This document shows positions 1-64,000 of a stretch of DNA of 64,000 bases, piece by piece. Source of the DNA: an uncultured Gammaproteobacteria bacterium (GTDB lineage Bacteria; Patescibacteriota; Microgenomatia; UBA8517); assembly GCA_964489145.1 (NCBI GenBank), contig CAZAXL010000001.1, positions 52,910 to 116,909 on the forward strand, in the 5' to 3' direction. How positions within the stretch are numbered: position 1 is the first letter of the stretch; every line of letters starts with the position of its first letter. A program made the translations under genes and the position numbers. The notes below the pieces were generated by a model. The model did no database searches. It saw only the letters and a list, made by a program, of their open reading frames with translations, and was not told where the DNA came from.

Positions 1-1
1 A

Positions 2-220
2 AACTATTCCAAGCACATAGAGGGAATAGAAGGAATCGTTCCCTACAAAGGTGAGGTTACTAAAATTGTTGAAAAAATGGAAGCTAATATAAGATCCGGG
101 TTTTCCTATGCGGGAGTGGCGACCATAAAAGACCTCTGGAAAAAAGCCGAATTTATTCAAATCACGGAAATGGGACAAAGGGAAAGTAAGTCTCACGATA
201 TAATAACCGAATTTAAATAA
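2..220 (+). CDS. guaB: 3' end (C-terminal ~72 aa) of IMP dehydrogenase/GMP reductase family protein; gene starts upstream of the window
   Basis: Frame-2 translation ...IEGIVPYKGEVTKIVEKMEANIRSGFSYAGVATIKDLWKKAEFIQITEMGQRESKSHDIITEFK* matches the conserved IMPDH C-terminus (G-x-EG-x-VPYKG ... GLRS/GMGY-GA-TI-EL ... F-x-IT-x-AG-x-ESH-HDV). Stop TAA at 218-220. Confidence 0.6.
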   Translation, partial: NYSKHIEGIEGIVPYKGEVTKIVEKMEANIRSGFSYAGVATIKDLWKKAEFIQITEMGQRESKSHDIITEFK

Positions 221-233
221 GGTTTATCTCCCC

Positions 234-263
234 TTGAATCAGTCCCCCATACCTCTCTATAAT
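234..263 (+). promoter_or_regulatory. Candidate sigma70-type promoter for lepB: -35 TTGAAT (234-239), 18-nt spacer, -10 TATAAT (258-263). Only 5 nt separate the -10 from the ATG, which suggests a leaderless mRNA.
   Basis: Read directly from sequence. No Shine-Dalgarno is possible in the 5 nt between the -10 and the start codon at 269. Confidence 0.35.
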
Positions 264-268
264 GAATT

Positions 269-829
269 ATGATCAAGCGTTTAGGCGCCTTTTTTTGGGA
301 CGTCTTCGAAGTTATAGTTTTTGCCGTAGGCATTTTTTTCTTTATCTATCTTCTGGTTATGCGGCCGCACAAAATAGATGGTCTTTCAATGATGCCGAAT
401 TTTCCAAATAATGAATATCTTCTGACGGAAAGAGTTACATATTATCTAAGAAATCCAGAAAGGGGCGATGTTGTTATCTTTACCCCACCCGTTACGAATT
501 TGGACGAATATATCAAAAGGATAATTGCGGTACCGGGTGAAACCGTAATGGTCAAGGGTGGGCGTGTTTACATCGATGGCAAACTTTTAAATGAGCCCTA
601 TATTGACGACTCCGCTCCGACACAAGCCGGAACTTTCCTTGCGGAAGGTGAAGAATATAAGGTTCCCGAGGGAGAATATTTTGTAATGGGAGATAACCGG
701 CCAAATTCTTCGGATTCAAGATATTGGGGCCCGATCACTGAAAACACTATCAGCGGCCGTGCTTGGGTTATTTATTTACCTCTGAAACTCGCAGGAGTAG
801 TCCCCGCACCCGCTTATTCTTTCGAATAA
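269..829 (+). CDS. lepB: Signal peptidase I
   Basis: 186 aa with an N-terminal TM segment. Catalytic Ser box GLSMMPNF, Lys box YIKRIIAVPGE and box E GDNRPNSSDSRYWG are all present. Confidence 0.9.
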   Translation: MIKRLGAFFWDVFEVIVFAVGIFFFIYLLVMRPHKIDGLSMMPNFPNNEYLLTERVTYYLRNPERGDVVIFTPPVTNLDEYIKRIIAVPGETVMVKGGRVYIDGKLLNEPYIDDSAPTQAGTFLAEGEEYKVPEGEYFVMGDNRPNSSDSRYWGPITENTISGRAWVIYLPLKLAGVVPAPAYSFE

Positions 830-833
830 CTAA

Positions 834-1682
834 TTATTCTGAAGTTACTGACTTGTATATCCTCTGAAGTGTGTTCTCCGTCTCGTCTAGTCCCCCTTTG
901 AGAATAAAGACAACTCTTGTTTCGCGTCTGGACCTTATCAACTTTACTGAATTTTTACGTATATTTTCTACACCATCGTTGTTTCTGACAACCAATGCTT
1001 TTTCCATGTCGCTCTGCATTTTGTCAATCTCTTCAGACACTATTCTTACGTGTTCGTCCGTTCTTTTTACTTCCTGGTTCGACTTAACTTTCATTCGCCT
1101 TGCAAGCTCTTCTGCGCGCCTCACTGATCCGCTTTCCTTCAAAACGATCTTGTAGGCCTCAATCATTAGACCGCTGTCGTCAATCGCTGCAAGAGCCCTA
1201 GCATGCCCTTCACTGATAAGCCCCGAGAGAAGTCCGTCTTTAAGGGCATCGGGAAGGGACAAAAGCCTCAAGGAGTTACTGACATAGGCTACACTTTTCC
1301 CTATTCTGACTGCAATTTCACTGGTGGTAAGGCCAAACTCGTTCATCAATCTTTCAAATCCTTTTGCCCTATCAAGCGGGTTAAGGTCGACTCTCTGGAC
1401 ATTCTCCACAAGGGCCATCTCAAGCATTCCTTTGGGTGAAGTTTCCCTCACAATAACAGGAACATGGGTAAGTCCTGCAAGCTTAGATGCTCTCCAGCGC
1501 CTTTCACCTGCAATAATCTGAAAACCTGCCGGAGTCTTGGCAACAACAAGGGGTTCTAAAATTCCGTGTTCACGAATTGAATCTACAAGATCTACCAGGC
1601 TTTCCGGAGTAATGGCACCGCGGGGCTGAAGAGGGTTTGGCTGAAGTTGGTTTATATCGAGCTGTATTATTTCTTCCGCCAT
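834..1682 (-). CDS. parB: ParB/Spo0J-family chromosome partitioning protein (CTP-binding ParB N-domain plus HTH). No parA is adjacent.
   Basis: 282 aa. ParB box with GERRWRA (CTP-binding arginine patch), HTH GLTTSEIAVRIGKSVAYVSNSLRLL. Lies immediately downstream of rpmA on the same strand, 1-nt gap. Confidence 0.85.
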   Translation of the reverse strand: MAEEIIQLDINQLQPNPLQPRGAITPESLVDLVDSIREHGILEPLVVAKTPAGFQIIAGERRWRASKLAGLTHVPVIVRETSPKGMLEMALVENVQRVDLNPLDRAKGFERLMNEFGLTTSEIAVRIGKSVAYVSNSLRLLSLPDALKDGLLSGLISEGHARALAAIDDSGLMIEAYKIVLKESGSVRRAEELARRMKVKSNQEVKRTDEHVRIVSEEIDKMQSDMEKALVVRNNDGVENIRKNSVKLIRSRRETRVVFILKGGLDETENTLQRIYKSVTSE

Positions 1683-1683
1683 A

Positions 1684-1935
1684 TTATTTAGAAATAACAG
1701 ACATTACCTGTTTACCTATTTTTCTGCTTACTTTTACGTTCCCGTCTAAAATTGAATAAAGGGTGTGGTCGCGGCCTTCCTTTACACCGGCTCCCTTTGA
1801 AAATTTTGTTCCTCTTTGCCTAATCAGAATCTGCCCTTTTACAACCTTTTCACCATCAGAAACTTTAGCACCTAATCGTTTTCCTGCCGGACTTACATGT
1901 TGTGAAGCTTTTCCTCCTGCTTTATGTGTTGACAT
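1684..1935 (-). CDS. rpmA: 50S ribosomal protein L27
   Basis: 83 aa: MSTHKAGGKASQ...GKRLGAKVSDGEKVVKGQILIRQRGTKFSKGAGVKEGRDHTLYSILDGNVKV is a canonical L27. Confidence 0.9.
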   Translation of the reverse strand: MSTHKAGGKASQHVSPAGKRLGAKVSDGEKVVKGQILIRQRGTKFSKGAGVKEGRDHTLYSILDGNVKVSRKIGKQVMSVISK

Positions 1936-2012
1936 ATTATTTTGAACTTAAGCAACAATATAATCGATGTTTTCACAGTTGTCAAGAGGACAGAAAGTTA
2001 TAGTTTGATATA

Positions 2013-2318
2013 TTAACTGATCTTTTCAACCAGAAGTCTTGTATATTGTGCTCTAAACCCGGTATGTCTTTTATATCTGCTTTTAGCTTTAAATTTATAG
2101 ATTTCTAGCTTCTCTCCTTTTTCCAGGTCCGTTACGACTTTAAGTTTAACTTCGTTTTTAAGAACAGGTTTCCCTACGCTTACTTTTTCTCCGTCGGCAA
2201 CAAGTAAAACCTCGGTCGAAATTTTCTTGGGGTCAATAAGTTTGTCTACAAGGATCTCCTGCCCCTCTTCTACTTTGTATTGTTTTCCGGTAATTCTCAC
2301 AACCGCGTACTTTGACAT
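2013..2318 (-). CDS. rplU: 50S ribosomal protein L21
   Basis: 101 aa: MSKYAVVRITGKQYKVEEGQEILVDKL... is a canonical L21; forms the rplU-rpmA pair. Confidence 0.9.
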   Translation of the reverse strand: MSKYAVVRITGKQYKVEEGQEILVDKLIDPKKISTEVLLVADGEKVSVGKPVLKNEVKLKVVTDLEKGEKLEIYKFKAKSRYKRHTGFRAQYTRLLVEKIS

Positions 2319-2388
2319 ATCGTGTATTTTATAACAGATTCAGTGACTCTACAAGCCTATACTTACTAAACAGACTGAACCTATCTGT

Positions 2389-3441
2389 TTATTTATGATA
2401 GGCTCCCAGCGCAATTCCCAACCCCATTGTTGTGGCAAGGAGGGAGGATCCTCCCGCCGAAAGAAGTGGAAAGGGTAGCCCCGTTACCGGGAGCATACCC
2501 ATATTCATGCCAACATGCACAAAAAGTTGTATCAGATAGGTCAGGAAAAACCCGGAAAGGTACGCCCGTGCCTGAGGAGAAACAGCGTGTTCCATAAAAA
2601 AGGTAAGTCTTATAAGTATTAAAAAACTAGTAAGAAGAACAAATCCAGCCCCGACTAAGCCAAGCTCTTCCGCGGTTGCTGCAAAGACAAAGTCTGTTTG
2701 TTTTTCGGGTAAAAATGCCAACTGTGTCTGAACTCCTTTTCCGAGCCCCGTTCCGAAAATTTTTCCCGATCCCGCCGCAATTGTTGCCTGGATACTATTG
2801 TAACCTGCCCCTCTCGGATCCTTAGCCGGTTCCAAAAAAGAGGTAATTCTTTGTCTTTGATAAGGAGCCATTGCACGCCAGGCAATCGGTAAAATCGCTA
2901 CACCAATTAAGAGCCCGACAATTAGGTATTTTTTATTAAATTTAGAGGCCATTAATATACCGACAAATCCGACAATGGTTAGAATAGAAACTCCCAAAGA
3001 AGGCTGCGCCAGGATAAGCACCACCGGAAGAAGGAGAAGAAGAAGTGCTTTGCTAATCTTTTTTAAGGTTACTTCTCCCCTACCCAGGTAATTTGCAAAA
3101 AATACCAAAAGAAACGGTCTGATAATTTCCGCCGGTTGAAGACTTGTTGGCCCCAGCTGAATCCACCTGACGGTATTTCTGGTAACGCTTCCTATGACAA
3201 AAGTTAAAAGAAGAAGCGCAATGCTTATAATGTACAAATACTTGGAAAATAAAGAAATAATTTCGAAATCAATCATGGAAAAAATCCAAAAAACCAGAAG
3301 CGCTGTAAAAATATAAACAAAATAAAGAGGAAAAAGATTTTTTTCCAAAGAATTTAAGATCACAACACTAAAAGCCAGTAAGAATAGTATCGACAGGCTT
3401 AGGGTAATATCTTTAAACAAAAAATTAGTAACGGAACGCAT
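2389..3441 (-). CDS. SEDS-family peptidoglycan glycosyltransferase (RodA/FtsW family). This is the second SEDS gene in the window and lies outside the dcw cluster, so it is probably RodA-like.
   Basis: 350 aa, about 10 TM segments. The C-terminal conserved SEDS block is present (PEKQTDFVFAATAEELGLVG ... LPVTGLPFPLLSAGGSS). Confidence 0.8.
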   Translation of the reverse strand: MRSVTNFLFKDITLSLSILFLLAFSVVILNSLEKNLFPLYFVYIFTALLVFWIFSMIDFEIISLFSKYLYIISIALLLLTFVIGSVTRNTVRWIQLGPTSLQPAEIIRPFLLVFFANYLGRGEVTLKKISKALLLLLLPVVLILAQPSLGVSILTIVGFVGILMASKFNKKYLIVGLLIGVAILPIAWRAMAPYQRQRITSFLEPAKDPRGAGYNSIQATIAAGSGKIFGTGLGKGVQTQLAFLPEKQTDFVFAATAEELGLVGAGFVLLTSFLILIRLTFFMEHAVSPQARAYLSGFFLTYLIQLFVHVGMNMGMLPVTGLPFPLLSAGGSSLLATTMGLGIALGAYHK

Positions 3442-3442
3442 A

Positions 3443-6400
3443 TTAGGAGGATCTTTTTACTTCAAATTTTCCTTCCTCAAGATGAGAAATTTGCGCTTTC
3501 TTCAACATCCACTGAATAAGTTTTTTACTCACGGGTAACTTTTCAATCTTAACATCAATTTTTTGAGTAAGATTTAATCCCAATTTCTTTCTTTCTTCCT
3601 GAATTTTCCTAACAATATCCCTAATGCCGGCTTCCTCCTTCAACTCAGGTGTAATCACTGTATCAAGCTCAATCTTATCCGTTCCACCGAGAAGGTCAAC
3701 CGTCTTGATATTCAGCTCGCTCTCTGCAATCTTTAAAACCTCGGAGCTGATGCTTTTTTTCTCCTGACCATATACTTTAACTTTTGAAAGTGGTTGTCTC
3801 ACCGGAATTGCCAACTCTTTTCTCTTTGCATGTACCTTTTCAACGATCTCGCGCATAGCCTGCATCTCTTTTATAAGTTCATATTCGTCGGCATTTGGCT
3901 CGGAAGGCGCCTCCGGCCAGTCGGAAAGGTGCACCGAAATCTCTTTTGTAAGATTTGTGTAAATAAAATCCGAAAGGAACGGTGTAAAAGGGGCCATCAG
4001 TTTACTTAAAATATAAAGGACATAATAAGTTGTTGAATAAAATGCGTTTGCGTCCTTTTCGGACTCTTTGACAGGGCCCACCCTATCGCGGGAACGCCTG
4101 ATATACCAAAGAGACAGGTCATCAACAAATTTTTCAATTTCGGAAGCCCCGCTTGCCGCGTCAAATTTTTCCAGGGCACTCCCCACGAGTTCTGTCGTCT
4201 GACCCAGCCTGACAAGTATCCACTTATCTAAAATGTTCGAATTTCTGCCGGGTTTTTTGTGAACTCCCGGGCGCCAATCATCGAGATTGGCATATGTCAC
4301 AAAAAAATTATAGACATTCCAGAGCTTGAGATGGAATCTTCGCCTGACCTCGTCGGCAACCTTATATCCAAAAAGTGCATTTTCAGCCGGATTTGCCTTA
4401 GCAAACATCCACCTCATAACATCGGCTCCGATTTTGTCCGCTCCTTCGTTAAACTCAATTGAATTACCCCAGCTTTTGTGCATGGCCCGTCCATCCTCGG
4501 CCAGGAGAGTTCCATATCCCAAAACGGTTTTATATGGATTTACGTCCGTAAGAACCGTACTCATGGCAATCATTGCATAAAACCAGTTCTTGAATTGTCC
4601 AGGAAAACTTTCCGTAATAAAGTCTACCGGAAACCATTTTTGCCATTCGTCCCTATCTTCGGCATACATAGGTTTGGTTTTAGTCACATCAAAACCGCAG
4701 GCTTCATTTTTCGCACTAATTGTGGAGAAAGGTACAATTCCGGCATCAAGCCAGGGATTACCCACGGGTTCAATTCTGTCCATTACCGCACCGCAGTTGG
4801 CGCACCTAACCTTAATTAAATCTATTTGGGGCTTATGGGGACTCTTGCCTTCAAAATCTTTCCAACCCGAAACTGCACGCTGCTTTAATTCCTCTTTTGA
4901 TCCGATTATCTCGAAATTGTGGCATTTAGAGCATTCCCAGATGGGAAGGGCCAGACCCCAATATCTGTTTTTCTTACTGATTAACCAATCATGCATGTTG
5001 GTCAGCCAATCCATTTCGCGGTCAAGGCCGAAACCCGGAATCCAGCTAATTTTTGCCGCTACTGTTTTCATTCTTTCCCTAAGGGTTCTTATATCAGGAG
5101 GGGTCTTAATTTCATCCTCATCGTCTTTCCACTTCTCCAATGTTGAGGTTTGGGATTTGCGGTTTGGGATTTGTGATGGCTTATCCATTGCTATATACCA
5201 TTCATCTGCCACTTTCCAAACAAGCTCGGTTTTACATCTCCAGCAAGCCGGATACCTATGGGTATATTTTTCGGTTTTATAGAAAAAGTGTTTTCCTGTT
5301 TCATCAAGCTTTCTCAGAAAGTCCAAAATCAGCTCCGGATGTTTTTTGGCATTTTCTCCGGATAAAAATCCTAAGTTCTCCATGTACGAAGCATCGTCCT
5401 TGATAATCTCAATTACAGGCAAATTCAGTTTCTTTCCAAGCCTGAAATCTTCCGATCCTGATGATGTTGCAATATGCACCATTCCCGTTCCTTCTTCCGT
5501 ATTTATGGGAAGAATCAAATCGTCGGTTGCCACAACCGTGTGAAATTTGTCATTTCTGGAAGCCTCAATTACTTTTGGTAAGTGGTCAAAAGCACCTTTA
5601 TATCTAAGGCCCATAAGCTTCGACCCTTTAGCAGTTTTAATTTCTTTTGCCTTAACTCCCGTAAAAATTCTATCTTTAGCTCCTTTGGCAACCCAGTACT
5701 TTTTGCCGTTAATCTCGACCAGCGAATAATCCAAATCAGGATCAAGTGCCACGGCAACATTGGCCGGCACTGTCCATGGGGTTGTTGTCCAGACAAGGAG
5801 ATATTCTTCTGCCTGTCCCGTGACGGGAAACGCCAAAAACACGGATTCATGAGTAAGTTCTTTATAATCCTCCGTCAGCATTTCGTGCTGGGAAATGGCG
5901 GTCTCACATCTCGGACACCAGGCTACAGCGTCCTGTCCTTTGTAAATCCATCCGGCTTCATGGCAAACCTTCAAAAAATGCCAAATCATATAGTTATTGT
6001 CATCACTCAGGGTGTAGTACGAATGATCCCAATCCATGAAGTACCCAAGGCGTTTGCTTTGTTCGGTTTGGATTCCGGAGTATTTTTTGACCCGGTCTTT
6101 ACAAAGCTGAACGAATTTATCTATGCCAAAAACTTCAATATCTTTTTTAGTCTTAAAACCAAGTTCTTTTTCAACTTCAACCTCCACCCACAGCCCCTGA
6201 CAATCAAAGCCGTTCTGGAAGCGCTCTCTATAGCCCTGCATATTCTTAAATCTCTGCCAAAGATCTTTATAGGTTCTTCCCCAGGCATGGTGTATTCCCA
6301 TGGGGTTATTGGCCGTAATTGGGCCGTCCATGAAGCTAAAATATTTCTTGGAGTTTTTATTGCGCGCCAGGTATTTTTTGACAATCCCACTCTTATACCA

Positions 6401-6478
6401 CTTCTCCAAAAGCACTTTTTCAAGCTCAGGAAAGTTTACCTGCTGGTCCACCGGATCAAAAAAAGGCTTTTTTGCCAT
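3443..6478 (-). CDS. ileS: Isoleucyl-tRNA synthetase, type 2 (eukaryote/archaeal-like)
   Basis: 1011 aa. HHAWG (HIGH-type) motif near the N-terminus, class I aaRS architecture, CP1 editing region, and a long C-terminal extension typical of type-2 IleS. Confidence 0.95.
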   Translation of the reverse strand: MAKKPFFDPVDQQVNFPELEKVLLEKWYKSGIVKKYLARNKNSKKYFSFMDGPITANNPMGIHHAWGRTYKDLWQRFKNMQGYRERFQNGFDCQGLWVEVEVEKELGFKTKKDIEVFGIDKFVQLCKDRVKKYSGIQTEQSKRLGYFMDWDHSYYTLSDDNNYMIWHFLKVCHEAGWIYKGQDAVAWCPRCETAISQHEMLTEDYKELTHESVFLAFPVTGQAEEYLLVWTTTPWTVPANVAVALDPDLDYSLVEINGKKYWVAKGAKDRIFTGVKAKEIKTAKGSKLMGLRYKGAFDHLPKVIEASRNDKFHTVVATDDLILPINTEEGTGMVHIATSSGSEDFRLGKKLNLPVIEIIKDDASYMENLGFLSGENAKKHPELILDFLRKLDETGKHFFYKTEKYTHRYPACWRCKTELVWKVADEWYIAMDKPSQIPNRKSQTSTLEKWKDDEDEIKTPPDIRTLRERMKTVAAKISWIPGFGLDREMDWLTNMHDWLISKKNRYWGLALPIWECSKCHNFEIIGSKEELKQRAVSGWKDFEGKSPHKPQIDLIKVRCANCGAVMDRIEPVGNPWLDAGIVPFSTISAKNEACGFDVTKTKPMYAEDRDEWQKWFPVDFITESFPGQFKNWFYAMIAMSTVLTDVNPYKTVLGYGTLLAEDGRAMHKSWGNSIEFNEGADKIGADVMRWMFAKANPAENALFGYKVADEVRRRFHLKLWNVYNFFVTYANLDDWRPGVHKKPGRNSNILDKWILVRLGQTTELVGSALEKFDAASGASEIEKFVDDLSLWYIRRSRDRVGPVKESEKDANAFYSTTYYVLYILSKLMAPFTPFLSDFIYTNLTKEISVHLSDWPEAPSEPNADEYELIKEMQAMREIVEKVHAKRKELAIPVRQPLSKVKVYGQEKKSISSEVLKIAESELNIKTVDLLGGTDKIELDTVITPELKEEAGIRDIVRKIQEERKKLGLNLTQKIDVKIEKLPVSKKLIQWMLKKAQISHLEEGKFEVKRSS

Positions 6479-6506
6479 ATGAAGCTATTCTAACATCTTT
6501 GCGAAA

Positions 6507-7460
6507 TCAGTCCAAGCTCCATAAAATTCCCCTTACTTCCTCAAAATTTTCTGCTTCCATCAGTTTTATCCGCAGGCTATTTGCTCCCTTAAAATCCTTA
6601 ACGTACATTTTGAAAAACTTTTTGAGTATGGCAAAATTTTTACTTTCTCCCCAGGTATTCTCGAAAAGATCAATATGCCTGAGAAGTAAGTTAATATAAT
6701 CTTTTTTGGGGTGTTCCACCGGCTTCAAATCTTTAACAAATACCCATGGGTTGCCGAAAATTCCGCGTCCTATCATCACCCCGTCGACTCCGTGTTTTTT
6801 CTGCATTTTTAAAACTTCCGCATAGCTTTTAATATCGCCATTCCCGATAATCAGGGTTTCCGGAGCGATTCTATCCCTGATTTTTACAATTTTTCCGATT
6901 TCCTCCCAGTTGGCTTCACCTTTTGACATTTGTTTGGCAGTCCGGCCGTGAACAGTCAATGCTGCGATATTCTTTTTAAGTAAAAACGTGACCCATTCCT
7001 GCGCTATATTCTCATTCCTGCCAAGCCTTGTTTTGATGCTGACAGGAACCCCCCCGGCACCTTTTTTGACAGCATCTATCAGCTTTTCTGAAAGGCTATA
7101 ACTCCCAATAAGTCCCGCCCCGGCGCCTTTTTTAACAACCTCCTTTACGGGGCAGCCCATATTGATGTCTATTCCGTCAAATCCGAGCCCCGCCGCCATT
7201 TTTGCCGCCTTTTCCATATTCACAGGGTCGGTTCCCCAAATTTGGGCAACAATGGGGTGCTGGTCAGGTGTGAAATTTAGTTTCCGCAATGGAATTCCGT
7301 TGGCGCCATGTACGAGGCCGTCGGCATTGGAAAATTCCGTAAAAAATACATCGGGACGCCCTGCCGAGAGCACTACTTGCCTGAATACATTGTCCGTAAC
7401 ATCGTCCATCGGAGCCAGAACCGTAAGAGGCTTCGGCAATTTCGTCCAAAAATTCTCCAT
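6507..7460 (-). CDS. dus: tRNA-dihydrouridine synthase. The track ORF extends to 7607, but the conserved N-terminus begins at MENFWTKLPKPLTVLAPMDDVTD, so the start is placed at ATG 7458-7460.
   Basis: Conserved LAPMDDVTD, FMN-binding TIM barrel and NMGCP motif. The N-terminal 49-aa extension in the track is low-complexity and overlaps the divergent promoter region. Confidence 0.85.
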   Translation of the reverse strand: MENFWTKLPKPLTVLAPMDDVTDNVFRQVVLSAGRPDVFFTEFSNADGLVHGANGIPLRKLNFTPDQHPIVAQIWGTDPVNMEKAAKMAAGLGFDGIDINMGCPVKEVVKKGAGAGLIGSYSLSEKLIDAVKKGAGGVPVSIKTRLGRNENIAQEWVTFLLKKNIAALTVHGRTAKQMSKGEANWEEIGKIVKIRDRIAPETLIIGNGDIKSYAEVLKMQKKHGVDGVMIGRGIFGNPWVFVKDLKPVEHPKKDYINLLLRHIDLFENTWGESKNFAILKKFFKMYVKDFKGANSLRIKLMEAENFEEVRGILWSLD

Positions 7461-7518
7461 GAAGTATATTATACCTATTTTGACTTTAGATATCCCTAGG
7501 CTTAAAATACCGTTGATA

Positions 7519-7833
7519 ATGAAAAAGGAGCTGGAAAACGAGCTTGAACCGCTGGATATGGCCAGACCTGATTTTTGGGGTGACGTCACCGTGATATTGG
7601 CCAACAACCCCGGAAAAGTACTTCCTGTCTATCTGAAAGATGACAAATCCGAACAACCAATCGGGAGCTATTTTATCCGTTTGGTCAGAGAAAAGAAAAG
7701 ATTATTTATGCAGGTGGAGGGCTTTAATTCAACAGCACTTGAAATGGGGTTTGTGGTGGGTTCTTCCAACGAATGGAAAAGGCTACAACCCGGCATTTAT
7801 AGGCTGGATGTTACCAAAAAAACCCTAGAGTAA
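7519..7833 (+). CDS. Hypothetical protein (104 aa). Its stop abuts the stop of the convergent GHKL gene.
   Basis: ATG at 7519 (MKKELENELEPLD...). The longer track ORF from 7162 is antisense to dus and is judged a spurious extension. No recognisable domain. Confidence 0.4.
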   Translation: MKKELENELEPLDMARPDFWGDVTVILANNPGKVLPVYLKDDKSEQPIGSYFIRLVREKKRLFMQVEGFNSTALEMGFVVGSSNEWKRLQPGIYRLDVTKKTLE

Positions 7834-8268
7834 TCATTCCCAAGTGGCCTCTGCAACTATCTTTCCGTCACGGATGTAATAATTGAGATTTCCACCAAAT
7901 CGATTGAGGTAGCCCATGACTATTTTGGCTATACCCATTCCCCCGCCGGAGTTTTTGGTGGTCATTATTTTGCCGGACTCTTTAATTTTATTGATAAGCT
8001 TAAGGGTTCTTTCCGGATTGGGTTCAATAAAGTCGTCCTCAACCCGGAGAAAGTTGTCTGACAGGGTAATGTGAATGCTCTTGGCTCCCTTGTCCATGCA
8101 ATTGTCGGTTAATTCGCTGACTATCGCCGGAAGAAACTCGCTAATTGGTTTTTCGAGGAGTTTATCGGAAAAACCAGCTCTAAACTCAACGTTTTCCACA
8201 TTGCAGTCCAAAAGGCATTTTTTAATTTCTTCGGGGAAAGCTATAAACCTTTCTCTATCTACTGTCAT
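7834..8268 (-). CDS. Small stand-alone GHKL (histidine-kinase-like) ATPase domain protein, RsbW/SpoIIAB-like in size. It has no HisKA domain and no STAS partner.
   Basis: 144 aa. N-box-like ELTDNCMDKGAKSIHITL, G1-like VEDDFIEP and G2 GGGMGIAKIV. Confidence 0.5.
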   Translation of the reverse strand: MTVDRERFIAFPEEIKKCLLDCNVENVEFRAGFSDKLLEKPISEFLPAIVSELTDNCMDKGAKSIHITLSDNFLRVEDDFIEPNPERTLKLINKIKESGKIMTTKNSGGGMGIAKIVMGYLNRFGGNLNYYIRDGKIVAEATWE

Positions 8269-8433
8269 AGCGGCATTTTACCACTTTCCACGCTGTGTGT
8301 TTATACTCTTCAAGATTTAGACACACATCAAGGCTATTCTATTTCCAAAATTTCTCCTTCAAAAATTTGGTCGCCTGAGGCATAGGAAAAAGATTCACCT
8401 CCAGATTCTACACCAATCATATATAATTTGCGT

Positions 8434-8925
8434 ATGCTTAAAACTATAAACTCTTCAATGACAGTTGCGGGGAGGACCTCAAAAATAATTTACCATGACG
8501 CGGATAGTTTTGACGAAGTTGATCCTGCAAAAACCACTCAGGCCTACGGAGTTTGTTTTTATGGGGACAAAATGGTAATCGCCCACGGAGGAAAAAAGAA
8601 AAATTGGGGACTTGTCGGCGGAACAATTGAGGACGGGGAAACTTTTGAAGATACATTGAAGAGGGAAATTGTCGAAGAATCCAATATGGAAGTTCTGGAA
8701 TTTCTACCAATAGGCTATCAGGAGGTATCTCACGGAAAAGATTACAAAATCCAGCTCAGATATGCCTGTAAAGTTAATCCTCTGGGACCTTTTGTAAAAG
8801 ACCCCGCGGGAAGCGTTACCGAAATAAAACTTATCGATCCCGAAGATTACAAAAGATATTTTAACTGGGGAGTTGTCGGGGAGCGGATAATGGAGAGGGC
8901 TTTGGAATTGAAATCCAAATTCTGA
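8434..8925 (+). CDS. NUDIX hydrolase
   Basis: Nudix box GLVGGTIEDGETFEDTLKREIVEESNMEV (G-x5-E-x7-REUxEExGU). The track ORF begins at a TTG at 8428; the first ATG is at 8434. TATAAT at 8422-8427 is only 6 nt upstream, which suggests a leaderless start. Confidence 0.8.
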   Translation: MLKTINSSMTVAGRTSKIIYHDADSFDEVDPAKTTQAYGVCFYGDKMVIAHGGKKKNWGLVGGTIEDGETFEDTLKREIVEESNMEVLEFLPIGYQEVSHGKDYKIQLRYACKVNPLGPFVKDPAGSVTEIKLIDPEDYKRYFNWGVVGERIMERALELKSKF

Positions 8926-8928
8926 CCC

Positions 8929-9231
8929 TTAAAAAATAAGCATTGCTCCAAAAAATACCAGGAGGAATCCAAAGAGCCAAATGGTGGTTGAAATTACTGT
9001 ATCCAATGCTTCCTTTTTCTTGTCAGCTATAAAAAGCTTGTAGGGTTTGTATAAAACTATTGCCGCGCAGATGAGTGCCGACGTGGAAAAAAGAAGAAGG
9101 ACAAGAACCGGAGCGAAATACGAGTTTACTTTACCGAAAATCTCGTTCCCTTTCCAAAATATAAGTCCGACAAGGGCGCAGTAAAGGAAAACTTCCAGAG
9201 CTTGCAAAAAACCTCGCCTATTAAATAGCAT
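8929..9231 (-). CDS. Small hypothetical membrane protein (3 predicted TM segments). Last gene of the dcw-strand operon.
   Basis: 100 aa of hydrophobic stretches, co-directional and tightly spaced after the Cys-rich gene. Confidence 0.45.
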   Translation of the reverse strand: MLFNRRGFLQALEVFLYCALVGLIFWKGNEIFGKVNSYFAPVLVLLLFSTSALICAAIVLYKPYKLFIADKKKEALDTVISTTIWLFGFLLVFFGAMLIF

Positions 9232-9245
9232 TAATACATTATACC

Positions 9246-9629
9246 TTACTCGACCGGTTCAATAAAAATCGGAGATAATCCATTTTCTTTCCTGATAATG
9301 TTGCAGTCGGAACATCCGATTGCGAAGTTGCGAGCGGCATATTCGCGCTCATCATGTTTCAGACAAGATCCATCAGAAAGTCTATTCGGACAAGGGCCGT
9401 TTATTACAAGTACGTAAAAATCTCCTCCCTCAAGACCTTTTCTGGAATATTCTGTGTAATACAAACTCTGCAGGTTATCTTTCTTAATTTGTGCAAGTTC
9501 TTTCATCGAATCAACGTGAATTGCTGTGGGGAAAACTCTGGTTTTTTCCGATTTTGTGATCTCAATATCAATATCCTGACAGCAAAAACCCGGACAACCG
9601 GATTTTACACAAGGATTTCTTTCGGGCAT
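9246..9629 (-). CDS. Cys-rich putative Fe/Zn-chelating protein (YkgJ/UPF0153-like). Its start codon overlaps the ftsZ stop (TAATG).
   Basis: 127 aa with two Cys clusters, CVKSGCPGFCC and GPCPNRLSDGSC...GCSDC. The pattern resembles the CxxCxxCC-family putative metal-chelating domain. The 1-nt overlap with ftsZ suggests translational coupling. Confidence 0.5.
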   Translation of the reverse strand: MPERNPCVKSGCPGFCCQDIDIEITKSEKTRVFPTAIHVDSMKELAQIKKDNLQSLYYTEYSRKGLEGGDFYVLVINGPCPNRLSDGSCLKHDEREYAARNFAIGCSDCNIIRKENGLSPIFIEPVE

Positions 9630-10795
9630 TAGCGGATTTTCCTGAGGAACGCTGGGATCTCGAACTTTTCTCCAAAAACATCTTCATCTTTTCCCGAATT
9701 TCCGCCATTTTCCGGTGGCTCGTCACCTTCGTCTTCGTCTTCCCGTTTTTCAGTTATTGATCCAGTCGGCTCGCTGACAACGCCGGAAACTATTGGTCTT
9801 TGAACCGCCGTCTGGCTCATCTGGGCAAGATGGGATCTCGTTTCATCAAACCCCGTGGCAATAACGGTAATTTTGACCTGATCTGAAAGTTCAGATTTTA
9901 TAACGGCTCCAAAAATTACATTTGCATCCGGGTCGGCCGCCGAGGAAATAATTCTTGCCGCCTCATCTACCTCAAACATTGTAAGGTCATTGCCTCCGGC
10001 AACATTGAAAAGAACTCCGCGCGCACCCTCAATCGAAAGATCGAGAAGTGGTGAGGAAACTGCCGCTCTCGCTGCCATTTGGGCTCTATTCTCCCCGACT
10101 CCGGTTCCGATACCAAGAAGGGCACTTCCGGCGTCTTTCATAATTGCCTTGACGTCGGCAAAGTCTACGTTAACAAGTCCAGCGGTTGTAATAATATCGG
10201 CTATTCCCCCGACACCTTGTCCCAAAACCGAATCTACTACCTTAAAAGCCTCAAGAAGAGTCATCTTCCTGTCAATCACGTCCATAAGCCTCTGATTTGG
10301 GATTACTATCAGGGTATCCGTCGCCTCTTTTAGTCTTTCTATGCCGTCCTCCGCTGCGATCATTCTTCTTGTTCCCTCAAAAGCAAAGGGTTTTGTGACG
10401 ACTCCTATAGTCAAAGCTCCCGCCTCTTTGGCAAGCTGGGCTACAATCGAAGCCGCTCCAGTTCCGGTTCCCCCGCCCATTCCCGCGGTAACAAATACCA
10501 TCTCCGTATCAATAAGAAGTTCTTTAATTTTTTCAACGGATTCCTCCGCTGCCTGACGGCCAACTTCAGGATTGCCCCCAACTCCCAAACCTTTGGTCAA
10601 CTTTTCACCGATTTGAAGTTTTGTTGGGGCTTTATTGTTAAGAAGAACTTGCGCGTCCGTATTTATGGCGACAAACTCCACGCCGTTGACCGTGCCAGAT
10701 TCTATCATTGAAGATATTGCGTTTCCGCCTCCACCACCGACGCCAATTACTTTGATTTTTGCTATTCTTGCGGAATCCGGTTTAACAAGTGCCAT
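9629..10795 (-). CDS. ftsZ: Cell division protein FtsZ
   Basis: Tubulin signature [11 protein letters not shown]7 loop, and an acidic C-terminal tail with a conserved C-terminal peptide (DIPAFLRK). Confidence 0.95.
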
Positions 10796-10867
10796 AAAAT
10801 TTATATTTTATAATTTATAATAAAAAACTATACGTGGCAGAATTGTACCTTGGGCAGAAGGAAAACA

Positions 10868-10891
10868 CAAGCCTGCCTACTGGCAGGCTAA
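10868..10891 (-). terminator. Intrinsic terminator/attenuator hairpin immediately after the ftsA stop, in the ftsA-ftsZ spacer
   Basis: On the minus-strand RNA: UAG-UUA-GCCUGCC-AGUA-GGCAGGC-UUGUGUUUUCCUUCU. This is a 7-bp GC-rich stem (10871-10877 / 10882-10888) followed by a U-rich tract. An AT-rich TATAAA/TATAAT-containing region (10796-10835) then precedes the ftsZ ATG. Confidence 0.45.
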
Positions 10892-12154
10892 CTATGGTAA
10901 AAGATTTTTAATGTTGTCAATCAGTTTACCAAAAACTCCAACCGAGGGTAGTTTCATCTTTTTTGAGAAACTTGTCAAGTTCTCCGCAGGCCTCGCTTTT
11001 GCCCCATAACGCAAGAGTCCTACACAAGTTGAAAATGAAGGGGTGATGACGTCATCAATCAGCCCTCCCACGCCTTTGGGTACGCCAATTCTTACCGGAA
11101 CGGAAAGAACGCGTCTGGCAGAGTCGACTGCCCCCGCGGTTTCAGCTCCGCCTCCGGTAATTATCGCCCCTGAAGGAATCCTGTTGACAACTCCTTCTTT
11201 TTCAAGTTCTAACTTAACCATGGAAAAAATTTCATTTAATCGCGGCCTGATTATTCCCTCAACTAGAGTCTTTTTGGATATTTTCCTGATCTCTGTAATA
11301 TTCAGCCCGGCCAGATCCAGTTCATCGCTTTCCTCTTTGTCTTTTTTCTTTTCATCGGAAAGAGCTATTTTGATTTTCTCAGCTGTTTCCAGAGAAACCC
11401 TAAGGCCAATCGCCAAATCATTGGTCACATTTCTGGCTCCAATCGGGATAACTCCCGAATAAACAATTGCGCCTTCCATATATGCGGCAATAGAAGTGGT
11501 ACCTCCTCCGATATCTATAAGGACACATCCCAGTTCTTTTTCGGTGGGGGTTAGTACCGCCTCGGCTGAGGCTAGTCCCGAAAAAACCGTTTCTTCAATT
11601 TTTATTCCAACCTCGTTTATGGCTTTTTTGGCATTTTTCAAAGCGGCCGAGGCTGCCGAAACTATATGGGTATCAACCTCAAGCCTTACCCCGCTCATGC
11701 CGACAGCGTCGCGTACACCGGACTCTCCGTCAACAATAAATTCTCTGGGAACTACAAAAATAACCTCACGGGATACCGGCAGAGAAATCGCGGATGCGGC
11801 TTCGATTGCCCTATCAACATCACTCTCCGTTATTTCACCATTAGGGTCCGACACGGCCACAACCCCATGTGAATTTTGTGAATGGATATGGGCACCTCCT
11901 ATGGAAACGTAAGCCGTTTCAAGATTGTATCCCGCCATGCGCTCGGCGGCCTCTATTGAGGTAATGGTTGCCTCGACTGCCTCTTCAATGTCCACAATCT
12001 GTCCTTTTTTAATTCCTTTGGATTCCGACTGTGAGGCACCAACCACATTAATTGAAGTTTCACCCGTCACAGGATCCCCGATTACTTGACCTACGAGGGT
12101 CGCGATTTTACTCGACCCCATGTCTATAGCAGCAACTATTCTTGGTTTACTCAT
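10892..12154 (-). CDS. ftsA: Cell division protein FtsA (actin-like ATPase)
   Basis: 420 aa. Phosphate-1 motif AIDMGSSKI, DIGGGTT, and position between ftsQ and ftsZ. Confidence 0.9.
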   Translation of the reverse strand: MSKPRIVAAIDMGSSKIATLVGQVIGDPVTGETSINVVGASQSESKGIKKGQIVDIEEAVEATITSIEAAERMAGYNLETAYVSIGGAHIHSQNSHGVVAVSDPNGEITESDVDRAIEAASAISLPVSREVIFVVPREFIVDGESGVRDAVGMSGVRLEVDTHIVSAASAALKNAKKAINEVGIKIEETVFSGLASAEAVLTPTEKELGCVLIDIGGGTTSIAAYMEGAIVYSGVIPIGARNVTNDLAIGLRVSLETAEKIKIALSDEKKKDKEESDELDLAGLNITEIRKISKKTLVEGIIRPRLNEIFSMVKLELEKEGVVNRIPSGAIITGGGAETAGAVDSARRVLSVPVRIGVPKGVGGLIDDVITPSFSTCVGLLRYGAKARPAENLTSFSKKMKLPSVGVFGKLIDNIKNLLP

Positions 12155-12180
12155 TTTTTTAATTAGATCACTTTGATTAC

Positions 12181-12852
12181 TTATCTTAATACAGGATTTC
12201 TGTAACGCAAGTCAATCTGCGAATACAAAGTTTTATTTTCTCCGCTTTGAATATTCGAGTATATAAGCCTCAGGGAACCTAAGAGGATCTCCCTATCGGC
12301 ACCCACTAAAGGAAATATTACTCTGATAGGGCCTGTCAGATCAACAAGCAAAGTATCTCCTTCGATAGTACTTGATCCTATTTGATACATTTTATATACA
12401 CCGTCGGTAAGTTGTAAAGCAAAAAAATCTTTATCATTAACTCTTTCCCCTTCTTTAGGCAAACTGCCGCCCGTAATTACCCTGGGTAGAGAAGTTTCAC
12501 CGGATACATTAAGTACATATCCGTCTTTATCAACAAGGGCAAAAGTCTCAGAGGATTTGTTTTTTAGGGCAAATACGGGTTTTTTTATAATCAAGTCAAC
12601 CCTTAAGATGTTCGGAAGCTTGAATTGAATCGTAAATCCTGAAACCAAAAAGTTTGATTTTAAATTTTTCTTAATCTCTCTTTCGGCAAAAAACATTGTT
12701 TTTCCGTTTAGAGGGGTTAATCGGTCGGAAATTGCCGGCGGACAAGCCCCAAATTGGGTCTTACAATCTATCCGGATTTTTATAAAAAATCTGGGAAGAA
12801 ATATCACCAAAACCAGTAAAAACAGGGCTAACGGCAGGATAATTTTTTTCAC
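12181..12852 (-). CDS. ftsQ: Cell division protein FtsQ/DivIB-like (single N-terminal TM plus POTRA-like region)
   Basis: 223 aa with an N-terminal TM segment. The call rests mainly on its conserved position between murG and ftsA. Confidence 0.6.
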   Translation of the reverse strand: MKKIILPLALFLLVLVIFLPRFFIKIRIDCKTQFGACPPAISDRLTPLNGKTMFFAEREIKKNLKSNFLVSGFTIQFKLPNILRVDLIIKKPVFALKNKSSETFALVDKDGYVLNVSGETSLPRVITGGSLPKEGERVNDKDFFALQLTDGVYKMYQIGSSTIEGDTLLVDLTGPIRVIFPLVGADREILLGSLRLIYSNIQSGENKTLYSQIDLRYRNPVLR

Positions 12853-13952
12853 TTCATATAGTTTCCGACCAAATTTACAAGACTCTTGGATGCCCCAAAA
12901 TCCGGGCTTATCTTTCCCTTTACGTTCTTGATAATTTCAGGAAACTTGATGATCCTGTTTTCGATTGCGCTGAGGAGCTTTTCGGGGGTTAGCTTGTCCT
13001 GGGGAATTATTTCGGCAATCCCCCATTTTTTGGCAATTTTTGCATTCTCGGTCTGCTCATCAAGGAAGCTTATGGGAAGAGGGATCAAAATTGCGGGACG
13101 TTTGACCAGCATTATCTCGGACACCGTATTGGCTCCGGCCCGGCTGACAACAACTGAGGCTTGAGAATAAATTTTCGAAATCTCCAAAGGATTAACGCGT
13201 ATAAAAACTTCATAATTATCCCTTAAGGCCTGGGGGAGCTTTTGCTTAATATCGGAGAACTTCAGATAGTCAATGCCTCCGGTTTGGTGAATTATTTTAT
13301 ATTTGGTCAAAAGTGTCCTTAGAATTTTCTCGAGAGCCAGATTGATGCTTTGCGAACCACGCGATCCTCCAGTAACAAAAATCACAGGCGGGTCCGCCGG
13401 TTTTTCGGCCGGCTTAACCATTCTTATATCTTTCATTACAGGGTTTCCCGTAATTTCGCACTTGGAGCCCAGGAAATACTTTTTACTTTCACTCCTGGCC
13501 AGAGTAATTCTGGCGGCAAACCTTGCGGAGGCCAAATTTGCCCGTCCGGCGGCTGAAGTTTGTTCATGAATAATAACCGGGATTCCCAAAAGTTTAGCAT
13601 TAAATACGACAGGAAAAGAAGCAAATCCGCCAAATGAAAGCACCGTCTTTGGTTTGATCTTCACCAGGTAATAGAGGGACTGAACAAAGCCTATCGGAAT
13701 TTTTAAATACGATGGGATAGTCCACACGGTAAACCTTCGCTGAAGCCTGCCTGTGGTCAACGGCAAAAATTTTACGCCAAGCCGAGGCAAAACTTCGGAT
13801 TCCAGCGTCACAACTTTTTTCCCCTCAATCGCATTTTTTACCCCAATCCAGTAGAGCCTCCAGTCTTTATTCTGCGATTTTATTTCCTCAACAACTGCAA
13901 CTGCGGTTGTTGCGGCATGTCCGCCGGTAAGAACCAGTCTATTTTTGCTCAT
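12849..13952 (-). CDS. murG: UDP-GlcNAc:undecaprenyl-PP-MurNAc-pentapeptide GlcNAc transferase MurG (GT28)
   Basis: N-terminal LTGGHAATT (GGTGGH-type motif) and GT-B fold. Overlaps ftsQ by 4 nt. Confidence 0.9.
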   Translation of the reverse strand: MSKNRLVLTGGHAATTAVAVVEEIKSQNKDWRLYWIGVKNAIEGKKVVTLESEVLPRLGVKFLPLTTGRLQRRFTVWTIPSYLKIPIGFVQSLYYLVKIKPKTVLSFGGFASFPVVFNAKLLGIPVIIHEQTSAAGRANLASARFAARITLARSESKKYFLGSKCEITGNPVMKDIRMVKPAEKPADPPVIFVTGGSRGSQSINLALEKILRTLLTKYKIIHQTGGIDYLKFSDIKQKLPQALRDNYEVFIRVNPLEISKIYSQASVVVSRAGANTVSEIMLVKRPAILIPLPISFLDEQTENAKIAKKWGIAEIIPQDKLTPEKLLSAIENRIIKFPEIIKNVKGKISPDFGASKSLVNLVGNYMK

Positions 13953-15045
13953 GGGTCGTAAATTTCGATATATTTAGTAGTATACCGCAAGCGGAAAGTA
14001 TCATCACCAAACTGCTTCCCCCATAGGAAAAAAACGGCAAAGGGATTCCGGTTAAAGGGACCAGTGAAACCATCGAGCCAATATTTAAAAACGCCTGTCC
14101 GCCAATCCATGCCGAAATTCCGACGGCGAGGACTGAAGCAAATTTATCCGGCGCGTTTTTGGCAATTCGAAGCCCTCTAATCACAAAAAACACAAAAAGG
14201 AATATGATAACCGAGGCGCCTACCAAACCCAATTCCTCGGCAATTACGGCAAAAATAGAGTCTGTTGAGGCTTCAGGTAAAAATGAATATTTTTGGCGTG
14301 ATGCGCCAAAACCAACCCCGAAAATTCCTCCCGAACCAAGCGCTAAAAGAACTTGTCTAATATGATAAGACTTACCCAAAGGGTCGGCTGTACTTTCCAA
14401 AAATGTCGATAATCTGGCGCGTCTGTAGGGAGAGGCCAGAATTAACAAGAATGTGGCCAGGCTCCCGGCCGCTGCCGCCCCTATGACATAAAGAAGGCCT
14501 ACATCCGCCACAAAAATCTGGGAAAATCCTATAACCAGGACCACAAGTGTTGTCCCCAAATCGGGTTGCAGCATAATGAGCCCTGCGATTAGCACTAGTG
14601 GAATAAAATACGCAAGCGGGGATTTTTTACTTGCGGCAACTTTGGCAAGATATATTGCAACCGTAAATTTCACAAGTTCCGAGGGCTGAAAGTTAACGGG
14701 GCCAAAACTGATCCAGCGCCTGGCTCCAAGCGCCGAAATGCCAAAGCGCTGCAACAAAACCAGAACAAGAAGTATTAAAGAAAGAAAGAAAAGTGGTGTT
14801 CCTATTTTTTCCCAAAAAGTATATTTTATTCTCGAAACAACAAAAAAAGCCGCCATCCCGATACCGGCTGAGAGAATTTGCTGCTTCAACAAATAAAATT
14901 TATCTCCGTAGTTGCTTAAGGATTGCGGAGCCGAAACATCGGCAACCGCAATTATTCCCAGGACAACGAATGCTATGACAAGAAAAAATAATTTATTGTC
15001 AAAAGACTTGTTTTGCTTTGAAAGTGTCAGTTTTCTATTTCTCAC
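13939..15045 (-). CDS. ftsW: SEDS-family lipid II polymerase FtsW
   Basis: 368 aa polytopic protein with SEDS C-terminal motifs (PEASTDSIFAVIAEELGLVG, PLTGIPLPFFSYGGSS). Canonical dcw position between mraY and murG. Confidence 0.85.
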   Translation of the reverse strand: MRNRKLTLSKQNKSFDNKLFFLVIAFVVLGIIAVADVSAPQSLSNYGDKFYLLKQQILSAGIGMAAFFVVSRIKYTFWEKIGTPLFFLSLILLVLVLLQRFGISALGARRWISFGPVNFQPSELVKFTVAIYLAKVAASKKSPLAYFIPLVLIAGLIMLQPDLGTTLVVLVIGFSQIFVADVGLLYVIGAAAAGSLATFLLILASPYRRARLSTFLESTADPLGKSYHIRQVLLALGSGGIFGVGFGASRQKYSFLPEASTDSIFAVIAEELGLVGASVIIFLFVFFVIRGLRIAKNAPDKFASVLAVGISAWIGGQAFLNIGSMVSLVPLTGIPLPFFSYGGSSLVMILSACGILLNISKFTTHEQK

Positions 15046-15056
15046 TTAAGATAAAC

Positions 15057-16106
15057 TTACATTGTCGCCAGCCAGAGTCCGAACACTCCCAAAAGAAGGC
15101 CCAGAATCCATGCACGTATAACAATTTTGGGCTCTTTCCAGCCTCTTGCCAGAAAAGTGTGGTGAATTGGAGCCAAAGGAAAGATGGGTCTTTTCAAATA
15201 TTTCCAACCCAAAATTTGAATAAGAGAAGTGGTGGCTTCAATGACAAAAATTCCCCCGACGACAACAAGCGCCAAGATTTTTCCTGTAATAAGACCTATT
15301 ACCGCCAGCATTGCCCCAAAAGAAAGGGCTCCGGCATCCCCCAGAAAAATTCTTGCCGGCCAGACATTAAAGTATAAAAACGCGAATAGAGCACCCACCC
15401 AGAGTGAAATAAAGAAGAGAAGCGGAGTATCCAGATTTCCGATTGCAATTACTTCAAATACGCCAAGGCAGATCAGCAAAAGCCCTGTGGAGAGTCCGTC
15501 AAGTCCGTCGGTAATATTAAAGGCGTTTGAAAACGCGACGATAACGAAAGCCGAAAACGGTATATACCATATACCCAAATCCCAAACCATATCAAAGCCG
15601 GGAATGTTGACGATATGAACTCCTAAATATTTATATATGAAAAAACCCAAAAGAAGACCAAGGATCCACTGTAAAATGAATTTTTGTCTGCGTCTGAGGC
15701 CAAACCAAAGTCCTAAAACGCCTTTTGTGGGCTTGCTGAAAACTTTCAAAAGATCATCGGACAATCCAAGAAGCCCAAAAGAAATAAAAGCAAAAAATAT
15801 TACAAAAAGCTCCGCTCTCAGCGAAAACGAACTTTTGACAAAAAGTCCTAAAAATGATGCCAGCGGGAAAGAAATCGCAAAAAGTATTGTAACTACAGCA
15901 ATAATCAAAATTCCACCCCCTACAGGAGTGCCTTCTTTAATATCGTGAAGTTTATCAAAAAGAGGCACTTTTCCATGTTCCGGAGCCTCTTTCCTTCTTG
16001 TAAGCTTCAACCTATAAAGCAAATTAATAAAGGGGACTATCAATACACCGCAGATAAGAAAGGAGAAAATTATAAGCCCCAAATTTAGAGTTAAATAGTT
16101 TGTCAT
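15057..16106 (-). CDS. mraY: Phospho-N-acetylmuramoyl-pentapeptide transferase MraY
   Basis: NAFNITDGLDGL and DDLLKVF motifs; 10-TM topology. Confidence 0.95.
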   Translation of the reverse strand: MTNYLTLNLGLIIFSFLICGVLIVPFINLLYRLKLTRRKEAPEHGKVPLFDKLHDIKEGTPVGGGILIIAVVTILFAISFPLASFLGLFVKSSFSLRAELFVIFFAFISFGLLGLSDDLLKVFSKPTKGVLGLWFGLRRRQKFILQWILGLLLGFFIYKYLGVHIVNIPGFDMVWDLGIWYIPFSAFVIVAFSNAFNITDGLDGLSTGLLLICLGVFEVIAIGNLDTPLLFFISLWVGALFAFLYFNVWPARIFLGDAGALSFGAMLAVIGLITGKILALVVVGGIFVIEATTSLIQILGWKYLKRPIFPLAPIHHTFLARGWKEPKIVIRAWILGLLLGVFGLWLATM

Positions 16107-16132
16107 ACGGACCAGTTAGATTATAACAGCAT

Positions 16133-17353
16133 TCATTTTAAGGCATCAACAAGCTTGTCAAGATGAATGGAGCGTGAACCCTTTACAAAAAGGGCAGAAT
16201 TTTTGTCCAAAATTGGCTTAACAATCTCCAAAGCTTCAAGATAATCCGCCACTAAAAAGCAATTTTTATTTCCCCACTCACGGGAGGCTTCGTCTACCAT
16301 AAATCTTGCGGCATTGCCGACTCCGATAACGCAGTCAAATTTCATTTTTCCGACTTTTTTACCAAGTTCTCTGTGTGCACTTTCCTCAAATTTACCCAGC
16401 TCGAGCATGTCTCCAATTACAGCTATTTTCTTTTTACCCTTGGAAACTATCTCAAAAGTATCCAGGGATTCATTCGCCGCTTTAGGATTGCTGTTATAGC
16501 TGTCATCAAATATAATTCCGTACAACTTACTTCTAAAAATATTAAGCCTATGAGTCGGAGGCTTAAAAAGTTCTATTCCCCGGACAATTTGATTAATGCC
16601 TATACCAAGACTGTCGGCTGCGGCGGCAGAAGCCAGGGCATTGCTCACAAATTGGCTTCCCAATGCTTTCATATGAACAGTTTTTGTACTCTCATTAATT
16701 ACTAGGGTAAAATTAGTACTCAAATCAGGATTCAATCTGATATTTTTTGCATAAATATTGGCAGTGTTACCAAAAAATGCGACTTTACACGCCTCGCCAT
16801 TCCCCAGTGAGCATACCAGTTTGTCTTCTTTGTTAAGTATGGCTATACCATCAACGGATAGTCCCCTGATTAGTTTTCCTTTTTCACAAGCAACACCTTT
16901 TTCGTCCCCTAAAAATTGAGTGTGGGTAGCAGCGATATTGGTTATGATTCCAACGTCGGGCTTCGCAAGCCAGAGGTAATAATCCATTTCGTTTACATAT
17001 TCCACCGACATTTCAAGGATTAAATATTTTGTATCCGGAGTTGATCTGAGAATCGTGTTGGGGATATTATAAACAGGGTCTACCCCCTCCGCCGACCAAA
17101 CCGTTTTACCGACTCTACTAAGGATTGACGCTAAAATTTCGGTGGTGGTGGTCTTGCCGGTACTACCTGTAATGCCAATTACTTTAATATTTGTGTGTTT
17201 TTGCAAATACTTCAAGTAGGTTCTGGCAAGTCTTCTTTTAATCGGATGCGTCAGCCATTGGGAGACAAAATTATGCCTGGCAAATACATCTTCCGGGGGA
17301 AGCTTTGGAGTTACCCACCATTTGAGGACGGGGTTAATTTTTTTCGATTGCAT
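16133..17353 (-). CDS. murF: UDP-MurNAc-tripeptide--D-Ala-D-Ala ligase MurF
   Basis: Mur ligase P-loop GITGSTGKTTTTE and the central and C-terminal Mur ligase domains. Confidence 0.85.
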   Translation of the reverse strand: MQSKKINPVLKWWVTPKLPPEDVFARHNFVSQWLTHPIKRRLARTYLKYLQKHTNIKVIGITGSTGKTTTTEILASILSRVGKTVWSAEGVDPVYNIPNTILRSTPDTKYLILEMSVEYVNEMDYYLWLAKPDVGIITNIAATHTQFLGDEKGVACEKGKLIRGLSVDGIAILNKEDKLVCSLGNGEACKVAFFGNTANIYAKNIRLNPDLSTNFTLVINESTKTVHMKALGSQFVSNALASAAAADSLGIGINQIVRGIELFKPPTHRLNIFRSKLYGIIFDDSYNSNPKAANESLDTFEIVSKGKKKIAVIGDMLELGKFEESAHRELGKKVGKMKFDCVIGVGNAARFMVDEASREWGNKNCFLVADYLEALEIVKPILDKNSALFVKGSRSIHLDKLVDALK

Positions 17354-17387
17354 CTTTAATCATTTTACATCAGCAAGGCTGATGATT

Positions 17388-18317
17388 CTACGACTTGACT
17401 AAGTCGATGATTATATCGAGCAGACGGGGATATGAAATACCCGCTGCTTTTGCCGCCTTGGGAAAAAGAGACATCGGCGTAAGTCCAGGTATTGTATTGA
17501 TTTCCAAAACAACAGGAATCCTGCCGTCCTTTAAAATAAAATCAACTCTTCCAAAGCCACGGCATCCGACAATCCTGTAAACTTCCAGCGCAATTTTCTG
17601 GATTTTTTCCGTAAGGGTTTTCGAAATTCTAGCCGGAACTATTTCTTCCGACCCGCTTTCGGCATATTTTGATTCATAATCAAAAAAGCTTCCTTTTAGG
17701 GGTTTAATTTCCACGACCGGAAGTGCTATCGGTTTATCGTTGCCTATAACAGCACAGGTAAACTCTCTTCCTTTTATATATTTATCCACTAAAATTCTGT
17801 TGTCATACTTAAACGCCAGGTTCATGGATTTTTTAAGCTCCTTTAAATTTTTTGCCGGCGAAACACCTATCGAGGAACCTCCCTCGACCGGTTTCACAAA
17901 GTAAGGCGGAGCACCCAATGTTTTATAAACACTTTGATATTTTTCACCCTTCTTTAAAAACACATATTCGGGAATGAGTACTTTATGAAAATTCATTAAC
18001 TCCCGGAAAACTTCCTTATCCATTCCAATGGCAGACGCAAGCACGCCCGAACCAACGTATGAAATACCCATTGCTTCAAGGAAACCCTGAATTTTTCCAT
18101 CCTCTCCATATTTTCCGTGAAGGGCTAAAAAGGCGACATCCGGATCAATTTTGACAATTTTATTTAGTCCTTTTCCGTCTTTCGAAATTACCAGAGGATA
18201 AGCCAGATATTTCTTCTTATTTAAGTTTTTTATAACTTCCTTGCCGGACACTATTGATACCTCATGTTCCGATGACTTGCCACCCATTAGTACTGCTATT
18301 TTTAGTTTCTTTTTCAT
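17388..18317 (-). CDS. ddl: D-alanine--D-alanine ligase
   Basis: 309 aa ATP-grasp fold with EINTIPGLTPMSLFPK C-terminal motif. 4-nt overlap with murI. Confidence 0.9.
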   Translation of the reverse strand: MKKKLKIAVLMGGKSSEHEVSIVSGKEVIKNLNKKKYLAYPLVISKDGKGLNKIVKIDPDVAFLALHGKYGEDGKIQGFLEAMGISYVGSGVLASAIGMDKEVFRELMNFHKVLIPEYVFLKKGEKYQSVYKTLGAPPYFVKPVEGGSSIGVSPAKNLKELKKSMNLAFKYDNRILVDKYIKGREFTCAVIGNDKPIALPVVEIKPLKGSFFDYESKYAESGSEEIVPARISKTLTEKIQKIALEVYRIVGCRGFGRVDFILKDGRIPVVLEINTIPGLTPMSLFPKAAKAAGISYPRLLDIIIDLVKS

Positions 18318-19126
18318 TTTGCCAGTTCTACAATTTTTAAATCATTTTTTATCTTTTTCCCCAGAAACATCTCCGCAACCTTTGTGAATCTATCCGTAAG
18401 ATCCGTAACATAGAAGTCAGCAGCTCCCTGTTTTTTTTGCCTGTTCAATAAATTATTTTTTTTAAAAAAATCAAAAACTTCTTTTGCGACAGATTTTCCG
18501 GGATTGATTAAGGTAACACCCTTACCCATTGTTTCACTAATAATATTTTTGATGATGGGGTAGTGAGTACAACCCATGATTAGGGTATCTACTTTTTGTT
18601 TCTTAAGTTCGGACAAATACCCTTTTGCAATAATCTTTAGCGCCTTACCCTCTATCTCCCCTTCTTCAATAAAAGGGACAAAGAGGGGGCACGCTTTTTC
18701 AATAACTTTTGCCCGGGACAAATTTTTGGAGATATTTTTAGCGTAGGCATGGCTCCCTACGGTTCCGTATGTCCCGATAACCCCGATCGAACGGGTGCCT
18801 CGCAAAACTTCATTGGAAGCCGAGCTTATCACCTCAAATATCGGAATTTTTGGAAAAGTACTTTTCAGGAAGTCCGCCGCAACTGCCGAAGATGTGTTAC
18901 AGGCAATTACTACCGCTTTAACATTCTCTCCTATTAAAAATCTGGTATTTTCTTCGGAAAATCGCTTAATTGTTTCTACTCCGCGCGGGCCGTAAGGAAC
19001 CCTGGCGGTATCGCCCAAATACACCAAGTTTTCGTGCGGTAAAATTTTGGTTAGTTCTTTAACTACCGTTAAGCCCCCAAGGCCCGAGTCAAAAACCCCG
19101 ATAGGCTTGCCTTGCTCCTTTTGCAT
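18314..19126 (-). CDS. murI: Glutamate racemase
   Basis: GVFDSGLGGLTV, ACNTSSA and GCTHYP motifs. Confidence 0.9.
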   Translation of the reverse strand: MQKEQGKPIGVFDSGLGGLTVVKELTKILPHENLVYLGDTARVPYGPRGVETIKRFSEENTRFLIGENVKAVVIACNTSSAVAADFLKSTFPKIPIFEVISSASNEVLRGTRSIGVIGTYGTVGSHAYAKNISKNLSRAKVIEKACPLFVPFIEEGEIEGKALKIIAKGYLSELKKQKVDTLIMGCTHYPIIKNIISETMGKGVTLINPGKSVAKEVFDFFKKNNLLNRQKKQGAADFYVTDLTDRFTKVAEMFLGKKIKNDLKIVELAK

Positions 19127-19144
19127 AAGGGTATTATATGATAA

Positions 19145-20194
19145 TTATGCCCGATAGCCTAAAAGCGCGGACTTAACCAAAACACAGACCGCGTCCTGCT
19201 CCCTTTTGGTAATTTGAATTCCAAGCGGCAAGTAAATTATTTTTTGTTTCCTGGACCAACCCGAATCATTCAACTCAAACCTGACAAAAAGACCGTTTGT
19301 TCTTAAAAACTTTAAAATCCAGCCGGCATATTCTTTGCCTAAAATTACGGGATAAGCGCGCAGGTTGGCCTTGTCTTTACTGGAAAGGTTTATTCTTACT
19401 GGGAAAAATTTTCCCAGTTCTTTTTCGTAATAGATAGCTTGACGTTTTTTAATGTCATGAACTTTTCCGATATTTATTCTGGAACTTAAAAGGTTTGGCA
19501 GGAAAGGTCCCCGCGCTGGCAGCATTGAATCCCCTATTGTGGAATACCCCTTTAGCATTAATCCTTCTGCGATTCGACCAAATCTTAACGACCAGGAGAG
19601 GACCATTAAAGCCCAAAGCAGACTAACTTTGATTGAATAAAAAAACGATTGGTAAAAAGGCGGCACCGAAAAATTCAAATCTTCAACTCTTCCGTAAATA
19701 TTCGATCCCTGTAGGGGAACCACCTTTCTCAGACTATCGATAATAAAATGGTCTTTTTTAAAAATTTTAATTTCTTCGGGATCGACAATTCTATGAACAG
19801 AGTCCTCTATCAGGATTGAGCTTCCAGTTATTTTTTTAAGCCACTTTGGGTCGTCCACCAAGTTGCTTTTTATCCCGACAGGATGAAATATTACGATCAC
19901 ACTTGGCTTAATCTGGTCGATTTTTGACTTAAAGGATTTTTTGTCTGCCGTCAGGTTAGTATTGATCTTGTAGTAAACCGGCTTGTAGCCATGAAGCCTG
20001 ATGTTATTCTCAACGTCGCCGCAAAAAAAATCGGGAAGTAAAACAAATGATCCTTTGGGTACTTGTTTCTTGAGTAGAATATCCCAGAAAGCATCCTCCC
20101 AGGAAAGATAGAACAAACGTTTAATGCCTTCGGCAAGTTTATTCTTTTTAAATTTAAAATAACGTAAACTTAGGATTGGCTGCGTTGATGTCAT
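19145..20194 (-). CDS. Divergent DegT/DnrJ/EryC1/StrS-like (fold-type I PLP aminotransferase-like) protein inserted between murI and murD. Function unknown; it may be catalytically degenerate.
   Basis: 349 aa. The segment order mirrors the DegT family: GSFVLLPDFFCGD...GYKPVYYKI (compare GDeVivPsfTF...GAkPVFvD), IKPSVIVIFHPVG (compare tkAIipVHlyG), SSILIEDSVHRI (compare viEDaAqa), then KDHFIIDSLRKVVPLQGSNIYG (candidate Lys region). Identity is low. Confidence 0.35.
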   Translation of the reverse strand: MTSTQPILSLRYFKFKKNKLAEGIKRLFYLSWEDAFWDILLKKQVPKGSFVLLPDFFCGDVENNIRLHGYKPVYYKINTNLTADKKSFKSKIDQIKPSVIVIFHPVGIKSNLVDDPKWLKKITGSSILIEDSVHRIVDPEEIKIFKKDHFIIDSLRKVVPLQGSNIYGRVEDLNFSVPPFYQSFFYSIKVSLLWALMVLSWSLRFGRIAEGLMLKGYSTIGDSMLPARGPFLPNLLSSRINIGKVHDIKKRQAIYYEKELGKFFPVRINLSSKDKANLRAYPVILGKEYAGWILKFLRTNGLFVRFELNDSGWSRKQKIIYLPLGIQITKREQDAVCVLVKSALLGYRA

Positions 20195-20203
20195 GAATGG
20201 AGA

Positions 20204-21451
20204 TTATACAGCTGAACCTCTGAGTTTTAAAACTGAATTTTTGAACTGATTTCCTCTGTCTTTATAGTCTTTGAACATATCAAAACTGGCTGCTGCCGGC
20301 GACAGGATTACAATACCGCCTCTGGGGGTTGTCTCAAAAGCTTTCTTGACAATTTCCTCCATCGATGAATATCCCATGTTAATTACATTGCCTTGAAAGG
20401 TGTAACCCTTAAGGGTGTCGGCAATTTTATTTCCGACGTCGCCAATCAAAATAAGATTTTTGATGTTTTCTTTTTTCTCTATCTCGCGCATTAATTCCTG
20501 ATAATCCAACCCTTTATCGCTTCCGCCAAGAATCAGGGTTTCAGGTTCGGTAAACGAGTTTATCGCCGCAATTGTCGGCTGGGGGCCGGTTGCAAAAGAA
20601 TCGTTGTAAAAGGCTATTCCTTCTATCGTGTCAACCAACTCAAGTCTGTGTTCCAACCCTTTAAAAGACCTCACAGTTTCCAGAATCGTCTCCTCGTCAA
20701 TACCGACAATTTTTGTGGCAGCAACGGCAGCGGCAATATTTTCCAGATTATGCTCACCACGAAGAAGCAGATTCTCTTTGTATTTCTGTTCAAGCTCGGT
20801 CTTTGAGAAAAAAACTGTTTTTCCTTTTGCAGCTTCTACAAAACTTTTTGATGTTTCATATTCTTCATTTAATATTGCGAAATCGTCGGGACTCTGGTGA
20901 CTCACGATATTTTTCTTGGCCTCTATATATTCTTCTTTACTCTTATGCCAATCCATATGATCAAGGGTGATATTTAAAACTACCGCAATATGCGGACTTT
21001 TGGTTAAATCGATTAACTGAAAAGAAGAAAGCTCCATTATTACAAAACTGTTTTTTGTGAGTTTTGGAAGAAGTTCCAAATAAGGTTTCCCAATATTCCC
21101 TACCAGATAAACGTCTTTTCCGGCATTCTTAAGAATTTCATAAATCAAAGTTGAAGTTGTTCCTTTTCCCTTTGTTCCGGTTACGCCGATAATATTTCCC
21201 GGACAATTATCAAAAAATATTTTTAAAGAGGATGTTATTTTAACCCCGTTTTCTTCGGCTTTTACAATTTCGGGCAGATATCTGTAAACACCCGGAGAAC
21301 GGACAACAATATTAAAGTCATCCAGGTTTTTAAGATAATTTTCATCAAATTTCTTATCTAAAATAGTGACTTCGTCTCCAAGATCCTTGAAGTACTTTTC
21401 TGCATCCTGACCTTCAAGACCATATCCCAAAATTGCAATTTTATTATTCAT
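20204..21451 (-). CDS. murD: UDP-MurNAc-L-Ala--D-Glu ligase MurD
   Basis: GVTGTKGKGTTSTL P-loop and Mur ligase fold. Confidence 0.9.
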   Translation of the reverse strand: MNNKIAILGYGLEGQDAEKYFKDLGDEVTILDKKFDENYLKNLDDFNIVVRSPGVYRYLPEIVKAEENGVKITSSLKIFFDNCPGNIIGVTGTKGKGTTSTLIYEILKNAGKDVYLVGNIGKPYLELLPKLTKNSFVIMELSSFQLIDLTKSPHIAVVLNITLDHMDWHKSKEEYIEAKKNIVSHQSPDDFAILNEEYETSKSFVEAAKGKTVFFSKTELEQKYKENLLLRGEHNLENIAAAVAATKIVGIDEETILETVRSFKGLEHRLELVDTIEGIAFYNDSFATGPQPTIAAINSFTEPETLILGGSDKGLDYQELMREIEKKENIKNLILIGDVGNKIADTLKGYTFQGNVINMGYSSMEEIVKKAFETTPRGGIVILSPAAASFDMFKDYKDRGNQFKNSVLKLRGSAV

Positions 21452-21478
21452 AAATTATGGTGCATTAATGCGCTGTAG

Positions 21479-22531
21479 TTAAAAATTGACCAACTGAACT
21501 TCTCTCTCAAGCTTAACTCCGAATTTCTCGGAAACATCCTTTATTATCGTCTCCGAAAGTTTATAGACATCCTCGGCAGATGCATGTCCGCTTTTGTTTA
21601 TCAAAATAAGCGCGTGTTTGGACGAAACCGCAACCCCGTCTTCGCTTTTTCCTTTCCATCCGGCTCTTTCTATCAGCCAGGCAGCAGAAACTTTATACAT
21701 ATTTTTAAACGGAAAGATTTTTGCATCGGCAAACTTTTCTTCAATTTTGACTTTCTCATCGACATCTATCACGGGATTTTTAAAAAACGATCCAGCATTG
21801 CCAACCTCTTTTGGATCCTCCAATTTTTCCTTTCTGGTTTTTAAAACCGCTTCCCTAACCTCTTGCAGTGTTGCTCCCTCGCCGACAGAATTTTTCAACG
21901 ACTCGTATCTTATATTTGGTTTCCCGTCTTTACTTAATTTGAAAGTTACACTGATAATCAAATATTTCTGCCAGTTTTCTTTATCCTTAAAAACACTTTC
22001 CCTGTAGCCGAATTTGCAGTCCTCTTTAGTAAAAGTTTGATGCTCTTCATTGTTGATATCATAGGCCTCCAGCTTGTAAAAAGTGTCCGACACTTCCTGC
22101 CCATAAGCGCCCATATTTTGAATCGGAGCTGCCCCTACTGTCCCGGGAACTCCCGAAAGGCATTCCAGTCCCTGAAGGTTTCTTTTTACGGTTTCTTCAA
22201 CCAATTTATCCCAATTAAATCCCGCCCCCGCCGTTACAAAAACCTCAGAATCTTGAACTTCGAACTTTAAACCATCGCCTGTATATTTAATTACCAGGCC
22301 CTCATACTTCTTGTCGCTGGCCAAAAAATCGCTTCCGTCACCGACTATAAAAATCGGCAGGTTGTTGGTTTTTGCAAACCGAATTATCTCTCTCATCTCG
22401 CCCTCACTTTTTACTTCAACATAATATTTTATCTTCCCGCCGATGCGAAAAGTTGTTAAATCTTTAAATTTTTTGTCTTCAATTATTTTCATAGAACTAA
22501 TTATATCAACTCGGCAATTTCCCTGGCCCAT
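21479..22531 (-). CDS. murB: UDP-N-acetylenolpyruvoylglucosamine reductase MurB. The alternative start at ATG 22490-22492 (MKIIEDKK...) would avoid the 31-nt overlap with murC.
   Basis: FAD-binding PCMH N-domain TTFRIGGK, plus the C-terminal MurB domain. Confidence 0.85.
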   Translation of the reverse strand: MGQGNCRVDIISSMKIIEDKKFKDLTTFRIGGKIKYYVEVKSEGEMREIIRFAKTNNLPIFIVGDGSDFLASDKKYEGLVIKYTGDGLKFEVQDSEVFVTAGAGFNWDKLVEETVKRNLQGLECLSGVPGTVGAAPIQNMGAYGQEVSDTFYKLEAYDINNEEHQTFTKEDCKFGYRESVFKDKENWQKYLIISVTFKLSKDGKPNIRYESLKNSVGEGATLQEVREAVLKTRKEKLEDPKEVGNAGSFFKNPVIDVDEKVKIEEKFADAKIFPFKNMYKVSAAWLIERAGWKGKSEDGVAVSSKHALILINKSGHASAEDVYKLSETIIKDVSEKFGVKLEREVQLVNF

Positions 22532-23709
22532 AAATAGCTTTTTCCTGCTCCCATTACCAAAATAACATCTCCCTGTTTAACTTCTTCCGATAACATTTTC
22601 TTAATTTTTTCAAAAGAATTAATCCCAATCGCGTTTTTGTTGCCGGTGGCACGGGCAACATCTTCCGGAGTTATCCCAAAAGTTTCACTGTCACGGGCTT
22701 TAAAAATCGGTCCAACTATAATTTTATCCGCCGCATTAAAAACTCCATCATATTTCGGAAGAAGTGTGTGGGTCCGCGCAAACCCGTGCGGTTCATCAAT
22801 TACCCAAATTCTTGATTCGGGAAATTCTTTTCTTAAACCTTCAATCGTTGTTTTTATGGCTGTCGGATGGTGAGCATAATCATCAAAAATCTTTACGCCA
22901 CCGCGATCCGCGATAAGCTCCATTCTCCTCCCGATTCCGGAAAAGCTCTCTAGGGATTTAACAATGGTCTCTTCGGCTATTCCCAACTTTTTACCCAAAA
23001 CATAAACCAAGTTTGCATTCTTTTGATTGTGTTCTCCAAAAATTTTTAAATTAAACTTTTCCCCAGGATTGTCTTTTTCCGTAATTAAAATTTTTTCTCC
23101 TTTAAGATTATTCACAAATTTTCTGAAAGCTTCCCGCACTTCCTCTTCGTTTTTGAAAAAATCGGGGTGGTCAAACTCAATATTGTTAATCACAATTATG
23201 TCGGGATGGTAATTTAGGAAATTATTATTAAATTCGTCTGCCTCGATTACAAAATATTCTCCTTTGCCGAACCTTGCATTTGCCTCCCATTCCGGTATTT
23301 TTGCGCCGACAACAACTGAGGGATCCAAACCTGCATCAACTAAAAGCTTACCTACCATTGCTGTTGTTGTGGACTTGCCGTGGGTGCCCGCAATGCAAAT
23401 TACTTTCTTACCCTCGGTTAAATATTTTCCGAGAAACTCCTGCCAAGTCATTACGATTTTTCTTTTTTCCGCCTCGACAAGCTCCGGATTTTCTTTATTT
23501 TGATAATAAATTGCAGGCGAAACTATAAGAAAGTCTATTCCTTCCAGGTGGTTTGGATCGTGTCCTTTAAAAAAATTCTTAGCATATGCGGTCTGCTCCT
23601 CCAGGTCACAGCCCGTAACCTCATAGCCCATTTTGGAGGCAAGGAGGGCGATGGCCGACATTCCACTCCCGCCGATTCCCATCATGTGGATCTTTTTTAA
23701 TTTATTCAT
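22501..23709 (-). CDS. murC: UDP-MurNAc--L-Ala ligase MurC
   Basis: N-terminal MMGIGGSGMSAIA Rossmann region, P-loop IAGTHGKSTTTAM. 8-nt overlap with the murE-fusion gene. Confidence 0.9.
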   Translation of the reverse strand: MNKLKKIHMMGIGGSGMSAIALLASKMGYEVTGCDLEEQTAYAKNFFKGHDPNHLEGIDFLIVSPAIYYQNKENPELVEAEKRKIVMTWQEFLGKYLTEGKKVICIAGTHGKSTTTAMVGKLLVDAGLDPSVVVGAKIPEWEANARFGKGEYFVIEADEFNNNFLNYHPDIIVINNIEFDHPDFFKNEEEVREAFRKFVNNLKGEKILITEKDNPGEKFNLKIFGEHNQKNANLVYVLGKKLGIAEETIVKSLESFSGIGRRMELIADRGGVKIFDDYAHHPTAIKTTIEGLRKEFPESRIWVIDEPHGFARTHTLLPKYDGVFNAADKIIVGPIFKARDSETFGITPEDVARATGNKNAIGINSFEKIKKMLSEEVKQGDVILVMGAGKSYLWAREIAELI

Positions 23710-25711
23710 TGAAAGTTCCCAATCTTTCTTCCATTTTTATCCTGGCTTTTTCCAATTCCTCAGGAGTATTTATTCCCTGCCATTCACTGTCATCCGGCAA
23801 AGTATAGGTTGCCATCCTCATCCCCTGATCAATTGCCATCTTAATTAAATCTACCAAATAGTATTCGCCCTGCTTGCTCTTTTTGACATTATTAATGTTT
23901 TTGGCAAACCAGCCTTTATCGAAAACATAAAGGCCGTCATTAACCTCTTTAATCTTCTTTTCCTCGGGCGTAGCATCTTTTTCTTCAACAATTTTTGTAA
24001 TAAGACCGTTTTTACCTCTGATAACCCTGCCAAGCCCGGTTGGGTTATTTTTCATAAGTGAGACAAATGTCAGTGCCCTTTGCCTCTCAAGGTGGGTCTT
24101 AATAATTTGCCTGATTGTTTCCGGCTTGTAAAAGGCACTGTCATCTCCGTTTATAACAATCAGTATTTTTGAAGAAGGGGGTATTTTTACAAAACCCGCT
24201 CTGGCCGCATCCGCAGTTCCTCCCTTGGGATTTTTCTGTATAGCAAGATCAATGGCACCTTTAATGTACCTTGCCACCTGATTCCTTTTAAAAGAAATCA
24301 CCGCGGTAACGCTTCCCACTCCTGCGGATCTTAAATTTTCCAATGTGTAGGCAATCATCGGCCGGCCACAAATTTTATGAATAACTTTAGGTAGAGTGGA
24401 TTTCATTCTCGTTCCTTTTCCAGCAGCCAGAATCACGGCAGATATGTCCTTACTTCTGCCCAGAAAGTTTTCAACTATTCCCTTGTCGCTCCAAGGGTGT
24501 TCGTAAGATCCGTATGCCATACTTTTTTCGTGGCCTTTTCCTAAAATTGCGACCGTGTCTTCTTTTTTACAAAGAGAAAGGGCATAGGCAATTGCTTCAC
24601 CACGCTCCGCAATTTTGAAAAAAGTTTTATCTTCTTTGGCGTTTGCACTTCTTGCTCCTTCCGACATTTTTGACAAGATGTCAAAGACATTCTCGCTTCT
24701 CGGATCCTCCGCGGTAAAAACGGAAACGTCGCTTAGCTTTGCCGAAATTTTGCCCATTTTAAATCTTTTTCTTGGGTCTCTTTCCCCTGCACACCCGAAG
24801 ACGGAAATAAGTTTTCCCCGAGTAGTCCCGCGAAGATGGGTCAATACCGCCTCAAGCGAATCCGGAGTATGCGCAAAATCTATAATAATGTTTGCGCCTA
24901 TGTTGTTTTTTATTTCGGCAAGTCTTCCTTCCGGCAGTCTAAAATCTTTAAGCGCTTTCAGGGCACTATTCCGTGAGATGCCAAATTTTTCGACCGCTGA
25001 GATAGCCGCCTCGACATTCAAATTATTGTATTTTCCCGGCAATACATTTATGGAGGTGTCTTTAGGAGAAATAACTTTCCATTTACAGGAATTTATAAAT
25101 GACTTTTTTACCCTTTTATACTCTTTGAAGGTTTTGTGATAATCCAAATGCTCCGGCGCTATATTGGTTAATACCCCAACGTCAAAGTGAACCCCGGCAA
25201 TTCTTTTTTGGTCGATCCCGTGAGAACTGACTTCGACAACTGCATATTCGTCCCCATCATCGACAAATTTCTTTAGGAATTTGTGCAAAGAAATTACATC
25301 AGGAGTTGTAACATGAAGGCCGGGTACTGAAATTGAGGATAAAATTCCAACTCTTTTTCCAAGGGAATTTAAGATGTGATAAATAATGTGCGCGGTCGTG
25401 GTTTTTCCTTTCGTTCCGGTAACCCCGATCACTTTAAGTTTTTCGGAAGGACGGCCAAACCAAACGGACGCAAGCTGCCCCAGGGCTTCACGGCTGTCCG
25501 TAACTTTAAGATAATTCCCGATTTTAATATCCTTTTCGCCCACCACCAGGGAAGCGCCGTTTTTGAAAGCGTCTTCAATGTAGTCGTGGCCGTCACGTCC
25601 GACGCCTCTGACGGCAACAAAAATATAGCCTTTTTCAACCTTTCTCGAGTCGTCGGTCAAACCTTTGTAACCGGAAAGCTTTCCGGTTAATTCCTCAAGA
25701 TTTTTGATCAT
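23702..25711 (-). CDS. murE: Fusion protein: MurE (UDP-MurNAc-dipeptide--diamino acid ligase, aa ~1-425) plus a C-terminal GlmU-type GlcNAc-1-P uridyltransferase domain (aa ~430-669). The GlmU LbH acetyltransferase domain is absent.
   Basis: N-part: Mur ligase P-loop VIGVTGTKGKTTTAHI and MurE organisation. C-part: ILAAGKGTRMKSTLPKVIHKICGRPMI, GLGRVIRGKNGLITKIVEEKDATPEEKKIKEVNDGLYVF and KQGEYYLVDLI align motif-for-motif with E. coli GlmU residues 1-230 (LAAGKGTRM, GYGRI..ENG.V..IVE.KDAT.EQ..I.EIN.G, AQGEYYITDII). Confidence 0.85.
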   Translation of the reverse strand: MIKNLEELTGKLSGYKGLTDDSRKVEKGYIFVAVRGVGRDGHDYIEDAFKNGASLVVGEKDIKIGNYLKVTDSREALGQLASVWFGRPSEKLKVIGVTGTKGKTTTAHIIYHILNSLGKRVGILSSISVPGLHVTTPDVISLHKFLKKFVDDGDEYAVVEVSSHGIDQKRIAGVHFDVGVLTNIAPEHLDYHKTFKEYKRVKKSFINSCKWKVISPKDTSINVLPGKYNNLNVEAAISAVEKFGISRNSALKALKDFRLPEGRLAEIKNNIGANIIIDFAHTPDSLEAVLTHLRGTTRGKLISVFGCAGERDPRKRFKMGKISAKLSDVSVFTAEDPRSENVFDILSKMSEGARSANAKEDKTFFKIAERGEAIAYALSLCKKEDTVAILGKGHEKSMAYGSYEHPWSDKGIVENFLGRSKDISAVILAAGKGTRMKSTLPKVIHKICGRPMIAYTLENLRSAGVGSVTAVISFKRNQVARYIKGAIDLAIQKNPKGGTADAARAGFVKIPPSSKILIVINGDDSAFYKPETIRQIIKTHLERQRALTFVSLMKNNPTGLGRVIRGKNGLITKIVEEKDATPEEKKIKEVNDGLYVFDKGWFAKNINNVKKSKQGEYYLVDLIKMAIDQGMRMATYTLPDDSEWQGINTPEELEKARIKMEERLGTFNE

Positions 25712-25774
25712 CTGTGGTATATTATATCAGCAATCGAGCCCGACTCCAATTGAGGCGAGGGCAGAATTATAACA

Positions 25775-26947
25775 ATGAGGGAACCCAAAAGAGTTTATCT
25801 GATCGATTTTGACAACACCCTTTTTGATACCGATGCCCTAAAAAGATCCATCTCCGAAAATTTCAAAAAAAGATTTAGCGATAAAAACTTATCCCTGTTT
25901 TGGAAAACTTACGCCGAATCAATTAAAGCTTTGAGGTATGTTGATATTAAAGAAATTTCCAAAGATTTACACAAAAAGTTCGGGGACGGTTCGGTAGAAG
26001 ATTTTGAGGACTTGTTTTTGAAAGCAGAGTTTAAAAAATTCGTTTTCAAGCACTCGGACAAACTAATAAAAACATTGAAAGATCGAGGGAAAGTAATTCT
26101 CTACTCCCTGGGTGATGCCCATTATCAACCCACCAAAATAAAAGGGAGCGGAATCGAAAAATTAATAGGCAAAAGCAATATTGTAATTCTGAAAAATAAA
26201 AAAACCGCAATCGGGGGTACAATTCTGAAATTCAAAGCGTCCGGCTATAACCAAATAATAATGGTGGATGATAGAGCCGATTTTCTGGAAAAAGCTAAAA
26301 GAGTTGATCCGGGCTGCATTACTGTCTGGTTCAGGTTTGGAAAATATAAGAATATTCTGCCAAAGGATAAAATGTCGATTGATTACGAAACGGATTCTTC
26401 CGAAAATCTTATTCATTATCTGAAAAATTTCGTAGGCATCTTGTCTCAAAGGAATATAAAAGAAAATATTTCTATATTAAGAGAAATTTCCAAGCCCCAA
26501 ATTGAACAACTAATTCACTCAACCGGCAAAGACAAATTGATCAAAAAATTTACACATGACAGGGAACGTTTCAGCTCATTCAAGGCCTTTATTTCCTGGA
26601 AAAAGCGTGGAAAAAAAATTTATGTAATGGTCGGGCGTAGAAATAAACTCCTCGGAATAATTTGGTTTAGCAGCAAAGCCGCACCGGCGAGTGTTTCCAA
26701 AGTTTTAAAGACATCTAATTGTGGCTACACTTTTGCGATAAGAAATTATCCTCCGGCCCGCCGCAAAGGACTTTCATCAAAATTTATGTATATTGTTTTT
26801 AAAGATTTTTGTGTATCCAATGAAAAAGGGGTCTGGCTTAGCACGGCGAAAGATAACATCCCTGCGAACAAACTTTATATAAACTACGGATTTAAGAAAA
26901 TTGCGGACTTGAAAGAAAACCGAATTATTTACACTTTTAGGGGTTAA
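25775..26947 (+). CDS. Two-domain protein: N-terminal HAD-superfamily hydrolase/phosphomutase-like domain fused to a C-terminal GNAT-fold acetyltransferase domain. It is the only plus-strand gene inside the dcw block, divergent from the murE-glmU fusion.
   Basis: HAD motif I LIDFDNTLFDT (DxDxT), motif II S in YSLGD, motif IV MVDDRADF. The C-terminal ~150 aa have GNAT-like beta-strand pattern and terminal ANKLYINYGFKKI. Confidence 0.55.
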   Translation: MREPKRVYLIDFDNTLFDTDALKRSISENFKKRFSDKNLSLFWKTYAESIKALRYVDIKEISKDLHKKFGDGSVEDFEDLFLKAEFKKFVFKHSDKLIKTLKDRGKVILYSLGDAHYQPTKIKGSGIEKLIGKSNIVILKNKKTAIGGTILKFKASGYNQIIMVDDRADFLEKAKRVDPGCITVWFRFGKYKNILPKDKMSIDYETDSSENLIHYLKNFVGILSQRNIKENISILREISKPQIEQLIHSTGKDKLIKKFTHDRERFSSFKAFISWKKRGKKIYVMVGRRNKLLGIIWFSSKAAPASVSKVLKTSNCGYTFAIRNYPPARRKGLSSKFMYIVFKDFCVSNEKGVWLSTAKDNIPANKLYINYGFKKIADLKENRIIYTFRG

Positions 26948-26965
26948 CCTCTTTTTCGAAAAAAA

Positions 26966-27289
26966 CTAAATTATCTCTGGAGTTACCTTCATTGCCGTAA
27001 ATGTTGGAGGAGCAGTTTTAGGATCTCCAATATACTCCGGGAATCCTGGAGCGGCTACAGCGTTTACCAGAATTTTTTCATCACCTTGGGCAATTAAAAG
27101 CGAATAGTGTACGCCATACCCTGCGCGAGGTTCCGGATAAACTAAAACTTCCGCTTTAGCTTCGGGGAATTTGTCTTTTACTTCTTTCCCTATTTTTGAC
27201 GTAGAATTACGGCAATTGTTTAGACCCGTCAAAGAATCGTTCTCCTGAAGAAGGCTTCTAATAAACTCACCCATGTTTTCCGTAGACAT
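26966..27289 (-). CDS. Hypothetical protein (107 aa)
   Basis: ORF in a clean gap between glmS and the HAD-GNAT gene. No recognisable motif. AT-rich upstream region with a 10-bp direct repeat TATATACT[A/G]T x2 (27321-27340). Confidence 0.35.
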   Translation of the reverse strand: MSTENMGEFIRSLLQENDSLTGLNNCRNSTSKIGKEVKDKFPEAKAEVLVYPEPRAGYGVHYSLLIAQGDEKILVNAVAAPGFPEYIGDPKTAPPTFTAMKVTPEII

Positions 27290-27369
27290 AATATTAATTA
27301 TAGCTTATAACTATAAACTATATATACTATTATATACTGTATATGCAAGCTCTGCCCAGTTTTGGCAAG

Positions 27370-29145
27370 TTATTTAACAGTTACGGATTTGGCCAAATTT
27401 CTGGGTTTATCCGGATCAAGTCCTTTCTTTATTGTGAGGTAGTAGGCAAGAAGCTGAGCAACAACAACCTCGGGAATAATACTGGACTCCCCGGCATCGG
27501 AAACATGTATATAATAATCAAAAACCTCGTGAGGTTTATGAGAAATCCCGATAATATAGCCTCCTCTTGCCTTCATTTCCATGGCTCCGGCAAGATTTGA
27601 TCCGTAAGTCTCATCGTTGGGGAGAAAACTGATACACGGAGTACCTTTTTCAATCAAAGCAAGCGGGCCATGCTTAAGTTCGCCCGCGGCAAGGCCTTCG
27701 GCATGAATGTATGAAATTTCCTTAATTTTAAGTGCTGTTTCAAGGCTTGCCGGGTAAGAAAGCCCACGTCCGATTACATAGACATGTTTTTTGTCTACGA
27801 TGAGCGATGTAAGTTCTTTAATTTTTCTTAGAGATTTGGGGGATAATATCTGATTAACCGACTTAACTGCTGCCATCAGTGATTTTTGACCTTCTTTTAC
27901 TCCGCCGTTTAATGAATTGGCCAAAAGCACTAGGTGCGCAACCATGCCGGTAAAAGCCTTTGTTGACGCAACGGCCCTTTCCTGGCCGGCTCCAATCAGC
28001 ATCTTATAATCGGATAGTCTGTAAAGGGATGAACCGGGAACATTTACCAGACTTAGAATTTTCGCACCCTTATCTTTGGCTTTTTTAACCGATTCCAGAA
28101 TATCCATCGTTTCTCCGGACTGTGAAATTGCAATCACCAGACTATCTTTATTTAAGAAATCCAAACTGTAGCCAAACTCGCTGCCTATCGCAAAGTTTAC
28201 GTGCCGTTTTGCCAGTTTGGAAAACAAATAAGATCCCGCAAGACAGGCATATGAAGCCGTCCCGCAGCCTACCAAATAGGTTCCCCGCGCGTCTTTGATC
28301 TTTTTTGCTATTTCTTCAGCCTGAGAAGCTCCGGAAACGGCAATATCCGTAATAATTTGAGGCTGCTCAAAAATTTCTTTAAGCATGTAAAACTCATATT
28401 TTCCCTTTTCACCTTGTTCAATTTTCCAATCCAGCCTTTTTCTTTTAGGAGTAATCTCTTTGACGGTTTTTACATTCAAAATAGTAACCTTGCCGGGGGC
28501 AAGAACGGCCATTTCATTGTCTTCAAGAAAATAAACGTCTCTTGTGTAGGGAAGAAGTGCCGACGCGTCGCTTGCCAAAAAATTTTCATTCTTACCAAAC
28601 CCGATTACCAGAGGGGATCCGTTCCTGGCGGCTACCAGTAAGTTTTCCTTCGCGCTGACGGCTATCACGGCATTAAGCCCATCCATGCGGTTAAATGCCG
28701 CTCTTACCGCCTCAGCAAAGGGTTTGTCTTTGCTAAAATCCTCAAGGAGGTGCGTCAAAGTTTCCGTATCCGTTTCAGAAACAAATTTATGACCTTTCTT
28801 CAATAATCCCTTTTTTATCTCCTCATAATTTTCAAAAATCCCATTATGGATAACGGCAATGGTACCACTACAATCAAGGTGTGGGTGCGCGTTTGCGTCC
28901 GTCACGCCGCCGTGGGTTGCCCAGCGTGTATGGCCGAATGAAAGACTGCCCCCCGGCAAATCGTTGACATTGGCGTTTCCGATTTTACCAACTTTCTTCT
29001 TTATAACTATTGTGTTTTTACTTCCCTCGGGGATCACCCCAACTCCCCAACTGTCGTATCCGCGGTATTCAAGACTTTTCAAACCACTAAAAACCAGTTT
29101 CTGTCCGTCATTTCTATTACCAACATATCCAAATATTCCACACAT
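27370..29145 (-). CDS. glmS: Glutamine--fructose-6-phosphate aminotransferase (GlcN-6-P synthase)
   Basis: N-terminal MCGIFGYVG (Ntn Cys), two SIS domains, and C-terminal ...KPRNLAKSVTVK with catalytic Lys context. Confidence 0.95.
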   Translation of the reverse strand: MCGIFGYVGNRNDGQKLVFSGLKSLEYRGYDSWGVGVIPEGSKNTIVIKKKVGKIGNANVNDLPGGSLSFGHTRWATHGGVTDANAHPHLDCSGTIAVIHNGIFENYEEIKKGLLKKGHKFVSETDTETLTHLLEDFSKDKPFAEAVRAAFNRMDGLNAVIAVSAKENLLVAARNGSPLVIGFGKNENFLASDASALLPYTRDVYFLEDNEMAVLAPGKVTILNVKTVKEITPKRKRLDWKIEQGEKGKYEFYMLKEIFEQPQIITDIAVSGASQAEEIAKKIKDARGTYLVGCGTASYACLAGSYLFSKLAKRHVNFAIGSEFGYSLDFLNKDSLVIAISQSGETMDILESVKKAKDKGAKILSLVNVPGSSLYRLSDYKMLIGAGQERAVASTKAFTGMVAHLVLLANSLNGGVKEGQKSLMAAVKSVNQILSPKSLRKIKELTSLIVDKKHVYVIGRGLSYPASLETALKIKEISYIHAEGLAAGELKHGPLALIEKGTPCISFLPNDETYGSNLAGAMEMKARGGYIIGISHKPHEVFDYYIHVSDAGESSIIPEVVVAQLLAYYLTIKKGLDPDKPRNLAKSVTVK

Positions 29146-29150
29146 ATTTT

Positions 29151-30155
29151 TTAAAGACTATTCAAAATTGCCGCACGAAGTTTATCCGGATCATGACGTA
29201 TCATACTTCTGTTGAGAGCATCCCCTTTTTCTTTCTCCGGAATTTTATCGGAAAGGAGGTCTGTTCTGATTATTTTAACTCCATTACCAAAAATTTTAGT
29301 CTTTAAATCATCCTTTACAGGGAATGTGTTTTCAAGTGCATAAGCTTTAAGGGCGGGCTTTGGAAAATTATTGTTGCTGTTAACCAGGACTTTTTTCACA
29401 AGCCCAAGCGGCATATATTTTTTCAGGTCGGCAAAAAAGTCCGACAACGCATATCCCGGAGTCTCACTGCGTGAATTCATTAGATTGGCGATAAATAGAA
29501 TCTCTCCTTTGGATTTTTTTAAAGCATTTACGACACCGTCAACCACCAGGTTGGCAATTGTATTGGTATAAAAATCTCCCGGCCCGATAATTATGAGGTC
29601 TGCTTCCAAAATTGCTTTTTTTGCCTTGGAATTCAGCTTCACAGCCGGTAAAATCTTCAGATTCTTAATTCTGACTCCTGCACTTCTGGATATATCTATA
29701 TTGTGTTCGCCGACAGCCTCGGAACCGTCTTCATATTTAGCCATTAATCTGGCATTGTCATAGCTAATCGGAATAATATCTCCTTTTACCTGTAAAAGAC
29801 GGCAGGTTTCTTCTATTCCTCTTTTTTGCGAACCCATTATGTCAGCCATTGCAGCCATAAATAGATTCCCAAAAGTCATTCCGTCCAGACCCGCTCCCCC
29901 TTTACTGTAGCGGTATGTGAACAATTTTCTCAAAACGGTTTTATTTTCGGATAGAGCAACTATTGCCTGTCTAATGCCTGATGTCGGAAGCAAACCAAAT
30001 TCGTCGCGGATTATTCGGTTTGAACCTCCGTCATCCACCATCGTCATCAACATCGTAATGTGAACAGGAGCACGGCTTAATCCTGAAGCAACAACATACG
30101 AACCTGTCCCTCCTCCAATAATAACAACGTGGGGAATTTTACTCATTCTTTTCAA
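29151..30155 (-). CDS. YvcK/CofD-family (UPF0052, gluconeogenesis-factor/CuvA-like) protein
   Basis: VVIIGGGTGSYV, MVDDGGSNRIIR, IIIGPGDFYTNTIANL motifs. Sits between glmS and murA. Confidence 0.8.
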   Translation of the reverse strand: MKRMSKIPHVVIIGGGTGSYVVASGLSRAPVHITMLMTMVDDGGSNRIIRDEFGLLPTSGIRQAIVALSENKTVLRKLFTYRYSKGGAGLDGMTFGNLFMAAMADIMGSQKRGIEETCRLLQVKGDIIPISYDNARLMAKYEDGSEAVGEHNIDISRSAGVRIKNLKILPAVKLNSKAKKAILEADLIIIGPGDFYTNTIANLVVDGVVNALKKSKGEILFIANLMNSRSETPGYALSDFFADLKKYMPLGLVKKVLVNSNNNFPKPALKAYALENTFPVKDDLKTKIFGNGVKIIRTDLLSDKIPEKEKGDALNRSMIRHDPDKLRAAILNSL

Positions 30156-31395
30156 AAATCTCCGCTCCTAGCAAACGAAGTCTTTGTCCAATATTTTCAT
30201 AGCCCCTGGCAACAACCTCTATATTTTCTATTTCACTTCTGCCCGAAGCCGCAAGAGCAGCTAAAATTACCGAAATGCCGGCTCTTATGTCTTTACAAAA
30301 AAGCCTGTCACTCATAAGTGGCGTCGGGCCGCTGACTATAACCCTATGGGGGTCAGCAATAAATATTTTCGCACCCATCGAAATAAGATCATCCACAAAA
30401 AACATTCTCCATTCATACATCCAGTCGTGGCAGACAACGGTGCCTTTAGTCTGCGTTGCAAGAACAATGAAAGGGCTCATTAAATCAGTCGGAAAACCGG
30501 GCCATGGTCTTGTCTGAAACTTTCCACGAGTAGAAACCAGTTTGGAAGGCAGTACCGTAAGAGAATTTTCTCCGGATTTATAATTCACACCCATATAGCC
30601 CAAGTAATTTAGCATCATGGGGTACTGCCTGGAATCGAAGTCTTCTATTTCTATTTTTCCGCCGGTTATTGCCGAGGCTATCGCAAAAGTGCCGCCCTCA
30701 ATATGATCCGGGCAGACTCTGTGCTCAACTCCGTGCAGTTTGCCACCTCTGATTTTTAAGACATTAGATCCTATGCCTGAAATGTCCGCGCCCATTTTGG
30801 AAAGCATTTTTGCCAAATCCAGAACATGCGGTTCCGTTGCGGCATCGTCAATCGTTATACCGTCAGGCAGAGAGGATGCCATTATAAGCCCCATTTCTGT
30901 AGCCGTAACGGATGGCTCATCCAAAAAAATGTCAGGGGACACTTTTTTCTTCCAGTTCAAAAAATATCTCCCGTCAGTGCGCTTAATTTCCACTCCCATC
31001 TTTTGCATCATGGCAAAGTGGGTATCAAGAAGTCTTTCCCCGATCTGGTCTCCTCCGGGAGGAGTTACAATTGCCTTCCCAAACCGAACCAAAAGAGGTG
31101 CGGCTAAAACCACGGAAGCCCTGAATTTTGCAGACAAATCAGGATCCGGATCAAAAGAATCTAAACCTTGAGGATCAATTGTTACTTCATGATCGCGTTT
31201 TGTAACCTTAACTCCAAGCTTTGAAACAAGGTCAAGCATTACTGAAACATCGGAAATTTCAGGCACATTAGTTAAGGTCGTGGGGGAATCGGCAAGAAGT
31301 GCGGCGGGAATTAACTTCAAAGCCGAGTTTTTATTACCGGAAAGCTTAATTTTTCCCTCAAGCTTGTTGCCGCCGACTATTATAAATTTCGACAT
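30139..31395 (-). CDS. murA: UDP-GlcNAc 1-carboxyvinyltransferase MurA
   Basis: N-terminal FIIVGGNKLEGKIKLSGNKNSALKLIPAALLAD and two-domain inside-out alpha/beta EPT fold. Confidence 0.9.
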   Translation of the reverse strand: MSKFIIVGGNKLEGKIKLSGNKNSALKLIPAALLADSPTTLTNVPEISDVSVMLDLVSKLGVKVTKRDHEVTIDPQGLDSFDPDPDLSAKFRASVVLAAPLLVRFGKAIVTPPGGDQIGERLLDTHFAMMQKMGVEIKRTDGRYFLNWKKKVSPDIFLDEPSVTATEMGLIMASSLPDGITIDDAATEPHVLDLAKMLSKMGADISGIGSNVLKIRGGKLHGVEHRVCPDHIEGGTFAIASAITGGKIEIEDFDSRQYPMMLNYLGYMGVNYKSGENSLTVLPSKLVSTRGKFQTRPWPGFPTDLMSPFIVLATQTKGTVVCHDWMYEWRMFFVDDLISMGAKIFIADPHRVIVSGPTPLMSDRLFCKDIRAGISVILAALAASGRSEIENIEVVARGYENIGQRLRLLGAEIFEKNE

Positions 31396-31413
31396 AACAA
31401 TAAAAGTATTGTA

Positions 31414-33123
31414 TCACCCCTCAGGCTGAATCCCAAAATATGGGAAAAGATCTTTTGCGATTGCAAACCAAAGGGGAGCCGCGGTTTCCGCGGCCCAGGG
31501 CGAACTCTGTGGGGAGTTGAGCGTGACAAGCATTACAAATTTAGGATTGCCGGCAGGAGCAAAACCGACAAACGAATGAATTGTGTTTGTTGCGTCATAA
31601 TGCCCCGCAACCGGAATTTGGGCCGTACCCGTTTTTCCGGCAACCTTAAAGCCCGGGATTTTAACCCATTTAGCCTCACCGCGCTCAGCCGCTTCAACCA
31701 TCATCTGGGTAATTTCTTTCGCGGCTTGCTGTTTAATTATTCTGGTGGGCGGGTCTGCCTCTATTTTTTCCTCCCAACCGTCTCCGTTTACGGCAGTTAC
31801 AACCCTCGGAGTGACAAGATAGCCGCCATTGGCTATGGCGGATACTGCCCTCACTATTTCAATTCCGGTAACGGCTACTCCCTGACCAAAACTGGCTGTT
31901 GCCAGGTCCACCACATTCCAGGTTCCTTTTTCTCTCAGTTTGGGTGCTACTTCACCCTGTAAATCTATGCCTGTTTTTTGTCCAATTCCGAATTTAACAA
32001 AATAATCATAAAGGGTATCTGTCCCCAGTTTTTGGCCAACGAAAGACATTCCGATGTTATCCGACTCCACTATTACATCTGTCATGGATATATCTGCCGT
32101 ATATTTATCATTCCAGGTTTTAATAAAATACTTATCCAGCTTCAAGGGGCCGCTGCAAATATCACAAGGTGTATCCGGCTCCACCACGCCCGCATCCAGT
32201 CCGGCAGCCATTACCACAACTTTTAAGATCGATCCCGGTTCGAAGGTGTTGCTGATGACGGGGTTTTTAAAAAGAGAGTCATTGTATAAACCATAATCAG
32301 CAGGATCGAACGAAGGAAGGCTTGCCATTGCTAAAATTTTCCCGCTTTTAGGATCCATTATTGTAATACTGCCTCCGGCGGCTCCATATTTTTCAATTCC
32401 TTTTGCAAGCTCGTCTTCGACAACAATCTGGACTCTTTTATCAATACTGGTCAAAAGATCAACACCGGAAACTGCCGAAATCCGGGTAGTGCCGCCAAGG
32501 AGTATTGGCGAACCCTTTGCGTCCTTTTCACCGCCCACAAAACCCGGTTTTCCGCTCAGAGGAAGGTTGTAATACCCCTCCAATCCGAAATAGCCGATAT
32601 CAGCCCCGTCATTATCCTTTCCCACAAATCCCAAAAGCTGTGCCGCAGAGGACGATTCGGGATAAAACGAAGCTTCTGCAGCGTCATACCCGATCCCGTC
32701 AATATCCAAAGCCTCAATGTTTATTTTGACGTTGTCATCTATTTTTTGCTTTAATGAAACCCAATTCGAATTTTTTTCCAAAAGGATTCGGAGTCTTTCT
32801 TTTTCGTTTGTAAGCGCGTCAGTATCCCCTTCTTCATCCATCAAAAGCGGTGCGAGTTTACCTGATACCTCCGGCGCCGAAAGGTTCAAAAGATGAGGGT
32901 TCACCCAAAGATTCCAGGAAGGAGCTCTGGCAACCCAAGGAGTCCCGTCTGAAGCCAGAATATTTCCACGGGGAGCAGTGGTCACTGTCGAGGTGCTATG
33001 CTGATTTCTCGCCTGATCCGCAAGCGATTTGCCCTTAATAACCTGCCAGTAAAAAAGCCTTGCCGTCAGCGCCAGAAAAAGTATTATAAAAAGGACCGAA
33101 AGTAAACGAATTTTTACGGGCAT
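31414..33123 (-). CDS. ftsI: Class B penicillin-binding protein (division transpeptidase FtsI/PBP3-like)
   Basis: N-terminal TM plus dimerisation domain, SxxK (GSILKVV), SxN (ESDNIGM) and KTGT (AGKTGTAQ) motifs. Confidence 0.85.
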   Translation of the reverse strand: MPVKIRLLSVLFIILFLALTARLFYWQVIKGKSLADQARNQHSTSTVTTAPRGNILASDGTPWVARAPSWNLWVNPHLLNLSAPEVSGKLAPLLMDEEGDTDALTNEKERLRILLEKNSNWVSLKQKIDDNVKINIEALDIDGIGYDAAEASFYPESSSAAQLLGFVGKDNDGADIGYFGLEGYYNLPLSGKPGFVGGEKDAKGSPILLGGTTRISAVSGVDLLTSIDKRVQIVVEDELAKGIEKYGAAGGSITIMDPKSGKILAMASLPSFDPADYGLYNDSLFKNPVISNTFEPGSILKVVVMAAGLDAGVVEPDTPCDICSGPLKLDKYFIKTWNDKYTADISMTDVIVESDNIGMSFVGQKLGTDTLYDYFVKFGIGQKTGIDLQGEVAPKLREKGTWNVVDLATASFGQGVAVTGIEIVRAVSAIANGGYLVTPRVVTAVNGDGWEEKIEADPPTRIIKQQAAKEITQMMVEAAERGEAKWVKIPGFKVAGKTGTAQIPVAGHYDATNTIHSFVGFAPAGNPKFVMLVTLNSPQSSPWAAETAAPLWFAIAKDLFPYFGIQPEG

Positions 33124-33125
33124 AT

Positions 33126-33452
33126 CTATGGAAGTTTAGCCATAGCCTCCTGAGATTGAGAAACATATACCATCGTGTTTGGTTTTATATAACCCATCTC
33201 ACCGCTTTTTTCTTCCAAACCGTTTATGGAAAGTGAACGGACAAGAGTGCTTTCCAGATTTCTTTTTTCCATGGAAAGTTCGCCCTGTTTTTGCCTAAGG
33301 CTGGAAACTTCCACCCCTGAGGTTGCTGTTTCAACAGTCATAAAAACGGATGAAATTGCCAAAACTGCCCCTACGGCAAATAAAGTATATTTCTTTATTT
33401 TCCAAGCCGACGTTCCTTTGTCGTGACTGTTAAAATTTTTTCTCATTATCAT
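33126..33452 (-). CDS. ftsL: FtsL-like small bitopic division protein
   Basis: 108 aa with a single TM segment and coiled-coil-like periplasmic part. Canonical position between rsmH and ftsI. Confidence 0.5.
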   Translation of the reverse strand: MIMRKNFNSHDKGTSAWKIKKYTLFAVGAVLAISSVFMTVETATSGVEVSSLRQKQGELSMEKRNLESTLVRSLSINGLEEKSGEMGYIKPNTMVYVSQSQEAMAKLP

Positions 33453-33474
33453 AATTTTTATTTTTGTAAAAACA

Positions 33475-34389
33475 CTATTTTTCTAAAACCCGCATCTTTG
33501 CACTCCTTGCTCTTCTATTAATTCCAATCTCATCAGCCTCAGCCATGATGGGTTTAAAAGTTATCTGTTTTGCCCCCACTTTTGTCATTTCTTTAAAAAA
33601 GTTCTTAACCAAAACGTCCTCCTTTGAATGAAAACTTATAACAACCAGCCTTCCACCTTTTTCAATCAAGTCAAACGCCTTAGGTAAAACCTCTTCCAGA
33701 TTGGTCAACTCGCTATTGACCGCAACCCTGACGGCTAAAAACGGTAAAGTTGCCTCATTTAATCCCGGCTTACCGATTTTAAGTCCCTCGGAAATTTCCA
33801 AAAGGTCTCCGACCGTTTCTATGGGTTTATCCATTCTCGAATGCATAACCCGGCCTGAAATCCATTTCGCCGCCCCAGGCTCCATTGTTGCCTCAAAAAG
33901 ATCTCTCAACTGATCTTCTCTTAAAACATTTAAAAGATCGGATCCTTTTACTCCCTGAGTTTCCGGATTCATTCTCATGTCTAAAGGTGCCTCTGAATTA
34001 CCAAATGAAAACCCTCTTTCGAGATCTTTCAAGTGTAAATTTGTTACACCAAGGTCAAAAAGAATTCCGGCAACAGGGTACCAGCCGTTTTCTTTGGCAA
34101 TTCTGTCAATCTCGGTAAAGTTCCCTCCAACTAGCTTGAAATCCTTTTTATTAGCAGTTTTCAGCCTTCCTTCGGCTATTTCAAGCATTTTGGGGTCGAT
34201 CTCTATTCCTAAAACCATTCCTCCCGAATTCAAGATTTCCAAAGTATGCCCCGCATTTCCGAGCGTTGCGTCAATATATTTACTACCTTTTTCAATGTGC
34301 AAGGCCTCTATGGCCTTTTTAACTAATACTGATTCGTGAAATTCATTTTTCATTTCTTTTTGCCAGATCTTCAATATAACTGGCTGCAT
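33475..34389 (-). CDS. rsmH: 16S rRNA (cytosine1402-N4)-methyltransferase RsmH (MraW)
   Basis: HESVLVKKAIEAL, DATLGNAGHT SAM-MTase motifs. Confidence 0.9.
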   Translation of the reverse strand: MQPVILKIWQKEMKNEFHESVLVKKAIEALHIEKGSKYIDATLGNAGHTLEILNSGGMVLGIEIDPKMLEIAEGRLKTANKKDFKLVGGNFTEIDRIAKENGWYPVAGILFDLGVTNLHLKDLERGFSFGNSEAPLDMRMNPETQGVKGSDLLNVLREDQLRDLFEATMEPGAAKWISGRVMHSRMDKPIETVGDLLEISEGLKIGKPGLNEATLPFLAVRVAVNSELTNLEEVLPKAFDLIEKGGRLVVISFHSKEDVLVKNFFKEMTKVGAKQITFKPIMAEADEIGINRRARSAKMRVLEK

Positions 34390-34780
34390 CTTTGGCCACT
34401 TCTTTTTCCCGCTCTTCCCAAATCTCTTTATTCCAAATTTCTACCCGATCGCCAACTCCCAAAAAGTAAACCTGATCTTTCAGATTTGCATAAGCCACCA
34501 GCCTGTCGGGTACTACTATCCGGCCCTGATCATCGGGAACAACTTCATAAGAAGACGCAAAAATGAAATGTTCGGTCTTTCTTATGGGTTCAATTATTGT
34601 TCTTTGATCCCCCGTGACCCTCCCTAAAAGTGTATTTAAAGAGCTTTTACCAACAAGAACCAGACATTCTTCGTACCACTGCGACAAAATCAATTCTTTT
34701 CCCAGATTTTCCCGAAAGACAGAAGGAATGGAGATTCTCTTCCCCGAAGTCACGCTCACCAAATATGTACCTAAAAACAT
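34343..34780 (-). CDS. mraZ: Transcriptional regulator MraZ
   Basis: 145 aa with a tandem MraZ/SpoVT-AbrB-like half-domain and N-terminal MFLGTY...GKRISIPSVFRENLG. First gene of the dcw operon. Overlaps rsmH by 47 nt. Confidence 0.85.
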   Translation of the reverse strand: MFLGTYLVSVTSGKRISIPSVFRENLGKELILSQWYEECLVLVGKSSLNTLLGRVTGDQRTIIEPIRKTEHFIFASSYEVVPDDQGRIVVPDRLVAYANLKDQVYFLGVGDRVEIWNKEIWEEREKEVAKDAASYIEDLAKRNEK

Positions 34781-34819
34781 TTCTTTTCATCTGGGCAGAT
34801 GTGGTTAGAAACAGTAATT

Positions 34820-34871
34820 ACCATTTCTCACCATTAACAACCATTTAATATTATTTTCACGGTGCTGTCAA
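34820..34871 (-). promoter_or_regulatory. Candidate Pmra promoter (-35 TTGACA at 34866-34871, -10 TTAAAT about 17 nt downstream) with three direct AATGGT repeats at exact 10-bp phasing between it and the mraZ ATG. Candidate MraZ operator.
   Basis: Plus-strand ACCATT at 34820-34825, 34830-34835 and 34840-34845 (minus strand AATGGT x3, 10-bp period). Perfect TTGACA upstream. Known MraZ boxes are three 10-bp-phased direct repeats downstream of Pmra. Confidence 0.45.
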
Positions 34872-34926
34872 GACCCGCTTCACGGAAGATCTTTATATGG
34901 TTATTACCGGAATATTTGAATGAAGA

Positions 34927-35592
34927 TTACTGGCCAAGTTCCCCTGTGTGGGCAAGATCATCTGAAGCAAAAACTCCATAGCCGTTCTGCCAAACAACTG
35001 GGGCTACGGAGGGTTCCTTGTATGTTTTCATTGTTACAAAGTAAACATTTTTGGCAATTTTATCCAGGGTATACTTAAAAATCCCGTCAACGGAGGTTAG
35101 TTCCGTGACACCAGATTGGAGATGAAAATCCGTGGTCAGCTTTCCTATCATTTTTCCATTCCCGTCCCTGAAAGTAATAGTCATTGTGCCTTGCTCAACT
35201 CCCGCATCATACCTGAATTTTCCGGATGACTCCGAGCCCAAAAGGAGCATTCTTTCTATACTGGTATCTGTTAGTTTAGCGGTCCCCGGCACGCCCTGTT
35301 GGCCTCCATCGCTGGTGCTATAGACCATCAGGTAGTCCATCGAGGCCGCTCCGGAAACGTTGATTTTTTCAACTTTAAAATTCAGCCAGTGTCCGTCGGA
35401 TCCCGAAACTCCGGGCTTGTTGGTTGGGGTAAGGCTAATGGCCGGCCACTCGGACTCGGAAAGAACGGGGACATTTGAGATGTCATCATTTTCGGAAGTA
35501 TTTGAAGCTTTGTTTTTACCTTTGATAACAAATCCAACTACAAGAACTACTAAAACCAGGGCTCCAACAATTATCGGTAAAGTTTTTTTCAT
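34927..35592 (-). CDS. Hypothetical membrane-anchored extracytoplasmic protein (221 aa)
   Basis: N-terminal TM (IIVGALVLVVLVVGFVI) followed by a Ser/Gly/Thr-rich soluble domain. No recognisable motif. 4-nt overlap with glyQS. Confidence 0.4.
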   Translation of the reverse strand: MKKTLPIIVGALVLVVLVVGFVIKGKNKASNTSENDDISNVPVLSESEWPAISLTPTNKPGVSGSDGHWLNFKVEKINVSGAASMDYLMVYSTSDGGQQGVPGTAKLTDTSIERMLLLGSESSGKFRYDAGVEQGTMTITFRDGNGKMIGKLTTDFHLQSGVTELTSVDGIFKYTLDKIAKNVYFVTMKTYKEPSVAPVVWQNGYGVFASDDLAHTGELGQ

Positions 35593-36890
35593 GCTGCTAA
35601 CTTATTTTGAAAATATTCTGTCAAATTGTCAATGGCAATTCTTTCCTGCTTGGCGCTGTCCCTATCGCGTACGGTCACTGTAGCGTCGTTTAAGGACTCA
35701 AAATCAACCGTTACACACCACGGGGTCCCTATCTCATCCTGTGCGTAATAGCGCTTACCGATGTTTCCCCTATCGTCCCAAACAACGTTAAATTTTTGCT
35801 TAAGATTTTTGTATATTTCTTTGGCTTTAGCCAGAAGTTCGGGCTTATTGGCCAAAAGAGGAAAAACAGCAACTTTGTAGGGAGCAATTTTGGGATTAAG
35901 CTTAAGGTAAATTCTTTCTCCATCCTCACGGTATGCGTCAATAAGGAAGAAAAGCATTGCCCGGTCCACCCCGCCCGAAGTTTCGATTACCCAAGGCGTG
36001 TACTCTTCTCCGGTCAGGTTGTCTCTATAGGAAAGATTGTGATTGCCTAAATCAAAGTCCCCCCTGTGATGGATTCCTTCAAATTCACTCCAGCCGAAAG
36101 GTGCTTCATATTCCAAATCGGTGGCATATTTGGCATAGTGAGCTCTCTTCTCGGGTTCGTGATCGTGGAATCTTAATTTTTTAGGATCAATTCCCAAATC
36201 CTCATACCACCTTTTTCTCTTTTCTTTCCAGTATTCAAAGATTTTTTTACTGTCCTCCTCATCCGGCTTTACAAAATATTCAAGCTCCATCTGCTCAAAC
36301 TCGCGGGAGCGGAAAGTTAAATTACCCGGAGTAATTTCATTTCTGAAGGCCTTCCCTATTTGAGCGATTCCAAAAGGAATCCTGACTCGGGTAGAGTCAA
36401 TTACATTCTTGAAATCAACAAAGGCTCCTTGTGTAATCTCTCCCCTGAGATATGATTTTTCTTTAGGCTCCGTGGTTCCGAGAAGGACTTCGGTCATTAA
36501 GTTAAAGGTTTTTGGCTCCGTCCAAATATCTTTTTTATCTTTGTGTGTTTTTTCGTGGTCGGCAACGGCTTCCTCATTGTCCGCCCTGACTCTCTTATGG
36601 CAAACCTTACATTCGACAAGGGGGTCGGTAAAAGCTTTAAGGTGTCCGGATTTTTCCCAGACTGTGGGGTTCATAATGATAGCCGCATCAATTCCGACCA
36701 CATCTTCCCTGTCATAAACCATATATTTCCACCATTCTTTCTTGATGTTATTTTTCATCTCAACCCCGGCTGGTCCATAATCCCAAAATCCCTGGTATCC
36801 ACCGTAAATTTCACTACCCTGAAAGATAAAGCCGCGGCGTTTTGCCAAAGAAGTAATCTTTTCCATCACCGACGAAGCCTTCGCATCCAT
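35589..36890 (-). CDS. glyQS: Glycyl-tRNA synthetase, alpha2 dimeric (eukaryote/archaeal-type)
   Basis: 433 aa. N-terminal ...RRGFIFQGSEIYGGYQGFWDYGPAGVEMK..., class II motifs and C-terminal anticodon-binding domain. Confidence 0.9.
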   Translation of the reverse strand: MDAKASSVMEKITSLAKRRGFIFQGSEIYGGYQGFWDYGPAGVEMKNNIKKEWWKYMVYDREDVVGIDAAIIMNPTVWEKSGHLKAFTDPLVECKVCHKRVRADNEEAVADHEKTHKDKKDIWTEPKTFNLMTEVLLGTTEPKEKSYLRGEITQGAFVDFKNVIDSTRVRIPFGIAQIGKAFRNEITPGNLTFRSREFEQMELEYFVKPDEEDSKKIFEYWKEKRKRWYEDLGIDPKKLRFHDHEPEKRAHYAKYATDLEYEAPFGWSEFEGIHHRGDFDLGNHNLSYRDNLTGEEYTPWVIETSGGVDRAMLFFLIDAYREDGERIYLKLNPKIAPYKVAVFPLLANKPELLAKAKEIYKNLKQKFNVVWDDRGNIGKRYYAQDEIGTPWCVTVDFESLNDATVTVRDRDSAKQERIAIDNLTEYFQNKLAA

Positions 36891-36909
36891 ATAACAAGAA
36901 TTATATTAT

Positions 36910-37383
36910 CTAACGGTTCAAAAACCAAACGGAGAAATTTAATACGGAAGCAAAACTTACCCAAGCAATATATGGATAAAGCAGGTAACTGGCGGTTTTA
37001 TTTACTTTCGCGAAAGCCAATATTGTTTTTAGTATAAAAATCCACATAAAAATAATTACCATCAAAGCCAGAAAAAGATTTTTTGCTCCAAAAAATATAG
37101 GCGACCAGGAAGCATTTAATACCAACTGAATTCCGAAAAGTTTTATGGCCTCCCGTACTTTTTTATCCTTCGTCCCTTTTCGCCAAACAAGAAAAAGCGC
37201 AATTCCCATTAATAAATAAAGGATTGTCCAGGCAGGACCAAAAAGCCAGTTGGGTGGACTGAAAAATGGTTTATTAAGACCCGCGTACCAAGTCGGAATT
37301 GCAGGAATAGTAAATATAGTTCCAAGTCCGGCAGCCAGAAAACACACCAGGATAGAAGCGAATAACTTGAGCAGTTTACTCAT
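36910..37383 (-). CDS. tspO: TspO/MBR-family tryptophan-rich sensory protein
   Basis: 157 aa, 5 TM. NKPFFSPPNWLFGPAWTILYLLMGIALFLVW and the conserved Trp/Pro pattern. Confidence 0.75.
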   Translation of the reverse strand: MSKLLKLFASILVCFLAAGLGTIFTIPAIPTWYAGLNKPFFSPPNWLFGPAWTILYLLMGIALFLVWRKGTKDKKVREAIKLFGIQLVLNASWSPIFFGAKNLFLALMVIIFMWIFILKTILAFAKVNKTASYLLYPYIAWVSFASVLNFSVWFLNR

Positions 37384-37420
37384 TCTTTTAGGCTACCACA
37401 TATGTATAATTGGTATCAAT

Positions 37421-38458
37421 ATGCTGCCAAAAATTAAATTTTCAAAAGATGGTGTTCTATTTGGCGCGGCTCTCATTGCGATTTTTTTTCTGGTCTTCGG
37501 CATCACTTATCTTAGTTTAAAAATATCCAATGTGTTTGTTAAAAAGGATTTAAATCCGACTACCAATTTATATACGAACACGGCCCCGGAGCCAATTGAT
37601 GCCACCAAAGGAGTTTTTAATATCCTTCTGCTTGGCTACGGCGGCAGTGGCCACTCAGGAGGAGGCCTTACCGACAGTTTAATTGTCTTTCACATCGATA
37701 CCAACACAAAAAAATACGCGCTCATCTCCATACCCAGGGATTTATGGACACAGGCAAACCGCAAGATAAACGCCGAGGCTTCGGTAAATGGCTTTCAAAG
37801 CGTTGGGCCTGCGCTTCAAGCTATAACCGGCCTTCCGATTGAGAACTTTATTTCGGTGGATTTTACAAATTACTCCAAAATTATCAACAACCTCGGAGGT
37901 ATTAGTGTCGAAGTCCCGAATGCATTTACAGACTCCTTTTATCCAATTCCCGGTCTTGAAAATGAGACTTGCGGCTTTACCGAAAACGAAATCAATGAAT
38001 TTAAAGCAAAATATTCCGGGTTTGAGCTGGAAAAACAATTTACATGCCGCTATGAAAAAATTAGCTACAATCAGGGCCCTGCGGTTCTTACAGGGAGCGA
38101 GGCTCTAAAATTCGTCCGCTCGCGCCACGGTGACAGCGATTTCGGCAGAAGCAAACGGCAATTTGCAGTTATTGCCGGCATCGCCAAAAAATTAATATCT
38201 CTCAAGTCAGTTGGAAAACTTGATTCGACAATCGATGCTTTATCAAACATGATCAAAACCGATTTGACTATGGGGAAAATTAAAAGTTTGATTGAAATAT
38301 TTGGAGACCTGACCCCTTACTCAAAAACAGAAGTTCAATTAACAACGGATAACGTTTTAAATGAAAGCAAAAGTAGCGACGGACAATATATTCTGATCCC
38401 CAAAGCCGGAATGTTTAATTTTACGGATATTAAAAGCTACATTTCCCAAAACATTTAA
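37421..38458 (+). CDS. LytR-CpsA-Psr (LCP) family glycopolymer phosphotransferase. The track ORF start at 37250 overlaps tspO; ATG 37421 (MLPKIKF...) immediately precedes the TM anchor.
   Basis: N-terminal TM followed by the LCP core ILLLGYGGSGHSGGGLTDSLIVFHID...ISIPRDLW. Confidence 0.75.
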   Translation: MLPKIKFSKDGVLFGAALIAIFFLVFGITYLSLKISNVFVKKDLNPTTNLYTNTAPEPIDATKGVFNILLLGYGGSGHSGGGLTDSLIVFHIDTNTKKYALISIPRDLWTQANRKINAEASVNGFQSVGPALQAITGLPIENFISVDFTNYSKIINNLGGISVEVPNAFTDSFYPIPGLENETCGFTENEINEFKAKYSGFELEKQFTCRYEKISYNQGPAVLTGSEALKFVRSRHGDSDFGRSKRQFAVIAGIAKKLISLKSVGKLDSTIDALSNMIKTDLTMGKIKSLIEIFGDLTPYSKTEVQLTTDNVLNESKSSDGQYILIPKAGMFNFTDIKSYISQNI

Positions 38459-39291
38459 TCGTTAAGCATGTAAACATCCTGCCGGGTATCACTTACTCCC
38501 ACAAACTCTCCTTCACCTTTAAGTATTTTTTCAAAAGGTCTGCAGGCAAAACATCCACCCGTAGGGCATTTGAAATGGTTGATTTTGCGGGCCAGCTGAA
38601 TTCTTTTTGCAATCTTATAAACTCTTTCGTAGGCCTCGCGTGCCTCGGGGAGCTTTTTTTCAACAATGCCGTCGTCCCTGTCCAAATACCAATAGGCTGC
38701 CCCATCTACTTTTTTGCTTTGAGTGTTGGTGGCTACCAAAAGATATATCGGCAGTTGCAGGCTGTCTTCTTTTTCTTCATTCTTGCCGGTTTTAAAATCA
38801 ATGATTTGCACCGAATCATCCGTCTGGTTATATTTTAGCCAATCGATTTTGCCGCCAAGGATAATCCCGTCATCCTGGTTGAGCCAAAAGTGAGGCAGGT
38901 TCATTTTTGATTTTATTTTTATTGCTTTTTCCAAAATGGGACCGGGGTTTTCCTGAAGATTAATTAGCATTTGTACTCCCCGCTGCTTGTATTCTATCTC
39001 CTCTTTATGATTTTTAAACCCACCCCTTTTACCGGTAATCTTCAACCAAACAGGGTCAAGCTTTTTGACAAGCGATATTTTCAAGCGCTCTTCTACCGGA
39101 AGAATTGCCAAAGATTCTATAACTTCATGCACCGCTTGTCCGAGTGCTAAAGGTGGTGTGACTATGGTCATCTTATGCCCTGTTCTTGGATTTTTATAAA
39201 CGTTTCTCAGGTAATACGCTCTCGGACACTTGAGGAAATCCGATATTGAAGAGTGGGAAACCCATGTCGCCGAATATTCATCAATGGCCAT
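38455..39291 (-). CDS. PD-(D/E)XK nuclease with Cas4/AddB-type 4-Cys Fe-S cluster (RecB-family exonuclease-like). Stand-alone, with no CRISPR context.
   Basis: N-terminal Cys (FLKCPRAYY), GQAVHEV, D in GGKIDWL, IIDFKTGK (D-x-K), QLPIY (QxxxY), and C-terminal CPTGGCFACRPF (C-x4-C-x2-C). Confidence 0.7.
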   Translation of the reverse strand: MAIDEYSATWVSHSSISDFLKCPRAYYLRNVYKNPRTGHKMTIVTPPLALGQAVHEVIESLAILPVEERLKISLVKKLDPVWLKITGKRGGFKNHKEEIEYKQRGVQMLINLQENPGPILEKAIKIKSKMNLPHFWLNQDDGIILGGKIDWLKYNQTDDSVQIIDFKTGKNEEKEDSLQLPIYLLVATNTQSKKVDGAAYWYLDRDDGIVEKKLPEAREAYERVYKIAKRIQLARKINHFKCPTGGCFACRPFEKILKGEGEFVGVSDTRQDVYMLND

Positions 39292-39310
39292 GGCTAATTA
39301 TACAGCAATT

Positions 39311-39772
39311 TTAGCGTGTAATGAGTTTACCCGAAACCGAGTTCCAACATCCCGGAATCATGCTTTTCGGAAAATCAGGGTAGCCGGAAATATTTTTACA
39401 ATCGATTTGCCCGTTTCCGTCCCAAACAAGCTTCCACTCTGTTCCTGTTTTGGCGGCAAACCATCCGCCGCCTCCGCCCTGCTCCGAAACTGTTCCTCCG
39501 GCATAATTTCCTTCAATTTTGGAAACACTCACACTTAAGGACGCCGCAGCCGACCCGTACTTTGCAACAAGAGCTTCCTTAACTGCAAGAGTCAAAGCTT
39601 CGGTTTCGTCAACCGGTGCCGGTGAAGGAGATAGAGCATCTGTTATAGCCACTTCGGTAGAGGTAACTGAAACTCCGCTCGGACTAACGAAGCTGGGCAA
39701 ACCCTTATAATAAATTGTCGCCCCGAGAAAGACTATAACAGCAGTAACAAAAGCTGTACTAAAGTATTTCAT
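39311..39772 (-). CDS. Hypothetical secreted or membrane-anchored protein (153 aa)
   Basis: N-terminal hydrophobic segment, Ala/Ser/Val-rich, Gly run (GGGGGW). No recognisable motif. Confidence 0.4.
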   Translation of the reverse strand: MKYFSTAFVTAVIVFLGATIYYKGLPSFVSPSGVSVTSTEVAITDALSPSPAPVDETEALTLAVKEALVAKYGSAAASLSVSVSKIEGNYAGGTVSEQGGGGGWFAAKTGTEWKLVWDGNGQIDCKNISGYPDFPKSMIPGCWNSVSGKLITR

Positions 39773-39803
39773 ACAAAATATTTCACTTCAAATAATTATA
39801 CCA

Positions 39804-40631
39804 TCATCCCTTACGGCGAATACTATTGTCTGGTTTTTTGATAAAAAACAGCAAAACCCCCAAGATCAGTGAGGAAATACCAAACCAAATCCAGACTTGA
39901 GTAACGTTTTGAATTATCGGAGGGGCGGTAATGGCAACAAGCGAAGTGCCCACATTGGCGCTTCCCGCAAAATTTTCCGTAAAACTTTTTACTATAAAAT
40001 CCGCCAGGAAATTCACGGCAAGCACACAAATCCCCGATAAAGTTAACTCTATCCCCATCGTAGTTAGGCGTTTCCCGGTTCCGGTAAGAAGATATGTCAG
40101 TACCAAAACTAAAGCCAGAAGCGATGATGACCCGATTACAAAGAGCCAAGACCAAGTTCCAAATTTTGAAACTATTTGGACATTTTCTTCATCAATTCCC
40201 GTTATGTTAAATTTTTTCAAAAAGTCGTTCAAAGTCATCTTCTCCGAAAAGTTACCCAGGTCTTCCGCCTTTACACCCCGAAGGATACTGTCGGTGGAAA
40301 ACGGTGTAAACACAACAATTTCGGAAGATTTCCCGTTGGCGTACAGCAATATGCTTTTGATATTCTCTTCAAAAAATATCTTTAATATGTTTGGAGAAAT
40401 TAAGCTGGAAAGAACTGCAACATCGCTGCCTTTTCCTCCTCCGGCTACCACTTTATCAAGAAGCCGACTGCTCAAGGATGTTGAAATCTGAGTATAGACG
40501 TCAGCCTTTTCAAAAGTTCCTATCCAAAAGTCGGATGATAAAAATTGGAGCCTGACATTTATCGACAAAACACACAGGACAAGAATGGGAACCGACAGTA
40601 TAATCAATAGTATTTTCGATACAAACTTCAT
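39804..40631 (-). CDS. Hypothetical polytopic membrane protein (275 aa)
   Basis: N-terminal TM, about 130-aa extracytoplasmic segment, C-terminal TM bundle. No motif recognised. Confidence 0.4.
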   Translation of the reverse strand: MKFVSKILLIILSVPILVLCVLSINVRLQFLSSDFWIGTFEKADVYTQISTSLSSRLLDKVVAGGGKGSDVAVLSSLISPNILKIFFEENIKSILLYANGKSSEIVVFTPFSTDSILRGVKAEDLGNFSEKMTLNDFLKKFNITGIDEENVQIVSKFGTWSWLFVIGSSSLLALVLVLTYLLTGTGKRLTTMGIELTLSGICVLAVNFLADFIVKSFTENFAGSANVGTSLVAITAPPIIQNVTQVWIWFGISSLILGVLLFFIKKPDNSIRRKG

Positions 40632-40652
40632 GCCGGTTTAGTATACAATGTA

Positions 40653-41093
40653 TTGAAGGGTCCTTCGACTGGTGCACAGGATTCTTTCTCAGGAAAGAGG
40701 GTGATAAAAATGGCAGGATACAAAGGAAGTCTCGAAAAAGACGCTTTAGAAAATACTCACTTTAGGCATGTAATCTACACTGCGCCGCATTCACAGTTGG
40801 TATTAATGAGTCTTAAGCCCGGAGAGGAAATCGGAATGGAAGTCCACTCGGATAATGATCAATTTTTGAGATTTGAGGAGGGTGAATGGATGGCAGAAAT
40901 TTCCGGTGAAAAATTTACAGGAGAGGCGGGAGATTGCGTAATAATACCGGCGGGTAACTACCACAATGTGGTCAATACTTCCCAGGAAAAGGAATTGAAG
41001 CTGTATACGATTTATTCCCCCGCACATCATCCGGACGGAACTGTTCATGACACTAAAGAGGATGCCATGCGCGCTGAAAAAGCCGAGAAGTGA
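40653..41093 (+). CDS. Cupin-domain protein. The real start may be the internal MAGYKG at about 40710.
   Basis: Cupin_2 motifs: PGEEIGMEVHSDNDQFLRFEEGE (G(X)5HXH(X)3-4E(X)6G-like) and GDCVIIPAGNYHNVVNTS (motif 2). Confidence 0.65.
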   Translation: MKGPSTGAQDSFSGKRVIKMAGYKGSLEKDALENTHFRHVIYTAPHSQLVLMSLKPGEEIGMEVHSDNDQFLRFEEGEWMAEISGEKFTGEAGDCVIIPAGNYHNVVNTSQEKELKLYTIYSPAHHPDGTVHDTKEDAMRAEKAEK

Positions 41094-41103
41094 TGGTTAA
41101 AAC

Positions 41104-41724
41104 TTAAAATAAACTCCCTTGGGTTTTTGATGTGTCTTGTTGTGGGTAGGAAAAGTCCAGTGTTACTTCATGCGTTTCATTCCAAAAGTCGATATATTTT
41201 AAAACTTTATTCCTCAATGCGTGGTCATAAATATCGCGGGTTATAGCCACATCCATTTCGCAGTATTTTTTAAGCTTGGCTAAGCTTTCACTAGTTCTCT
41301 GGTTCCAATACTTGATAGCATTTTCACCGCTGTCGTTTTTCTTTGTCCCCAAAGTCGCTTTAGCCAATGAGTCCAGCGACATTCTTTTACCCTCAATCCT
41401 TTTTATCTCGGAGAGAATATCAAAATGTTTTAGTTTCGGCCAATGGGGCGGAAGGTAGGGTGAAAGTGCCGGAATATCGAAGCTTATCGAATTGAATCCT
41501 ATTATTCTGTCGGCCTTTTCAAACAACTTGAACATTTCTCCAAAATCCTTTTCCCAGAAGCTTTGCATTTTTCCCTCAACTTCTTTCAAATTCTCATCGA
41601 GAGTTCTTGAATAGACCGAAGTTATTGACACGCCGAGTTTGCTTGGATCATCCCCTTCAATATCCCCGAAAAATTTCTTTGTCTCGGTATCAAAAATTAC
41701 CTCAAAATAATTCATGGGCAACAA
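41104..41724 (-). CDS. Stand-alone DEDD-type (DnaQ/RNase H-like fold) 3'-5' exonuclease-like protein
   Basis: 206 aa. Exo I-like VIFDTETKK, Exo II-like IGFNSISFDIPAL, Exo III-like YCEMDVAITRDIY (Y-x3-D). Family assignment rests on motif spacing only. Confidence 0.5.
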   Translation of the reverse strand: MLPMNYFEVIFDTETKKFFGDIEGDDPSKLGVSITSVYSRTLDENLKEVEGKMQSFWEKDFGEMFKLFEKADRIIGFNSISFDIPALSPYLPPHWPKLKHFDILSEIKRIEGKRMSLDSLAKATLGTKKNDSGENAIKYWNQRTSESLAKLKKYCEMDVAITRDIYDHALRNKVLKYIDFWNETHEVTLDFSYPQQDTSKTQGSLF

Positions 41725-41751
41725 ATATTCTACCTCAAAGCTGAAGTTTTA

Positions 41752-42519
41752 TCACCTCTTTTTAAACACAAAGCTGAAGATAAAAAAGGAAATTGCGGTA
41801 AGAACTATCGTGGGGCCGGAGGGGAATTTGAAATATGAGGCAATCAGGATTCCGGCAGCTGTTGCCAGAGTTCCCAAAACTACAGAAAGGATTTGGTATG
41901 CCTTGATGTTTCCGGCAATGTTTTTGGCGGTAACTGCAGGGATTATCACCATGGCTCCCGTCAAAAGGGTTCCCAAAAACTTAACTCCTAAAGCAACAAC
42001 ACCGCAAACCAAAAGCAAGTAAATTAAGTCTATTTTTGACGTTTTTATCTTTTGGGACTTGGCCAAATCCTTTGAAACAACCATCAAAAGAAGCTTTTTG
42101 GAAATTGTCATCGTGACCGCAAAAATTGCCACAGCACCGATCAGGGTAAATATTCCGTCTATCGGGCCGATTTTGTCTATATCTCCGAAAAGAGCTTCCA
42201 AAAGCTCCACCTCGGGAGTAATCAAAATTCCGGCTGCCAAGGAGGCCGTAAAAAATATTCCCACCAGGGCTTCCGGATAAATTTCCGAATGATCACTAAG
42301 GTACCAAATGCCGACAGCTGCCAGGGCAAGCGCAAGAAGGGCTCCCAGCATGGGATTGACCCCTATTGCCAGGGCAATCGCAATTCCGGGCAGTGCCACA
42401 TGGGAAAGAGCATCTCCAACAAGAGACATTCTTCTTAAAACCATAAAGCTTCCAAGATATCCCGAAACCGCTCCGGAAAGGGCACCGACTGCCAGGAGTA
42501 GTAGTAAGTTAGTGGTCAT
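41752..42519 (-). CDS. ABC transporter permease, ZnuB/MntB (metal, Zn/Mn) type. Start set at ATG 42517-42519 (MTTNLLL...); the track ORF extends to 42639 and overlaps the ATPase gene.
   Basis: About 8 TM segments, with a conserved metal-ABC permease pattern. Confidence 0.75.
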   Translation of the reverse strand: MTTNLLLLLAVGALSGAVSGYLGSFMVLRRMSLVGDALSHVALPGIAIALAIGVNPMLGALLALALAAVGIWYLSDHSEIYPEALVGIFFTASLAAGILITPEVELLEALFGDIDKIGPIDGIFTLIGAVAIFAVTMTISKKLLLMVVSKDLAKSQKIKTSKIDLIYLLLVCGVVALGVKFLGTLLTGAMVIIPAVTAKNIAGNIKAYQILSVVLGTLATAAGILIASYFKFPSGPTIVLTAISFFIFSFVFKKR

Positions 42520-43225
42520 GATGATGGTATATATGAGTTTCCTCTCCGTACATTTTTTCCAGACTTTCTTTATCAATTGCTGTCTTTGGCGGACCAAAAC
42601 AAACTTTTTCCTTATTAAGACAAAGGACCGAGTCGGCATATTTATTTACAACTTCCAATTCGTGGGAAATAAAAATAATTGTCAGGTCTTTGTCTGCTTT
42701 TAGTTTATGAATAAGCCCATATACAGTTTCTTCGCCCGCTATATCAACCCCGGCGGTTGGTTCGTCAAAAAGCAAGACATTAGGCTTTCCGAGAAGTGCA
42801 TAGGCGATGAGAACTCTTTGTAATTCCCCTCCTGACAGGTTTCCCATACGGGTTTTTAGAACTCTTGTGTCATTGTGAATATGGTTCGCTTCTTTCAAAA
42901 AGCCAACCGCCCCCATTACCTCAAGGATTTTAGTCCTACTTTTCTCTTTAAAACTCAAAAATTCGTATACGGTTAACGGCAACTCCTTATCAACAGCCAG
43001 TTTTTGGGGAACATACCCGATTCGGGTATCTTCACTCCAAGAAACCGTGCCTTTGTAAGGAATCAGATTCAGGAGCGATCTGAAAAGAACCGATTTTCCC
43101 GCGCCGTTTGGTCCGATTATTGCCATGGTTGAATCGCGTCTGACTGCAAAACTTATGTCATCAAGCACAGTATGATTGTCAAATTCAACGCTTAATCCGG
43201 AAACTGTCAAAATATCTTCCTGCAT
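42509..43225 (-). CDS. ABC transporter ATP-binding protein, ZnuC-like, with His-rich C-terminal tail
   Basis: Walker A GPNGAGKS, signature LSGGELQRV, Walker B LLFDEP, C-terminal HIYHHHDH. No substrate-binding protein gene is adjacent in the window. Confidence 0.85.
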   Translation of the reverse strand: MQEDILTVSGLSVEFDNHTVLDDISFAVRRDSTMAIIGPNGAGKSVLFRSLLNLIPYKGTVSWSEDTRIGYVPQKLAVDKELPLTVYEFLSFKEKSRTKILEVMGAVGFLKEANHIHNDTRVLKTRMGNLSGGELQRVLIAYALLGKPNVLLFDEPTAGVDIAGEETVYGLIHKLKADKDLTIIFISHELEVVNKYADSVLCLNKEKVCFGPPKTAIDKESLEKMYGEETHIYHHHDH

Positions 43226-43228
43226 AAT

Positions 43229-43774
43229 TTATTCTAACATTATCTTTCCAACTCTTATCGAATAGATTTGTCTTTCCAGCACTTCTTCTAGTTTTTCATC
43301 AGGGAGAGGCAATTTCATATCTTTCGGCCAATAACCAAGTAATTTTAACAAATTAACAACAAACTCCATTCTCAGCTCCTTAAGTTTTTTTGCGGTTTTT
43401 AGCTTCTCCATGGAAATCGCAAGGAGAGAGTACACTTCGGGGTTTGCCTCGCCTTCATGAATGGCTTTTCCCAAAACTTCCACAAAATAATATGCCAGAG
43501 AAACTTTCTTTATTGATTGCCTGATACTTTCATAATCATCAATTGCTTCGACCTCGGTTATAATTCCAAGGCCTCTGCCCGAGACAGCTTGAAACCGAAT
43601 CCTGGTGAAAATTTCCAGGTGTCCCCTTTTACGGCTCTTCGGACGCCTTATTCCTTTGGCAAGAAGCGATAATTTACCTTTATCTTCAGAGTAAACAACA
43701 AGAATTCTGTCGGCTTCCCCATAATTCTTTCTCCCCAGTATTATTCCTTCCGACGTGTAGCTTCTGGGTATCAT
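43229..43774 (-). CDS. recO: RecO-like DNA repair protein, short form (N-terminal OB fold; the C-terminal Zn-finger region appears reduced)
   Basis: 181 aa. N-terminus SEGIILGRKNYGEADRILVVYSEDKGKLSLLAKGIRRPKSRK matches the RecO N-domain consensus. Normal RecO is about 240 aa. Confidence 0.5.
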   Translation of the reverse strand: MIPRSYTSEGIILGRKNYGEADRILVVYSEDKGKLSLLAKGIRRPKSRKRGHLEIFTRIRFQAVSGRGLGIITEVEAIDDYESIRQSIKKVSLAYYFVEVLGKAIHEGEANPEVYSLLAISMEKLKTAKKLKELRMEFVVNLLKLLGYWPKDMKLPLPDEKLEEVLERQIYSIRVGKIMLE

Positions 43775-43859
43775 TGTGCGATATGTCGTGGAGGCATTCT
43801 ACAATCTACAAGAATTAATCTACAATTGATTGGATTTTTTACAGTTGTACCGTAAAAAA

Positions 43860-45848
43860 TCATAATCCAATTTTTATCTCCTTGTCGGTTGTCAGCTTAA
43901 ATTCCTCGGAATGCTTGCCAAGGTTCACTGTATACAAAAATCCGTCTGTACCCGGCTGTTTCTGTAAAAAGAGTTTATATTCTTTGCCGACTTTGAAAGG
44001 CAGCTTATATTTAAATGTGACTTTGGCAACCCCCTCAGGACGAAGCTGGAAAAAACCCGCGAATACTGTTTTTCCCAAATCTTCATAGGGTTCTGCCGTT
44101 GACTCCAATCCCTCAGCGGCAATAAGCTCGCTCCCTTTGGGAACATAAACTCTTACCCAGGTGGGCAGAACCGAGTTCAGCCAGCCGTCCTGTTTTTCGG
44201 GATTTTGGTATGTTATTGTGACCGTTTTTGTCACACTTCCGTCCCCGGCGACTTGAATATCCTGTTCGACATTTTCATAAGCATAAAGGTTGGATTTTCT
44301 ACCTCCAAGGTTTGCATCATTTATATGCAAATAGTCTCCGTCATAATTTTTTATCGTTCCGCTCAATCCAAAATCTGCAACGGCTTTTTGGACATTGTCA
44401 TCCAATAAATAGAAAAGGACATGCTTTTCCATTAAAGATTTAAATCCTGCCTGCAGGAGACCCGGGATTTTGTCCTTTGGCTGACCCATGGAGTTTGCCA
44501 AAATCGAATTCATTAAGGGCCCTATTATTTTCTTTCTGTTGTCGGAGTTCGGAGGCCTCTGAATAATTTTTCCGGTTATGGGATCCCAAATGACAGGGCC
44601 CTCGACATCGGCAAAGGCTTCGAGTTCGTGAATCACCTGGGCACAATTACATTCGGGGGACACCTCCGTACTGAAATTTCCGAACCCTGGTACCCCGATC
44701 GGCCCTATGACGTCCAGTATATTTACCAAAATTTGTGTGTCAACCGCAATTACGCCGTCAATGTCTCCCACCCCGGCCTTCTCGGCCGCGGGAACCACAA
44801 TTTTCATGCTTTCGACAAAGTCCGGCGACCAGTTCATATCCCTCAATCTCCATTTCTTCGACAAAATGTAAGGCCCTTTTATGTATTTAATGATCGGGTT
44901 AGGTGCGTCTACGGAAGATTTATAAACCGCATCAAGAGCATAAATATCATTGCTTGTGACAGTGCTCACCTTTGCCTTATCGACTTTCAAGATAGCATAA
45001 GCCGTCATAAACCCTCCGGTGGGCCTCAATTCCTTGTCATTTTGAAACAAGAGAAGATAGGTTCTTGGAGAGTCCATACCCAAAAGATACTGGGCAGACT
45101 CCAGGAAAGGCTTTCCGTTAACCAGAAATGTCGATGTTTCATTTACCGTGTCTACAATACTTTTAATTTGCGCCCTGACGGCTTTTCCCTGGACTTTCTC
45201 GGGATACCTGTTCGGGTTTATTTGTGAGATTTCGCCCTGAACCGTTTTCATTTTTCCTGAAATTGTATCGATTTGGGGAATGAGATCCGGAATTGTCTTG
45301 GCAATAAAGTCAATTCTATCCTCAGCGGTCTCTTCTCCTGTTTTTGCCCCCAAAACATTCTGGCCGCCGGCAAAGCCAAGCAAATCCGCATATGGTTCAA
45401 TTACCGTTAGAAGTGATTCCCCGACATCAAGTCCTGCCTGTCCCGCAGCAATCGCATGGCTTCCGTCGGCAATGTAGGCACCGATAAACGGTAAAAATTT
45501 TTCCCAGGCTACCAGTTTATATGTACCCGAAACGCTATTTAATAATTTTTTCGTGTTGCCCACTTCCGCCTTTATCTTCGCAAGATCCTGCGATTTGGCT
45601 GCTTGAGACAAAGTTTTGGCACCATTTACCAGTTTGGTTGTTTTTTGATAAATCAGAAGTCCCGATATAACATTGTAAACTAAGAGGACTGCGGCTGCCA
45701 ATAGGATCCATAGGGTTATTTTTACCCACACTTTCCTGGGCTTTACGGGATTTATTATTTCTTTAGCCTGTTTCTCCGGAGCAGGTTTTTGCACTATGTC
45801 ATTTTCGGCGACATTGATTTTCGGAACCAATATCGAGTCATTTTCCAT
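43860..45848 (-). CDS. Large membrane-anchored extracytoplasmic protein, DUF4012-like. First recognisable gene downstream of the glycan locus.
   Basis: 662 aa with a single N-terminal TM (WVKITLWILLAAAVLLVYNV) and a large soluble domain. The architecture resembles the DUF4012 family often found next to LCP/polysaccharide genes; the family call is from memory of domain organisation. Confidence 0.45.
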   Translation of the reverse strand: MENDSILVPKINVAENDIVQKPAPEKQAKEIINPVKPRKVWVKITLWILLAAAVLLVYNVISGLLIYQKTTKLVNGAKTLSQAAKSQDLAKIKAEVGNTKKLLNSVSGTYKLVAWEKFLPFIGAYIADGSHAIAAGQAGLDVGESLLTVIEPYADLLGFAGGQNVLGAKTGEETAEDRIDFIAKTIPDLIPQIDTISGKMKTVQGEISQINPNRYPEKVQGKAVRAQIKSIVDTVNETSTFLVNGKPFLESAQYLLGMDSPRTYLLLFQNDKELRPTGGFMTAYAILKVDKAKVSTVTSNDIYALDAVYKSSVDAPNPIIKYIKGPYILSKKWRLRDMNWSPDFVESMKIVVPAAEKAGVGDIDGVIAVDTQILVNILDVIGPIGVPGFGNFSTEVSPECNCAQVIHELEAFADVEGPVIWDPITGKIIQRPPNSDNRKKIIGPLMNSILANSMGQPKDKIPGLLQAGFKSLMEKHVLFYLLDDNVQKAVADFGLSGTIKNYDGDYLHINDANLGGRKSNLYAYENVEQDIQVAGDGSVTKTVTITYQNPEKQDGWLNSVLPTWVRVYVPKGSELIAAEGLESTAEPYEDLGKTVFAGFFQLRPEGVAKVTFKYKLPFKVGKEYKLFLQKQPGTDGFLYTVNLGKHSEEFKLTTDKEIKIGL

Positions 45849-45867
45849 GCATTAATAATACAACAAA

Positions 45868-46518
45868 TCAGACGGCTCCGACACCGCTAATCATTGCGAT
45901 TGGGGTTCTCAGGATAATGGCCAAGTCCATTAAGAGTGATTTCTTTCTGGCATAGTCCGCATCCATTTTTATTCTCTTGTCGAAATTGATATTGCTTCTC
46001 CCGGTTACCTGCCAAAAGCCGGTGATGCCCGGTTTTACCGTTTGAGTCTCTTTTACGTACGGCTCCGTCCCGGGATATCTTTTTTGCTGCTCGGCAAGCT
46101 CATCGGCATGATACGGACGGGGTCCTACTATACTCATCTCACCCTTTAAAACATTTAAAAATTGGGGCATTTCATCGATGGAATATTTTCTGATAAATTT
46201 TCCGAACCTGGTCACGCGTGGGTCCTCATGAAGTTTAAAACTGGACTTTTTATATTCGCTGTAAAGTTTTTTGAATCTGGGATCTTTTGTTAAAAGATAA
46301 TCGGCATTAACTGCCATCGAACGGAATTTGTAAAGCCTGAAAATTCTTCCCCCCCTGCCAATTCTTTTCATATGAATATTTGATTTTTCAACCAGGATAG
46401 GCCCGGAAGAAGTTAGTTTGATTACAAGAGCGGTAACAAGCATTAATGGAGAAAAAAGAACCAAAAGAAATATTGATAAGACAATATCCATACCTCTTTT
46501 AACAATTTCGTATAACAT
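45868..46518 (-). CDS. Initiating polyprenyl-phosphate sugar-1-phosphate transferase (bacterial sugar transferase, small PglC/WcaJ-C-domain type)
   Basis: KRGMDIVLS...FSPL N-terminus, KFRSM, DEMPQFLNVLKGEMSIVGPRP catalytic block. Confidence 0.85.
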   Translation of the reverse strand: MLYEIVKRGMDIVLSIFLLVLFSPLMLVTALVIKLTSSGPILVEKSNIHMKRIGRGGRIFRLYKFRSMAVNADYLLTKDPRFKKLYSEYKKSSFKLHEDPRVTRFGKFIRKYSIDEMPQFLNVLKGEMSIVGPRPYHADELAEQQKRYPGTEPYVKETQTVKPGITGFWQVTGRSNINFDKRIKMDADYARKKSLLMDLAIILRTPIAMISGVGAV

Positions 46519-46522
46519 ATTT

Positions 46523-47677
46523 TCAAAGAAGATTTACATTCTTTTCTTCTTTAAGTTGTTCCACAACTTTTTTGACGGATTGCGCGTGACTCTTGGAGCA
46601 AACCAAAAGCGCGTCTTTTGTATCAACCACTACGATGTTATCAAGGCCTACTACGGCAATCATTCTACCGTCGGAGTGTACCAGGGCATCGGTCGTGTCG
46701 ATGGTTAACACTTCTCCGCCGGGTTCATCCCCTGAAATTATTACATTGCTTTTATTGTCTTTTTTGGAATTCGCCCAAACTTCTCTCCAATCCCCTATAT
46801 CCGTCCAAAAAAAGTCGCCGGCGACAGCCAGGAAGTTCTTTTCCCTCTCGCTTATCGCATAATCAACGGATATCGCAGGCATTTTTTTATACTCGGATGC
46901 CATGACTCTTGCTTCATCGGCTTTGCCTATATGCGGCTTGATATCCTGAAGATTCTTATAGATTCCCGGCTGATGTTTTTTAAAAGAATTCAAAAGATCA
47001 TCCGCTCTCCACACGTATTGGCCCGCATTCCAAAGATATTTTCCGGATGCCGTATACTCCTTGGCCAGTTCAATGGGGGGCTTTTCGACAAATCCGTCCA
47101 GTTTATAAAAATCCACGTTTCCCTTTACCCTAACCTTATCTCCTTTTTTGATGTGTCCCAGACCCGTATGGGGATATCTTGGTTCAACCCCCATAGCAAT
47201 AAGCACATGCTTTTCATAAGCTTCTTTTGCTGCCCGGACTAAAGTTTCCAAATATCTTGAAATCGGCTTGACCACCCTGTCTGCCGCCTCGGTCATAATA
47301 ACCGCGTCGGGATCTTTTGATTCAATAAAGAGGGCGCCAAGTGCATGAGCCGGCCCTGTTTCGCGCCTGACCGGTTCGACAATAACATTTTCGGGGTGAA
47401 GCCTTGGATTTTCCCTGAGAACTTCTTTCTTATATTCCGGTGAAACTGTGACAATAAAGATTTTCTCCCAGGGAAGAATTTCAGCAAAACGTTTTACAGC
47501 AACCTGGGTTAAGGTTTGGTTATCAAAAAGTTTTAAAAATTGTTTTGGGGTTTTCTGTCTGGACCTGGGCCAAAGTCTTGTTCCACCACCGCCCGCTAAA
47601 ATCAATGCATAAAGATGATCTTTGTAGTTGCCGTTTTCCACTTTTTGTATTTTAGACAAAAATCCGAAAACTTTCAT
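46523..47677 (-). CDS. manC: Mannose-1-phosphate guanylyltransferase (GDP-mannose pyrophosphorylase)
   Basis: ALILAGGGGTRLWPRSRQKTPKQFL nucleotidyltransferase motif and left-handed helix C-terminal part. No PMI cupin domain. Confidence 0.8.
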   Translation of the reverse strand: MKVFGFLSKIQKVENGNYKDHLYALILAGGGGTRLWPRSRQKTPKQFLKLFDNQTLTQVAVKRFAEILPWEKIFIVTVSPEYKKEVLRENPRLHPENVIVEPVRRETGPAHALGALFIESKDPDAVIMTEAADRVVKPISRYLETLVRAAKEAYEKHVLIAMGVEPRYPHTGLGHIKKGDKVRVKGNVDFYKLDGFVEKPPIELAKEYTASGKYLWNAGQYVWRADDLLNSFKKHQPGIYKNLQDIKPHIGKADEARVMASEYKKMPAISVDYAISEREKNFLAVAGDFFWTDIGDWREVWANSKKDNKSNVIISGDEPGGEVLTIDTTDALVHSDGRMIAVVGLDNIVVVDTKDALLVCSKSHAQSVKKVVEQLKEEKNVNLL

Positions 47678-47683
47678 TAGCTA

Positions 47684-48805
47684 TTAGTTTAACATCTTTT
47701 TAGTTAAGTCAAGAAACTCTTTTTTAAATCTAGCTTTTGAAAACTTCCGGGCATTTTCGGTAAGTCGTTTTTTATCAAACTTCATTTTTTCAAATTTTCT
47801 GACTGCCCCAATTAGCATTTCGGGATTTTGTTTATCAAAAAGAATTCCGGTTTTTCCATTGATAACAGTGTCAAGTGATCCTCCTTTTTTATAGGCAATG
47901 ACGGGTACGCCGTAACTCTGGGCCTCTACGGCAACTATACCAAAATCTTCTTCCTGGGGCATAATAAGAGCCTTGGCATTTTGATAGTATTTAGCAAGCT
48001 TTGTTTCGGAAACCTCACCGACAAACTTTACATTTTCCTTGGCACTGCGCTTCAACCTCACTCTTTCACTTCCCGTTCCAACAACTATTAATGGGAGCCC
48101 CAATTGATTAAAAGCGGAAACTGCAAGATCAACTTTTTTATAAGGAACCAGTCTGTTTACAACCAAATAATATCCGTGTTTGCCGGCAGTTTTTGACCTG
48201 GGACTTTTAAATTCAACCGGAGGAAATATTACCTCTGAGTCGCGTTTGTAATATTTTCTTATTCTCCTTTTTACTTCGGTCGAAATAGCAATCATTTTGT
48301 CGGGCCGTTTTGCAGCTTTTACCTCCCATGTCTTAAGGTATCCGACAAAAGGTTTTGAGATTACACGAAAAAAAGGAAATATTTTAAAGTAAACCGGAGG
48401 GTTTTTAAAATAATAGTCATTTAAACTCCAGAGATATCTGGTTGGCGTTAAACAATAACAAATATGCAAAGTGCCGGGTTTGGTTTTTATACCCTTAGCA
48501 GCCTCCGACGTAACGCTAACCACCAGATCAAATTTGTCAAAATTAAATGATTCAAAGGCGACAGGCATCAACCAGCCGAAGAGTTCATGCAGTGACTTAA
48601 CAAGAGGAACCTCTTGCAAAAATGATGTCACAACTGCCGGAAAAGCTTTTGCCCAAGAAGCTTTTTTGGAATCATATACGGAAGTATAAAGGGGTGCGTC
48701 GGGAAAAATTTCATGAAGTGCCAGGAGAACGCGTTCAGCGCCTCCCCACTTATTGACCCTGTCGTATACTATCGCAACTTTTTGCGTAGGCTTCCAAAGT
48801 TTCAT
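47684..48805 (-). CDS. Glycosyltransferase family 4 (GT-B, retaining)
   Basis: N-terminal ...NKWGGAERV, C-terminal EDFGIVAVEAQSYGVPVIAYKKGGSLDTV (E-x7-E). Confidence 0.8.
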   Translation of the reverse strand: MKLWKPTQKVAIVYDRVNKWGGAERVLLALHEIFPDAPLYTSVYDSKKASWAKAFPAVVTSFLQEVPLVKSLHELFGWLMPVAFESFNFDKFDLVVSVTSEAAKGIKTKPGTLHICYCLTPTRYLWSLNDYYFKNPPVYFKIFPFFRVISKPFVGYLKTWEVKAAKRPDKMIAISTEVKRRIRKYYKRDSEVIFPPVEFKSPRSKTAGKHGYYLVVNRLVPYKKVDLAVSAFNQLGLPLIVVGTGSERVRLKRSAKENVKFVGEVSETKLAKYYQNAKALIMPQEEDFGIVAVEAQSYGVPVIAYKKGGSLDTVINGKTGILFDKQNPEMLIGAVRKFEKMKFDKKRLTENARKFSKARFKKEFLDLTKKMLN

Positions 48806-49877
48806 TCGCCATTTTAACCCAAGAATATTTATTTACAAATCCAATTGATTCCGAAATCATGTTATTCCGTTCGGATTCCTTTAGGAAAATAGCCTGTTCC
48901 ATTGTTTTTTCAATTGAATTGACGTCAAGTGGATCAAAATATAAAGCGTGTTCGGCATATATTTCTTTAAAAACCTTTATATTTGATGCCAAAAGTAAAG
49001 TTCCGGAGGCCATTGCTTCAAGTCCGGGAAGACCAAATCCTTCAGAGAGAGACGGAAAAACAAATCCTACGGAATTTTTATATAAACTTCCAAGTTTTTC
49101 ATCCGGAACAAATCCAAGGAGTTTTACTAATCCGTTTGCACCCCACTTTTGAACTTGTTTTTCTATTCTTTGGGTAAAAATATTCCTCGATGATGCAATT
49201 GCCAAAAACACCTTTTGGTTACTTTTTGTGTTCAATAGTTTTATGGCCTCGATTAGCCTTGATAAATTCTTGTGGGGATATGCGTTTCCTGTATATACAA
49301 AGTATGGCTTTGACATTTCAACTTCAGATCCCTCGGAGATTTTTCTATCAAATCCTTCATAAGTCACCTTTATTTTATCGGAATCCACTTTGTACTCTTC
49401 CGTCAGTTCATCCCTGACTGCATGGCTTGGCACTAGAATCATTTTTGACTTTTTAACCGCGTTATCGAATACAAATCTATACCCCAGTCTTTTAATAAAA
49501 TAAATCGGTGCGGGGAGTGTTGTCGCCGCAAGCCCCACGCTTTTATGCATCAGCATATCGTGAATCGTCACAATAAATTTACCTCTGAAAAATATGGGTA
49601 CATTAAAATGCGGAAAGTGAGTTATGTCGGGCTTTTCTTTTTTAATAATCCCGGGGATCATGATTTGTTCCGCGAAACTGTAATGCCGATAATCCGCCAA
49701 TATTTTTTTCCAATTATCCGGCAGCTTCAAAGAATCAAAATATTTTTTCCTGAGAAGAATAACATATTCGTTCTTTAAATCCAGCTTCGAAAGTTCGCCT
49801 ACAAGGTTAATTAAATATCTCCCCAAACCTGCATTTTCAAGCCCATAAAGACGGGCATCCAATAATATTTTTATCAT
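48750..49877 (-). CDS. Glycosyltransferase family 1/4 (GT-B)
   Basis: EGFGLPGLEAMASGTLLLASNIKVFKEI E-x7-E motif. The 3' end overlaps the next gene by 56 nt. Confidence 0.8.
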   Translation of the reverse strand: MIKILLDARLYGLENAGLGRYLINLVGELSKLDLKNEYVILLRKKYFDSLKLPDNWKKILADYRHYSFAEQIMIPGIIKKEKPDITHFPHFNVPIFFRGKFIVTIHDMLMHKSVGLAATTLPAPIYFIKRLGYRFVFDNAVKKSKMILVPSHAVRDELTEEYKVDSDKIKVTYEGFDRKISEGSEVEMSKPYFVYTGNAYPHKNLSRLIEAIKLLNTKSNQKVFLAIASSRNIFTQRIEKQVQKWGANGLVKLLGFVPDEKLGSLYKNSVGFVFPSLSEGFGLPGLEAMASGTLLLASNIKVFKEIYAEHALYFDPLDVNSIEKTMEQAIFLKESERNNMISESIGFVNKYSWVKMANETLEAYAKSCDSIRQGQ

Positions 49878-49884
49878 AAATTTT

Positions 49885-50766
49885 TTAGTATGAGGATAAT
49901 AGGACCACCTTGATATACCTAATTACTTTAAATACTTTTATCCCGAAAACAACAAAATAATCGAAAACCAGTGGATATTTTTTCCACAAATTCTTTCTGA
50001 AAAACCTTTCCATGGAAGTAACCCCTGCCAAACGGATTTTTTTACGCTGTTTGGGACTGACTTTATGTTTCCACTCCGAAACTTTGCCTTTGGTAACGCC
50101 TTTAAGATGAGTTACTGTTACCTCCGGATAATAAAAAATTTTGTAGCCGGCTTTGTGTATTTGGTAGCAAAGGTCAATGTCCTCCCCATCAAAAAAATAT
50201 TTTTCGTCAAACCAACCCACTTCATCCAACACCTTTTTCCGGGTCAAAAAGAAAGCACCCTGAATTGCTTCCACTTCATGGGTTATATTTTCGGAAATGT
50301 CTTCATACCAATAAGCCTTGCCGTTACCTAAAATTAAGTGCTGAAAGGCAATTTTAGGAGTAGGAAAACGGCGCCTGGTATCTTTATCCATTTTGCTGTT
50401 CGGAAGTACCAGTTTACAGGTTACCGCGCCAACATCAGGATGCTCTTTTAAAAATCTGACTGTCTCTGCAAAAACATTTTTGTGAACAATTGTGTCGGGA
50501 TTTAAAAAAAGAACCATTTCTCCGGCAACTAATGGCTTGGCACGGTTGTTGCCTTTGGAAAATCCCTCATTTGGTCCTTCGGTATACTTCACCCAGGGAA
50601 ATTTTTTCCGGATCATTTCGGGGCTCCCGTCGGCCGAAGAATTATCAGACACTATCACCTCCAAAGGCACCTCGTTAATGTGCGCCTTGACCGAATTAAG
50701 GCAGTCTTCCAATAGCTCTTTGGTATTGTAATTAAGAATTACTATCGTGAGTAGCGGTTTTTTCAT
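49885..50766 (-). CDS. Glycosyltransferase family 2 (GT-A). Start set at MKKPLLTIVILNYN (ATG 50764-50766); the track ORF extends to 50817.
   Basis: LLTIVILNYNT ... VIVSDNSSADGS (DxD-type) ... NPDTIV. Confidence 0.8.
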   Translation of the reverse strand: MKKPLLTIVILNYNTKELLEDCLNSVKAHINEVPLEVIVSDNSSADGSPEMIRKKFPWVKYTEGPNEGFSKGNNRAKPLVAGEMVLFLNPDTIVHKNVFAETVRFLKEHPDVGAVTCKLVLPNSKMDKDTRRRFPTPKIAFQHLILGNGKAYWYEDISENITHEVEAIQGAFFLTRKKVLDEVGWFDEKYFFDGEDIDLCYQIHKAGYKIFYYPEVTVTHLKGVTKGKVSEWKHKVSPKQRKKIRLAGVTSMERFFRKNLWKKYPLVFDYFVVFGIKVFKVIRYIKVVLLSSY

Positions 50767-51943
50767 ATATTTTGTCCAAATATTCCCCCATTTTATACCA
50801 ACTGAACTTTTGCTCAACCAGTTTTCTGGCGTTTTCCGCTATCTCTTTTGCCAATTTTTCGTCTTCCAGAATCCGTAAAGTCGCATCGGCAATTTCTTTG
50901 GAAGTGTCCCTGATTATTACTTCCCTGCCATCAGCCGCACCAAGGCCCTCAGCGCCCACCGATGTCGTAACCAAAGGCAGCTTTGCAGCCATTGCCGCCA
51001 AATGTTTAAGCCTGGTTCCTCCGGGTCCTCTAAGGGGTGAAACAAAAACTGAGGATTCGTAATAAGCATTTCTTATTCCTTCCTGATCGTCTTCGCTTAA
51101 ATTATCGATAATTATATTTTCAGATTTATATTTTAAAATTTCTTCAGGTATATGCTGACCAACAACCCAAACTTTTGCCTTGAAACTTTTGGCATGTACC
51201 CGCGGAAAAACCTCTTTTAGAAGAAGTTCGGCCGCTTCAACATTTTGCAGCCATTTGAAATTGGCAATAAAAAGAATTTTGGGTTCCGGTGAGCGCCAGC
51301 TATCCTTTTCTTTAAAGAAATCCAGATTTACCCCGTTCGGAACAAGGTTGACCTTAAGATCGGGGACCAATTTCAGCATTTCTTTCCTGTCCGACTCGGA
51401 TACCGCGACTACCCCGTCAGCTTTTTTCCAAAACTTCGTCTCCCAATATTTAAGCTTTGCGACATCAATTGATAAAAGAGAGCGTAATATGGGGTTTTTT
51501 ATCCCTTCCACATAATGTTTATAGACCAAGTACTCTATCGTCTGTTCGACCAAAAGGATCGGAGTCTTGGTTTCGGGAATATGAGGCATAACATAAAATG
51601 TTTCCGCGTGGATTAAGTCGTAATCAACCTGGGCAATTTCTTCCTGAACAGCTTTTGTTTCGTGGGGTGAGAGGTTTCTGATAACCAGGAAGGGGTAAGG
51701 CCCGAAACCGGTTAAAAGAATATTCCTTAAAGTCCATGGGGATTTCGAGCGTTTAAAAACTTTTACTTTTACACAATATTTTTCAAGTTCCGGAATAAAC
51801 TTTCTTTCAGAGTCATCTTTAATTAGGGAAAAAAGGGTGATTTTATGTTTCTTGCTTAAACCCTTAATTAAATTATAAGAACGTATCTGCCCGCCGGACG
51901 AATCCGGAAAGGGTAAGTAGGGGGTCAACATTAATATCTTCAC
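50732..51943 (-). CDS. Glycosyltransferase family 4 (GT-B)
   Basis: GT-B fold with C-terminal GLGAADGREVII... block. 403 aa. Confidence 0.75.
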   Translation of the reverse strand: MKILMLTPYLPFPDSSGGQIRSYNLIKGLSKKHKITLFSLIKDDSERKFIPELEKYCVKVKVFKRSKSPWTLRNILLTGFGPYPFLVIRNLSPHETKAVQEEIAQVDYDLIHAETFYVMPHIPETKTPILLVEQTIEYLVYKHYVEGIKNPILRSLLSIDVAKLKYWETKFWKKADGVVAVSESDRKEMLKLVPDLKVNLVPNGVNLDFFKEKDSWRSPEPKILFIANFKWLQNVEAAELLLKEVFPRVHAKSFKAKVWVVGQHIPEEILKYKSENIIIDNLSEDDQEGIRNAYYESSVFVSPLRGPGGTRLKHLAAMAAKLPLVTTSVGAEGLGAADGREVIIRDTSKEIADATLRILEDEKLAKEIAENARKLVEQKFSWYKMGEYLDKIYEKTATHDSNS

Positions 51944-51945
51944 AG

Positions 51946-53415
51946 TTATTTAATAGGTTTGTTAAGGTCAATAATAATATATTTGTCCGTCTTTTCTACT
52001 GTTTTAAACCTCGCCTCGATCATTTTGGTATCCTTGCTACCCAAATCCACGGATACGTAGTAGTCTGCCCCTTCTTCAATAATATTATCGATCGAGTTAT
52101 CAATTGCCGGCCAACCGAAGCGTTTAGTTTGATACAAGAAGGCTGTGTCGCCGTTGTAGGGTGCAACAATAAGGGCGTCTTTTGGAGTAACTCTGTCAAC
52201 TGCATCTCCCGCCTCCATTATTTCCGGATGGTTGATATTAAAGTTTCCCACTATTTGATTCCAACCGGTTATGAGCATAACCCCAATTGAAATCACAACG
52301 ATAATCCTTGTCAGAATTTTATTAAATATTCTCCCCTCCCAAAGAAAAACTGTTCCGGATGCTACCGCTAGGGCTATAGCCGGAATGGAAAGTATTTGAT
52401 AATAATCGTGCATAACATTGGCATTGGCTACGGCAGCAACATAAAAAAGGGTGCCTCCTAAAAATGCCTGAATAAATAAATTTTTAACCTTTGTATTTAA
52501 AACTCCGAAAGTGAAGGGAATAAGTCCCAAAGAACCCAGAATAAGGTGGCCCAACCTTTCTCCAAAAATCCAGTACCACCAGGAGGGTTTAAATCTAATC
52601 AGGTTTCCGTTAAATGCCCACTCGTAAAAAGGAATTCCTTCGGGAAATTTTGCCTCCCATCCTCTCCAAAGAAGGAAAGGTATAAAAGCAATTGCCAGAT
52701 AGGCAAGAGTTCCCGCAATAACGCGTTTTTCCTTAAAGAAACTTTTAATTCCATATTTTTTAATTGCTAAGTATATTATCGGAAAAAGATAGAATCCCAG
52801 ATAAGGCTTGATAAGAAGAGCCATTGCAAAAAAAACAGAGGAGATAAAAAGTAAAGCTTTTTTGTTGCCGTGAGCAAACTCCAAAAATGCCCAAAGGGAA
52901 ATTACTCCGAACATCACTCCCATCGGGTCAGGCAAAATCACTCTTGTAAAATAAATGTTGTAGGGAATAAACAAATAGAAAAACGCGGAAAGAAGCCCCA
53001 TATAATTCCCCATCAATCTTTTCCCAATAAGATACAGGAAAAATGCGGAGGTGACGGCAATGCTTATATTAATAAGTCTTGCCCAAACCTCAAGAGAAAT
53101 AGGGGTAAAAGATTTAGCCAGGACAACATTTAGGGCATTGTAGAAAGGGAATTCCACCATACGGTAGCCCATGGGGTTATCCATTCCGGTTTGAATGCTT
53201 GAAATGTCATGGTAGCGGGGTAAAAGTAAATTTATCCCGTTTTCAAGGTACACCCGGCTCACGGATGCCGTATCCGCCTGGCGCCAGCTGTGCCAATCAG
53301 CGACTGGATTGTTTATTTTGTAAAGGCGTATCACAAAACCCAAAACAAGCACGATTGATAATAAAATGTACTCAAAATATTTACCTTTTGTAAATTGAAT
53401 AATTTTAGTTCTCAT
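51946..53415 (-). CDS. GT-C fold polyprenyl-phosphate-sugar-dependent glycosyltransferase (PMT/ArnT-like, GT39/GT83-type)
   Basis: 489 aa, about 11 TM. First-loop motif NPVADWHSWRQADTAS typical of the PMT_2/ArnT family, plus a C-terminal ~100-aa soluble domain. Confidence 0.7.
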   Translation of the reverse strand: MRTKIIQFTKGKYFEYILLSIVLVLGFVIRLYKINNPVADWHSWRQADTASVSRVYLENGINLLLPRYHDISSIQTGMDNPMGYRMVEFPFYNALNVVLAKSFTPISLEVWARLINISIAVTSAFFLYLIGKRLMGNYMGLLSAFFYLFIPYNIYFTRVILPDPMGVMFGVISLWAFLEFAHGNKKALLFISSVFFAMALLIKPYLGFYLFPIIYLAIKKYGIKSFFKEKRVIAGTLAYLAIAFIPFLLWRGWEAKFPEGIPFYEWAFNGNLIRFKPSWWYWIFGERLGHLILGSLGLIPFTFGVLNTKVKNLFIQAFLGGTLFYVAAVANANVMHDYYQILSIPAIALAVASGTVFLWEGRIFNKILTRIIVVISIGVMLITGWNQIVGNFNINHPEIMEAGDAVDRVTPKDALIVAPYNGDTAFLYQTKRFGWPAIDNSIDNIIEEGADYYVSVDLGSKDTKMIEARFKTVEKTDKYIIIDLNKPIK

Positions 53416-54820
53416 TTAGTTTACTTTTAATCAGACTTACGGAACTACCCAAAAGCAACCAGAATATTATTGCAAATTTCGACGCTTCAAACAAATCAAT
53501 CAGGAGTGCCGTAACAAAAGTTCCGATAAGTCCGCCTATAATTCCAAATAGATAACTTTTCTCAAAACTGCTTAACCTATCTTTTAATGAAAATGTTTTT
53601 AATAAAACTTTCCCGATTCTTAGAAATATTAACACGAAAGCGGAGAATCCCACGAGACCGATTTCTCCAAGCATTCTTAAATAATCGTTATCCGTTGCCA
53701 GGTCTATTGACGAATAGCCTGTTCCTAAAATTGGATTCTTGGAAAAGGCCCTGATTGCCCTCGGCCATTCAACGTTGTACCTGATTGCAATTGAAACGTC
53801 ATTGATAACTTTTACGGCTGCCGGAGCCGGGGTTGCCTGAATAATCTCGCGCGTTGTCAGCGTAACCTCATCCGCCCTAACAACAAAGCCCGGAACATAA
53901 CTGATGCCTTTTCCGGTTGTAACATACTCGTATAGAACCTTTATTGCCTGCCCAAATCTGGCATCAAGCCCCGAAGACATGGTCATTGAGACGACACTGA
54001 TAAGAATTACTATCAACCAACCTTTAAATTTCTTTAAGAGAAAAAGCGTGACGGTAACCGCCAAAAGATACGAGGCCTGAGCGGTCCTTGAAACTGAACT
54101 TATCAAAAGCCAGAGTCCCATTCCGGAAGAAATTGCTATAAAAAGTTTTGAAAGTTTTTCTTTCAATGTAAAAAGTGCTCCTAAAAATATGGGAAGTACT
54201 AAAACCATAAAGGCCGACAGATCATAATGTCCCGCGAAAGTCGAATTTATGTGTGCTCCGGGACTCCAGCGCAGGGCAATTCCTTTGGAATATTCTTCAT
54301 TTTGTGTGATGATTACGGGAAAATTCAGATATCGCTGCCCCAGGCCATAGACAAAAACGATGACCATAACAATCAATAAAATTTTAAAATAAAATTCCAC
54401 GGTTTCCTTTATTTTGTCGCGCGGAATTAAAAGATAAGTTGCAAGAAAAGGAATAATATACTCAACACGCCTTGCCCAATGCAAAAGCCCCAATCTTAAC
54501 TCTACCGTTTGTGTAATAAGAATCCCGGCAAGAAGCGAAATAAAAGTTACCATAAAAAATATCAGGATTGCACTAAGAATCTTGTCTTTCCAAATCTTTT
54601 TAAAATCCACTACGAACTTGGGGACCAGGACAAGCGCCAGGAAAAACATTAAAACGTCTTCAAGGCGGATCGAAACGTATGTTCCGGGAACACTAATCAG
54701 CGGAAACTTCGGCAGAAGCGGTACTATTATCAGAACCGCGGCAATCAAATATTTAGATATTTTTTCAGAAAGCATTAATAGCTTTTGCATATATTTTAGA
54801 AACATCTCTTTTTCCTGCAA
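53405..54820 (-). CDS. O-antigen ligase/polymerase-like (Wzy_C family) membrane protein
   Basis: 471 aa, about 12 TM, with a large extracytoplasmic loop preceded by ...LLISSVSRTAQASYLLAV... (Wzy_C-like R-containing block). Confidence 0.55.
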   Translation of the reverse strand: MQEKEMFLKYMQKLLMLSEKISKYLIAAVLIIVPLLPKFPLISVPGTYVSIRLEDVLMFFLALVLVPKFVVDFKKIWKDKILSAILIFFMVTFISLLAGILITQTVELRLGLLHWARRVEYIIPFLATYLLIPRDKIKETVEFYFKILLIVMVIVFVYGLGQRYLNFPVIITQNEEYSKGIALRWSPGAHINSTFAGHYDLSAFMVLVLPIFLGALFTLKEKLSKLFIAISSGMGLWLLISSVSRTAQASYLLAVTVTLFLLKKFKGWLIVILISVVSMTMSSGLDARFGQAIKVLYEYVTTGKGISYVPGFVVRADEVTLTTREIIQATPAPAAVKVINDVSIAIRYNVEWPRAIRAFSKNPILGTGYSSIDLATDNDYLRMLGEIGLVGFSAFVLIFLRIGKVLLKTFSLKDRLSSFEKSYLFGIIGGLIGTFVTALLIDLFEASKFAIIFWLLLGSSVSLIKSKLNEN

Positions 54821-55691
54821 TGCCCCAGAGAATTATTCTCAAAAAGACCCCCAATTTAAGGATTGCACGAAGGATGGGAATTTTCCACTTCGGTTCGTGT
54901 TTTTTATACATCAAAACCAGGTTTTTAAGTTCAAAAATCATTGCTTTCTCACTTCCGGAGGTTGCCTGTCCAAAGTGAACTATTTTCCATTCCGGCAAAT
55001 ACCAGATTTCCCACCCTTTTTGGGCAAATCTTGCCGAGAGCTCTACTTCTTCGACATAAAGAAAAAAGTCCTCATCAAAAACACCGACTTCTTTCAAAGC
55101 CTGCCTCCGCATCAAAAAAAATGCCCCGGTTACCCAGTCTTGTTTATGCTCACTTTTGAAAAATTTTTCACCTTTATAAATGGGGGATGCGGAATGAAGC
55201 GGATGATAAGGCTTGATAAGCCTATCCACTCCCGGAATATCGTCCAAGAAAGTCATCCAGGCCAACACCCTGAAAAGAGTCGGATAAAAGCCCCCCGATC
55301 CTTGATAGGAAGTTTCATCCGGATTAAGAAGGGCACAGCTTGAGACGCCGGCCTTGGGGTGGGCATCCATCCAGGCAATCATTTCCCTGAAGATATTTTT
55401 ATCAATAATCCGCGTGTCATCGTTAAGGAGAAGAATATACCTTCCAGTGGCAATCTTTATTCCCATATTGTTGTTTTCCCCAAAACCTCCGTTTTCCTCC
55501 CGCCTCAAAACTTTTACATAAGGAAACTTTTCTCTCACCAGGCTGCCCATTTTATCAGACGATGCGTTGTCGATCAGAATAATTTCACTCTCGACACCTT
55601 CAAGAGCGGGCTTGAGGGTTTTAATGCAGTCGAGGAGATAATCCTTTTTGGACGATACTATGATTATTGATAAATCGAGTGTGTTACTCAT
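54765..55691 (-). CDS. Glycosyltransferase family 2 (GT-A)
   Basis: LSIIIVSSKKDYLLDCIKTL...EIILIDNASSD...LLNDDT. Confidence 0.8.
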   Translation of the reverse strand: MSNTLDLSIIIVSSKKDYLLDCIKTLKPALEGVESEIILIDNASSDKMGSLVREKFPYVKVLRREENGGFGENNNMGIKIATGRYILLLNDDTRIIDKNIFREMIAWMDAHPKAGVSSCALLNPDETSYQGSGGFYPTLFRVLAWMTFLDDIPGVDRLIKPYHPLHSASPIYKGEKFFKSEHKQDWVTGAFFLMRRQALKEVGVFDEDFFLYVEEVELSARFAQKGWEIWYLPEWKIVHFGQATSGSEKAMIFELKNLVLMYKKHEPKWKIPILRAILKLGVFLRIILWGIAGKRDVSKIYAKAINAF

Positions 55692-56229
55692 TCTTTTTTC
55701 TTAATGATTTTTCAAAAGCATTGTAAATTACGGCTATCATCAAGGCTGATGCAATAAATACCGCCTCCCTGACCCAAATACTACTGGGTACGTAGCGTAT
55801 TATTATTTTTTGCTGCCATGGCTTTCCACCTACAAAAAATATAGGCCGGTTGTTATCACTAGGGGGCTTAAAGCCATTAATATATATACTCTCCCTGAAA
55901 GGGTGGGCAAACTCCTGGAGGAAAGTACTCCCCGTCTGGTCCCTTATGATAGTCTGAGCGTTTTCCGGAGGGTAATTAAGAAGGAGTGTCGGAAGTTTAA
56001 TATTCAGAAAGCTCGAACGATCGAACTGCTTTTCATACCAATCCAGCACTTCCGCCCTGGTGTGATTTGTAAAATATCCTCTCCTTAAAGGGGTTTCCAA
56101 ATCTGCAGGCTCTTCTGATTGAATGGAATCAGGTGGAGGTTCAGGAAAAGTGTAATTCGGCAAGGCTAGGTATAAAATTCCGGCTATACAAAAAATAACG
56201 TAGAAGATATTGAGAATTTTTTTAAACAT
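55684..56229 (-). CDS. Hypothetical bitopic membrane protein (181 aa) inside the glycan locus
   Basis: TM segments at both termini and a Pro-rich soluble middle. No motif recognised. Confidence 0.35.
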   Translation of the reverse strand: MFKKILNIFYVIFCIAGILYLALPNYTFPEPPPDSIQSEEPADLETPLRRGYFTNHTRAEVLDWYEKQFDRSSFLNIKLPTLLLNYPPENAQTIIRDQTGSTFLQEFAHPFRESIYINGFKPPSDNNRPIFFVGGKPWQQKIIIRYVPSSIWVREAVFIASALMIAVIYNAFEKSLRKKNE

Positions 56230-56834
56230 TACTGAAATAGTCTTGCCCGACCAAGAATGTAATGAGGATTTCTTTCTCTCCTTTCTCCGATTTTACCTGC
56301 AGGAACTCCGCCGACAATTGTAAACTCGGGAACATCTTTTGTTACAACCGCCCCTGCAGCGATAACGGCTCCCTTTCCGATTTTAACTCCGGGAAGAATG
56401 ATTGCCCTGGGACCAACAAAAACATAATCGCCAATTTCCACAGGCTCAGTTCTGGCTGAAAATTTTTCACTCTCCAAATCGTGTTCGGAGTTATAAATCA
56501 TTACCGATGAGGCAATGTCTACATGGCTGCCGATGGTTAACGCCGCTCTGCCATCCAAGAAAGCGTGATCTCCGACAATGGTGTCTTCGCCGATGGAAAT
56601 ACCGGAAGGGTCAAAAAAGTTGGCCCACATATGAACCGTCGACCCTTTCCCGATTTTCATTCCGGAAAGTTTATAAATTATTTTTCGAAAAGCGTGGGAT
56701 GGAACATGGGAAACCCACCGGAGCGTCATCAACTCAAAATCAAGAATAACATTACTGATCCTATCCAAGATTTTCGATAATGCTTCTTTAGCTGATAACT
56801 GCCTGCCCGTTTTATCTCTAAACATATGTTTCAA
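56229..56834 (-). CDS. Left-handed beta-helix (hexapeptide-repeat) acetyltransferase, probably a sugar O/N-acetyltransferase
   Basis: Hexapeptide repeats IGEDTIVGDHAFLDGRAALTIGSHVDIASSVMIY...VFVGPRAIILPGVKIGKGAVIAAGAVV. Confidence 0.8.
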   Translation of the reverse strand: MKHMFRDKTGRQLSAKEALSKILDRISNVILDFELMTLRWVSHVPSHAFRKIIYKLSGMKIGKGSTVHMWANFFDPSGISIGEDTIVGDHAFLDGRAALTIGSHVDIASSVMIYNSEHDLESEKFSARTEPVEIGDYVFVGPRAIILPGVKIGKGAVIAAGAVVTKDVPEFTIVGGVPAGKIGERRERNPHYILGRARLFQ

Positions 56835-56889
56835 ATTACTAATTCTAAATTTAAAATTGGGATTTTAATTAAAATTTTTAATTTATAAT

Positions 56890-58026
56890 TCATAATTTTG
56901 TTATTACCTCCAAGGTTTCTCTAGCTGTTTTCTCCCAGGAAAACTTTTTAGCTTGAGCTAAACCTGCTTCTTTCATACTATTATACTTCGCAATGGGTGC
57001 CAAAAGCACCTTGGTAATCCCCTCGGCAATACTATCTGTACTTTTGGGGTTAATCAGTATCCCGGCATCCCCAACCACCTCAGGCAAGCTTCCTATGTTT
57101 GAGGCAACTACAGGCACGCCGCTAGCCATGGCATTTAGGACATCGAGCCCAAATCCCTCCCAAAATGAAGGCAGGACAAATACTTTCGCACCCTTGATCA
57201 GTCCGGGCTTGTCTTCCTCAGGAACAAAATCCGTAAATATTACTTTATCTTCCATTCCTAGTTTTTTGACTTTTTCAAAAATAGATTCATACATCCAGCC
57301 CTTTTTTCCGGCAATTACCAGCTTTAAATTGGAAATTTTTAATTTATCATTAGTAATTACGGCCTTAAAGGCCGTTAGAAGGCTTTCGACATTCTTACTG
57401 GGCTTGAGAGTACCCAAATATAATACATAGTCCGTAACTATGGAGTACCTATCCCTTACACGTCGCACATCTTTTTCGGAAACACTCATATTGAACTTCA
57501 TACTGTCATATGCAAGAGGGGTAACGTAAATCTTATCTTTAGCTGAGGGGTAGTGTCGTACAATGTCGTTTTTTGTACTATTTGATATAGCAAAGACCGC
57601 TTTTGATACAAAAATGCTAATGGCACTCCATAACTTTAACTGCCAAAAGTCCTTTTTTCGAAATTGTCCCGAGAATTCGAGGTATCCAAGGTCCATAATT
57701 GAACAAAACCTGGGTATTGGGGCAATAGGAGGTGCGTAGTGGCTTGGGGAAAAGAAAACATCGCACCTGGGGTCCCCCGAAAACAGGCTCGGGGTAAGCT
57801 TGGTCAGTATCCATGCCCCCCCACCCTTAATCACTTTGTACCTGAAGAACTTCGTCTCCTTCGGTAAGTCCGCTCTAGACTCATTTTTAAGAAAAACTAT
57901 AAGTTTATGGTTATTTTTCCATTCGTCTTGTAGTTTCCAGAAATTCCACAGAAGCTCATAGGCATAAGTGTTCACTCCTACCCTTTTTTCAACATTAGCC
58001 TCGTTTCCGTCGATGCCAATAATCAT
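56890..58026 (-). CDS. Glycosyltransferase family 4 (GT-B)
   Basis: EGFGLDVLNAMASGVPVVASNIGSLPEVVGDAGILINP. Confidence 0.8.
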   Translation of the reverse strand: MIIGIDGNEANVEKRVGVNTYAYELLWNFWKLQDEWKNNHKLIVFLKNESRADLPKETKFFRYKVIKGGGAWILTKLTPSLFSGDPRCDVFFSPSHYAPPIAPIPRFCSIMDLGYLEFSGQFRKKDFWQLKLWSAISIFVSKAVFAISNSTKNDIVRHYPSAKDKIYVTPLAYDSMKFNMSVSEKDVRRVRDRYSIVTDYVLYLGTLKPSKNVESLLTAFKAVITNDKLKISNLKLVIAGKKGWMYESIFEKVKKLGMEDKVIFTDFVPEEDKPGLIKGAKVFVLPSFWEGFGLDVLNAMASGVPVVASNIGSLPEVVGDAGILINPKSTDSIAEGITKVLLAPIAKYNSMKEAGLAQAKKFSWEKTARETLEVITKL

Positions 58027-59081
58027 TTTTGTCCCTCCTTGTATACATCAAGTGTCATTTGTGCGGTCTTTTCCCAGGAAAAGTTTCTAACGCGCAGTTT
58101 CCCCTTATCAATAAGTCCTTTTCCTCCACGAACCACTTTTGCAATCCCTTCGGCAATTGAGTTCACAGAATTAGGATCGACCAGTTCCGCAGCGTTTCCA
58201 GCAACTTCAGGCATAGAACCTATATTTGAGGTAATTACCGGCACTTCGCAGGTAAATCCGTCCAGAATCGGAATTCCATAACCCTCATAAAGCGAGGCAA
58301 AAATTAAGCCCCTTGAACCACTGAGAAGCGCGGCCAAGTCACTTTGGGGAATGTGCCCGAGTATCCTGACGTTTCTCTCCGGCTCAATTTTAATGCCCGA
58401 TGGTCTTCCTGCAATTATCAGTTTCAGGTCTTTCCCAGGAGTGGCCAGGTGAAATGCTTTTATTATCTTCTTGGTATTTTTCAGGGGTGTAACTCCAATT
58501 GAAATAAAATAATCCTCCCTTATCTGATATTTCTTTTTTATCTCCAAAACTTTTTCTTCATCGACCTTCTTCATAGACGGAGCCTCGGGAATCACACGAA
58601 TTATATCCTCCCTAACCCCCAAGTCGACTAGGTCATTTTTTGTAGAAACTGAAGGAACGATTATCCTTTTGCTTTCTTTAATCACCCAGTAAAGTCTTCT
58701 CTTGTGAACCTCCAGTGTCTTGGAGTGTACCAGCCTGGGAAACTTCAAGGGATAAAGGTCGTGTACCGTTGTTACCTTAAAAGAACTGCTGGGGGGCTCC
58801 GACCAGTCGGAAGTGTGGAGAACATCTACTTCACCAATTAATTTTTCGATCGGAAAGGTGTGAAGCCTGTTCCAGATAAAGTCTGCTGCAATCGGCGGAA
58901 TAGGAAAAACTTTAGAGTTGGGAAACGCTTCCAAAATCTCCTGACGCCTCCTGAAAGCCCCAGCAAAGAGTACATATTCATTTTCCCGATCAAGTGTAAG
59001 CAAAGTCTCAATCAGCTTTCTGGTGTAGACAGAAACACCCGTTCCGTAAACAATTTGACTGATGTCGATTGCAATTTTCAA
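58023..59081 (-). CDS. Glycosyltransferase family 4 (GT-B), tandem paralogue of the preceding gene
   Basis: EGYGIPILDGFTCEVPVITSNIGSMPEVAGNAAELVDP. 4-nt overlap with the 56890-58026 gene. Confidence 0.8.
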   Translation of the reverse strand: MKIAIDISQIVYGTGVSVYTRKLIETLLTLDRENEYVLFAGAFRRRQEILEAFPNSKVFPIPPIAADFIWNRLHTFPIEKLIGEVDVLHTSDWSEPPSSSFKVTTVHDLYPLKFPRLVHSKTLEVHKRRLYWVIKESKRIIVPSVSTKNDLVDLGVREDIIRVIPEAPSMKKVDEEKVLEIKKKYQIREDYFISIGVTPLKNTKKIIKAFHLATPGKDLKLIIAGRPSGIKIEPERNVRILGHIPQSDLAALLSGSRGLIFASLYEGYGIPILDGFTCEVPVITSNIGSMPEVAGNAAELVDPNSVNSIAEGIAKVVRGGKGLIDKGKLRVRNFSWEKTAQMTLDVYKEGQK

Positions 59082-59085
59082 TTTA

Positions 59086-60429
59086 TTATTTTATATACTT
59101 CCAAAACTCAACGCCGTTCAGGTTCAGTTCCTGGACTTTATTATATCCTAAATTTTCGATTTTAATCCGCGCCATGTCCTTGGAATCAAATATCTGCCAG
59201 ACATACCTCGATAACCAAACCTCTGCAAGGTCTCTCCCTACGGAATCGAAATTCTCGAAGTAGATTATTTGTCCTCCTTTTTGGTAATAGGTAAGTGCTT
59301 CTTCTTGTGAATTTGAGGGATAAATTATAGCGTCTGCGCCAACAGCTTCCGCAACTGCCCTCCAATTTTCCCTTTGGAACTTTGGATTAAATAAATATAG
59401 AGAGGATGAGGCAATATTTATCAAAATGGCTGTGGATAAAAATATCCAAAACGTTTTACCTTTCAAACTTGTAATTCCTCCAGCCGCCAAAATGTAAAAA
59501 GCAGGAAGACAAAAAAGAAATCTGAAATAGTAAAGAATAGGAATCTTAATGCTTATCAAAATACCCAGGAGAATCGGTATGATGAGCCATGCCCAAACCA
59601 CCTTGTAGGGTCGGACCTTTAAAGGTCGTCGCACAACTAATAGGAAAGAATACAAAAGAACAGAAGCCAACGAAACCGCGCCATATAAAATTTTATTATT
59701 AAAGCTGATCCTTCCGAATATAAATTTAACAGGGATCAATGCGATATTTTTAAGCGAGATTGTACCTAGTAGGTTCCACCAGGCCGATCCCTGCACCGAA
59801 AACCCTCCCGAAAGTTGGCTCAAGAACGTTGGCAGCCAGGCTATCAATATAATAAAAAGCGGAATGTGGGCCAGAGCCAATTTTTTCCAGTCCTTATATC
59901 CTAGAAGCCAAAAAACCGGAATAATCAGAAGAGAAACATAATCGGTCATCGCCAGGATGGGTAGAAAAATAGAAAAAAGCACCCATTTCTTTTCCAGAAA
60001 TAGATAAAAAAGCAGGGTAGCCAAAAATGCGGCTAAAGAGTACATTCTGGCTTCTTGTGAGTAATAAATTAAAAGGCCGGACGTTGCCGCCAATATTGAG
60101 GCAATTCTTGCAGTTTTGTTATCAAATATTTTTTTGGCAATGAGATAAATAAAATAAATTGTCAGAATACCAAAAATAACAGAGGGGGTCCGGAGAGAAA
60201 TTTCAGACAACCCAAAGAGGCTACCCCACCCTTTCATTAAAAGATAATAAAGCGGGGGATGGAAATCTCCCGGTAGAAATTTGGTAAAAATATCCGCCAA
60301 AGGCATCTTAGCCGCAAGAGCAGTTGTTGCCTCATCAAGCCAAAGAGATTGATTAATGGATATCAGACGAAGTAGTAAACCTACAAACAAAGTCAGTGGC
60401 AGTCCGTTTTTTAGAAGAAATTTTTTCAC
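59086..60429 (-). CDS. GT-C fold membrane glycosyltransferase (PMT/ArnT-like) with DE motif in the first loop
   Basis: 447 aa polytopic. NQSLWLDEATTALAA (DE motif of PMT-like GT-C enzymes) after TM1. Confidence 0.65.
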   Translation of the reverse strand: MKKFLLKNGLPLTLFVGLLLRLISINQSLWLDEATTALAAKMPLADIFTKFLPGDFHPPLYYLLMKGWGSLFGLSEISLRTPSVIFGILTIYFIYLIAKKIFDNKTARIASILAATSGLLIYYSQEARMYSLAAFLATLLFYLFLEKKWVLFSIFLPILAMTDYVSLLIIPVFWLLGYKDWKKLALAHIPLFIILIAWLPTFLSQLSGGFSVQGSAWWNLLGTISLKNIALIPVKFIFGRISFNNKILYGAVSLASVLLYSFLLVVRRPLKVRPYKVVWAWLIIPILLGILISIKIPILYYFRFLFCLPAFYILAAGGITSLKGKTFWIFLSTAILINIASSSLYLFNPKFQRENWRAVAEAVGADAIIYPSNSQEEALTYYQKGGQIIYFENFDSVGRDLAEVWLSRYVWQIFDSKDMARIKIENLGYNKVQELNLNGVEFWKYIK

Positions 60430-61283
60430 TTTGATCCTCTTTTTGTGATTATGTATTCCAGAATACCCACAAAAATGCCAAAATCATAAACTAATTTAAA
60501 AATCATAAATTTTAAATTTAATGTTAAGAGAGATTTATAAATCCCCACAATCAGAGAAACGGGTAGTGATGCCCTAATTAAACCAGTAAAACTTCCAAAA
60601 ATTCCGAATTTGTATTTCCTCTTCCCTACCCACTTTGCATGGTTAAATATTTCACCCGGGCTTGATGGATTTTTATGGTAGAAGACGGCACCTGGTGCCA
60701 TAACCGCTTCATAGCCAAGCTTCCTACTCAGACTCCAATCGTCATCATATCCCCCTGGAGTAAACCCACCGACTTTATCAAATTCACTTTTCAGAATTGC
60801 CCTAAAAACAGGCTGGTGATCGGGGAAGTTTTTGGGGTGGCGACGTTTCTCCTCCCACCCCTCATTTATGTTCCAGCATCTTGACCAGGGATTGTCCCAG
60901 TTGGATACAATTTCTTCTTTACTGAAAGTTCCCCTTGCTCCGCGAAGCCTTGGCGAAGTGGAGTTTGTTACTATTGGCTCAATCAATTTTCCCAGAAACT
61001 CTTTGTCAAAAGTCATGTCTGCATCCACAAAAACCAGAATTTCCCCATTCGCGTGCCCTGCCCCCAAATTTCTTGCCGCACCGGCCCCCACGTGCTTCGC
61101 ACGCAATTTTCGAATTTCGAATTTCGAATTTCGAATTTCCGATAATAACTGCCAAGTGTTATCGGTTGAGCCGTCATCAACAACAATAATTTCAAAATCA
61201 GTCAAAGTTTGAAACCCCAAAGATTCTATACAATCGGATAATACTTTTTCTTCGTTGTATGTGGGAATTATTACTGAAATCAT
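60426..61283 (-). CDS. Glycosyltransferase family 2 (GT-A). Contains an in-frame heptanucleotide repeat tract.
   Basis: MISVIIPTYNEEK...EIIVVDDGSTDNT...GAGAARNLGAGHANGEILVFVDADM. Confidence 0.8.
   Translation of the reverse strand: MISVIIPTYNEEKVLSDCIESLGFQTLTDFEIIVVDDGSTDNTWQLLSEIRNSKFEIRKLRAKHVGAGAARNLGAGHANGEILVFVDADMTFDKEFLGKLIEPIVTNSTSPRLRGARGTFSKEEIVSNWDNPWSRCWNINEGWEEKRRHPKNFPDHQPVFRAILKSEFDKVGGFTPGGYDDDWSLSRKLGYEAVMAPGAVFYHKNPSSPGEIFNHAKWVGKRKYKFGIFGSFTGLIRASLPVSLIVGIYKSLLTLNLKFMIFKLVYDFGIFVGILEYIITKRGSK
61108..61139. repeat. Tandem heptanucleotide repeat (TTCGAAT)x~4.5 (also readable as TTTCGAA or CGAATTT) inside the GT2 coding sequence; encodes SEIRNSKFEIRKL
   Basis: Plus strand 61104-61140: caattt TCGAATT TCGAATT TCGAATT TCGAATT tcc. 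The unit length of 7 is not a multiple of 3. Confidence 0.8.
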
Positions 61284-62221
61284 TTTTTTAGTTCATTAAA
61301 CAAGTCTTCATACTTTTTGGCGATTTCGTCCCAGGAAAACTTTTTTGCCTGTTCTCTTGGTTTGCCTTCCCAATTTTGATTCAGTGCTTTCTCGATCGCC
61401 TTGGCATAGGCCTTTGTGTCCATCGGGTCCACGAGAATCCCTGCCTCCCCAACAATCCCGCTCCTGACAGGATCATTTGTTGCCACAACCGGCAAATTGG
61501 TGGCCATCGCTTCAACTAAAACATTTCCGAAAGACTCAGACGGCCTTGAGGGAAGTGTAAACACATCTGCGGCTCTATAGACCTCCGGCATTTTTTCAAA
61601 AGGAACCGATAAAAGTTCAAATCTGTCCTTACCTAAAATCTTTTCTCCATATCTTTCCAGCTCTCTCCTAAGCTCGCCTCCCCCGCCAACCATTAAAAGG
61701 CTTACCCCGGGAAGTTTGGCGACAGCTTTAATCGACAAATCCATTCTTTTTTGAGGAGTAAAAGCACCTCCACAAAGAACCATAGGGTTTTTAATCCTTG
61801 TTTTATACGCTCTCCCTTTTGGATTAAATTTAGTTAGGTCCACTCCGTTTGGAATATACAAAGATTTAACGCGGGGGTTGACCTCCTTTGCCCAAGCTAG
61901 AGCTTTCTTGGAAAGCGCGACAAAAGCATTGGGGCATGAATACAAATTCACTTTATCATCCCAACCCATTCCGGACTGTCCCGAAACTACCATTTTGGCT
62001 CCGGTCAGTAGGGAAATAATCCTAACCAGGACAACCTGGAATCTTCCGTTTGTCGGAATAATTACATCGTATTTGCCTTTCAGAAGGTTCAAATAGTTAA
62101 TATCTGCGATAACATCAACCTTGTAGTGCTCGGACAGGCGATTCGAAAGCTCAAAGACAAAAGTCTCCGCACCTCTGGCAACCCTATTCTGGTATTTATT
62201 CAAAATCGCTATTTTCATCAC
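61280..62221 (-). CDS. Glycosyltransferase family 4 (GT-B)
   Basis: ESFGNVLVEAMATNLPVVATNDPVRSGIVGEAGILVDP. ATGA overlap with the GT2 gene. Confidence 0.8.
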   Translation of the reverse strand: MMKIAILNKYQNRVARGAETFVFELSNRLSEHYKVDVIADINYLNLLKGKYDVIIPTNGRFQVVLVRIISLLTGAKMVVSGQSGMGWDDKVNLYSCPNAFVALSKKALAWAKEVNPRVKSLYIPNGVDLTKFNPKGRAYKTRIKNPMVLCGGAFTPQKRMDLSIKAVAKLPGVSLLMVGGGGELRRELERYGEKILGKDRFELLSVPFEKMPEVYRAADVFTLPSRPSESFGNVLVEAMATNLPVVATNDPVRSGIVGEAGILVDPMDTKAYAKAIEKALNQNWEGKPREQAKKFSWDEIAKKYEDLFNELKK

Positions 62222-62499
62222 GTTAGAGAAAGAAAACGTTTTAACCTATTTTTTAAATATCTTCTTCCCATACCCGATTTTAAATACTTTTCTCTAGCAA
62301 ATCCATCAAGCTTGTTAAGACAAGCTTCATAATATATCAACTCAAATGGACCTCTACCTTTTGTGTAAGTGGATTTGTCATTTTGATGCTCAATAAAACG
62401 TTTTCGTAGATTATTTGTACAACCAATGTACCATTTACTAGACTTTAGACTTCTCAAAACGTAAACGTATTGGTATTTGAGTTCTCTAACGTGATACAT
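62218..62499 (-). CDS. Small stand-alone GIY-YIG nuclease-domain protein (UPF0213/YhbQ-like)
   Basis: 93 aa: YQYVYVLRSLKSSKWYIGCTNNLRKRFIEHQN (GIY...YIG-type with conserved R and E) ... N at the end of the core. Overlaps both flanking genes (4 nt and 14 nt). Confidence 0.75.
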   Translation of the reverse strand: MYHVRELKYQYVYVLRSLKSSKWYIGCTNNLRKRFIEHQNDKSTYTKGRGPFELIYYEACLNKLDGFAREKYLKSGMGRRYLKNRLKRFLSLT

Positions 62500-63850
62500 A
62501 CTGTTTTTTGATCAAAATCTCGACCCCGTCAACCTTACCACTTAGTTTATAATTTTCCGTGACAAAATTGTAAACCTTTTGGGGAATATATGATGAAAGA
62601 CCGGACATTGTATAGGAATTGTAAATTATCATTTTCGGCGGATTTGCTTTCAGATCCTCCACTATTTTTTCCTGTACCCCGGGAATCTCCATGTACCAGG
62701 AAAGCTGCGGAACCCAGGGGTCGGTAGCCGGCAACGTATCTGTTAGCGCATATATGTTGTCCCACCAGTTCAGAACAAATATTCTATCCCCTGGCTTTGT
62801 GTTGTAGTTTACAAATGTCACAACATTGGCAACATTGGCTTCGTAAAATCTGGTACCTTCCTTAAAATTTCTCATGAAAAAGCCCGCGAAAAGAATTATT
62901 GAAACGGTAATGTAAACCGGAACAAATGGTTTGAATAACTTTTTTTCCTTTTTGACTTTTTCAAACACCAATCCTGTTGCAATTGCCAAAAAGGGAACTA
63001 CCGGCTGAAAATGGAAAAATTCAAACCTGGGAAACGCCCCGAGACCTCCGGCAATTGCCCAAAGTAATATATCAAGATTTTTGCGGCCGGATTTTAGAAC
63101 AAGTGGAATAAAAACCAGAAACGGGAATATTGCCACAGCCAGATTCTTGAAATCCGGGAGCTGAATTTGCCCCTGGGCTTTGGGAAGAATGAAAATTCCA
63201 AATTTTACAGCCCAGTTCCAGAAGTCCGACAAGATTCCAAATGCGGCAAGAATTACTATAAAGGGAACTATAATGGCAAGCGTTCCCGGAATAAAACTTC
63301 GGATATTCTTTTTAACCTTTAACCATTTACCATTAACCATTTCTAATCCTATGGGGATTAGAAACCAAACTGCAGTTTGCTTGGAGATAAAAGCCAATGC
63401 CCAGAAAACTCCCGTCCAAAGCCATTTTTTCTGCCTTGCAAAGTAGAAAGAACAAAAGGCCATTAGACCCATATAAAGATCGAACCAGAGTCCGTTGCCG
63501 TCGTAGAAAAGGTTCCAGAAGGCAAATACCCCAAGTGTAATAAATGCGGCTTTTATATTCCAAAGTTTTCTGACAAGGGTAAAGACGAGGCAGTCAAAAA
63601 TCAGAATCAGGAGCCAAGTAAATATTTTCAGTTGAAGTATTCCTGAACCAAAAATTTTATAGAAGATGCCCAGGTCAATCAGCATGAGAGGTGTGTGTGC
63701 TATAGCAATATCTTTATAGGGCAGCCATCCTTTTGCAATAAGGTATGGCCAAAGGCTCATTTCCGGCCAGGCAGTAAACTTTAAAACCATAAGAAGAAGC
63801 AAATGTATTAACAAAATTCCTACTAGTAAAAAATAGTCTCTTCTTTTCAT
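62486..63850 (-). CDS. Polytopic membrane protein with a C-terminal ~140-aa extracytoplasmic domain; GT-C-like glycosyltransferase candidate
   Basis: 454 aa, about 11 TM. Topology and size resemble GT-C enzymes; no DE motif was identified with confidence. Confidence 0.45.
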   Translation of the reverse strand: MKRRDYFLLVGILLIHLLLLMVLKFTAWPEMSLWPYLIAKGWLPYKDIAIAHTPLMLIDLGIFYKIFGSGILQLKIFTWLLILIFDCLVFTLVRKLWNIKAAFITLGVFAFWNLFYDGNGLWFDLYMGLMAFCSFYFARQKKWLWTGVFWALAFISKQTAVWFLIPIGLEMVNGKWLKVKKNIRSFIPGTLAIIVPFIVILAAFGILSDFWNWAVKFGIFILPKAQGQIQLPDFKNLAVAIFPFLVFIPLVLKSGRKNLDILLWAIAGGLGAFPRFEFFHFQPVVPFLAIATGLVFEKVKKEKKLFKPFVPVYITVSIILFAGFFMRNFKEGTRFYEANVANVVTFVNYNTKPGDRIFVLNWWDNIYALTDTLPATDPWVPQLSWYMEIPGVQEKIVEDLKANPPKMIIYNSYTMSGLSSYIPQKVYNFVTENYKLSGKVDGVEILIKKQYVSR

Positions 63851-64000
63851 AATTTTAAATTTTTAATTAGTAATTTGTATTTAGTATCCGGCTCTACCCC
63901 ACCAAATTACCCTTTTCATTTTCCGAAGAGGTGTTTCAAAAAAAGCTCTAAATTTAAAAGATGCTGACATTGTACTCCACGGACTTGGAATAAAATTGGG

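What the first reader, a model, noticed from the sequence alone, without database searches (positions are those of the whole stretch)
25775..26947. Divergent HAD-GNAT fusion gene as a candidate replacement for the missing GlmM/GlmU-acetyltransferase steps
This is the only opposite-strand gene inside the dcw block, sharing a 63-bp divergent promoter region with the murE-glmU(NTD) fusion. It combines a HAD domain (DxDxT LIDFDNTLFDT; HAD includes phosphomutases such as beta-PGM and eukaryotic PMM) with a GNAT acetyltransferase domain (the fold of eukaryotic GlcN-6-P N-acetyltransferase GNA1). The hypothesis is a eukaryote-like route: GlcN-6-P is acetylated by the GNAT domain to GlcNAc-6-P, a HAD-type mutase converts it to GlcNAc-1-P, and the fused uridyltransferase makes UDP-GlcNAc. 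This would explain why the locus lacks glmM and the GlmU LbH domain. Alternatives are that the HAD domain is a plain phosphatase, or that the GNAT domain is a FemX-like peptidoglycan-modifying enzyme.
Basis: inference. Interest (0 to 1): 0.65.

Follow-up and report, generated by a model that had tools for sequence, protein, structure and literature searches.

The report
HAD-GNAT enzyme beside truncated GlmU
In a tiny-genome "Woesebacteria" bacterium, a two-domain enzyme (a phosphoryl-transfer domain joined to an acetyltransferase domain) sits next to a cell-wall gene that has lost its usual acetyltransferase half; comparison with related genomes suggests it supplies missing steps in making the wall sugar UDP-GlcNAc, but no whole-genome check or experiment has tested this.

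Summary
ORF 25775-26947 (+) encodes a 390-aa HAD + GNAT protein under purifying selection. It is the only opposite-strand gene in a dcw block and lies 63 bp from a MurE-GlmU(N-terminal uridylyltransferase) fusion that has no LbH acetyltransferase domain. The organism is a Candidatus Woesebacteria (CPR).

The functional link to the truncated GlmU is well supported:
- The divergent pairing survives down to 39% identity and through operon rearrangement.
- Fusions exist in the orders UT-HAD-GNAT, UT-HAD and GNAT-HAD.
- In Parcubacteria, stand-alone members of the same HAD subfamily abut a short LbH-less UT gene or glmS. They lie in operons with YvcK, a small unrelated GNAT and acetyl-CoA-forming enzymes.
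- No alpha-phosphohexomutase gene occurs in 667 kb of such loci.

The "eukaryote-like" detail is not supported. The GNAT is generic and not GNA1-like. The HAD belongs to an uncharacterised C1-cap subfamily (PDB 2P11), not to beta-PGM or PMM.

Genome-wide absence of glmM could not be tested. Some Mur-ligase/UT fusions have no HAD-GNAT nearby.

Best reading: the GNAT supplies the missing acetyltransferase (about 0.55), and the HAD performs a phosphoryl transfer on the hexosamine phosphate, possibly the GlmM step (about 0.3-0.35). This would be a new variant of a known pathway.

The parts
25775..26947 (+). HAD-GNAT fusion gene (390 aa)
   Evidence: ORF and translation. Pfam HAD + GNAT. dN/dS 0.09-0.17. 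AF2 pLDDT 91.4, pTM 0.88.
25775..26440 (+). HAD domain (residues 1-222), C1 helical cap between motif I and motif II. Motif I is D11-x-D13-N-T15, motif II is S/T111, motif III is K142, motif IV is D165-D166. Q118 and K121 are subfamily-specific invariant residues.
   Evidence: Invariant columns in A1 and A3. PDB 2P11 at E 5.7e-18 by profile, and Foldseek E 6e-14 with target-normalised TM 0.80. Helices 19-102 lie between strands 6-11 and 106-112.
26459..26944 (+). GNAT domain (residues 229-390) with acetyl-CoA motif A R329-x-x-G332-x-S334 and a conserved N-terminal FTHDxERF element
25712..25774 (.). 63-bp divergent intergenic region. Read directly from the sequence, it holds two TGnTATAAT elements on the - strand (TGTTATAAT and TGATATAAT) and AT-rich -10-like hexamers on the + strand.
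   Evidence: Sequence. The consensus scan found no full -35/-10 pair here. Function is inferred only.
23705..24457 (-). GlmU-type uridylyltransferase (UT) domain, the C-terminal part of the MurE fusion, with no LbH domain
   Evidence: GlmU equivalog models match positions 2-240 only, E 1e-60.
24467..25711 (-). MurE ligase part of the same 669-aa protein
   Evidence: TIGR01085 murE, E 2.7e-123. Pfam Mur_ligase, Mur_ligase_M and Mur_ligase_C.
27370..29145 (-). GlmS, which makes GlcN-6-P and is the first step of the pathway
   Evidence: TIGR01135 glmS, E 3e-184.
29151..30155 (-). YvcK/GlmR-type UDP-GlcNAc-binding protein
   Evidence: TIGR01826, E 1e-70.
30139..31395 (-). MurA, the first consumer of UDP-GlcNAc
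   Evidence: Pfam EPSP_synthase, E 3e-63.
26966..27289 (-). Small ORF (107 aa) of unknown function, convergent with HAD-GNAT and present only in close relatives
   Evidence: No family hit. Conserved at 74-100% identity in L001-L007, L015 and L016, and absent from L008-L011.

Best explanation
The gene encodes a bifunctional enzyme of UDP-GlcNAc synthesis that works with the LbH-less GlmU uridylyltransferase encoded next to it.

GNAT domain. It uses acetyl-CoA to N-acetylate a glucosamine intermediate (GlcN-6-P, GlcN-1-P or UDP-GlcN; which one is not known). This replaces the lost LbH acetyltransferase half of GlmU. Probability of this part alone: about 0.55.

HAD domain. It has all four catalytic motifs of a phospho-aspartyl transferase and acts on the same hexosamine phosphate. 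It most likely delivers the sugar-1-phosphate that the uridylyltransferase needs, so it would stand in for GlmM as a 6-to-1 phosphomutase working through a 1,6-bisphosphate, as beta-PGM and PMM do. Probability of this part alone: about 0.3-0.35.

Shown here: the domain identities, intact catalytic motifs, purifying selection, and the conserved linkage and fusions with the UT domain and glmS.

Inferred: the substrates, the order of steps, and mutase rather than phosphatase chemistry.
For: (1) The partner lacks its acetyltransferase. GlmU models match only positions 2-240 of the MurE fusion. The only LbH protein in the window is WcaF-like and lies in a polysaccharide cluster.

(2) Synteny. In every locus carrying a homologue with 100% to 39% identity to the window protein, the gene is divergent from murE-UT. 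This holds even in L011, where the order is MurA | HAD-GNAT | MurE-UT | YvcK | NUDIX-GNAT | GlmS.

(3) Fusions. P0040 is UT-HAD-GNAT in one 626-aa protein. P0169-P0171 are UT-HAD. P0132 is GNAT-HAD in reversed order.

(4) The same HAD subfamily, with invariant D11, D13, N14, Q118, K121, K142 and D166, occurs as a stand-alone gene in Parcubacteria. There it lies directly upstream of, and overlaps, a 250-aa LbH-less UT gene, or lies directly upstream of glmS, with YvcK nearby. Those operons also carry a small GNAT and Tdh+Kbl and/or POR. By established biochemistry these enzymes make acetyl-CoA.

(5) No alpha-phosphohexomutase gene is present in the window plus 38 loci (667 kb). The best tblastn E-value was 2.5, with a GlmM probe that recovers PDB GlmMs at E 2e-116 and PMM/PGMs at 1e-37.

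(6) The catalytic motifs of both domains are invariant and dN/dS is 0.09-0.17.

(7) Independent literature. Bacteria with only the GlmU N-terminal domain are said to imply 'an unidentified acetyltransferase' (bioRxiv 10.64898/2026.06.23.733835).
Against: - Genome-wide absence of glmM, or of a separate LbH acetyltransferase, was not tested. ManC at 46523-47677 implies that the genome needs some hexose-phosphate mutase anyway.
- The HAD domain has no specific similarity to known HAD mutases. Beta-PGM is not among its top 50 structural neighbours, and its best match is the uncharacterised 2P11 from a Burkholderia, a genus that (from general knowledge) has canonical GlmM and GlmU.
- Two Mur-ligase/UT fusions (L036, L037) have no HAD-GNAT within 10 kb.
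- Stand-alone relatives of this GNAT are numerous, and the two contexts examined (L018, L020) show no UDP-GlcNAc or Mur-ligase genes; the only wall-related neighbour is a D-Ala-D-Ala carboxypeptidase in L018.
- The small GNAT in the Parcubacterial operon is not detectably related to this GNAT.
- Those operons hold a second, YniC-like sugar-phosphatase HAD, so more than one HAD role is possible.
- P0169 has Gly in place of the nucleophile Asp, and its contig also carries an NTP_transferase+LbH gene.
- The triple fusion is a singleton on a 5.6-kb contig.
Confidence: 0.4

Rival explanations
1. Only the acetyltransferase is replaced. The GNAT domain is the missing GlcN-phosphate acetyltransferase, a canonical GlmM is encoded elsewhere, and the HAD domain is a hydrolytic phosphatase. 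Four possible phosphatase roles:
- a hexosamine-6-phosphate overflow valve;
- a 6-phosphatase acting on a 1,6-bisphosphate made by a kinase, following the GmhB logic of heptose activation;
- a 6-phosphatase that feeds an anomeric kinase, following the MupP/AmgK/MurU logic;
- an inorganic pyrophosphatase that pulls the uridylyltransferase reaction forward, like HAD BT2127.
For: - The DxD motif fits phosphatases as well as mutases.
- The structural neighbours are phosphatases, dehalogenases and NANP, not mutases.
- The Parcubacterial operons contain a YniC-like sugar-6-P phosphatase HAD (1TE2, E 2e-41), which shows that hydrolytic HADs do live in these modules.
- UT-HAD fusions would also suit a pyrophosphatase.
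- From knowledge: HAD phosphatases (GmhB, KdsC, NANP, MupP) precede nucleotidyltransferases in several sugar-activation pathways, and engineered GlcNAc producers pair a GNA1-type GNAT with HAD phosphatase YqaB.
Against: - No kinase (APH, GHMP or other) was found in the window or in the conserved neighbourhoods.
- A plain 6-phosphatase fused to the acetyltransferase would destroy the pathway intermediate.
- A pyrophosphatase role does not explain the fusion to GNAT or the tight pairing with glmS in Moraniibacteriota.
- No alpha-phosphohexomutase appears in 667 kb of such loci, though this is not a whole genome.
Confidence: 0.3
2. The protein is not on the main UDP-GlcNAc route. It modifies or regulates something nearby. 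For example, it could acetylate a peptidoglycan precursor or another amino sugar for a wall polymer, or acetylate a protein such as GlmS, YvcK or MurE-UT. The HAD domain would then act on a phosphorylated precursor or regulator.
For: - The nearest solved GNATs include protein acetyltransferases (HP0935, RimL/RimJ, Naa50) and aminoglycoside, polyamine and PseH-type enzymes. This gives no substrate call.
- The association with YvcK/GlmR, a UDP-GlcNAc-binding regulator, extends to an 'Eubacteriales' MAG, where the HAD abuts yvcK.
- Mur-ligase/UT fusions exist without it.
Against: - Fusion directly to the UT catalytic domain, and translational coupling with UT in Parcubacteria, point to consecutive metabolic steps rather than regulation.
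- The pathway would then still lack an acetyltransferase in these loci.
- The protein is not FemABX-like: it has a single GNAT and no PF02388 hit.
Confidence: 0.15
3. The gene is an unrelated housekeeping or detoxification enzyme, such as a generic small-molecule N-acetyltransferase with a phosphatase. It was inserted once into the dcw block of an ancestor and inherited passively.
For: - The fusion family is small: 21 clusters at 90% identity, and 3 of 185,579 species representatives.
- Source annotations are generic, for example 'FMN phosphatase YigB / RimI-like'.
- Pfam scores are marginal.
Against: - Passive inheritance does not explain retention of the exact divergent pairing through rearrangements at 39% identity.
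- It does not explain independent fusions with UT in other arrangements.
- It does not explain the separate linkage of stand-alone HADs to UT and glmS in another CPR class.
Confidence: 0.1

Closest known systems
Bacterial GlmU (bifunctional GlcN-1-P acetyltransferase / GlcNAc-1-P uridylyltransferase)
   Same: The neighbouring UT domain is a true GlmU N-terminal domain (E 1e-60, key residues kept). The UT-HAD-GNAT fusion P0040 copies GlmU's logic of joining acetyl transfer and uridylyl transfer in one chain.
   Different: The acetyltransferase would be a GNAT rather than a left-handed beta-helix. A HAD domain is added. In the window, the UT is fused to MurE and the putative acetyltransferase is a separate, divergently transcribed gene.
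Eukaryotic UDP-GlcNAc route (GNA1, AGM1/PGM3, UAP1)
   Same: The acetylating enzyme has a GNAT fold. Acetylation before the mutase step is a possible order.
   Different: There is no specific similarity to GNA1. From knowledge: AGM1 is an alpha-phosphohexomutase, not a HAD, and the uridylyltransferase here is GlmU-type, not UAP1/NagU-type.
HAD-superfamily phosphomutases (beta-phosphoglucomutase; eukaryotic phosphomannomutase)
   Same: DxDxT nucleophile/acid pair, Mg-binding DD motif and, like beta-PGM, a C1 helical cap. Both act on sugar phosphates through an aspartyl-phosphate.
   Different: There is no family-level match: NCBIfam finds nothing, and beta-PGM is absent from the top 50 fold matches. 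PMM has a C2 cap. No HAD mutase for hexosamine phosphates is known to me.
PDB 2P11 (BXE_B1342, Burkholderia xenovorans, putative HAD hydrolase, function unknown)
   Same: It is the closest solved relative of the HAD half (profile E 5.7e-18, target-normalised TM 0.80). It shares the SxGDxxFQPxKIxxSG stretch.
   Different: It is a stand-alone protein with about 22% identity, from an organism outside the CPR. It gives no functional information.
HAD phosphatases that precede sugar nucleotidyltransferases (GmhB with HddC/HldE; KdsC with KdsB; NANP with NeuA; MupP with AmgK and MurU). Recalled from knowledge.
   Same: A HAD enzyme is genetically coupled, sometimes fused, to the nucleotidyltransferase that activates its product. 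NANP is among the fold matches.
   Different: Those systems need a kinase or activate a free sugar. No kinase was found in these loci, and a GlmU-type UT needs a sugar-1-phosphate.
GlmM (alpha-D-phosphohexomutase superfamily phosphoglucosamine mutase)
   Same: It would be the same reaction, if the mutase reading is right.
   Different: The fold and catalytic residue are unrelated: phosphoserine in a four-domain enzyme versus phospho-aspartate in a HAD. No GlmM-type gene is present in the window or in 38 related loci.

Membership tests
HAD superfamily (phospho-aspartyl transferases) | Motif I DxDx(T/V), with the nucleophile Asp and the Asp+2 acid/base | tested here: met
   D11-F-D13-N-T15 is invariant in 17 fusion sequences. 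D11, D13 and N14 are invariant in the 16-sequence broad family.
HAD superfamily (phospho-aspartyl transferases) | Motif II S/T, motif III K, and motif IV DD on a Rossmannoid core | tested here: met
   S/T111, K142 and D165-D166 are conserved. Foldseek finds HAD folds at E down to 6e-14. The Pfam PF00702 score of 23.8 is below the gathering score of 26.4, but the family profile hits 2P11 at E 5.7e-18.
Beta-phosphoglucomutase family (HAD-IA mutases) | Family-level sequence or structure match to beta-PGM (TIGR01990/TIGR02009 type) | tested here: not met
   No NCBIfam hit beyond a 17-bit HAD-IB match. Beta-PGM is not in the top 50 Foldseek matches.
Beta-phosphoglucomutase family (HAD-IA mutases) | A second (distal) phosphate site, and mutase rather than hydrolase outcome | not testable with these tools
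   Q118 and K121 are invariant after motif II, and K23 and K88 are conserved in the cap of the fusion family (A1 only). They are candidates only. Model coordinates could not be inspected, and an enzyme assay is needed.
Eukaryotic phosphomannomutase (HAD-IIB) | C2-type cap inserted between motifs II and III | tested here: not met
   The cap is a helical insert (helices 19-102) between motif I and motif II, which is the C1 type.
GNAT superfamily | GNAT fold with acetyl-CoA motif A (Q/R-x-x-G-x-G/A) | tested here: met
GNA1 (GlcN-6-P N-acetyltransferase) | Specific sequence or structure relationship to GNA1 beyond the common GNAT fold | tested here: not met
GNA1 (GlcN-6-P N-acetyltransferase) | Acetylates GlcN-6-P | not testable with these tools
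   This needs an enzyme assay. GlcN-1-P and UDP-GlcN are equally open as substrates.
FemABX peptidyltransferases | Two tandem GNAT-like domains (Pfam FemAB, PF02388) | tested here: not met
   The protein has a single 160-aa GNAT domain, and there is no PF02388 hit at E <= 0.01.
GlmU C-terminal acetyltransferase (LbH) | Hexapeptide-repeat left-handed beta-helix | tested here: not met
   There is no Hexapep hit in this protein or in the MurE-UT fusion. The window's only Hexapep protein is WcaF-like.
2P11-like HAD subfamily (uncharacterised) | Shared signature S/T-x-G-[DE]-x-x-[YF]-Q-x-x-K after motif II, and a full-length match | tested here: met
   The profile matches 2P11 over residues 6-192 at E 5.7e-18, with the signature aligned. 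Q118 and K121 are invariant across CPR members.
Functional module 'UDP-GlcNAc synthesis without GlmM and GlmU-CTD' | The genome lacks an alpha-phosphohexomutase GlmM and any LbH GlcN-1-P acetyltransferase | tested here: inconclusive
   None was found in the 64-kb window or in 38 loci totalling 667 kb. No whole genome could be scanned.

The most novel reading that the evidence does not exclude
Many CPR/Patescibacteria make the essential wall precursor UDP-GlcNAc without GlmM and without the GlmU acetyltransferase domain. A previously uncharacterised C1-cap HAD subfamily (2P11-like) would act as a phospho-aspartyl hexosamine-phosphate mutase. GNAT acetyltransferases, recruited at least twice independently, would perform the N-acetylation. 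In Woesebacteria the two are fused into one protein that feeds a MurE-fused uridylyltransferase.
Probability: 0.3. Interest if true: 0.85.

Novelty: new variant of a known kind. Interest (0 to 1): 0.7.

Why it matters
UDP-GlcNAc synthesis through GlmS, GlmM and GlmU is treated as universal and essential in wall-bearing bacteria, and it is an antibiotic target.

A 2026 preprint (10.64898/2026.06.23.733835) showed that alternative uridylyltransferases exist. It also noted that bacteria with only the GlmU N-terminal domain must have an unidentified acetyltransferase. This locus gives a concrete, testable candidate for that enzyme in the Candidate Phyla Radiation.

The recurrent linkage of one HAD subfamily to glmS and to the short uridylyltransferase also gives a candidate for a non-homologous GlmM. 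If that is confirmed, three things would follow:
- It would be the first HAD-type hexosamine-phosphate mutase.
- An uncharacterised structural-genomics family (2P11) would gain a function.
- Pathway-completeness calls for peptidoglycan synthesis in thousands of CPR genomes would need correcting.

If only the GNAT part holds, it is still a clean case of non-orthologous replacement of half of an essential bifunctional enzyme.

Tried and rejected

**2. FemX-like reading.** The protein has a single GNAT and no FemAB hit. Rejected.

**3. The window's LbH protein (56229-56834) as a split-off GlmU C-terminal domain.** It is WcaF, maltose or EPS O-acetyltransferase-like and sits in a glycosylation cluster. 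Rejected.

**4. A hidden kinase for a phosphatase-plus-kinase bypass.** orf349 (19145-20194) has no Pfam, NCBIfam or PDB hit, and by eye it does not look like a kinase. No APH or GHMP kinase was found in any window ORF scanned or in the annotated related loci. The bypass is unsupported but not excluded genome-wide.

**5. Contexts of stand-alone GNAT relatives (L018, L020).** The neighbours were an integrase, a T4SS-like ATPase, a tRNA ligase and a DD-carboxypeptidase. These are uninformative.

**6. Is HAD-GNAT an obligate neighbour of every Mur-ligase/UT fusion?** No. L036 and L037 lack it within 10 kb.

**7. Is the small GNAT of the Parcubacterial operon an orthologue of this GNAT?** BLASTP found no similarity.

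**8. Literature.** No paper was found that describes a HAD-GNAT or HAD-type GlmM replacement, or GlmM status in Woesebacteria or CPR.

**9. Genome-wide search for glmM.** This was not feasible:
- No tool returns whole genomes.
- Homologue searches list only the best 120 hits, and no CPR GlmM seed sequence was available.
- Walking the 763-770 kb contig in 20-kb steps would have exceeded the look-up cap.

**10. Consensus sigma-70 scan of the 63-bp spacer.** No -35/-10 pair passed the threshold. Only -10-like elements could be read by eye.
Full report
**Observation**

The motif LIDFDNTLFDT is at residues 9-19.

Pfam gives only marginal scores:
- HAD PF00702, residues 6-168, E 6.8e-5, 23.8 bits, below the gathering score of 26.4.
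- GNAT PF00583, residues 266-373, E 3e-4, 21.5 bits, just above the gathering score of 20.7.

Both assignments become secure with a family profile and with structure:
- A 17-sequence alignment (A1) matches PDB 2P11, a putative HAD hydrolase of unknown function, at E 5.7e-18 over residues 6-192. It also matches many GNATs over residues about 270-380.
- The AlphaFold model (pLDDT 91.4, pTM 0.88) gives HAD-fold and GNAT-fold matches.

The gene is under purifying selection in both halves. dN/dS is 0.09-0.17 against three orthologues.

**Anatomy**

The HAD half has all four catalytic motifs, and they are invariant in the family:
- D11-x-D13-N-T15 (the nucleophile and the Asp+2 acid/base).
- S/T111.
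- K142.
- D165-D166.

A helical cap (helices 19-102) is inserted between motifs I and II. This is a C1 cap.

Two further residues after motif II, Q118 and K121, are invariant even in distant stand-alone relatives. They are shared with 2P11 and define a subfamily signature: S/T-x-G-[DE]-x-x-[YF]-Q-x-x-K.

The GNAT half (residues 229-390) has the acetyl-CoA motif R329-x-x-G332-x-S334 and a conserved FTHDxERF element before the core.

**Neighbourhood in the window**

All genes from ftsZ to the glycine/histidine-type tRNA ligase (9.6-36.9 kb) lie on the - strand, except this one. The order is:

mraZ, rsmH, a small ftsL-like ORF, ftsI, murA, yvcK/glmR, glmS, orf107, [HAD-GNAT, + strand], murE-UT, murF, murB, murD, orf349, murI, ddl, murC, mraY, ftsW, murG, an ftsQ-like ORF, ftsA, ftsZ.

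- The 669-aa neighbour is MurE (TIGR01085, E 3e-123) fused to GlmU positions 2-240 only (E 1e-60). It has no LbH domain.
- Its UT domain keeps the GlmU residues G14, R18, K25, G81, T82, D105, G140, E154, N169 and N227.
- The spacer between the two start codons is 63 bp. Read directly, it contains TGTTATAAT and TGATATAAT on the - strand. The consensus scan found no full promoter there.
- The block therefore encodes the first step (GlmS), the last step (UT), a UDP-GlcNAc-binding regulator (YvcK) and every Mur enzyme. It encodes neither a mutase nor an LbH acetyltransferase.
- The only LbH protein in the 64 kb (56229-56834) is a WcaF-like O-acetyltransferase inside a glycosylation cluster.

**Who carries it**

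The closest genome is Candidatus Woesebacteria UBA8517, at 94% identity. A 92%-identical copy lies on 754-770 kb contigs, the size of a near-complete CPR genome.

The fusion family is small: 21 clusters at 90% identity, about 30 representatives at 50% identity, and 3 of 185,579 species representatives.

**Linkage evidence**

1. **Synteny.** In every locus recovered, from 100% down to 39% identity, the gene is divergent from murE-UT. This holds in L011/L012, where the rest of the block is reshuffled to MurA | HAD-GNAT | MurE-UT | YvcK | NUDIX-GNAT | GlmS.

2. **Fusions.**
   - P0040 (626 aa) is UT + HAD + GNAT in one chain.
   - P0169-P0171 (460-480 aa) are UT + HAD.
   - P0132 has the order GNAT-HAD.
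   - The link is therefore to the uridylyltransferase, not to MurE.

3. **Stand-alone HADs in Parcubacteria.** Members of the same HAD subfamily (273 clusters) occur mostly in Parcubacteria.
   - In Magasanikbacteria the HAD gene is directly upstream of a 250-aa LbH-less UT gene, and in L038 the two genes overlap.
   - In Moraniibacteriota it is directly upstream of glmS.
   - YvcK is nearby in both.
   - The full Magasanikbacterial operon reads: TrmB - HAD - UT - Tdh-like dehydrogenase (2DFV, E 7e-52) - Kbl (3TQX, E 7e-167) - [POR subunits] - YniC-like HAD (1TE2, E 2e-41) - GlmS - YvcK - small GNAT. FBPase or PFK, aldolase and GAPDH lie upstream.
   - By established biochemistry, Tdh+Kbl and POR produce acetyl-CoA. 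The operon therefore looks like a supply line for an N-acetylated amino sugar.

4. **No alpha-phosphohexomutase.** None is present in the window plus 38 loci, which total 667 kb (546 kb non-redundant). The best tblastn E-value was 2.5.

**What the structures say**

The HAD half is closest to 2P11 (target-normalised TM 0.80). Next come L-2-haloacid dehalogenases, NANP and assorted C1-cap phosphatases. Beta-PGM is not in the top 50.

The folds therefore confirm the superfamilies but do not assign substrates. A PMM-type cap is excluded.

**Counter-evidence and limits**

- ManC in the window implies that the organism needs some hexose-phosphate mutase activity.
- Two Mur-ligase/UT fusions from other Microgenomates (L036 MurE-UT, L037 UT-MurF) have no HAD-GNAT within 10 kb.
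- Stand-alone relatives of this GNAT are numerous. The two contexts examined carry no UDP-GlcNAc or Mur-ligase genes; the only wall-related neighbour is a DD-carboxypeptidase in L018.
- The Parcubacterial small GNAT is not detectably related to this one. This weakens orthology arguments, but it is consistent with independent recruitment of GNATs.
- Those operons carry a second, phosphatase-like HAD.
- P0169 lacks the nucleophile Asp, and its contig also encodes an NTP_transferase+LbH protein.
- P0040 is a singleton on a short contig.
- 2P11 comes from a Burkholderia. From general knowledge, that genus has the canonical pathway.

**Mechanism**

The most economical reading maps the two missing reactions onto the two domains.

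*GNAT domain.* It acetylates a glucosamine intermediate with acetyl-CoA. The step at which it acts is unknown. Probability about 0.55.

*HAD domain.* It carries out phosphoryl transfer on the same sugar phosphate. The arguments for a role between GlmS and UT are:
- It is fused or translationally coupled to UT.
- In Moraniibacteriota it sits next to glmS.
- A simple 6-phosphatase fused to the acetyltransferase would waste the intermediate.
- No kinase is found nearby.

A 6-to-1 mutase working through a 1,6-bisphosphate is therefore the best single guess, with probability about 0.3-0.35.

The main rival keeps the GNAT role but makes the HAD a hydrolase, with GlmM encoded elsewhere (0.3). The hydrolase could be a bisphosphate 6-phosphatase, an overflow phosphatase or a pyrophosphatase. 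Off-pathway modification or regulation (0.15) and an unrelated function (0.1) are less likely, given the fusions.

**Comparison with known systems and novelty**

It would work like GlmU plus GlmM, but it is a member of neither family.
- The HAD domain is a member of the HAD superfamily and of the uncharacterised 2P11-like subfamily.
- The GNAT domain is a member of the GNAT superfamily.
- It is not a member of the beta-PGM, PMM, GNA1, FemABX or LbH families.

I found no paper that describes this arrangement. A 2026 preprint explicitly leaves open the acetyltransferase of bacteria that have only the GlmU N-terminal domain.

I rate it a new variant of a known kind. It is supported by genomic context and fusions only, and a decisive whole-genome check and enzymology are still to be done.

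Noticed in passing
window 19145-20194 (-): orf349 is a 349-aa protein conserved at 65-100% identity in L001-L008. It has no Pfam, NCBIfam or PDB sequence match. It lies between murD and murI, where related clusters carry alanine racemase (L009, L036) or MurL (L010). The window's dcw block has no Alr, so orf349 may be a non-homologous stand-in for a missing wall-precursor enzyme.
   Followed up: partly
L038 9255-17656; L025 9062-20416; JGI 3300072015 contig: A Parcubacterial operon joins acetyl-CoA-forming enzymes (Tdh-like, Kbl, and in some loci POR) with GlmS, a short LbH-less uridylyltransferase, two different HADs (one 2P11-like, one YniC-like), YvcK and a 110-119-aa GNAT. It sits behind a TrmB regulator and gluconeogenic/glycolytic genes.
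   Followed up: partly
L011 4211-5026 (-); L012 3362-4177 (-): A NUDIX + GNAT fusion protein (271 aa) lies between yvcK and glmS in the lineage whose HAD-GNAT is 39% identical to the window protein. It gives that module a second GNAT. It also recalls the Nudix gene yvcI next to yvcK in B. subtilis (recalled from memory).
   Followed up: no
L009 3657-5966; L010 3868-6069; L011 1-808; L037 10001-12043; window 23702-25711: Wall-precursor enzymes are fused unusually often in these CPR dcw clusters: MurE-UT, MurF-MurB, a MurB+Mur-ligase protein, and UT-MurF.
   Followed up: no
window 43860-63850: A large surface-glycan cluster: DUF4012, a Bac_transf priming transferase, ManC (GDP-mannose), several GT4/GT2 glycosyltransferases, Wzy_C, three PMT_2 proteins and a WcaF-like LbH O-acetyltransferase. 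ManC implies a need for mannose-1-phosphate, and so for some phosphohexomutase activity in this genome.
   Followed up: partly
L013 851-2242 and 9221-10242: The UT-HAD fusion P0169 has Gly in place of the HAD nucleophile Asp (FGIDNT), whereas P0170 and P0171 keep DxDNT. The same 13-kb contig also encodes an NTP_transferase + LbH protein.
   Followed up: no
window 26966-27289 (-): orf107 is a small ORF with no family match. It is convergent with HAD-GNAT, with 18 bp between the stop codons. It is conserved only in the closest relatives (74-100% identity).
   Followed up: no
L032 18143-19451: Two tandem beta-PGM/YniC-like HAD-IA genes lie between glmS and yvcK in a Magasanikbacterium.
   Followed up: no
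L017/L010 (DATJGY010000035.1); L018, L019, L022; L034: Several MAGs carrying these CPR-type loci are labelled Alphaproteobacteria, Gammaproteobacteria, Pseudomonadales or Micavibrio in their records. The gene content and order of L010/L017 and L034 look like Microgenomates and Parcubacteria, which suggests mislabelled or chimeric bins.
   Followed up: no

Follow-up and report, generated by a model that had tools for sequence, protein, structure and literature searches.

Gene content and conservation of the locus

In the window, the 64,000-nucleotide stretch of DNA analyzed here, positions 43860–63850 are occupied by an array in which every gene lies on the minus strand and neighboring genes overlap or are separated by at most 55 nt. 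Pfam matches, all exceeding the gathering thresholds, identified a DUF4012 protein, a priming phosphoglycosyl transferase (PGT), ManC, six GT4 and three GT2 glycosyltransferases, an acetyltransferase, a Wzy_C-family protein, and three PMT_2 proteins (GT-C1, GT-C2, and GT-C3). These matches substantiated the gene list of an earlier, sequence-only reading, from which two genes were missing: one for a 181-aa protein with two TM helices (55684–56229) and a 93-aa GIY-YIG ORF (62218–62499; 50.6 bits).

The last gene of the array encodes the 662-aa DUF4012 protein (43860–45848). The PGT (45868–46518) is a small monotopic protein of 216 aa (Bac_transf, 203.8 bits) whose C-terminal catalytic domain is matched by the NCBIfam models EPS_sugtrans, WbaP, and WcaJ. 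ManC (46523–47677) is a mannose-1-phosphate guanylyltransferase with NTP_transferase and ManC_GMP_beta-helix domains, and, as it lacks the PMI part, its score against TIGR01479 (295 bits) fell short of the cutoff. Five of the GT4 enzymes matched Glycos_transf_1, namely, GT4a (47684–48805; 117.5 bits; 56/60 related loci), GT4b (48750–49877; 95.7 bits; 57/63), GT4d (56890–58026; 130.6 bits; 64/65), GT4e (58023–59081; 75.7 bits; 60/60), and GT4f (61280–62221; 92 bits; 41/51), and GT4c (50732–51943; 67/67) matched Glyco_trans_1_4 and Glyco_transf_4. GT2a (49885–50817; Glyco_tranf_2_3 and Glycos_transf_2; 60/66) carries one C-terminal hydrophobic helix according to the TM scan, and GT2b (54765–55691; 60/68) matched Glycos_transf_2 with 68.1 bits. 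The left-handed β-helix (LbH) O-acetyltransferase (56229–56834; Hexapep) is WcaF-like (NCBIfam WcaF family, 101 bits). The 181-aa protein, conserved in 66 of 67 loci, consists of a TM helix, about 125 aa outside, and a second TM helix, and matched nothing in Pfam, NCBIfam, or the PDB sequences, also when a profile of 32 members was used.

The gene order GT-C4, Wzx, GT2, GT-C3, GT4, GT2c, GT-C2, two GT4, LbH, 181-aa protein, GT2, Wzy_C, GT-C1, GT4, GT2, two GT4, ManC, PGT, and DUF4012, the first members of which lie beyond the window end, was colinear in about 80 species-level genomes of Woesebacteria, Blackburnbacteria, and Daviesbacteria, representing several candidate orders and spanning 38–97% Wzy_C identity. 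Most components were kept in 85–100% of related loci (e.g., GT-C1 in 69/70, GT-C2 in 55/58, LbH in 66/66, and PGT in 52/57), the GT-C genes were among the most constant members of the conserved core, and the housekeeping genes flanking the locus were also syntenic between genomes. The window holds the larger part of an operon-like locus of roughly 26 kb and roughly 21 genes. This large operon for sugar-polymer assembly is unusually well conserved among Woesebacteria, members of the candidate phyla radiation, and belongs to the conserved genomic backbone of this group and of related Microgenomates (Patescibacteria/CPR).

The flippase and the window edge

Pfam profile searches detected neither Wzx nor an ABC-2 exporter within the window, where an ABC-3 transporter of the metal type (41752–43225) is the sole ABC system. 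We then used two contigs, L003 and L001, which match the window across the shared part with 100% and 97% identity, respectively. As the sequence-only reading had expected, the same array continues in these contigs past the window end, and a Wzx/MOP flippase (Polysacc_synt, 86.5 bits, in L003 proteins) is encoded in it at window-equivalent positions 64819–66105, only 819 nt further on. The earlier statement that no flippase is recognizable therefore holds for the window but fails for the locus. The window end cuts GT2d, a 280-aa gene on the minus strand whose 3′ end lies at 63881–64000; upstream of it follow Wzx, RhuM/Fic, a 23S_rRNA_IVP protein, and GT-C4 (window-equivalent 67620–69191; PMT_2, 37.4 bits, in L003 proteins). 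In all 25 metagenome contigs having downstream sequence, Wzx was followed by the same genes (GT2d, GT-C3, GT4f, GT2c, GT-C2, and the rest), and GT-C4 usually abuts Wzx in related contigs. The missing flippase is an artefact of the window edge, and the locus constantly includes Wzx.

Because the flippase gene lies just past the edge, the locus encodes a pathway of an established type, with several enzymes that add sugars at the outer face, rather than a flippase-less glycosylation system. Protein or lipid O-glycosylation, which had been the lead reading on the premise that no flippase was present, is no longer preferred. An exporter and a chain-length regulator outside the window had been named as the mark of an ordinary Wzy-dependent polysaccharide locus; Wzx was found, but searches of the window and of about 12 kb upstream of its end detected neither a chain-length regulator (Wzz/PCP) nor a tyrosine kinase. 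We consider it highly improbable that the locus is an ordinary, strain-variable Wzx/Wzy capsule or exopolysaccharide locus with incidental GT-C genes. PGT, Wzx, Wzy_C, numerous glycosyltransferases, and an acetyltransferase are its standard parts, and the segment upstream of Wzx is variable, with mobile or toxin-like insertions; however, 80 species-level genomes from several candidate orders share a colinear, nearly complete core, the GT-Cs and the syntenic flanks are constant, and a PCP or tyrosine kinase is absent from the region searched.

GT-C enzymes, GT2c, and the Wzy_C protein

Pfam assignment placed the three GT-Cs of the window in PMT_2 and the remaining polytopic protein in Wzy_C. 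GT-C1 (51946–53415; 489 aa; PMT_2, 48.7 bits) has about eight TM helices, and its gene shares the first 11 nt with the end of the Wzy_C gene. GT-C2 (59086–60429; 447 aa) matched PMT_2 with 44 bits and GT-C3 (62486–63850; 454 aa) with 30 bits (cutoff, 26.1). Both motifs described earlier were present and conserved: the W-x-x-RQ-x-D motif of GT-C1 (ADWHSWRQAD) was at least 90% conserved in 72 orthologues, and in the DE motif of GT-C2 (LWLDEA, first outer loop) D32 and E33 were invariant in 54 homologues. GT-C3, which comes after Wzx and GT2d in related contigs, showed the conserved motifs AWPE, GNgLWFD, and KQTA. The four GT-Cs are mutually unrelated, each with a conserved acidic first-loop motif. 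A Foldseek search with the AF2 model of GT-C2 (pLDDT, 88.7) returned ArnT (E, 7e-7), ALG12 (TM, 0.61), STT3/PglB, Pmt4, and ALG9, so that the best structural matches were all polyprenyl-(P/PP)-sugar-dependent GT-C enzymes.

The earlier proposal that GT2 and GT-C enzymes act in pairs gained support for one GT2. GT2c (60426–61283; Glycos_transf_2, 119 bits), a candidate polyprenyl-phosphate sugar synthase, overlaps the GT-C2 start by 4 nt, indicating translational coupling, and has two C-terminal TM helices (228–246 and 257–275; TM scan) in a GtrB/ArnC-like architecture. Its ortholog HMM scored 41.8 bits against ArnC and 27.8 bits against GtrB, compared with at most 12 bits for the other GT2s of the locus; the hhalign probabilities (98.3 and 96.8) refer to the generic N-terminal ~105 aa only. 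GT2c was found in 33 of 54 related loci and was missing from about 40% of those that keep a GT-C2-like gene. The GtrA/GtrB/GtrC and ArnC/ArnT/ArnEF systems (PMC11127046) are alike in coupling a GT-C to a protein whose GT-A domain is followed by two C-terminal TM helices, and among the structural matches of GT-C2, ArnT had the best E-value. Unlike in those systems, the GT2c similarity is confined to the generic GT-A N-terminus, no GT-C of the locus matches ArnT or YfdI by sequence, and no GtrA- or ArnE/F-type flippase is present at the locus.

The dolichyl-phosphate-mannose enzymes ALG12 and ALG9 among these structural matches, together with ManC, bear on a second reading, a membrane-anchored lipoglycan or glycolipid made in the manner of mycobacterial LM/LAM. 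Here, the GT-Cs would extend a lipid-anchored glycan outside with polyprenyl-P-mannose derived from GDP-mannose, and Wzy_C would ligate an Und-PP-linked block to lipid, like WaaL. GT-C2 weakly matched the model of the mycobacterial PPM-dependent mannosyltransferase MT1671 (E, 1.7e-10), and the Wzy_C protein weakly matched NCBIfam RfaL, but both matches were far under the family thresholds. A nucleotidyltransferase of at most 36% identity takes the ManC position in about 22 of 58 genomes, Pfam searches of the locus found no acyltransferase or lipid-anchor synthesis gene, and the LCP gene and the predicted LCP-like fold described below point to wall attachment. This reading appears quite improbable.

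The Wzy_C-family protein (53405–54820; 471 aa) has about 10 TM helices by TM scan, and Wzy_C (34.8 bits; cutoff, 31.7) was its only domain match even at E ≤ 10; at least 555 relatives occur among GTDB species representatives. The Wzy_C family includes O-oligosaccharyltransferases as well as polymerases and ligases. From its sequence, the protein may be a polymerase or a ligase, two roles that sequence does not separate, and protein O-glycosylation therefore stays as an unlikely, minority rival. An Und-PP-oligosaccharide of about ten or more sugars would be flipped by Wzx and transferred as a whole to proteins of the surface, for example S-layer proteins or pilins, either by the Wzy_C protein as a PglL/PilO/WsaB-type enzyme or by an LCP-type enzyme as in Actinomyces oris, where an LCP enzyme is able to glycosylate a protein (PMC6381275), and the GT-Cs would add more sugars outside. 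The number of cytoplasmic transferases suits one large glycan better than a repeat unit, their strictly conserved set is more reminiscent of loci for general glycosylation than of polysaccharide loci that vary with serotype, and the PglL/PilO/WsaB systems likewise combine a Wzy_C-family protein with Wzx and a priming enzyme of the Bac_transf type and lack a chain-length regulator, none having been found here in the window and the ~12 kb beyond its end. Against this reading, neither PglL_A nor Wzy_C_2 in the Wzy_C protein, nor the GT39-specific PMT and PMT_4TMC domains in the GT-Cs, were detected even at E ≤ 10; there is no evidence of an acceptor protein or sequon; the LCP gene, the LCP-like gene, and four GT-Cs are foreign to PglL/PilO/WsaB systems; and the original argument from an absent flippase is void.

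Possible wall attachment and proposed pathway

The sequence-only reading had connected the locus to wall attachment through a nearby LCP gene and the DUF4012 protein. The former is a genuine, canonical LytR-CpsA-Psr gene (37250–38458, plus strand; probable start, 37421; LytR_cpsA_psr, 101.8 bits), located 5.4 kb from the locus end on the opposite strand, and it keeps its relative position in a genome whose DUF4012 protein is 65% identical. The DUF4012 protein comprises an N-terminal TM helix, a long helical bundle, an α/β domain, and a C-terminal β-sandwich. The α/β domain has a predicted LCP-like fold, and the model matched ten LCP crystal structures, although hhalign probability against LCP was at most 1.2% and further profile searches gave no match. 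As in LCP phosphotransferases (PMC7831098), a TM anchor precedes an extracytoplasmic α/β domain and the gene lies beside a glycopolymer cluster, as do many LCP genes; the helical bundle, the β-sandwich, and the lack of significant sequence or profile similarity set DUF4012 apart. In the EPS cluster of Bifidobacterium longum, too, DUF4012 adjoins the gene of the priming enzyme (PMC5412050).

Taken together, we estimate a probability of roughly 55% that the locus builds an Und-linked cell-envelope glycan, which Wzx flips, Wzy_C processes, and the GT-Cs decorate on the outside, and which becomes linked to the wall. The product is most likely a complex, acetylated envelope glycan on undecaprenyl carriers, and probably contains mannose in this genome. 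The PGT, by its family, would load a sugar-1-phosphate onto Und-P, after which the cytoplasmic GT4 and GT2 enzymes and the LbH acetyltransferase would lengthen the unit, with GDP-mannose from ManC. The conserved Wzx would move the Und-PP-linked unit outward, and the Wzy_C protein, translationally coupled to GT-C1, would polymerize or ligate units. GT2c may synthesize a polyprenyl-P-sugar, plausibly P-mannose, and the four GT-Cs would use donors of this kind to attach residues or branches on the outer face, following the logic of multi-component transmembrane glycosylation; the predicted model supports the GT-C fold for GT-C2. Finally, an LCP-type enzyme, whether the canonical LCP, the DUF4012 protein with its predicted fold, or both, would transfer the finished glycan from Und-PP to peptidoglycan.

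Several features count against this wall-polymer reading: the absence of a chain-length regulator or tyrosine kinase in the window and about 12 kb beyond; the very large Wzy-polymerized repeat implied by about ten cytoplasmic transferases; a strict multi-species conservation unlike that of typical Wzy-dependent capsule or O-antigen loci; the patchy GT2c with its generic ArnC/GtrB similarity and no GtrA-type flippase; and the lack of profile support for DUF4012–LCP homology. LCP proximity is weak evidence, since housekeeping genes intervene and the whole neighborhood is syntenic.

Wzx/Wzy assembly combined with GT-C decoration and LCP attachment is known for the Bacillus anthracis SCWP and for lactococcal and streptococcal rhamnose polysaccharides (PMC8035078, PMC10821137). 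The proposed pathway resembles the former (PMC8035078) in a unit made inside, a Wzx-type flippase, Wzy_C-like processing, outside GT-C decoration from C55-P-sugars, LCP attachment to peptidoglycan, and a monoderm-like host. Unlike the SCWP system, the predicted one combines four unrelated GT-Cs and about ten cytoplasmic transferases in one colinear operon that ends with the DUF4012 gene, is primed by a Bac_transf PGT rather than a TagO-type enzyme, and lacks a GtrA-type flippase. It shares with lactococcal Rha-CWPS/PSP and Streptococcus pyogenes GacI/J/K/L (PMC10821137, PMC8035078) a GT2-made C55-P-sugar, a flippase of Wzx rather than GtrA type, and GT-Cs that would act outside the cell to polymerize lipid-linked saccharides or to pass them to a second polymer, but it has no rhamnan ABC-transporter arm and includes a Bac_transf PGT and a Wzy_C protein as well. 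A GacJ/WpsB-like partner is not evident, as GT2c itself carries TM helices. The GIY-YIG ORF, a lineage-specific insertion seen in close relatives only, probably lies outside the pathway.

Gene content of the locus and its continuation past the window end

The glycan locus at 43860–63850 is densely packed: all of its domain-bearing ORFs of at least 100 aa lie on the minus strand and either overlap or lie no more than 55 nt apart. The gene inventory drawn up in the sequence-only reading agreed with Pfam throughout, and every match exceeded the gathering threshold. On the minus strand, it comprised a DUF4012 protein (43860–45848), a 216-aa priming transferase (PGT, 45868–46518; Bac_transf, 203.8 bits; EPS_sugtrans, 255.9 bits over the catalytic domain), ManC (46523–47677), six GT4 and three GT2 glycosyltransferases, one hexapeptide acetyltransferase (LbH), a Wzy_C protein (53405–54820; 34.8 bits against a cutoff of 31.7), and three polytopic PMT_2 proteins, termed GT-C1 (51946–53415), GT-C2 (59086–60429), and GT-C3 (62486–63850). 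The motifs quoted in that reading, LWLDEA in GT-C2 and ADWHSWRQAD in GT-C1, were present and are kept in the orthologues. Overlooked were two further minus-strand genes, encoding a 181-aa protein with two transmembrane (TM) helices and no family (55684–56229) and a 93-aa GIY-YIG protein (62218–62499). The latter, homing-endonuclease-like ORF lies between GT-C3 and GT4f, overlaps both, and is restricted to close relatives of the window; other locus-bearing genomes lack it.

Elsewhere, the window carries a backbone of housekeeping genes, comprising a dcw/mur cluster, aminoacyl-tRNA synthetases, ParB, RecO, an ABC-3 metal transporter, and an LCP gene (37250–38458). No Rfam feature or tRNA was detected in the window, and a promoter and terminator scan performed no better than on shuffled sequence. 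Inside the mur/dcw cluster, a 669-aa protein (23702–25711, minus strand) joins the middle and C-terminal domains of a Mur ligase to a C-terminal sugar-nucleotidyltransferase domain, and a 349-aa ORF without a Pfam family (19145–20194, minus strand) lies between a MurD-like ligase and glutamate racemase. A HAD-hydrolase/GNAT acetyltransferase fusion (25775–26947) is the sole plus-strand gene in that stretch.

Neither a Wzx nor an ABC-2 exporter was detected inside the 64-kb window, and the sequence-only reading had built its proposal of an O-glycosylation system on the premise that no recognisable flippase was present. The exact GT-C3 protein was found on 21 public contigs. Contig L003 matched the window at all 1,517 bases that the two share, and for L001 the identity was 97%; L001, L002, and L003 were mutually 99.7–99.96% identical over 11.4 kb. 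Because these contigs are near-identical to the window and to one another, we used them as a proxy for its continuation, converting locus position x into window position 73851 − x. Read up the operon, the first gene reaching past the window end is GT2d (63881–64723), followed by a gene for a 428-aa MOP flippase (Wzx; window-equivalent 64819–66105; Polysacc_synt, 86.5 bits, E = 2.6e-24) with ~10 TM helices. Farther up-operon lie a RhuM/Fic gene and a 23S_rRNA_IVP gene, then a fourth PMT_2 protein of 523 aa (GT-C4), and beyond it an SDR epimerase, a GT2, a sugar C-methyltransferase, a GT4, and others. Since Wzx is encoded just past the window end, on contigs whose shared part matches the window at 97–100% identity, the premise does not hold, and the absence of a flippase is an artefact of the window boundary. 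Arguments from a missing component are unsafe where a window edge cuts a locus. As a separate observation, the RhuM/Fic-DOC toxin-like gene and the gene for the 23S_rRNA_IVP four-helix bundle (L003 6288–7742, window-equivalent ~66109–67563) are inserted between GT-C4 and Wzx, which adjoin directly in most other genomes.

The locus is best read as a Wzx/Wzy_C pathway equipped with several GT-C enzymes, and the gene observation behind the earlier proposal was real. The priming transferase and Wzx expected of such a pathway were both found. The earlier proposal was to give way to an ordinary Wzy-dependent locus if an exporter and a chain-length regulator were found outside the window; the Wzx is there, which refutes the flippase-less interpretation to that extent, and no chain-length regulator (PCP/Wzz, CpsC/D) was found, with no Wzz or tyrosine-kinase domain detected in the window genes or the ~12 kb past the window end. 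The 181-aa protein recalls small CpsC-type regulators in its topology (TM helix, ~125 aa outside, TM helix). It had no Pfam, NCBIfam, or PDB sequence match, not even with a 32-member profile, and we rejected it as a minimal chain-length regulator since that profile carried no Wzz signal.

Conservation of the locus across Microgenomates

Homologues of GT-C2, DUF4012, and LCP were labelled as Candidatus Woesebacteria, Microgenomates, or Patescibacteria. The order from Wzx to ManC was unchanged in three genomes whose GT-C2 proteins were 58–68% identical. A fourth relative carried ManC, PGT, DUF4012, RecO, and ABC-3, with LCP and MraZ further on, so the flanks are also syntenic. At least 555 relatives were recovered when a genome collection was scanned with a Wzy_C alignment. 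Among these, the 80 best loci (38–97% identity) belonged to Woesebacteria, Blackburnbacteria, Daviesbacteria, and unclassified Patescibacteria, and a BLASTP comparison of the ORFs in these loci with the window proteins gave a single colinear order. Counting only loci whose fetched DNA covers the expected position of a gene, GT4e (60/60), LbH (66/66), and GT4c (67/67) were present throughout, and GT-C1 (69/70), the 181-aa protein (66/67), GT4d (64/65), and GT-C2 (55/58) nearly so. Presence was also recorded for GT4a (56/60), PGT (52/57), GT2a (60/66), GT4b (57/63), GT2b (60/68), and GT4f (41/51), and the ManC position was occupied in 49 of 58 loci. GT2c was present in 33 of 54 loci and missing from 21 (~40%).

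We also scanned metagenomes with a Wzx alignment and kept 25 contigs with a Wzx identity of at least 30% (30–100%) and downstream sequence present. Wzx was followed by GT2d in all 25, and by GT-C3, GT4f, GT2c, GT-C2, and so on where the sequence reaches; GT-C4 usually adjoined Wzx. The genome and metagenome scans together therefore define a conserved unit of ~21 genes and ~26 kb, in which Wzx and four GT-Cs are constant. The segment up-operon of GT-C4/Wzx is variable.

An ordinary strain-variable capsule locus was rejected because the gene order is colinear across species. This strict conservation, together with the large number of transferases and the failure to find a chain-length regulator, keeps alive the view that a glycan is transferred en bloc to an acceptor. 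We consider such transfer to protein unlikely, and transfer to lipid a slimmer prospect still.

CPR/Patescibacteria have tiny genomes and are thought to live attached to host cells. To our knowledge, nothing is known experimentally about their envelope glycans, and a literature search on CPR glycan loci returned nothing specific. The ~26-kb colinear locus amounts to ~2–3% of a ~1-Mb genome and has been retained in Woesebacteria, Blackburnbacteria, and Daviesbacteria; being kept lineage-wide, it marks a core envelope component. The locus thus offers a concrete target for heterologous reconstitution, for antibody or lectin probes, and for the interpretation of cryo-ET data.

Several local variations were seen. 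At the ManC position, ~22 of 58 genomes (L018, L021, L023, L028, L036, and others) carry a gene only 25–36% identical to ManC and therefore a different nucleotidyltransferase, so that the mannose content suggested by the sequence-only reading may not be valid lineage-wide. At the conserved head of its locus, L007 (CP066686.1) has a Wzx (1281–2570) that is only 23% identical to that of the window lineage, with neighbours at 55–70%, which suggests flippase replacement or fast divergence. A Peptidase_S51 gene lies between the acetyltransferase and 181-aa protein genes in some genomes (L007 14126–14749; L009 14197–14823). Genomes without GT2c (L025, L028, L030, L036, L037, and others) carry two adjacent GT-Cs, one GT-C2-like (30–43% identity) and one GT-C3-like (~25%), as an alternative layout of that part of the locus. 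Many GTDB record titles among L013–L092 read "uncultured Gammaproteobacteria bacterium", one Bathyarchaeia, and one Nevskiaceae; some are plainly wrong, and the titles are unreliable for taxonomy.

GT-C enzymes, donor supply, and the Wzy_C protein

The four GT-Cs showed no significant pairwise similarity to one another or to E. coli ArnT (phmmer) or YfdI. In all four, the first outer loop retains acidic or aromatic motifs, and an invariant DE motif in loop 1 occurs in GT-C2 alone. GT-C2 and its 54-member profile had no useful PDB sequence relatives. An AlphaFold model of GT-C2 from 54 homologues (pLDDT 88.7, pTM 0.89) matched ArnT (E = 7e-7), ALG12 (TM 0.61/0.57), STT3, PglB, Pmt4, ALG9, PimE, Emb, and AftB in Foldseek, at 11–19% identity (~12–14% for the full-length matches). 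By this confident model and its structural matches, GT-C2 is a bona fide GT-C-fold enzyme; GT-C1, GT-C3, and GT-C4 were assigned by their PMT_2 matches only. No GT39 domain (PMT PF02366 or PMT_4TMC) was found in the GT-Cs even at E ≤ 10. Identity as a GT39 protein O-mannosyltransferase was not supported, PMT_2 being the only match and Pmt4 and Pmt1-2 being poorer structural matches to GT-C2 than ArnT, ALG12, and STT3. Membership in GT83 (ArnT) or GT87 (PimE-type) was not supported either, as there was no sequence match and the structural likeness is equally distant from several families; GT-C2 could be assigned to none of the three. NCBIfam hints for the GT-Cs (Agl23, MT1671, AZOBR_p60025) were all sub-threshold.

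GT2c (60426–61283) is the only GT2 of the locus whose C-terminus carries two TM helices, and these coincide in position with those of E. coli GtrB (YfdH) and ArnC. Its gene overlaps that of GT-C2 by 4 nt. With an HMM of GT2c orthologues, ArnC scored 41.8 bits and GtrB 27.8 bits, and the other three GT2 families scored at most 12. In hhalign, the probabilities against ArnC and GtrB were 98.3 and 96.8%, with only the generic N-terminal ~105 residues aligned. GT2c may plausibly act as a polyprenyl-P-sugar synthase. No GtrA-like small membrane protein, sought as a small ORF with 3–4 TM helices, was found in the window or in L093; by analogy with GacK and WpsG (PMC8035078, PMC10821137), the single Wzx could act as the C55-P-sugar flippase. 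A tblastn search of phage genomes with GT2c for gtrB-like matches was uninformative, as the records were unannotated.

In the Wzx/Wzy_C pathway, a lipid-linked unit would be flipped by the Wzx-type flippase and then processed by the Wzy-type protein; GT-A/GT-C multi-component systems would decorate it on the outer face, followed by attachment by LCP enzymes. The same scheme is described for the B. anthracis SCWP, the lactococcal PSP/rhamnan, and S. pyogenes GacI/J/K/L (PMC8035078, PMC10821137, PMC11127046). Unlike these systems, the present locus has four unrelated GT-Cs in one operon, ~ten cytoplasmic transferases, neither PCP nor GtrA in the window and nearby DNA, and DUF4012 as its terminal gene; it is also kept across a whole branch of the CPR superphylum, whereas serotype-like variability would be expected.

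Wzy_C was the sole domain detected in the Wzy_C protein, even at E ≤ 10. Membership of the PglL-type O-oligosaccharyltransferases, which the sequence-only reading had raised, was not supported, since the protein has the Wzy_C core without PglL_A or Wzy_C_2. NCBIfam gave a weak, sub-threshold RfaL match, no PDB sequence relative was found, and hhalign of 78 orthologues against E. coli WaaL was insignificant; an H-to-D difference at the WaaL "HN" motif was seen by eye, where the alignment is too weak to use. A role as polymerase, ligase, or O-OTase would each fit the sequence data. The Wzy_C and GT-C1 genes overlap by 11 nt, and their pairing is almost universal.

The DUF4012 protein

The literature on DUF4012 covered only its neighbourhood and distribution: in the EPS cluster of Bifidobacterium longum, where Wzz is encoded separately, it adjoins the priming transferase (PMC5412050), and the family is common to CPR and Gram-positive bacteria (PMC6744442). 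We counted 10,908 cluster representatives at E ≤ 1e-3. An AlphaFold model (pLDDT 76) of the locus protein contained a TM helix, a long helical bundle (39–255), an α/β domain (~260–500), and a β-sandwich, and its top Foldseek match was the LCP structure 3pe5 (E = 2.4e-3). The predicted α/β fold and the extracytoplasmic location both correspond to LCP enzymes, which are likewise anchored by an N-terminal TM helix and carry their domain on the outside (PMC7831098). Neither PF03816 sequence or profile homology nor the conserved Arg/Asp active site was found. The hhalign probability against LCP was 0.2–1.2% with alignment A2, its 250–510 sub-alignment, and a 102-member diverse alignment, and neither hmmsearch against PDB nor scanning 51 members with Pfam at E ≤ 10 returned an LCP match. 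As all sequence and profile tests were negative, we limit the claim to resemblance at the fold level: DUF4012 is predicted to have an LCP-like fold, and homology to LCP is not established.

A broader, and in our judgment doubtful, reading would make the locus a Microgenomates-wide general glycosylation machine rather than a polysaccharide pathway. One glycan of at least 10 sugars would be flipped by Wzx, finished outside by four ancient, unrelated GT-Cs, and passed on, unpolymerised, to proteins of the cell surface or to some other acceptor that is not peptidoglycan, by Wzy_C and/or DUF4012, the latter as an unrecognised, highly divergent LCP-type branch. For the Wzx/Wzy_C pathway, the value of the locus lies in a core, lineage-wide CPR envelope locus combined with a prediction of LCP-like fold that gives the large DUF4012 family a testable function. 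The best hhalign path, itself insignificant, repeatedly paired IDGIIAVDT..L..LGPIGV of DUF4012 with INYFVSVDF..I..LGGITV of LCP. The residues conserved family-wide in DUF4012 are E273, R275, D337, D343, R438, and K439.

Follow-up and report, generated by a model that had tools for sequence, protein, structure and literature searches.

A coding heptanucleotide repeat in a Woesebacteria glycosyltransferase gene and a natural one-unit ON/OFF allele pair in a sister species

A family-2 glycosyltransferase (GT2) gene in the window, the whole 64-kb stretch of DNA analysed here, contains a perfect in-frame tandem repeat of a 7-nt unit, and slippage yields OFF alleles at this GT2 tract: one sister species carries a natural pair consisting of an ON allele with 4.57 copies and an OFF allele with 3.57 copies. 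We consider it somewhat probable (about 0.55) that the tract is a real slippage-prone heptanucleotide repeat that occasionally produces ON-to-OFF frameshift alleles in a dispensable glycan gene. High-rate, reversible and adaptive phase variation at the tract is unproven. The bacteria of the CPR (Patescibacteria) are ultrasmall and many are thought to be attached to other cells, a lifestyle in which the glycans of the envelope are probably important for attachment and for exposure to phages. The searchable literature yielded no report of repeat-driven ON/OFF variation, or of phase variation through simple sequence repeats, in CPR bacteria. The ON/OFF pair at a Woesebacteria glycosyltransferase heptamer makes the question directly testable in read sets from Rifle and other groundwater.

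The tract, its gene and the consequences of unit changes

The features of the gene and the tract are as follows.
60426..61283, minus strand: GT2 gene, 285 aa (Pfam PF00535, E=2.4e-34)
61280..61283, minus strand: ATGA overlap of the stop of the upstream GT4 gene (61280-62221) with the GT2 start, from ORF calls
60426..60429, minus strand: GTGA overlap of the GT2 stop with the GTG start of the downstream PMT_2 (GT-C-like) gene (59086-60429)
61108..61139, minus strand: perfect heptanucleotide tract, (GAAATTC)x4 + GAAA, 32 nt, codons 49-59, peptide EIRNSKFEIRK
61006..61015, minus strand: stop codons of the two shifted frames (61013-61015 and 61006-61008), which end the OFF products at 87 and 94 aa

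The first-pass annotation had described a perfect tandem heptamer at 61108-61139, placed inside a GT2 gene between its DDGS and GAGAARN motifs. Both statements stand, with the addition that the gene lies on the minus strand, so that the tract reads TTTCGAA x4.57 on the plus strand and (GAAATTC)4.57 on the coding strand. Tandem Repeats Finder (TRF) reported period 7, 4.6 copies and 100% matches with a score of 64, the highest in the window, and the limits obtained by independent repeat extension were identical. No other perfect repeat with at least 3 copies and a period of at least 5 exists in the window; none arose in 30 block shuffles of it, and a relaxed scan of the window at periods 4 to 12 found no repeat comparable to this one. 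For a pattern of 3 units with up to 3 mismatches allowed, 0.01 matches are expected. The array thus exceeds chance and period 7 is over-represented in related loci, as is typical of the heptanucleotide class of long repeats.

The DDGS and GAGAARN motifs occupy residues 36-39 and 66-72 of the protein, with the tract-encoded residues between them. The AlphaFold2 model (pLDDT 90) has a GT-A fold followed by C-terminal helices, and the tract encodes the end of a helix (43-49), a loop (50-56) and the start of a strand (57-62). A fold search with this model gave TarS, TarP, RmlT and GalT1, which are wall-teichoic-acid and related GT-A enzymes, as best matches. A precise enzyme assignment had to be abandoned, since sequence matches in the PDB, NCBIfam (no curated model at cut-off) and the fold search yield only a generic GT2/GT-A identity. 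Homologues occur in Microgenomates/Patescibacteria, chiefly in Ca. Woesebacteria.

Judging from its neighbours, the GT2 gene sits in a predicted cell-envelope glycan operon of a Woesebacteria (Microgenomates, CPR) genome, from an uncultured bacterium of groundwater. Around it are genes for a GT4, a PMT_2 (GT-C-like) protein, two more GT4, a hexapeptide acetyltransferase, further GT2 enzymes and a Polysacc_synt flippase; these neighbours, together with the wall-teichoic-acid glycosyltransferase fold matches, are what was observed with regard to a surface or envelope role. The ATGA stop/start overlap of GT4 and GT2 is consistent with a translationally coupled operon, and a premature GT2 stop could uncouple translation of the downstream genes. 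A 93-aa GIY-YIG ORF (62218-62499, minus strand) lies between a PMT_2 gene and the GT4 gene. It is cleanly absent, as a gap of 281 nt, from L005, coincides with an N run in L211 and has no gene called in L001 and L002, a pattern of presence and absence suggestive of a mobile homing-endonuclease-like gene.

The unit is not a multiple of three and lies inside the ORF, 3' of the start codon, as in translational phase variation, and 4.57 copies is the in-frame (ON) length. The annotation had predicted that gain or loss of one unit would shift the frame, and simulation agreed: with one or two units added or removed, GT2 translation stops after 87 or 94 aa, and with three the frame is kept. The alternative-frame ORFs at the tract are 61013..61195 and 61006..61155. 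Truncation upon a unit change is seen both in simulation and in a natural allele one unit shorter, which encodes 87 + 196 aa. According to the mechanism we propose, slipped-strand mispairing would add or remove one unit, the resulting frameshift would end the protein after 87-94 residues, and the OFF product would lose most of the GT2 catalytic domain. The tract could then act as a low-frequency ON/OFF mutational switch, with translational phase variation as at pglE. Slippage may also occur in the organism of the window itself, where it would be expected to be reversible at some rate and might have polar effects on the coupled PMT_2 and GT4 genes; a possible adaptive value would be escape from phage or host recognition of the surface glycan.

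The ON/OFF allele pair and the frequency of OFF copies

When the two predicted frameshift tails of the window allele were used as queries, one protein was found, P0122, of 87 aa. It is the product predicted for the gene of L011, the orthologue in Ca. Woesebacteria GW2011_GWA1_41_7, after loss of one unit, and it is encoded at locus L211, a 76-kb scaffold from sample SAMN03203002. The tract of L211 is (GAAATTC)3.57 and its GT2 gene is split into ORFs of 87 and 196 aa; with one unit added back, the gene encodes 278 aa and its product has the same sequence as the ON protein KKS17315.1. The locus belongs to a sister Woesebacteria species, of which four other assemblies match it at 99.5% (L218), 99.4% (L220), 99.1% (L011/L219) and 97.2% (L217) identity. 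In those four the tract comprises four full units (4.57 copies) and the GT2 gene is intact, and in each comparison with L211 the single gap is one 7-nt unit. The gene copies of L211 and L011 differ by 4 SNPs, 3 of them downstream of the frameshift, and all are synonymous, which makes the frameshift recent and means that purifying selection acted on the gene until recently. L211 therefore carries an OFF allele of an otherwise intact gene rather than a decaying pseudogene. The annotation had proposed to look for unit-number differences among relatives; one such difference was found, between L211 and its conspecifics, and the number is fixed in the 13 window contigs and across the roughly 50 in-frame copies.

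The 25-nt tract of the assembled OFF allele has the length expected from a small-k de Bruijn collapse. However, the pipeline that produced L211 preserved the 32-nt tract in L001, L002 and L218, which counts against a systematic assembly collapse in L211. L211 and L218 also differ by a second indel, of 14 nt or 2 units, in a TTAATGA-like tract that closes a methyltransferase gene and lies just 5' of the PMT_2 start (L218 ~362-395, L211 ~1387). Apart from the N run, which is a scaffold gap, heptamer units are the sole indels in the aligned regions of these two loci. On these data, the principal indel hotspots of the loci are heptamer tracts.

Among assembled GT2 copies there is 1 OFF allele against about 50 in-frame ones, a ratio among consensus assemblies that argues against a very high switching rate. 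A contingency locus of this kind would be expected to switch reversibly at about 1e-5 to 1e-2 per division. The exact protein of the window occurs on 13 contigs from at least 10 samples (99-100% DNA identity), all with 4.57 copies, so that polymorphism in repeat number is present in the sister species while the 13 assembled contigs of the window population are uniform. Clustering at 90% identity gave, for the sister species, 11 full-length variants on about 19 contigs, versus the one OFF allele, and P0021, of the L014 lineage, was found on 13 contigs. Only two lengths, 3.57 and 4.57 copies, were met among assembled GT2 copies with the GAAATTC unit, and long arrays were absent.

Exact look-ups of the predicted OFF products and of the products with three units more or fewer were negative for the window allele, as were those of the shifted products for L014, L069, L031 and L075. 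The L011 product with one unit added was likewise absent, leaving its counterpart with one unit removed (P0122) as the sole match. No match was obtained with the concatenated frameshift tails of eight other lineages, no record with the C-terminal piece that an OFF allele would leave in the window species, and no frameshift at the tract site in a scan of 78 genome loci. The GT2 gene of L062 is truncated at the N-terminus from a cause other than a tract frameshift. An automated search for tracts at which one unit more or fewer merges ORFs told us little: most of the cases it flagged lay on high-GC contigs, and the positive control was missed because its tract lies near the N-terminus.

The nearest described parallel is pglE of Neisseria, in which a coding heptanucleotide repeat governs phase variation of a protein-glycosylation glycosyltransferase (PMC7157529). 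Both have a 7-nt unit in a glycosyltransferase ORF of a surface-glycan pathway, a frameshift upon a change of one unit, and ON and OFF alleles among strains of one species. Unlike pglE, the present tract has a GAAATTC unit, is found with 3.57 and 4.57 copies only and gives no sign of frequent switching, and its host is an uncultured CPR bacterium. Pentanucleotide tracts of at least 3 copies have already been classed as hypermutable (PMC4235727). The annotation had called the tract a classic contingency-locus arrangement; a low-copy non-triplet repeat in a GT2 gene of a glycan operon that occasionally slips to OFF is what was found, and on present evidence the word classic goes too far. Fixed copy number with synonymous drift, which it had named as counting against a switch, was seen in part, in the 13 window contigs, in the roughly 50 in-frame copies and in L213/L214, and so was an orthologue without the repeat in an otherwise conserved gene (L012).

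Evolution of the tract site

The closest genome, L012 (UBA8517), is 93% identical to the window in DNA over 2 kb, and at the tract site it has unrelated non-repeat sequence, the tract being absent though the rest of the gene is mostly 95-100% identical. Identity between the two falls at GT2 nt 60-215 and at nt 276-355. Two segments of the gene stand out.
61069..61166, minus strand: mosaic segment carrying the tract, gene nt 118-215, from sliding-window identities and a mismatch map
60929..61008, minus strand: second hypervariable GT2 segment, gene nt 276-355, from an identity map and the AlphaFold2 model

Over nt 118-215 the window gene is 98-100% identical to the L011 lineage, to which it is otherwise about 73% identical, and 45-60% identical to L012. 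With L216 it agrees perfectly as far as nt 655, beyond which identity is 45-60%. Going by these identity profiles, the GT2 gene is a recombination mosaic. The second segment has 30-35% identity to L012, versus 95-100% over most of the gene, and contains a relatively GC-rich extra stretch of 21 nt relative to most orthologues, TCCACTTCGCCAAGGCTTCGCGGAGCAAGG, which encodes a low-confidence loop (residues 108-113) in the model.

Nearly all of the best 120 homologues have 30 residues between DDGS and GAGAARN, whether the repeat is present or absent, and this constant spacing rules out that the tract is a 21-nt insertion. The connector between the two motifs is thus fixed in length and free in sequence. 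The base-perfect 32-nt tract occurs in L011/L217, L014 and L212, lineages that are 68-73% identical in DNA outside it; L213/L214 have one synonymous C-to-T interruption, and the unit of L066 is GAAATCC. Other orthologues have different period-7 units at the same site and with the same spacing, namely (AATTTTC)4.9 in L069, (ACTGTTC)4.4 in L031 and (AGTTTAC)4.3 in L075, and further units are AATTTCC (L038), ATCACCA (L047) and AGTCACA (L067). Decayed period-7 versions are found among the remaining orthologues, and the tract site holds the gene-wide maximum of lag-7 self-similarity in 29 of 72 orthologues. Base-perfect tracts in diverged lineages, together with the varied period-7 units at one site, suggest recurrent slippage and homogenisation.

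In-frame GC-rich insertions of 18-36 nt split the heptamer tract at the GT2 site of L071, L048 and L017. They add 6-12 aa to the DDGS-GAGAARN spacing, and some are self-complementary, such as CCGCGAAGCGG in L048.

Heptamer tracts in other genes and competing explanations

The 508 kb surrounding the orthologues contain 13 perfect tracts with 3 or more copies at period 7, 3 at period 5 and none at periods 6 and 8-12, and several of the heptamer ones lie in the neighbouring genes for PMT_2, GT4 and a methyltransferase. Scanning metagenome sequence for (GAAATTC)3 returned at least 120 loci, with no GT2 copies among the matches listed. Among these matches the tracts measure 21-37 nt (one 45 nt), cluster at 25-27 and 30-34 nt, and lie in frame in either orientation in many unrelated proteins; hosts confirmed by Pfam are LeuRS, IleRS, MurG, UppS, GatA, GatB, LepA, PolA and LigA. 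In the 673 kb of metagenome contigs listed there are another 41 heptamer tracts, built of other units, versus at most 4 tracts for any other period of at least 5, and in the metagenome loci period 7 accounts for 173 tracts versus the same maximum. These loci were chosen by their GAAATTC unit, so the apparent conservation of that unit is inflated. Proteins with only 39% (UppS, L188/L197) and 48% (GatA, L200/L208) identity carry identical tracts of 33-35 nt at the same position; L178/L179 (LeuRS) also have (GAAATTC)n at the same position, and DNA identity in the UppS, GatA and LeuRS pairs is 50-57%. As perfect tracts persist in essential genes, in which an OFF state would be lethal, perfection and conservation are no evidence of selection for switching.

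According to published surveys, as cited in PMC4692102 and PMC4679880, heptamers are the most abundant class of long repeats in many bacteria, a polymerase-slippage bias is proposed as the cause, and prokaryotic examples include GGGAATC in Xanthomonas, GGGGA(T/C)T in Nostoc, TAACTGA in Beggiatoaceae and repeats in Calothrix. The present tracts resemble them in the excess of period 7, in short arrays (2-6 copies), in the recurrence of a unit at many loci, in inverted pairs and in length and sequence varying between close relatives, whereas the described cases are mostly intergenic and ours are in frame, occur in essential genes as well and keep fixed orthologous sites. With one coding copy in the 64-kb window, the tract does not behave as a genome-specific dispersed heptamer of the cyanobacterial, Xanthomonas or Beggiatoaceae type. 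Small in-frame repeated elements in coding genes reportedly include the palindromic elements of Rickettsia and the small dispersed repeats of Nostoc, the latter said to have been described by Elhai et al. in 2008. The tracts are like these in being short, partly palindromic and tolerated within ORFs at variable protein regions, and differ in that they replace sequence with no net change of length, as opposed to an insertion of 100-150 bp.

The period-7 excess allows a plainer account of the GT2 tract, namely that it is an incidental coding microsatellite arising from a general 7-nt slippage bias and that the single OFF allele is a dead-end null or an assembly error. We hold this to be unlikely but far from negligible. 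Period 7 dominates the long repeats around the orthologues (13 against 0 at periods 6 and 8-12) and in the listed contigs (41 further tracts against at most 4 per other period), heptamers rank first among long repeats in the surveys mentioned above, (GAAATTC)n lies in frame in the nine genes from LeuRS to LigA, and about 50 ON copies stand against one OFF copy, with L012 doing without the tract. However, the OFF allele differs from the conspecific ON allele by exactly one unit, its SNPs relative to L011 are all synonymous, the L211 locus has a second heptamer indel and the pipeline assembled 32-nt tracts correctly elsewhere; moreover, a tract that slips in a dispensable gene gives ON/OFF heterogeneity whether or not this is selected. 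Far smaller still is the chance, which we put close to nil, that the tract belongs to a tRNA-like or otherwise structured RNA. This idea draws on a sequence resemblance between TTCGAAT and the T-loop, yet ARAGORN found no tRNA or tmRNA in 60000-62500, the best Rfam hit was to a miRNA and fell below threshold (19.5 bits where 82 are required, E=0.68) and the tract is inside a well-supported ORF. With the ARAGORN and Rfam negatives a tRNA/T-loop identity is refuted for practical purposes, as the annotation had already supposed from the coding context.

Upkeep at the level of DNA or RNA is a different kind of explanation: the tracts would be dispersed, partly self-complementary heptamer elements of about 32 nt, kept base-perfect or rewritten by gene conversion, protein binding or another process directed at the tract, for reasons that have nothing to do with frameshifting. 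To this we assign a small probability. It would accommodate the GAAATTC unit at 120 or more metagenome loci and the clustering of lengths at 25-27 and 30-34 nt, the identical tracts in the diverged UppS and GatA pairs, the inverted tract pairs and the mosaic patch moved between lineages. Of the 15 most frequent tract strings among the matches listed, those of at least 30 nt nearly all start with (G)AAATTCG, and for the single strand of the GT2 tract a hairpin with -8.7 to -11.1 kcal/mol is predicted. Against it, this folding is not significant for the tract alone (z = -1.5 versus shuffles), the orthologues use many unrelated units, the metagenome sample was itself selected for GAAATTC, and there is one copy in the window. 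The flanks of the listed tracts show no conserved motif, no target-site duplication and no defined termini. A mobile-element model fails for the same lack of conserved flanks and target duplications.

Slippage with occasional OFF alleles is thus the reading we prefer for the GT2 gene, and what still lacks an explanation is the occurrence of in-frame heptamer tracts at conserved sites of essential genes. It is a doubtful proposition, though one that could be framed from these data, that heptamer tracts at fixed, sequence-tolerant gene sites in CPR and other uncultured bacteria form an undescribed class of 25-34 nt that is actively maintained or rewritten. If so, (G)AAATTCG x4 would be its partly self-complementary form and essential genes would be among its hosts, and tracts would stay base-perfect while genes diverge to 39-48% protein identity and units change or mosaic patches swap. 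This would imply an active process aimed at the tracts themselves, for example gene conversion of a misaligned or ectopic kind, and ON/OFF variation of glycan genes would be a by-product or a co-opted use. Fixed-site heptamer tracts in many genes bear on the long-noted and unexplained excess of 7-nt repeats in bacteria.

Several further tracts were seen in passing. Inverted (GAAATTC)n pairs 40-100 nt apart occur in L109, L152, L170, L187 and L198, mostly high-GC contigs, an arrangement like that of the convergent GGGAATC pairs reported from Xanthomonas. Heptamer arrays of 60-65 nt with 8.6-9.3 copies of GC-rich units are present on the high-GC contigs L126 (480-588) and L156 (1596-1660), which indicates that tract length is not universally capped at about 5 copies. 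The 6.8-kb locus L069 has three perfect heptamer tracts (3143-3176, 5393-5426 and 5474-5503), with (AATTTTC)4.9 in both its GT2 gene and a methyltransferase-like gene and (AAGTGTC)4.3 in the latter as well.

Within the window, the minus-strand PMT_2 gene at 62486-63850 contains an imperfect TTAACCA x4.3 tract (63312-63341, 86% matches), whose counterpart in L005 has a different, AAGTACA-like heptamer unit, and a degenerate period-7/14 tract at 63858-63886 lies immediately upstream of the start of this gene at 63850. At ~57330-57370, in a GT4 gene of the same operon, the window has non-repeat AT-rich sequence. L003, which is about 97% identical to the window overall, has a perfect (AGAATCA)x4 there, inside its gene 8249-9376 and with a length difference of 12 nt, making this another strain difference between presence and absence of a tract.
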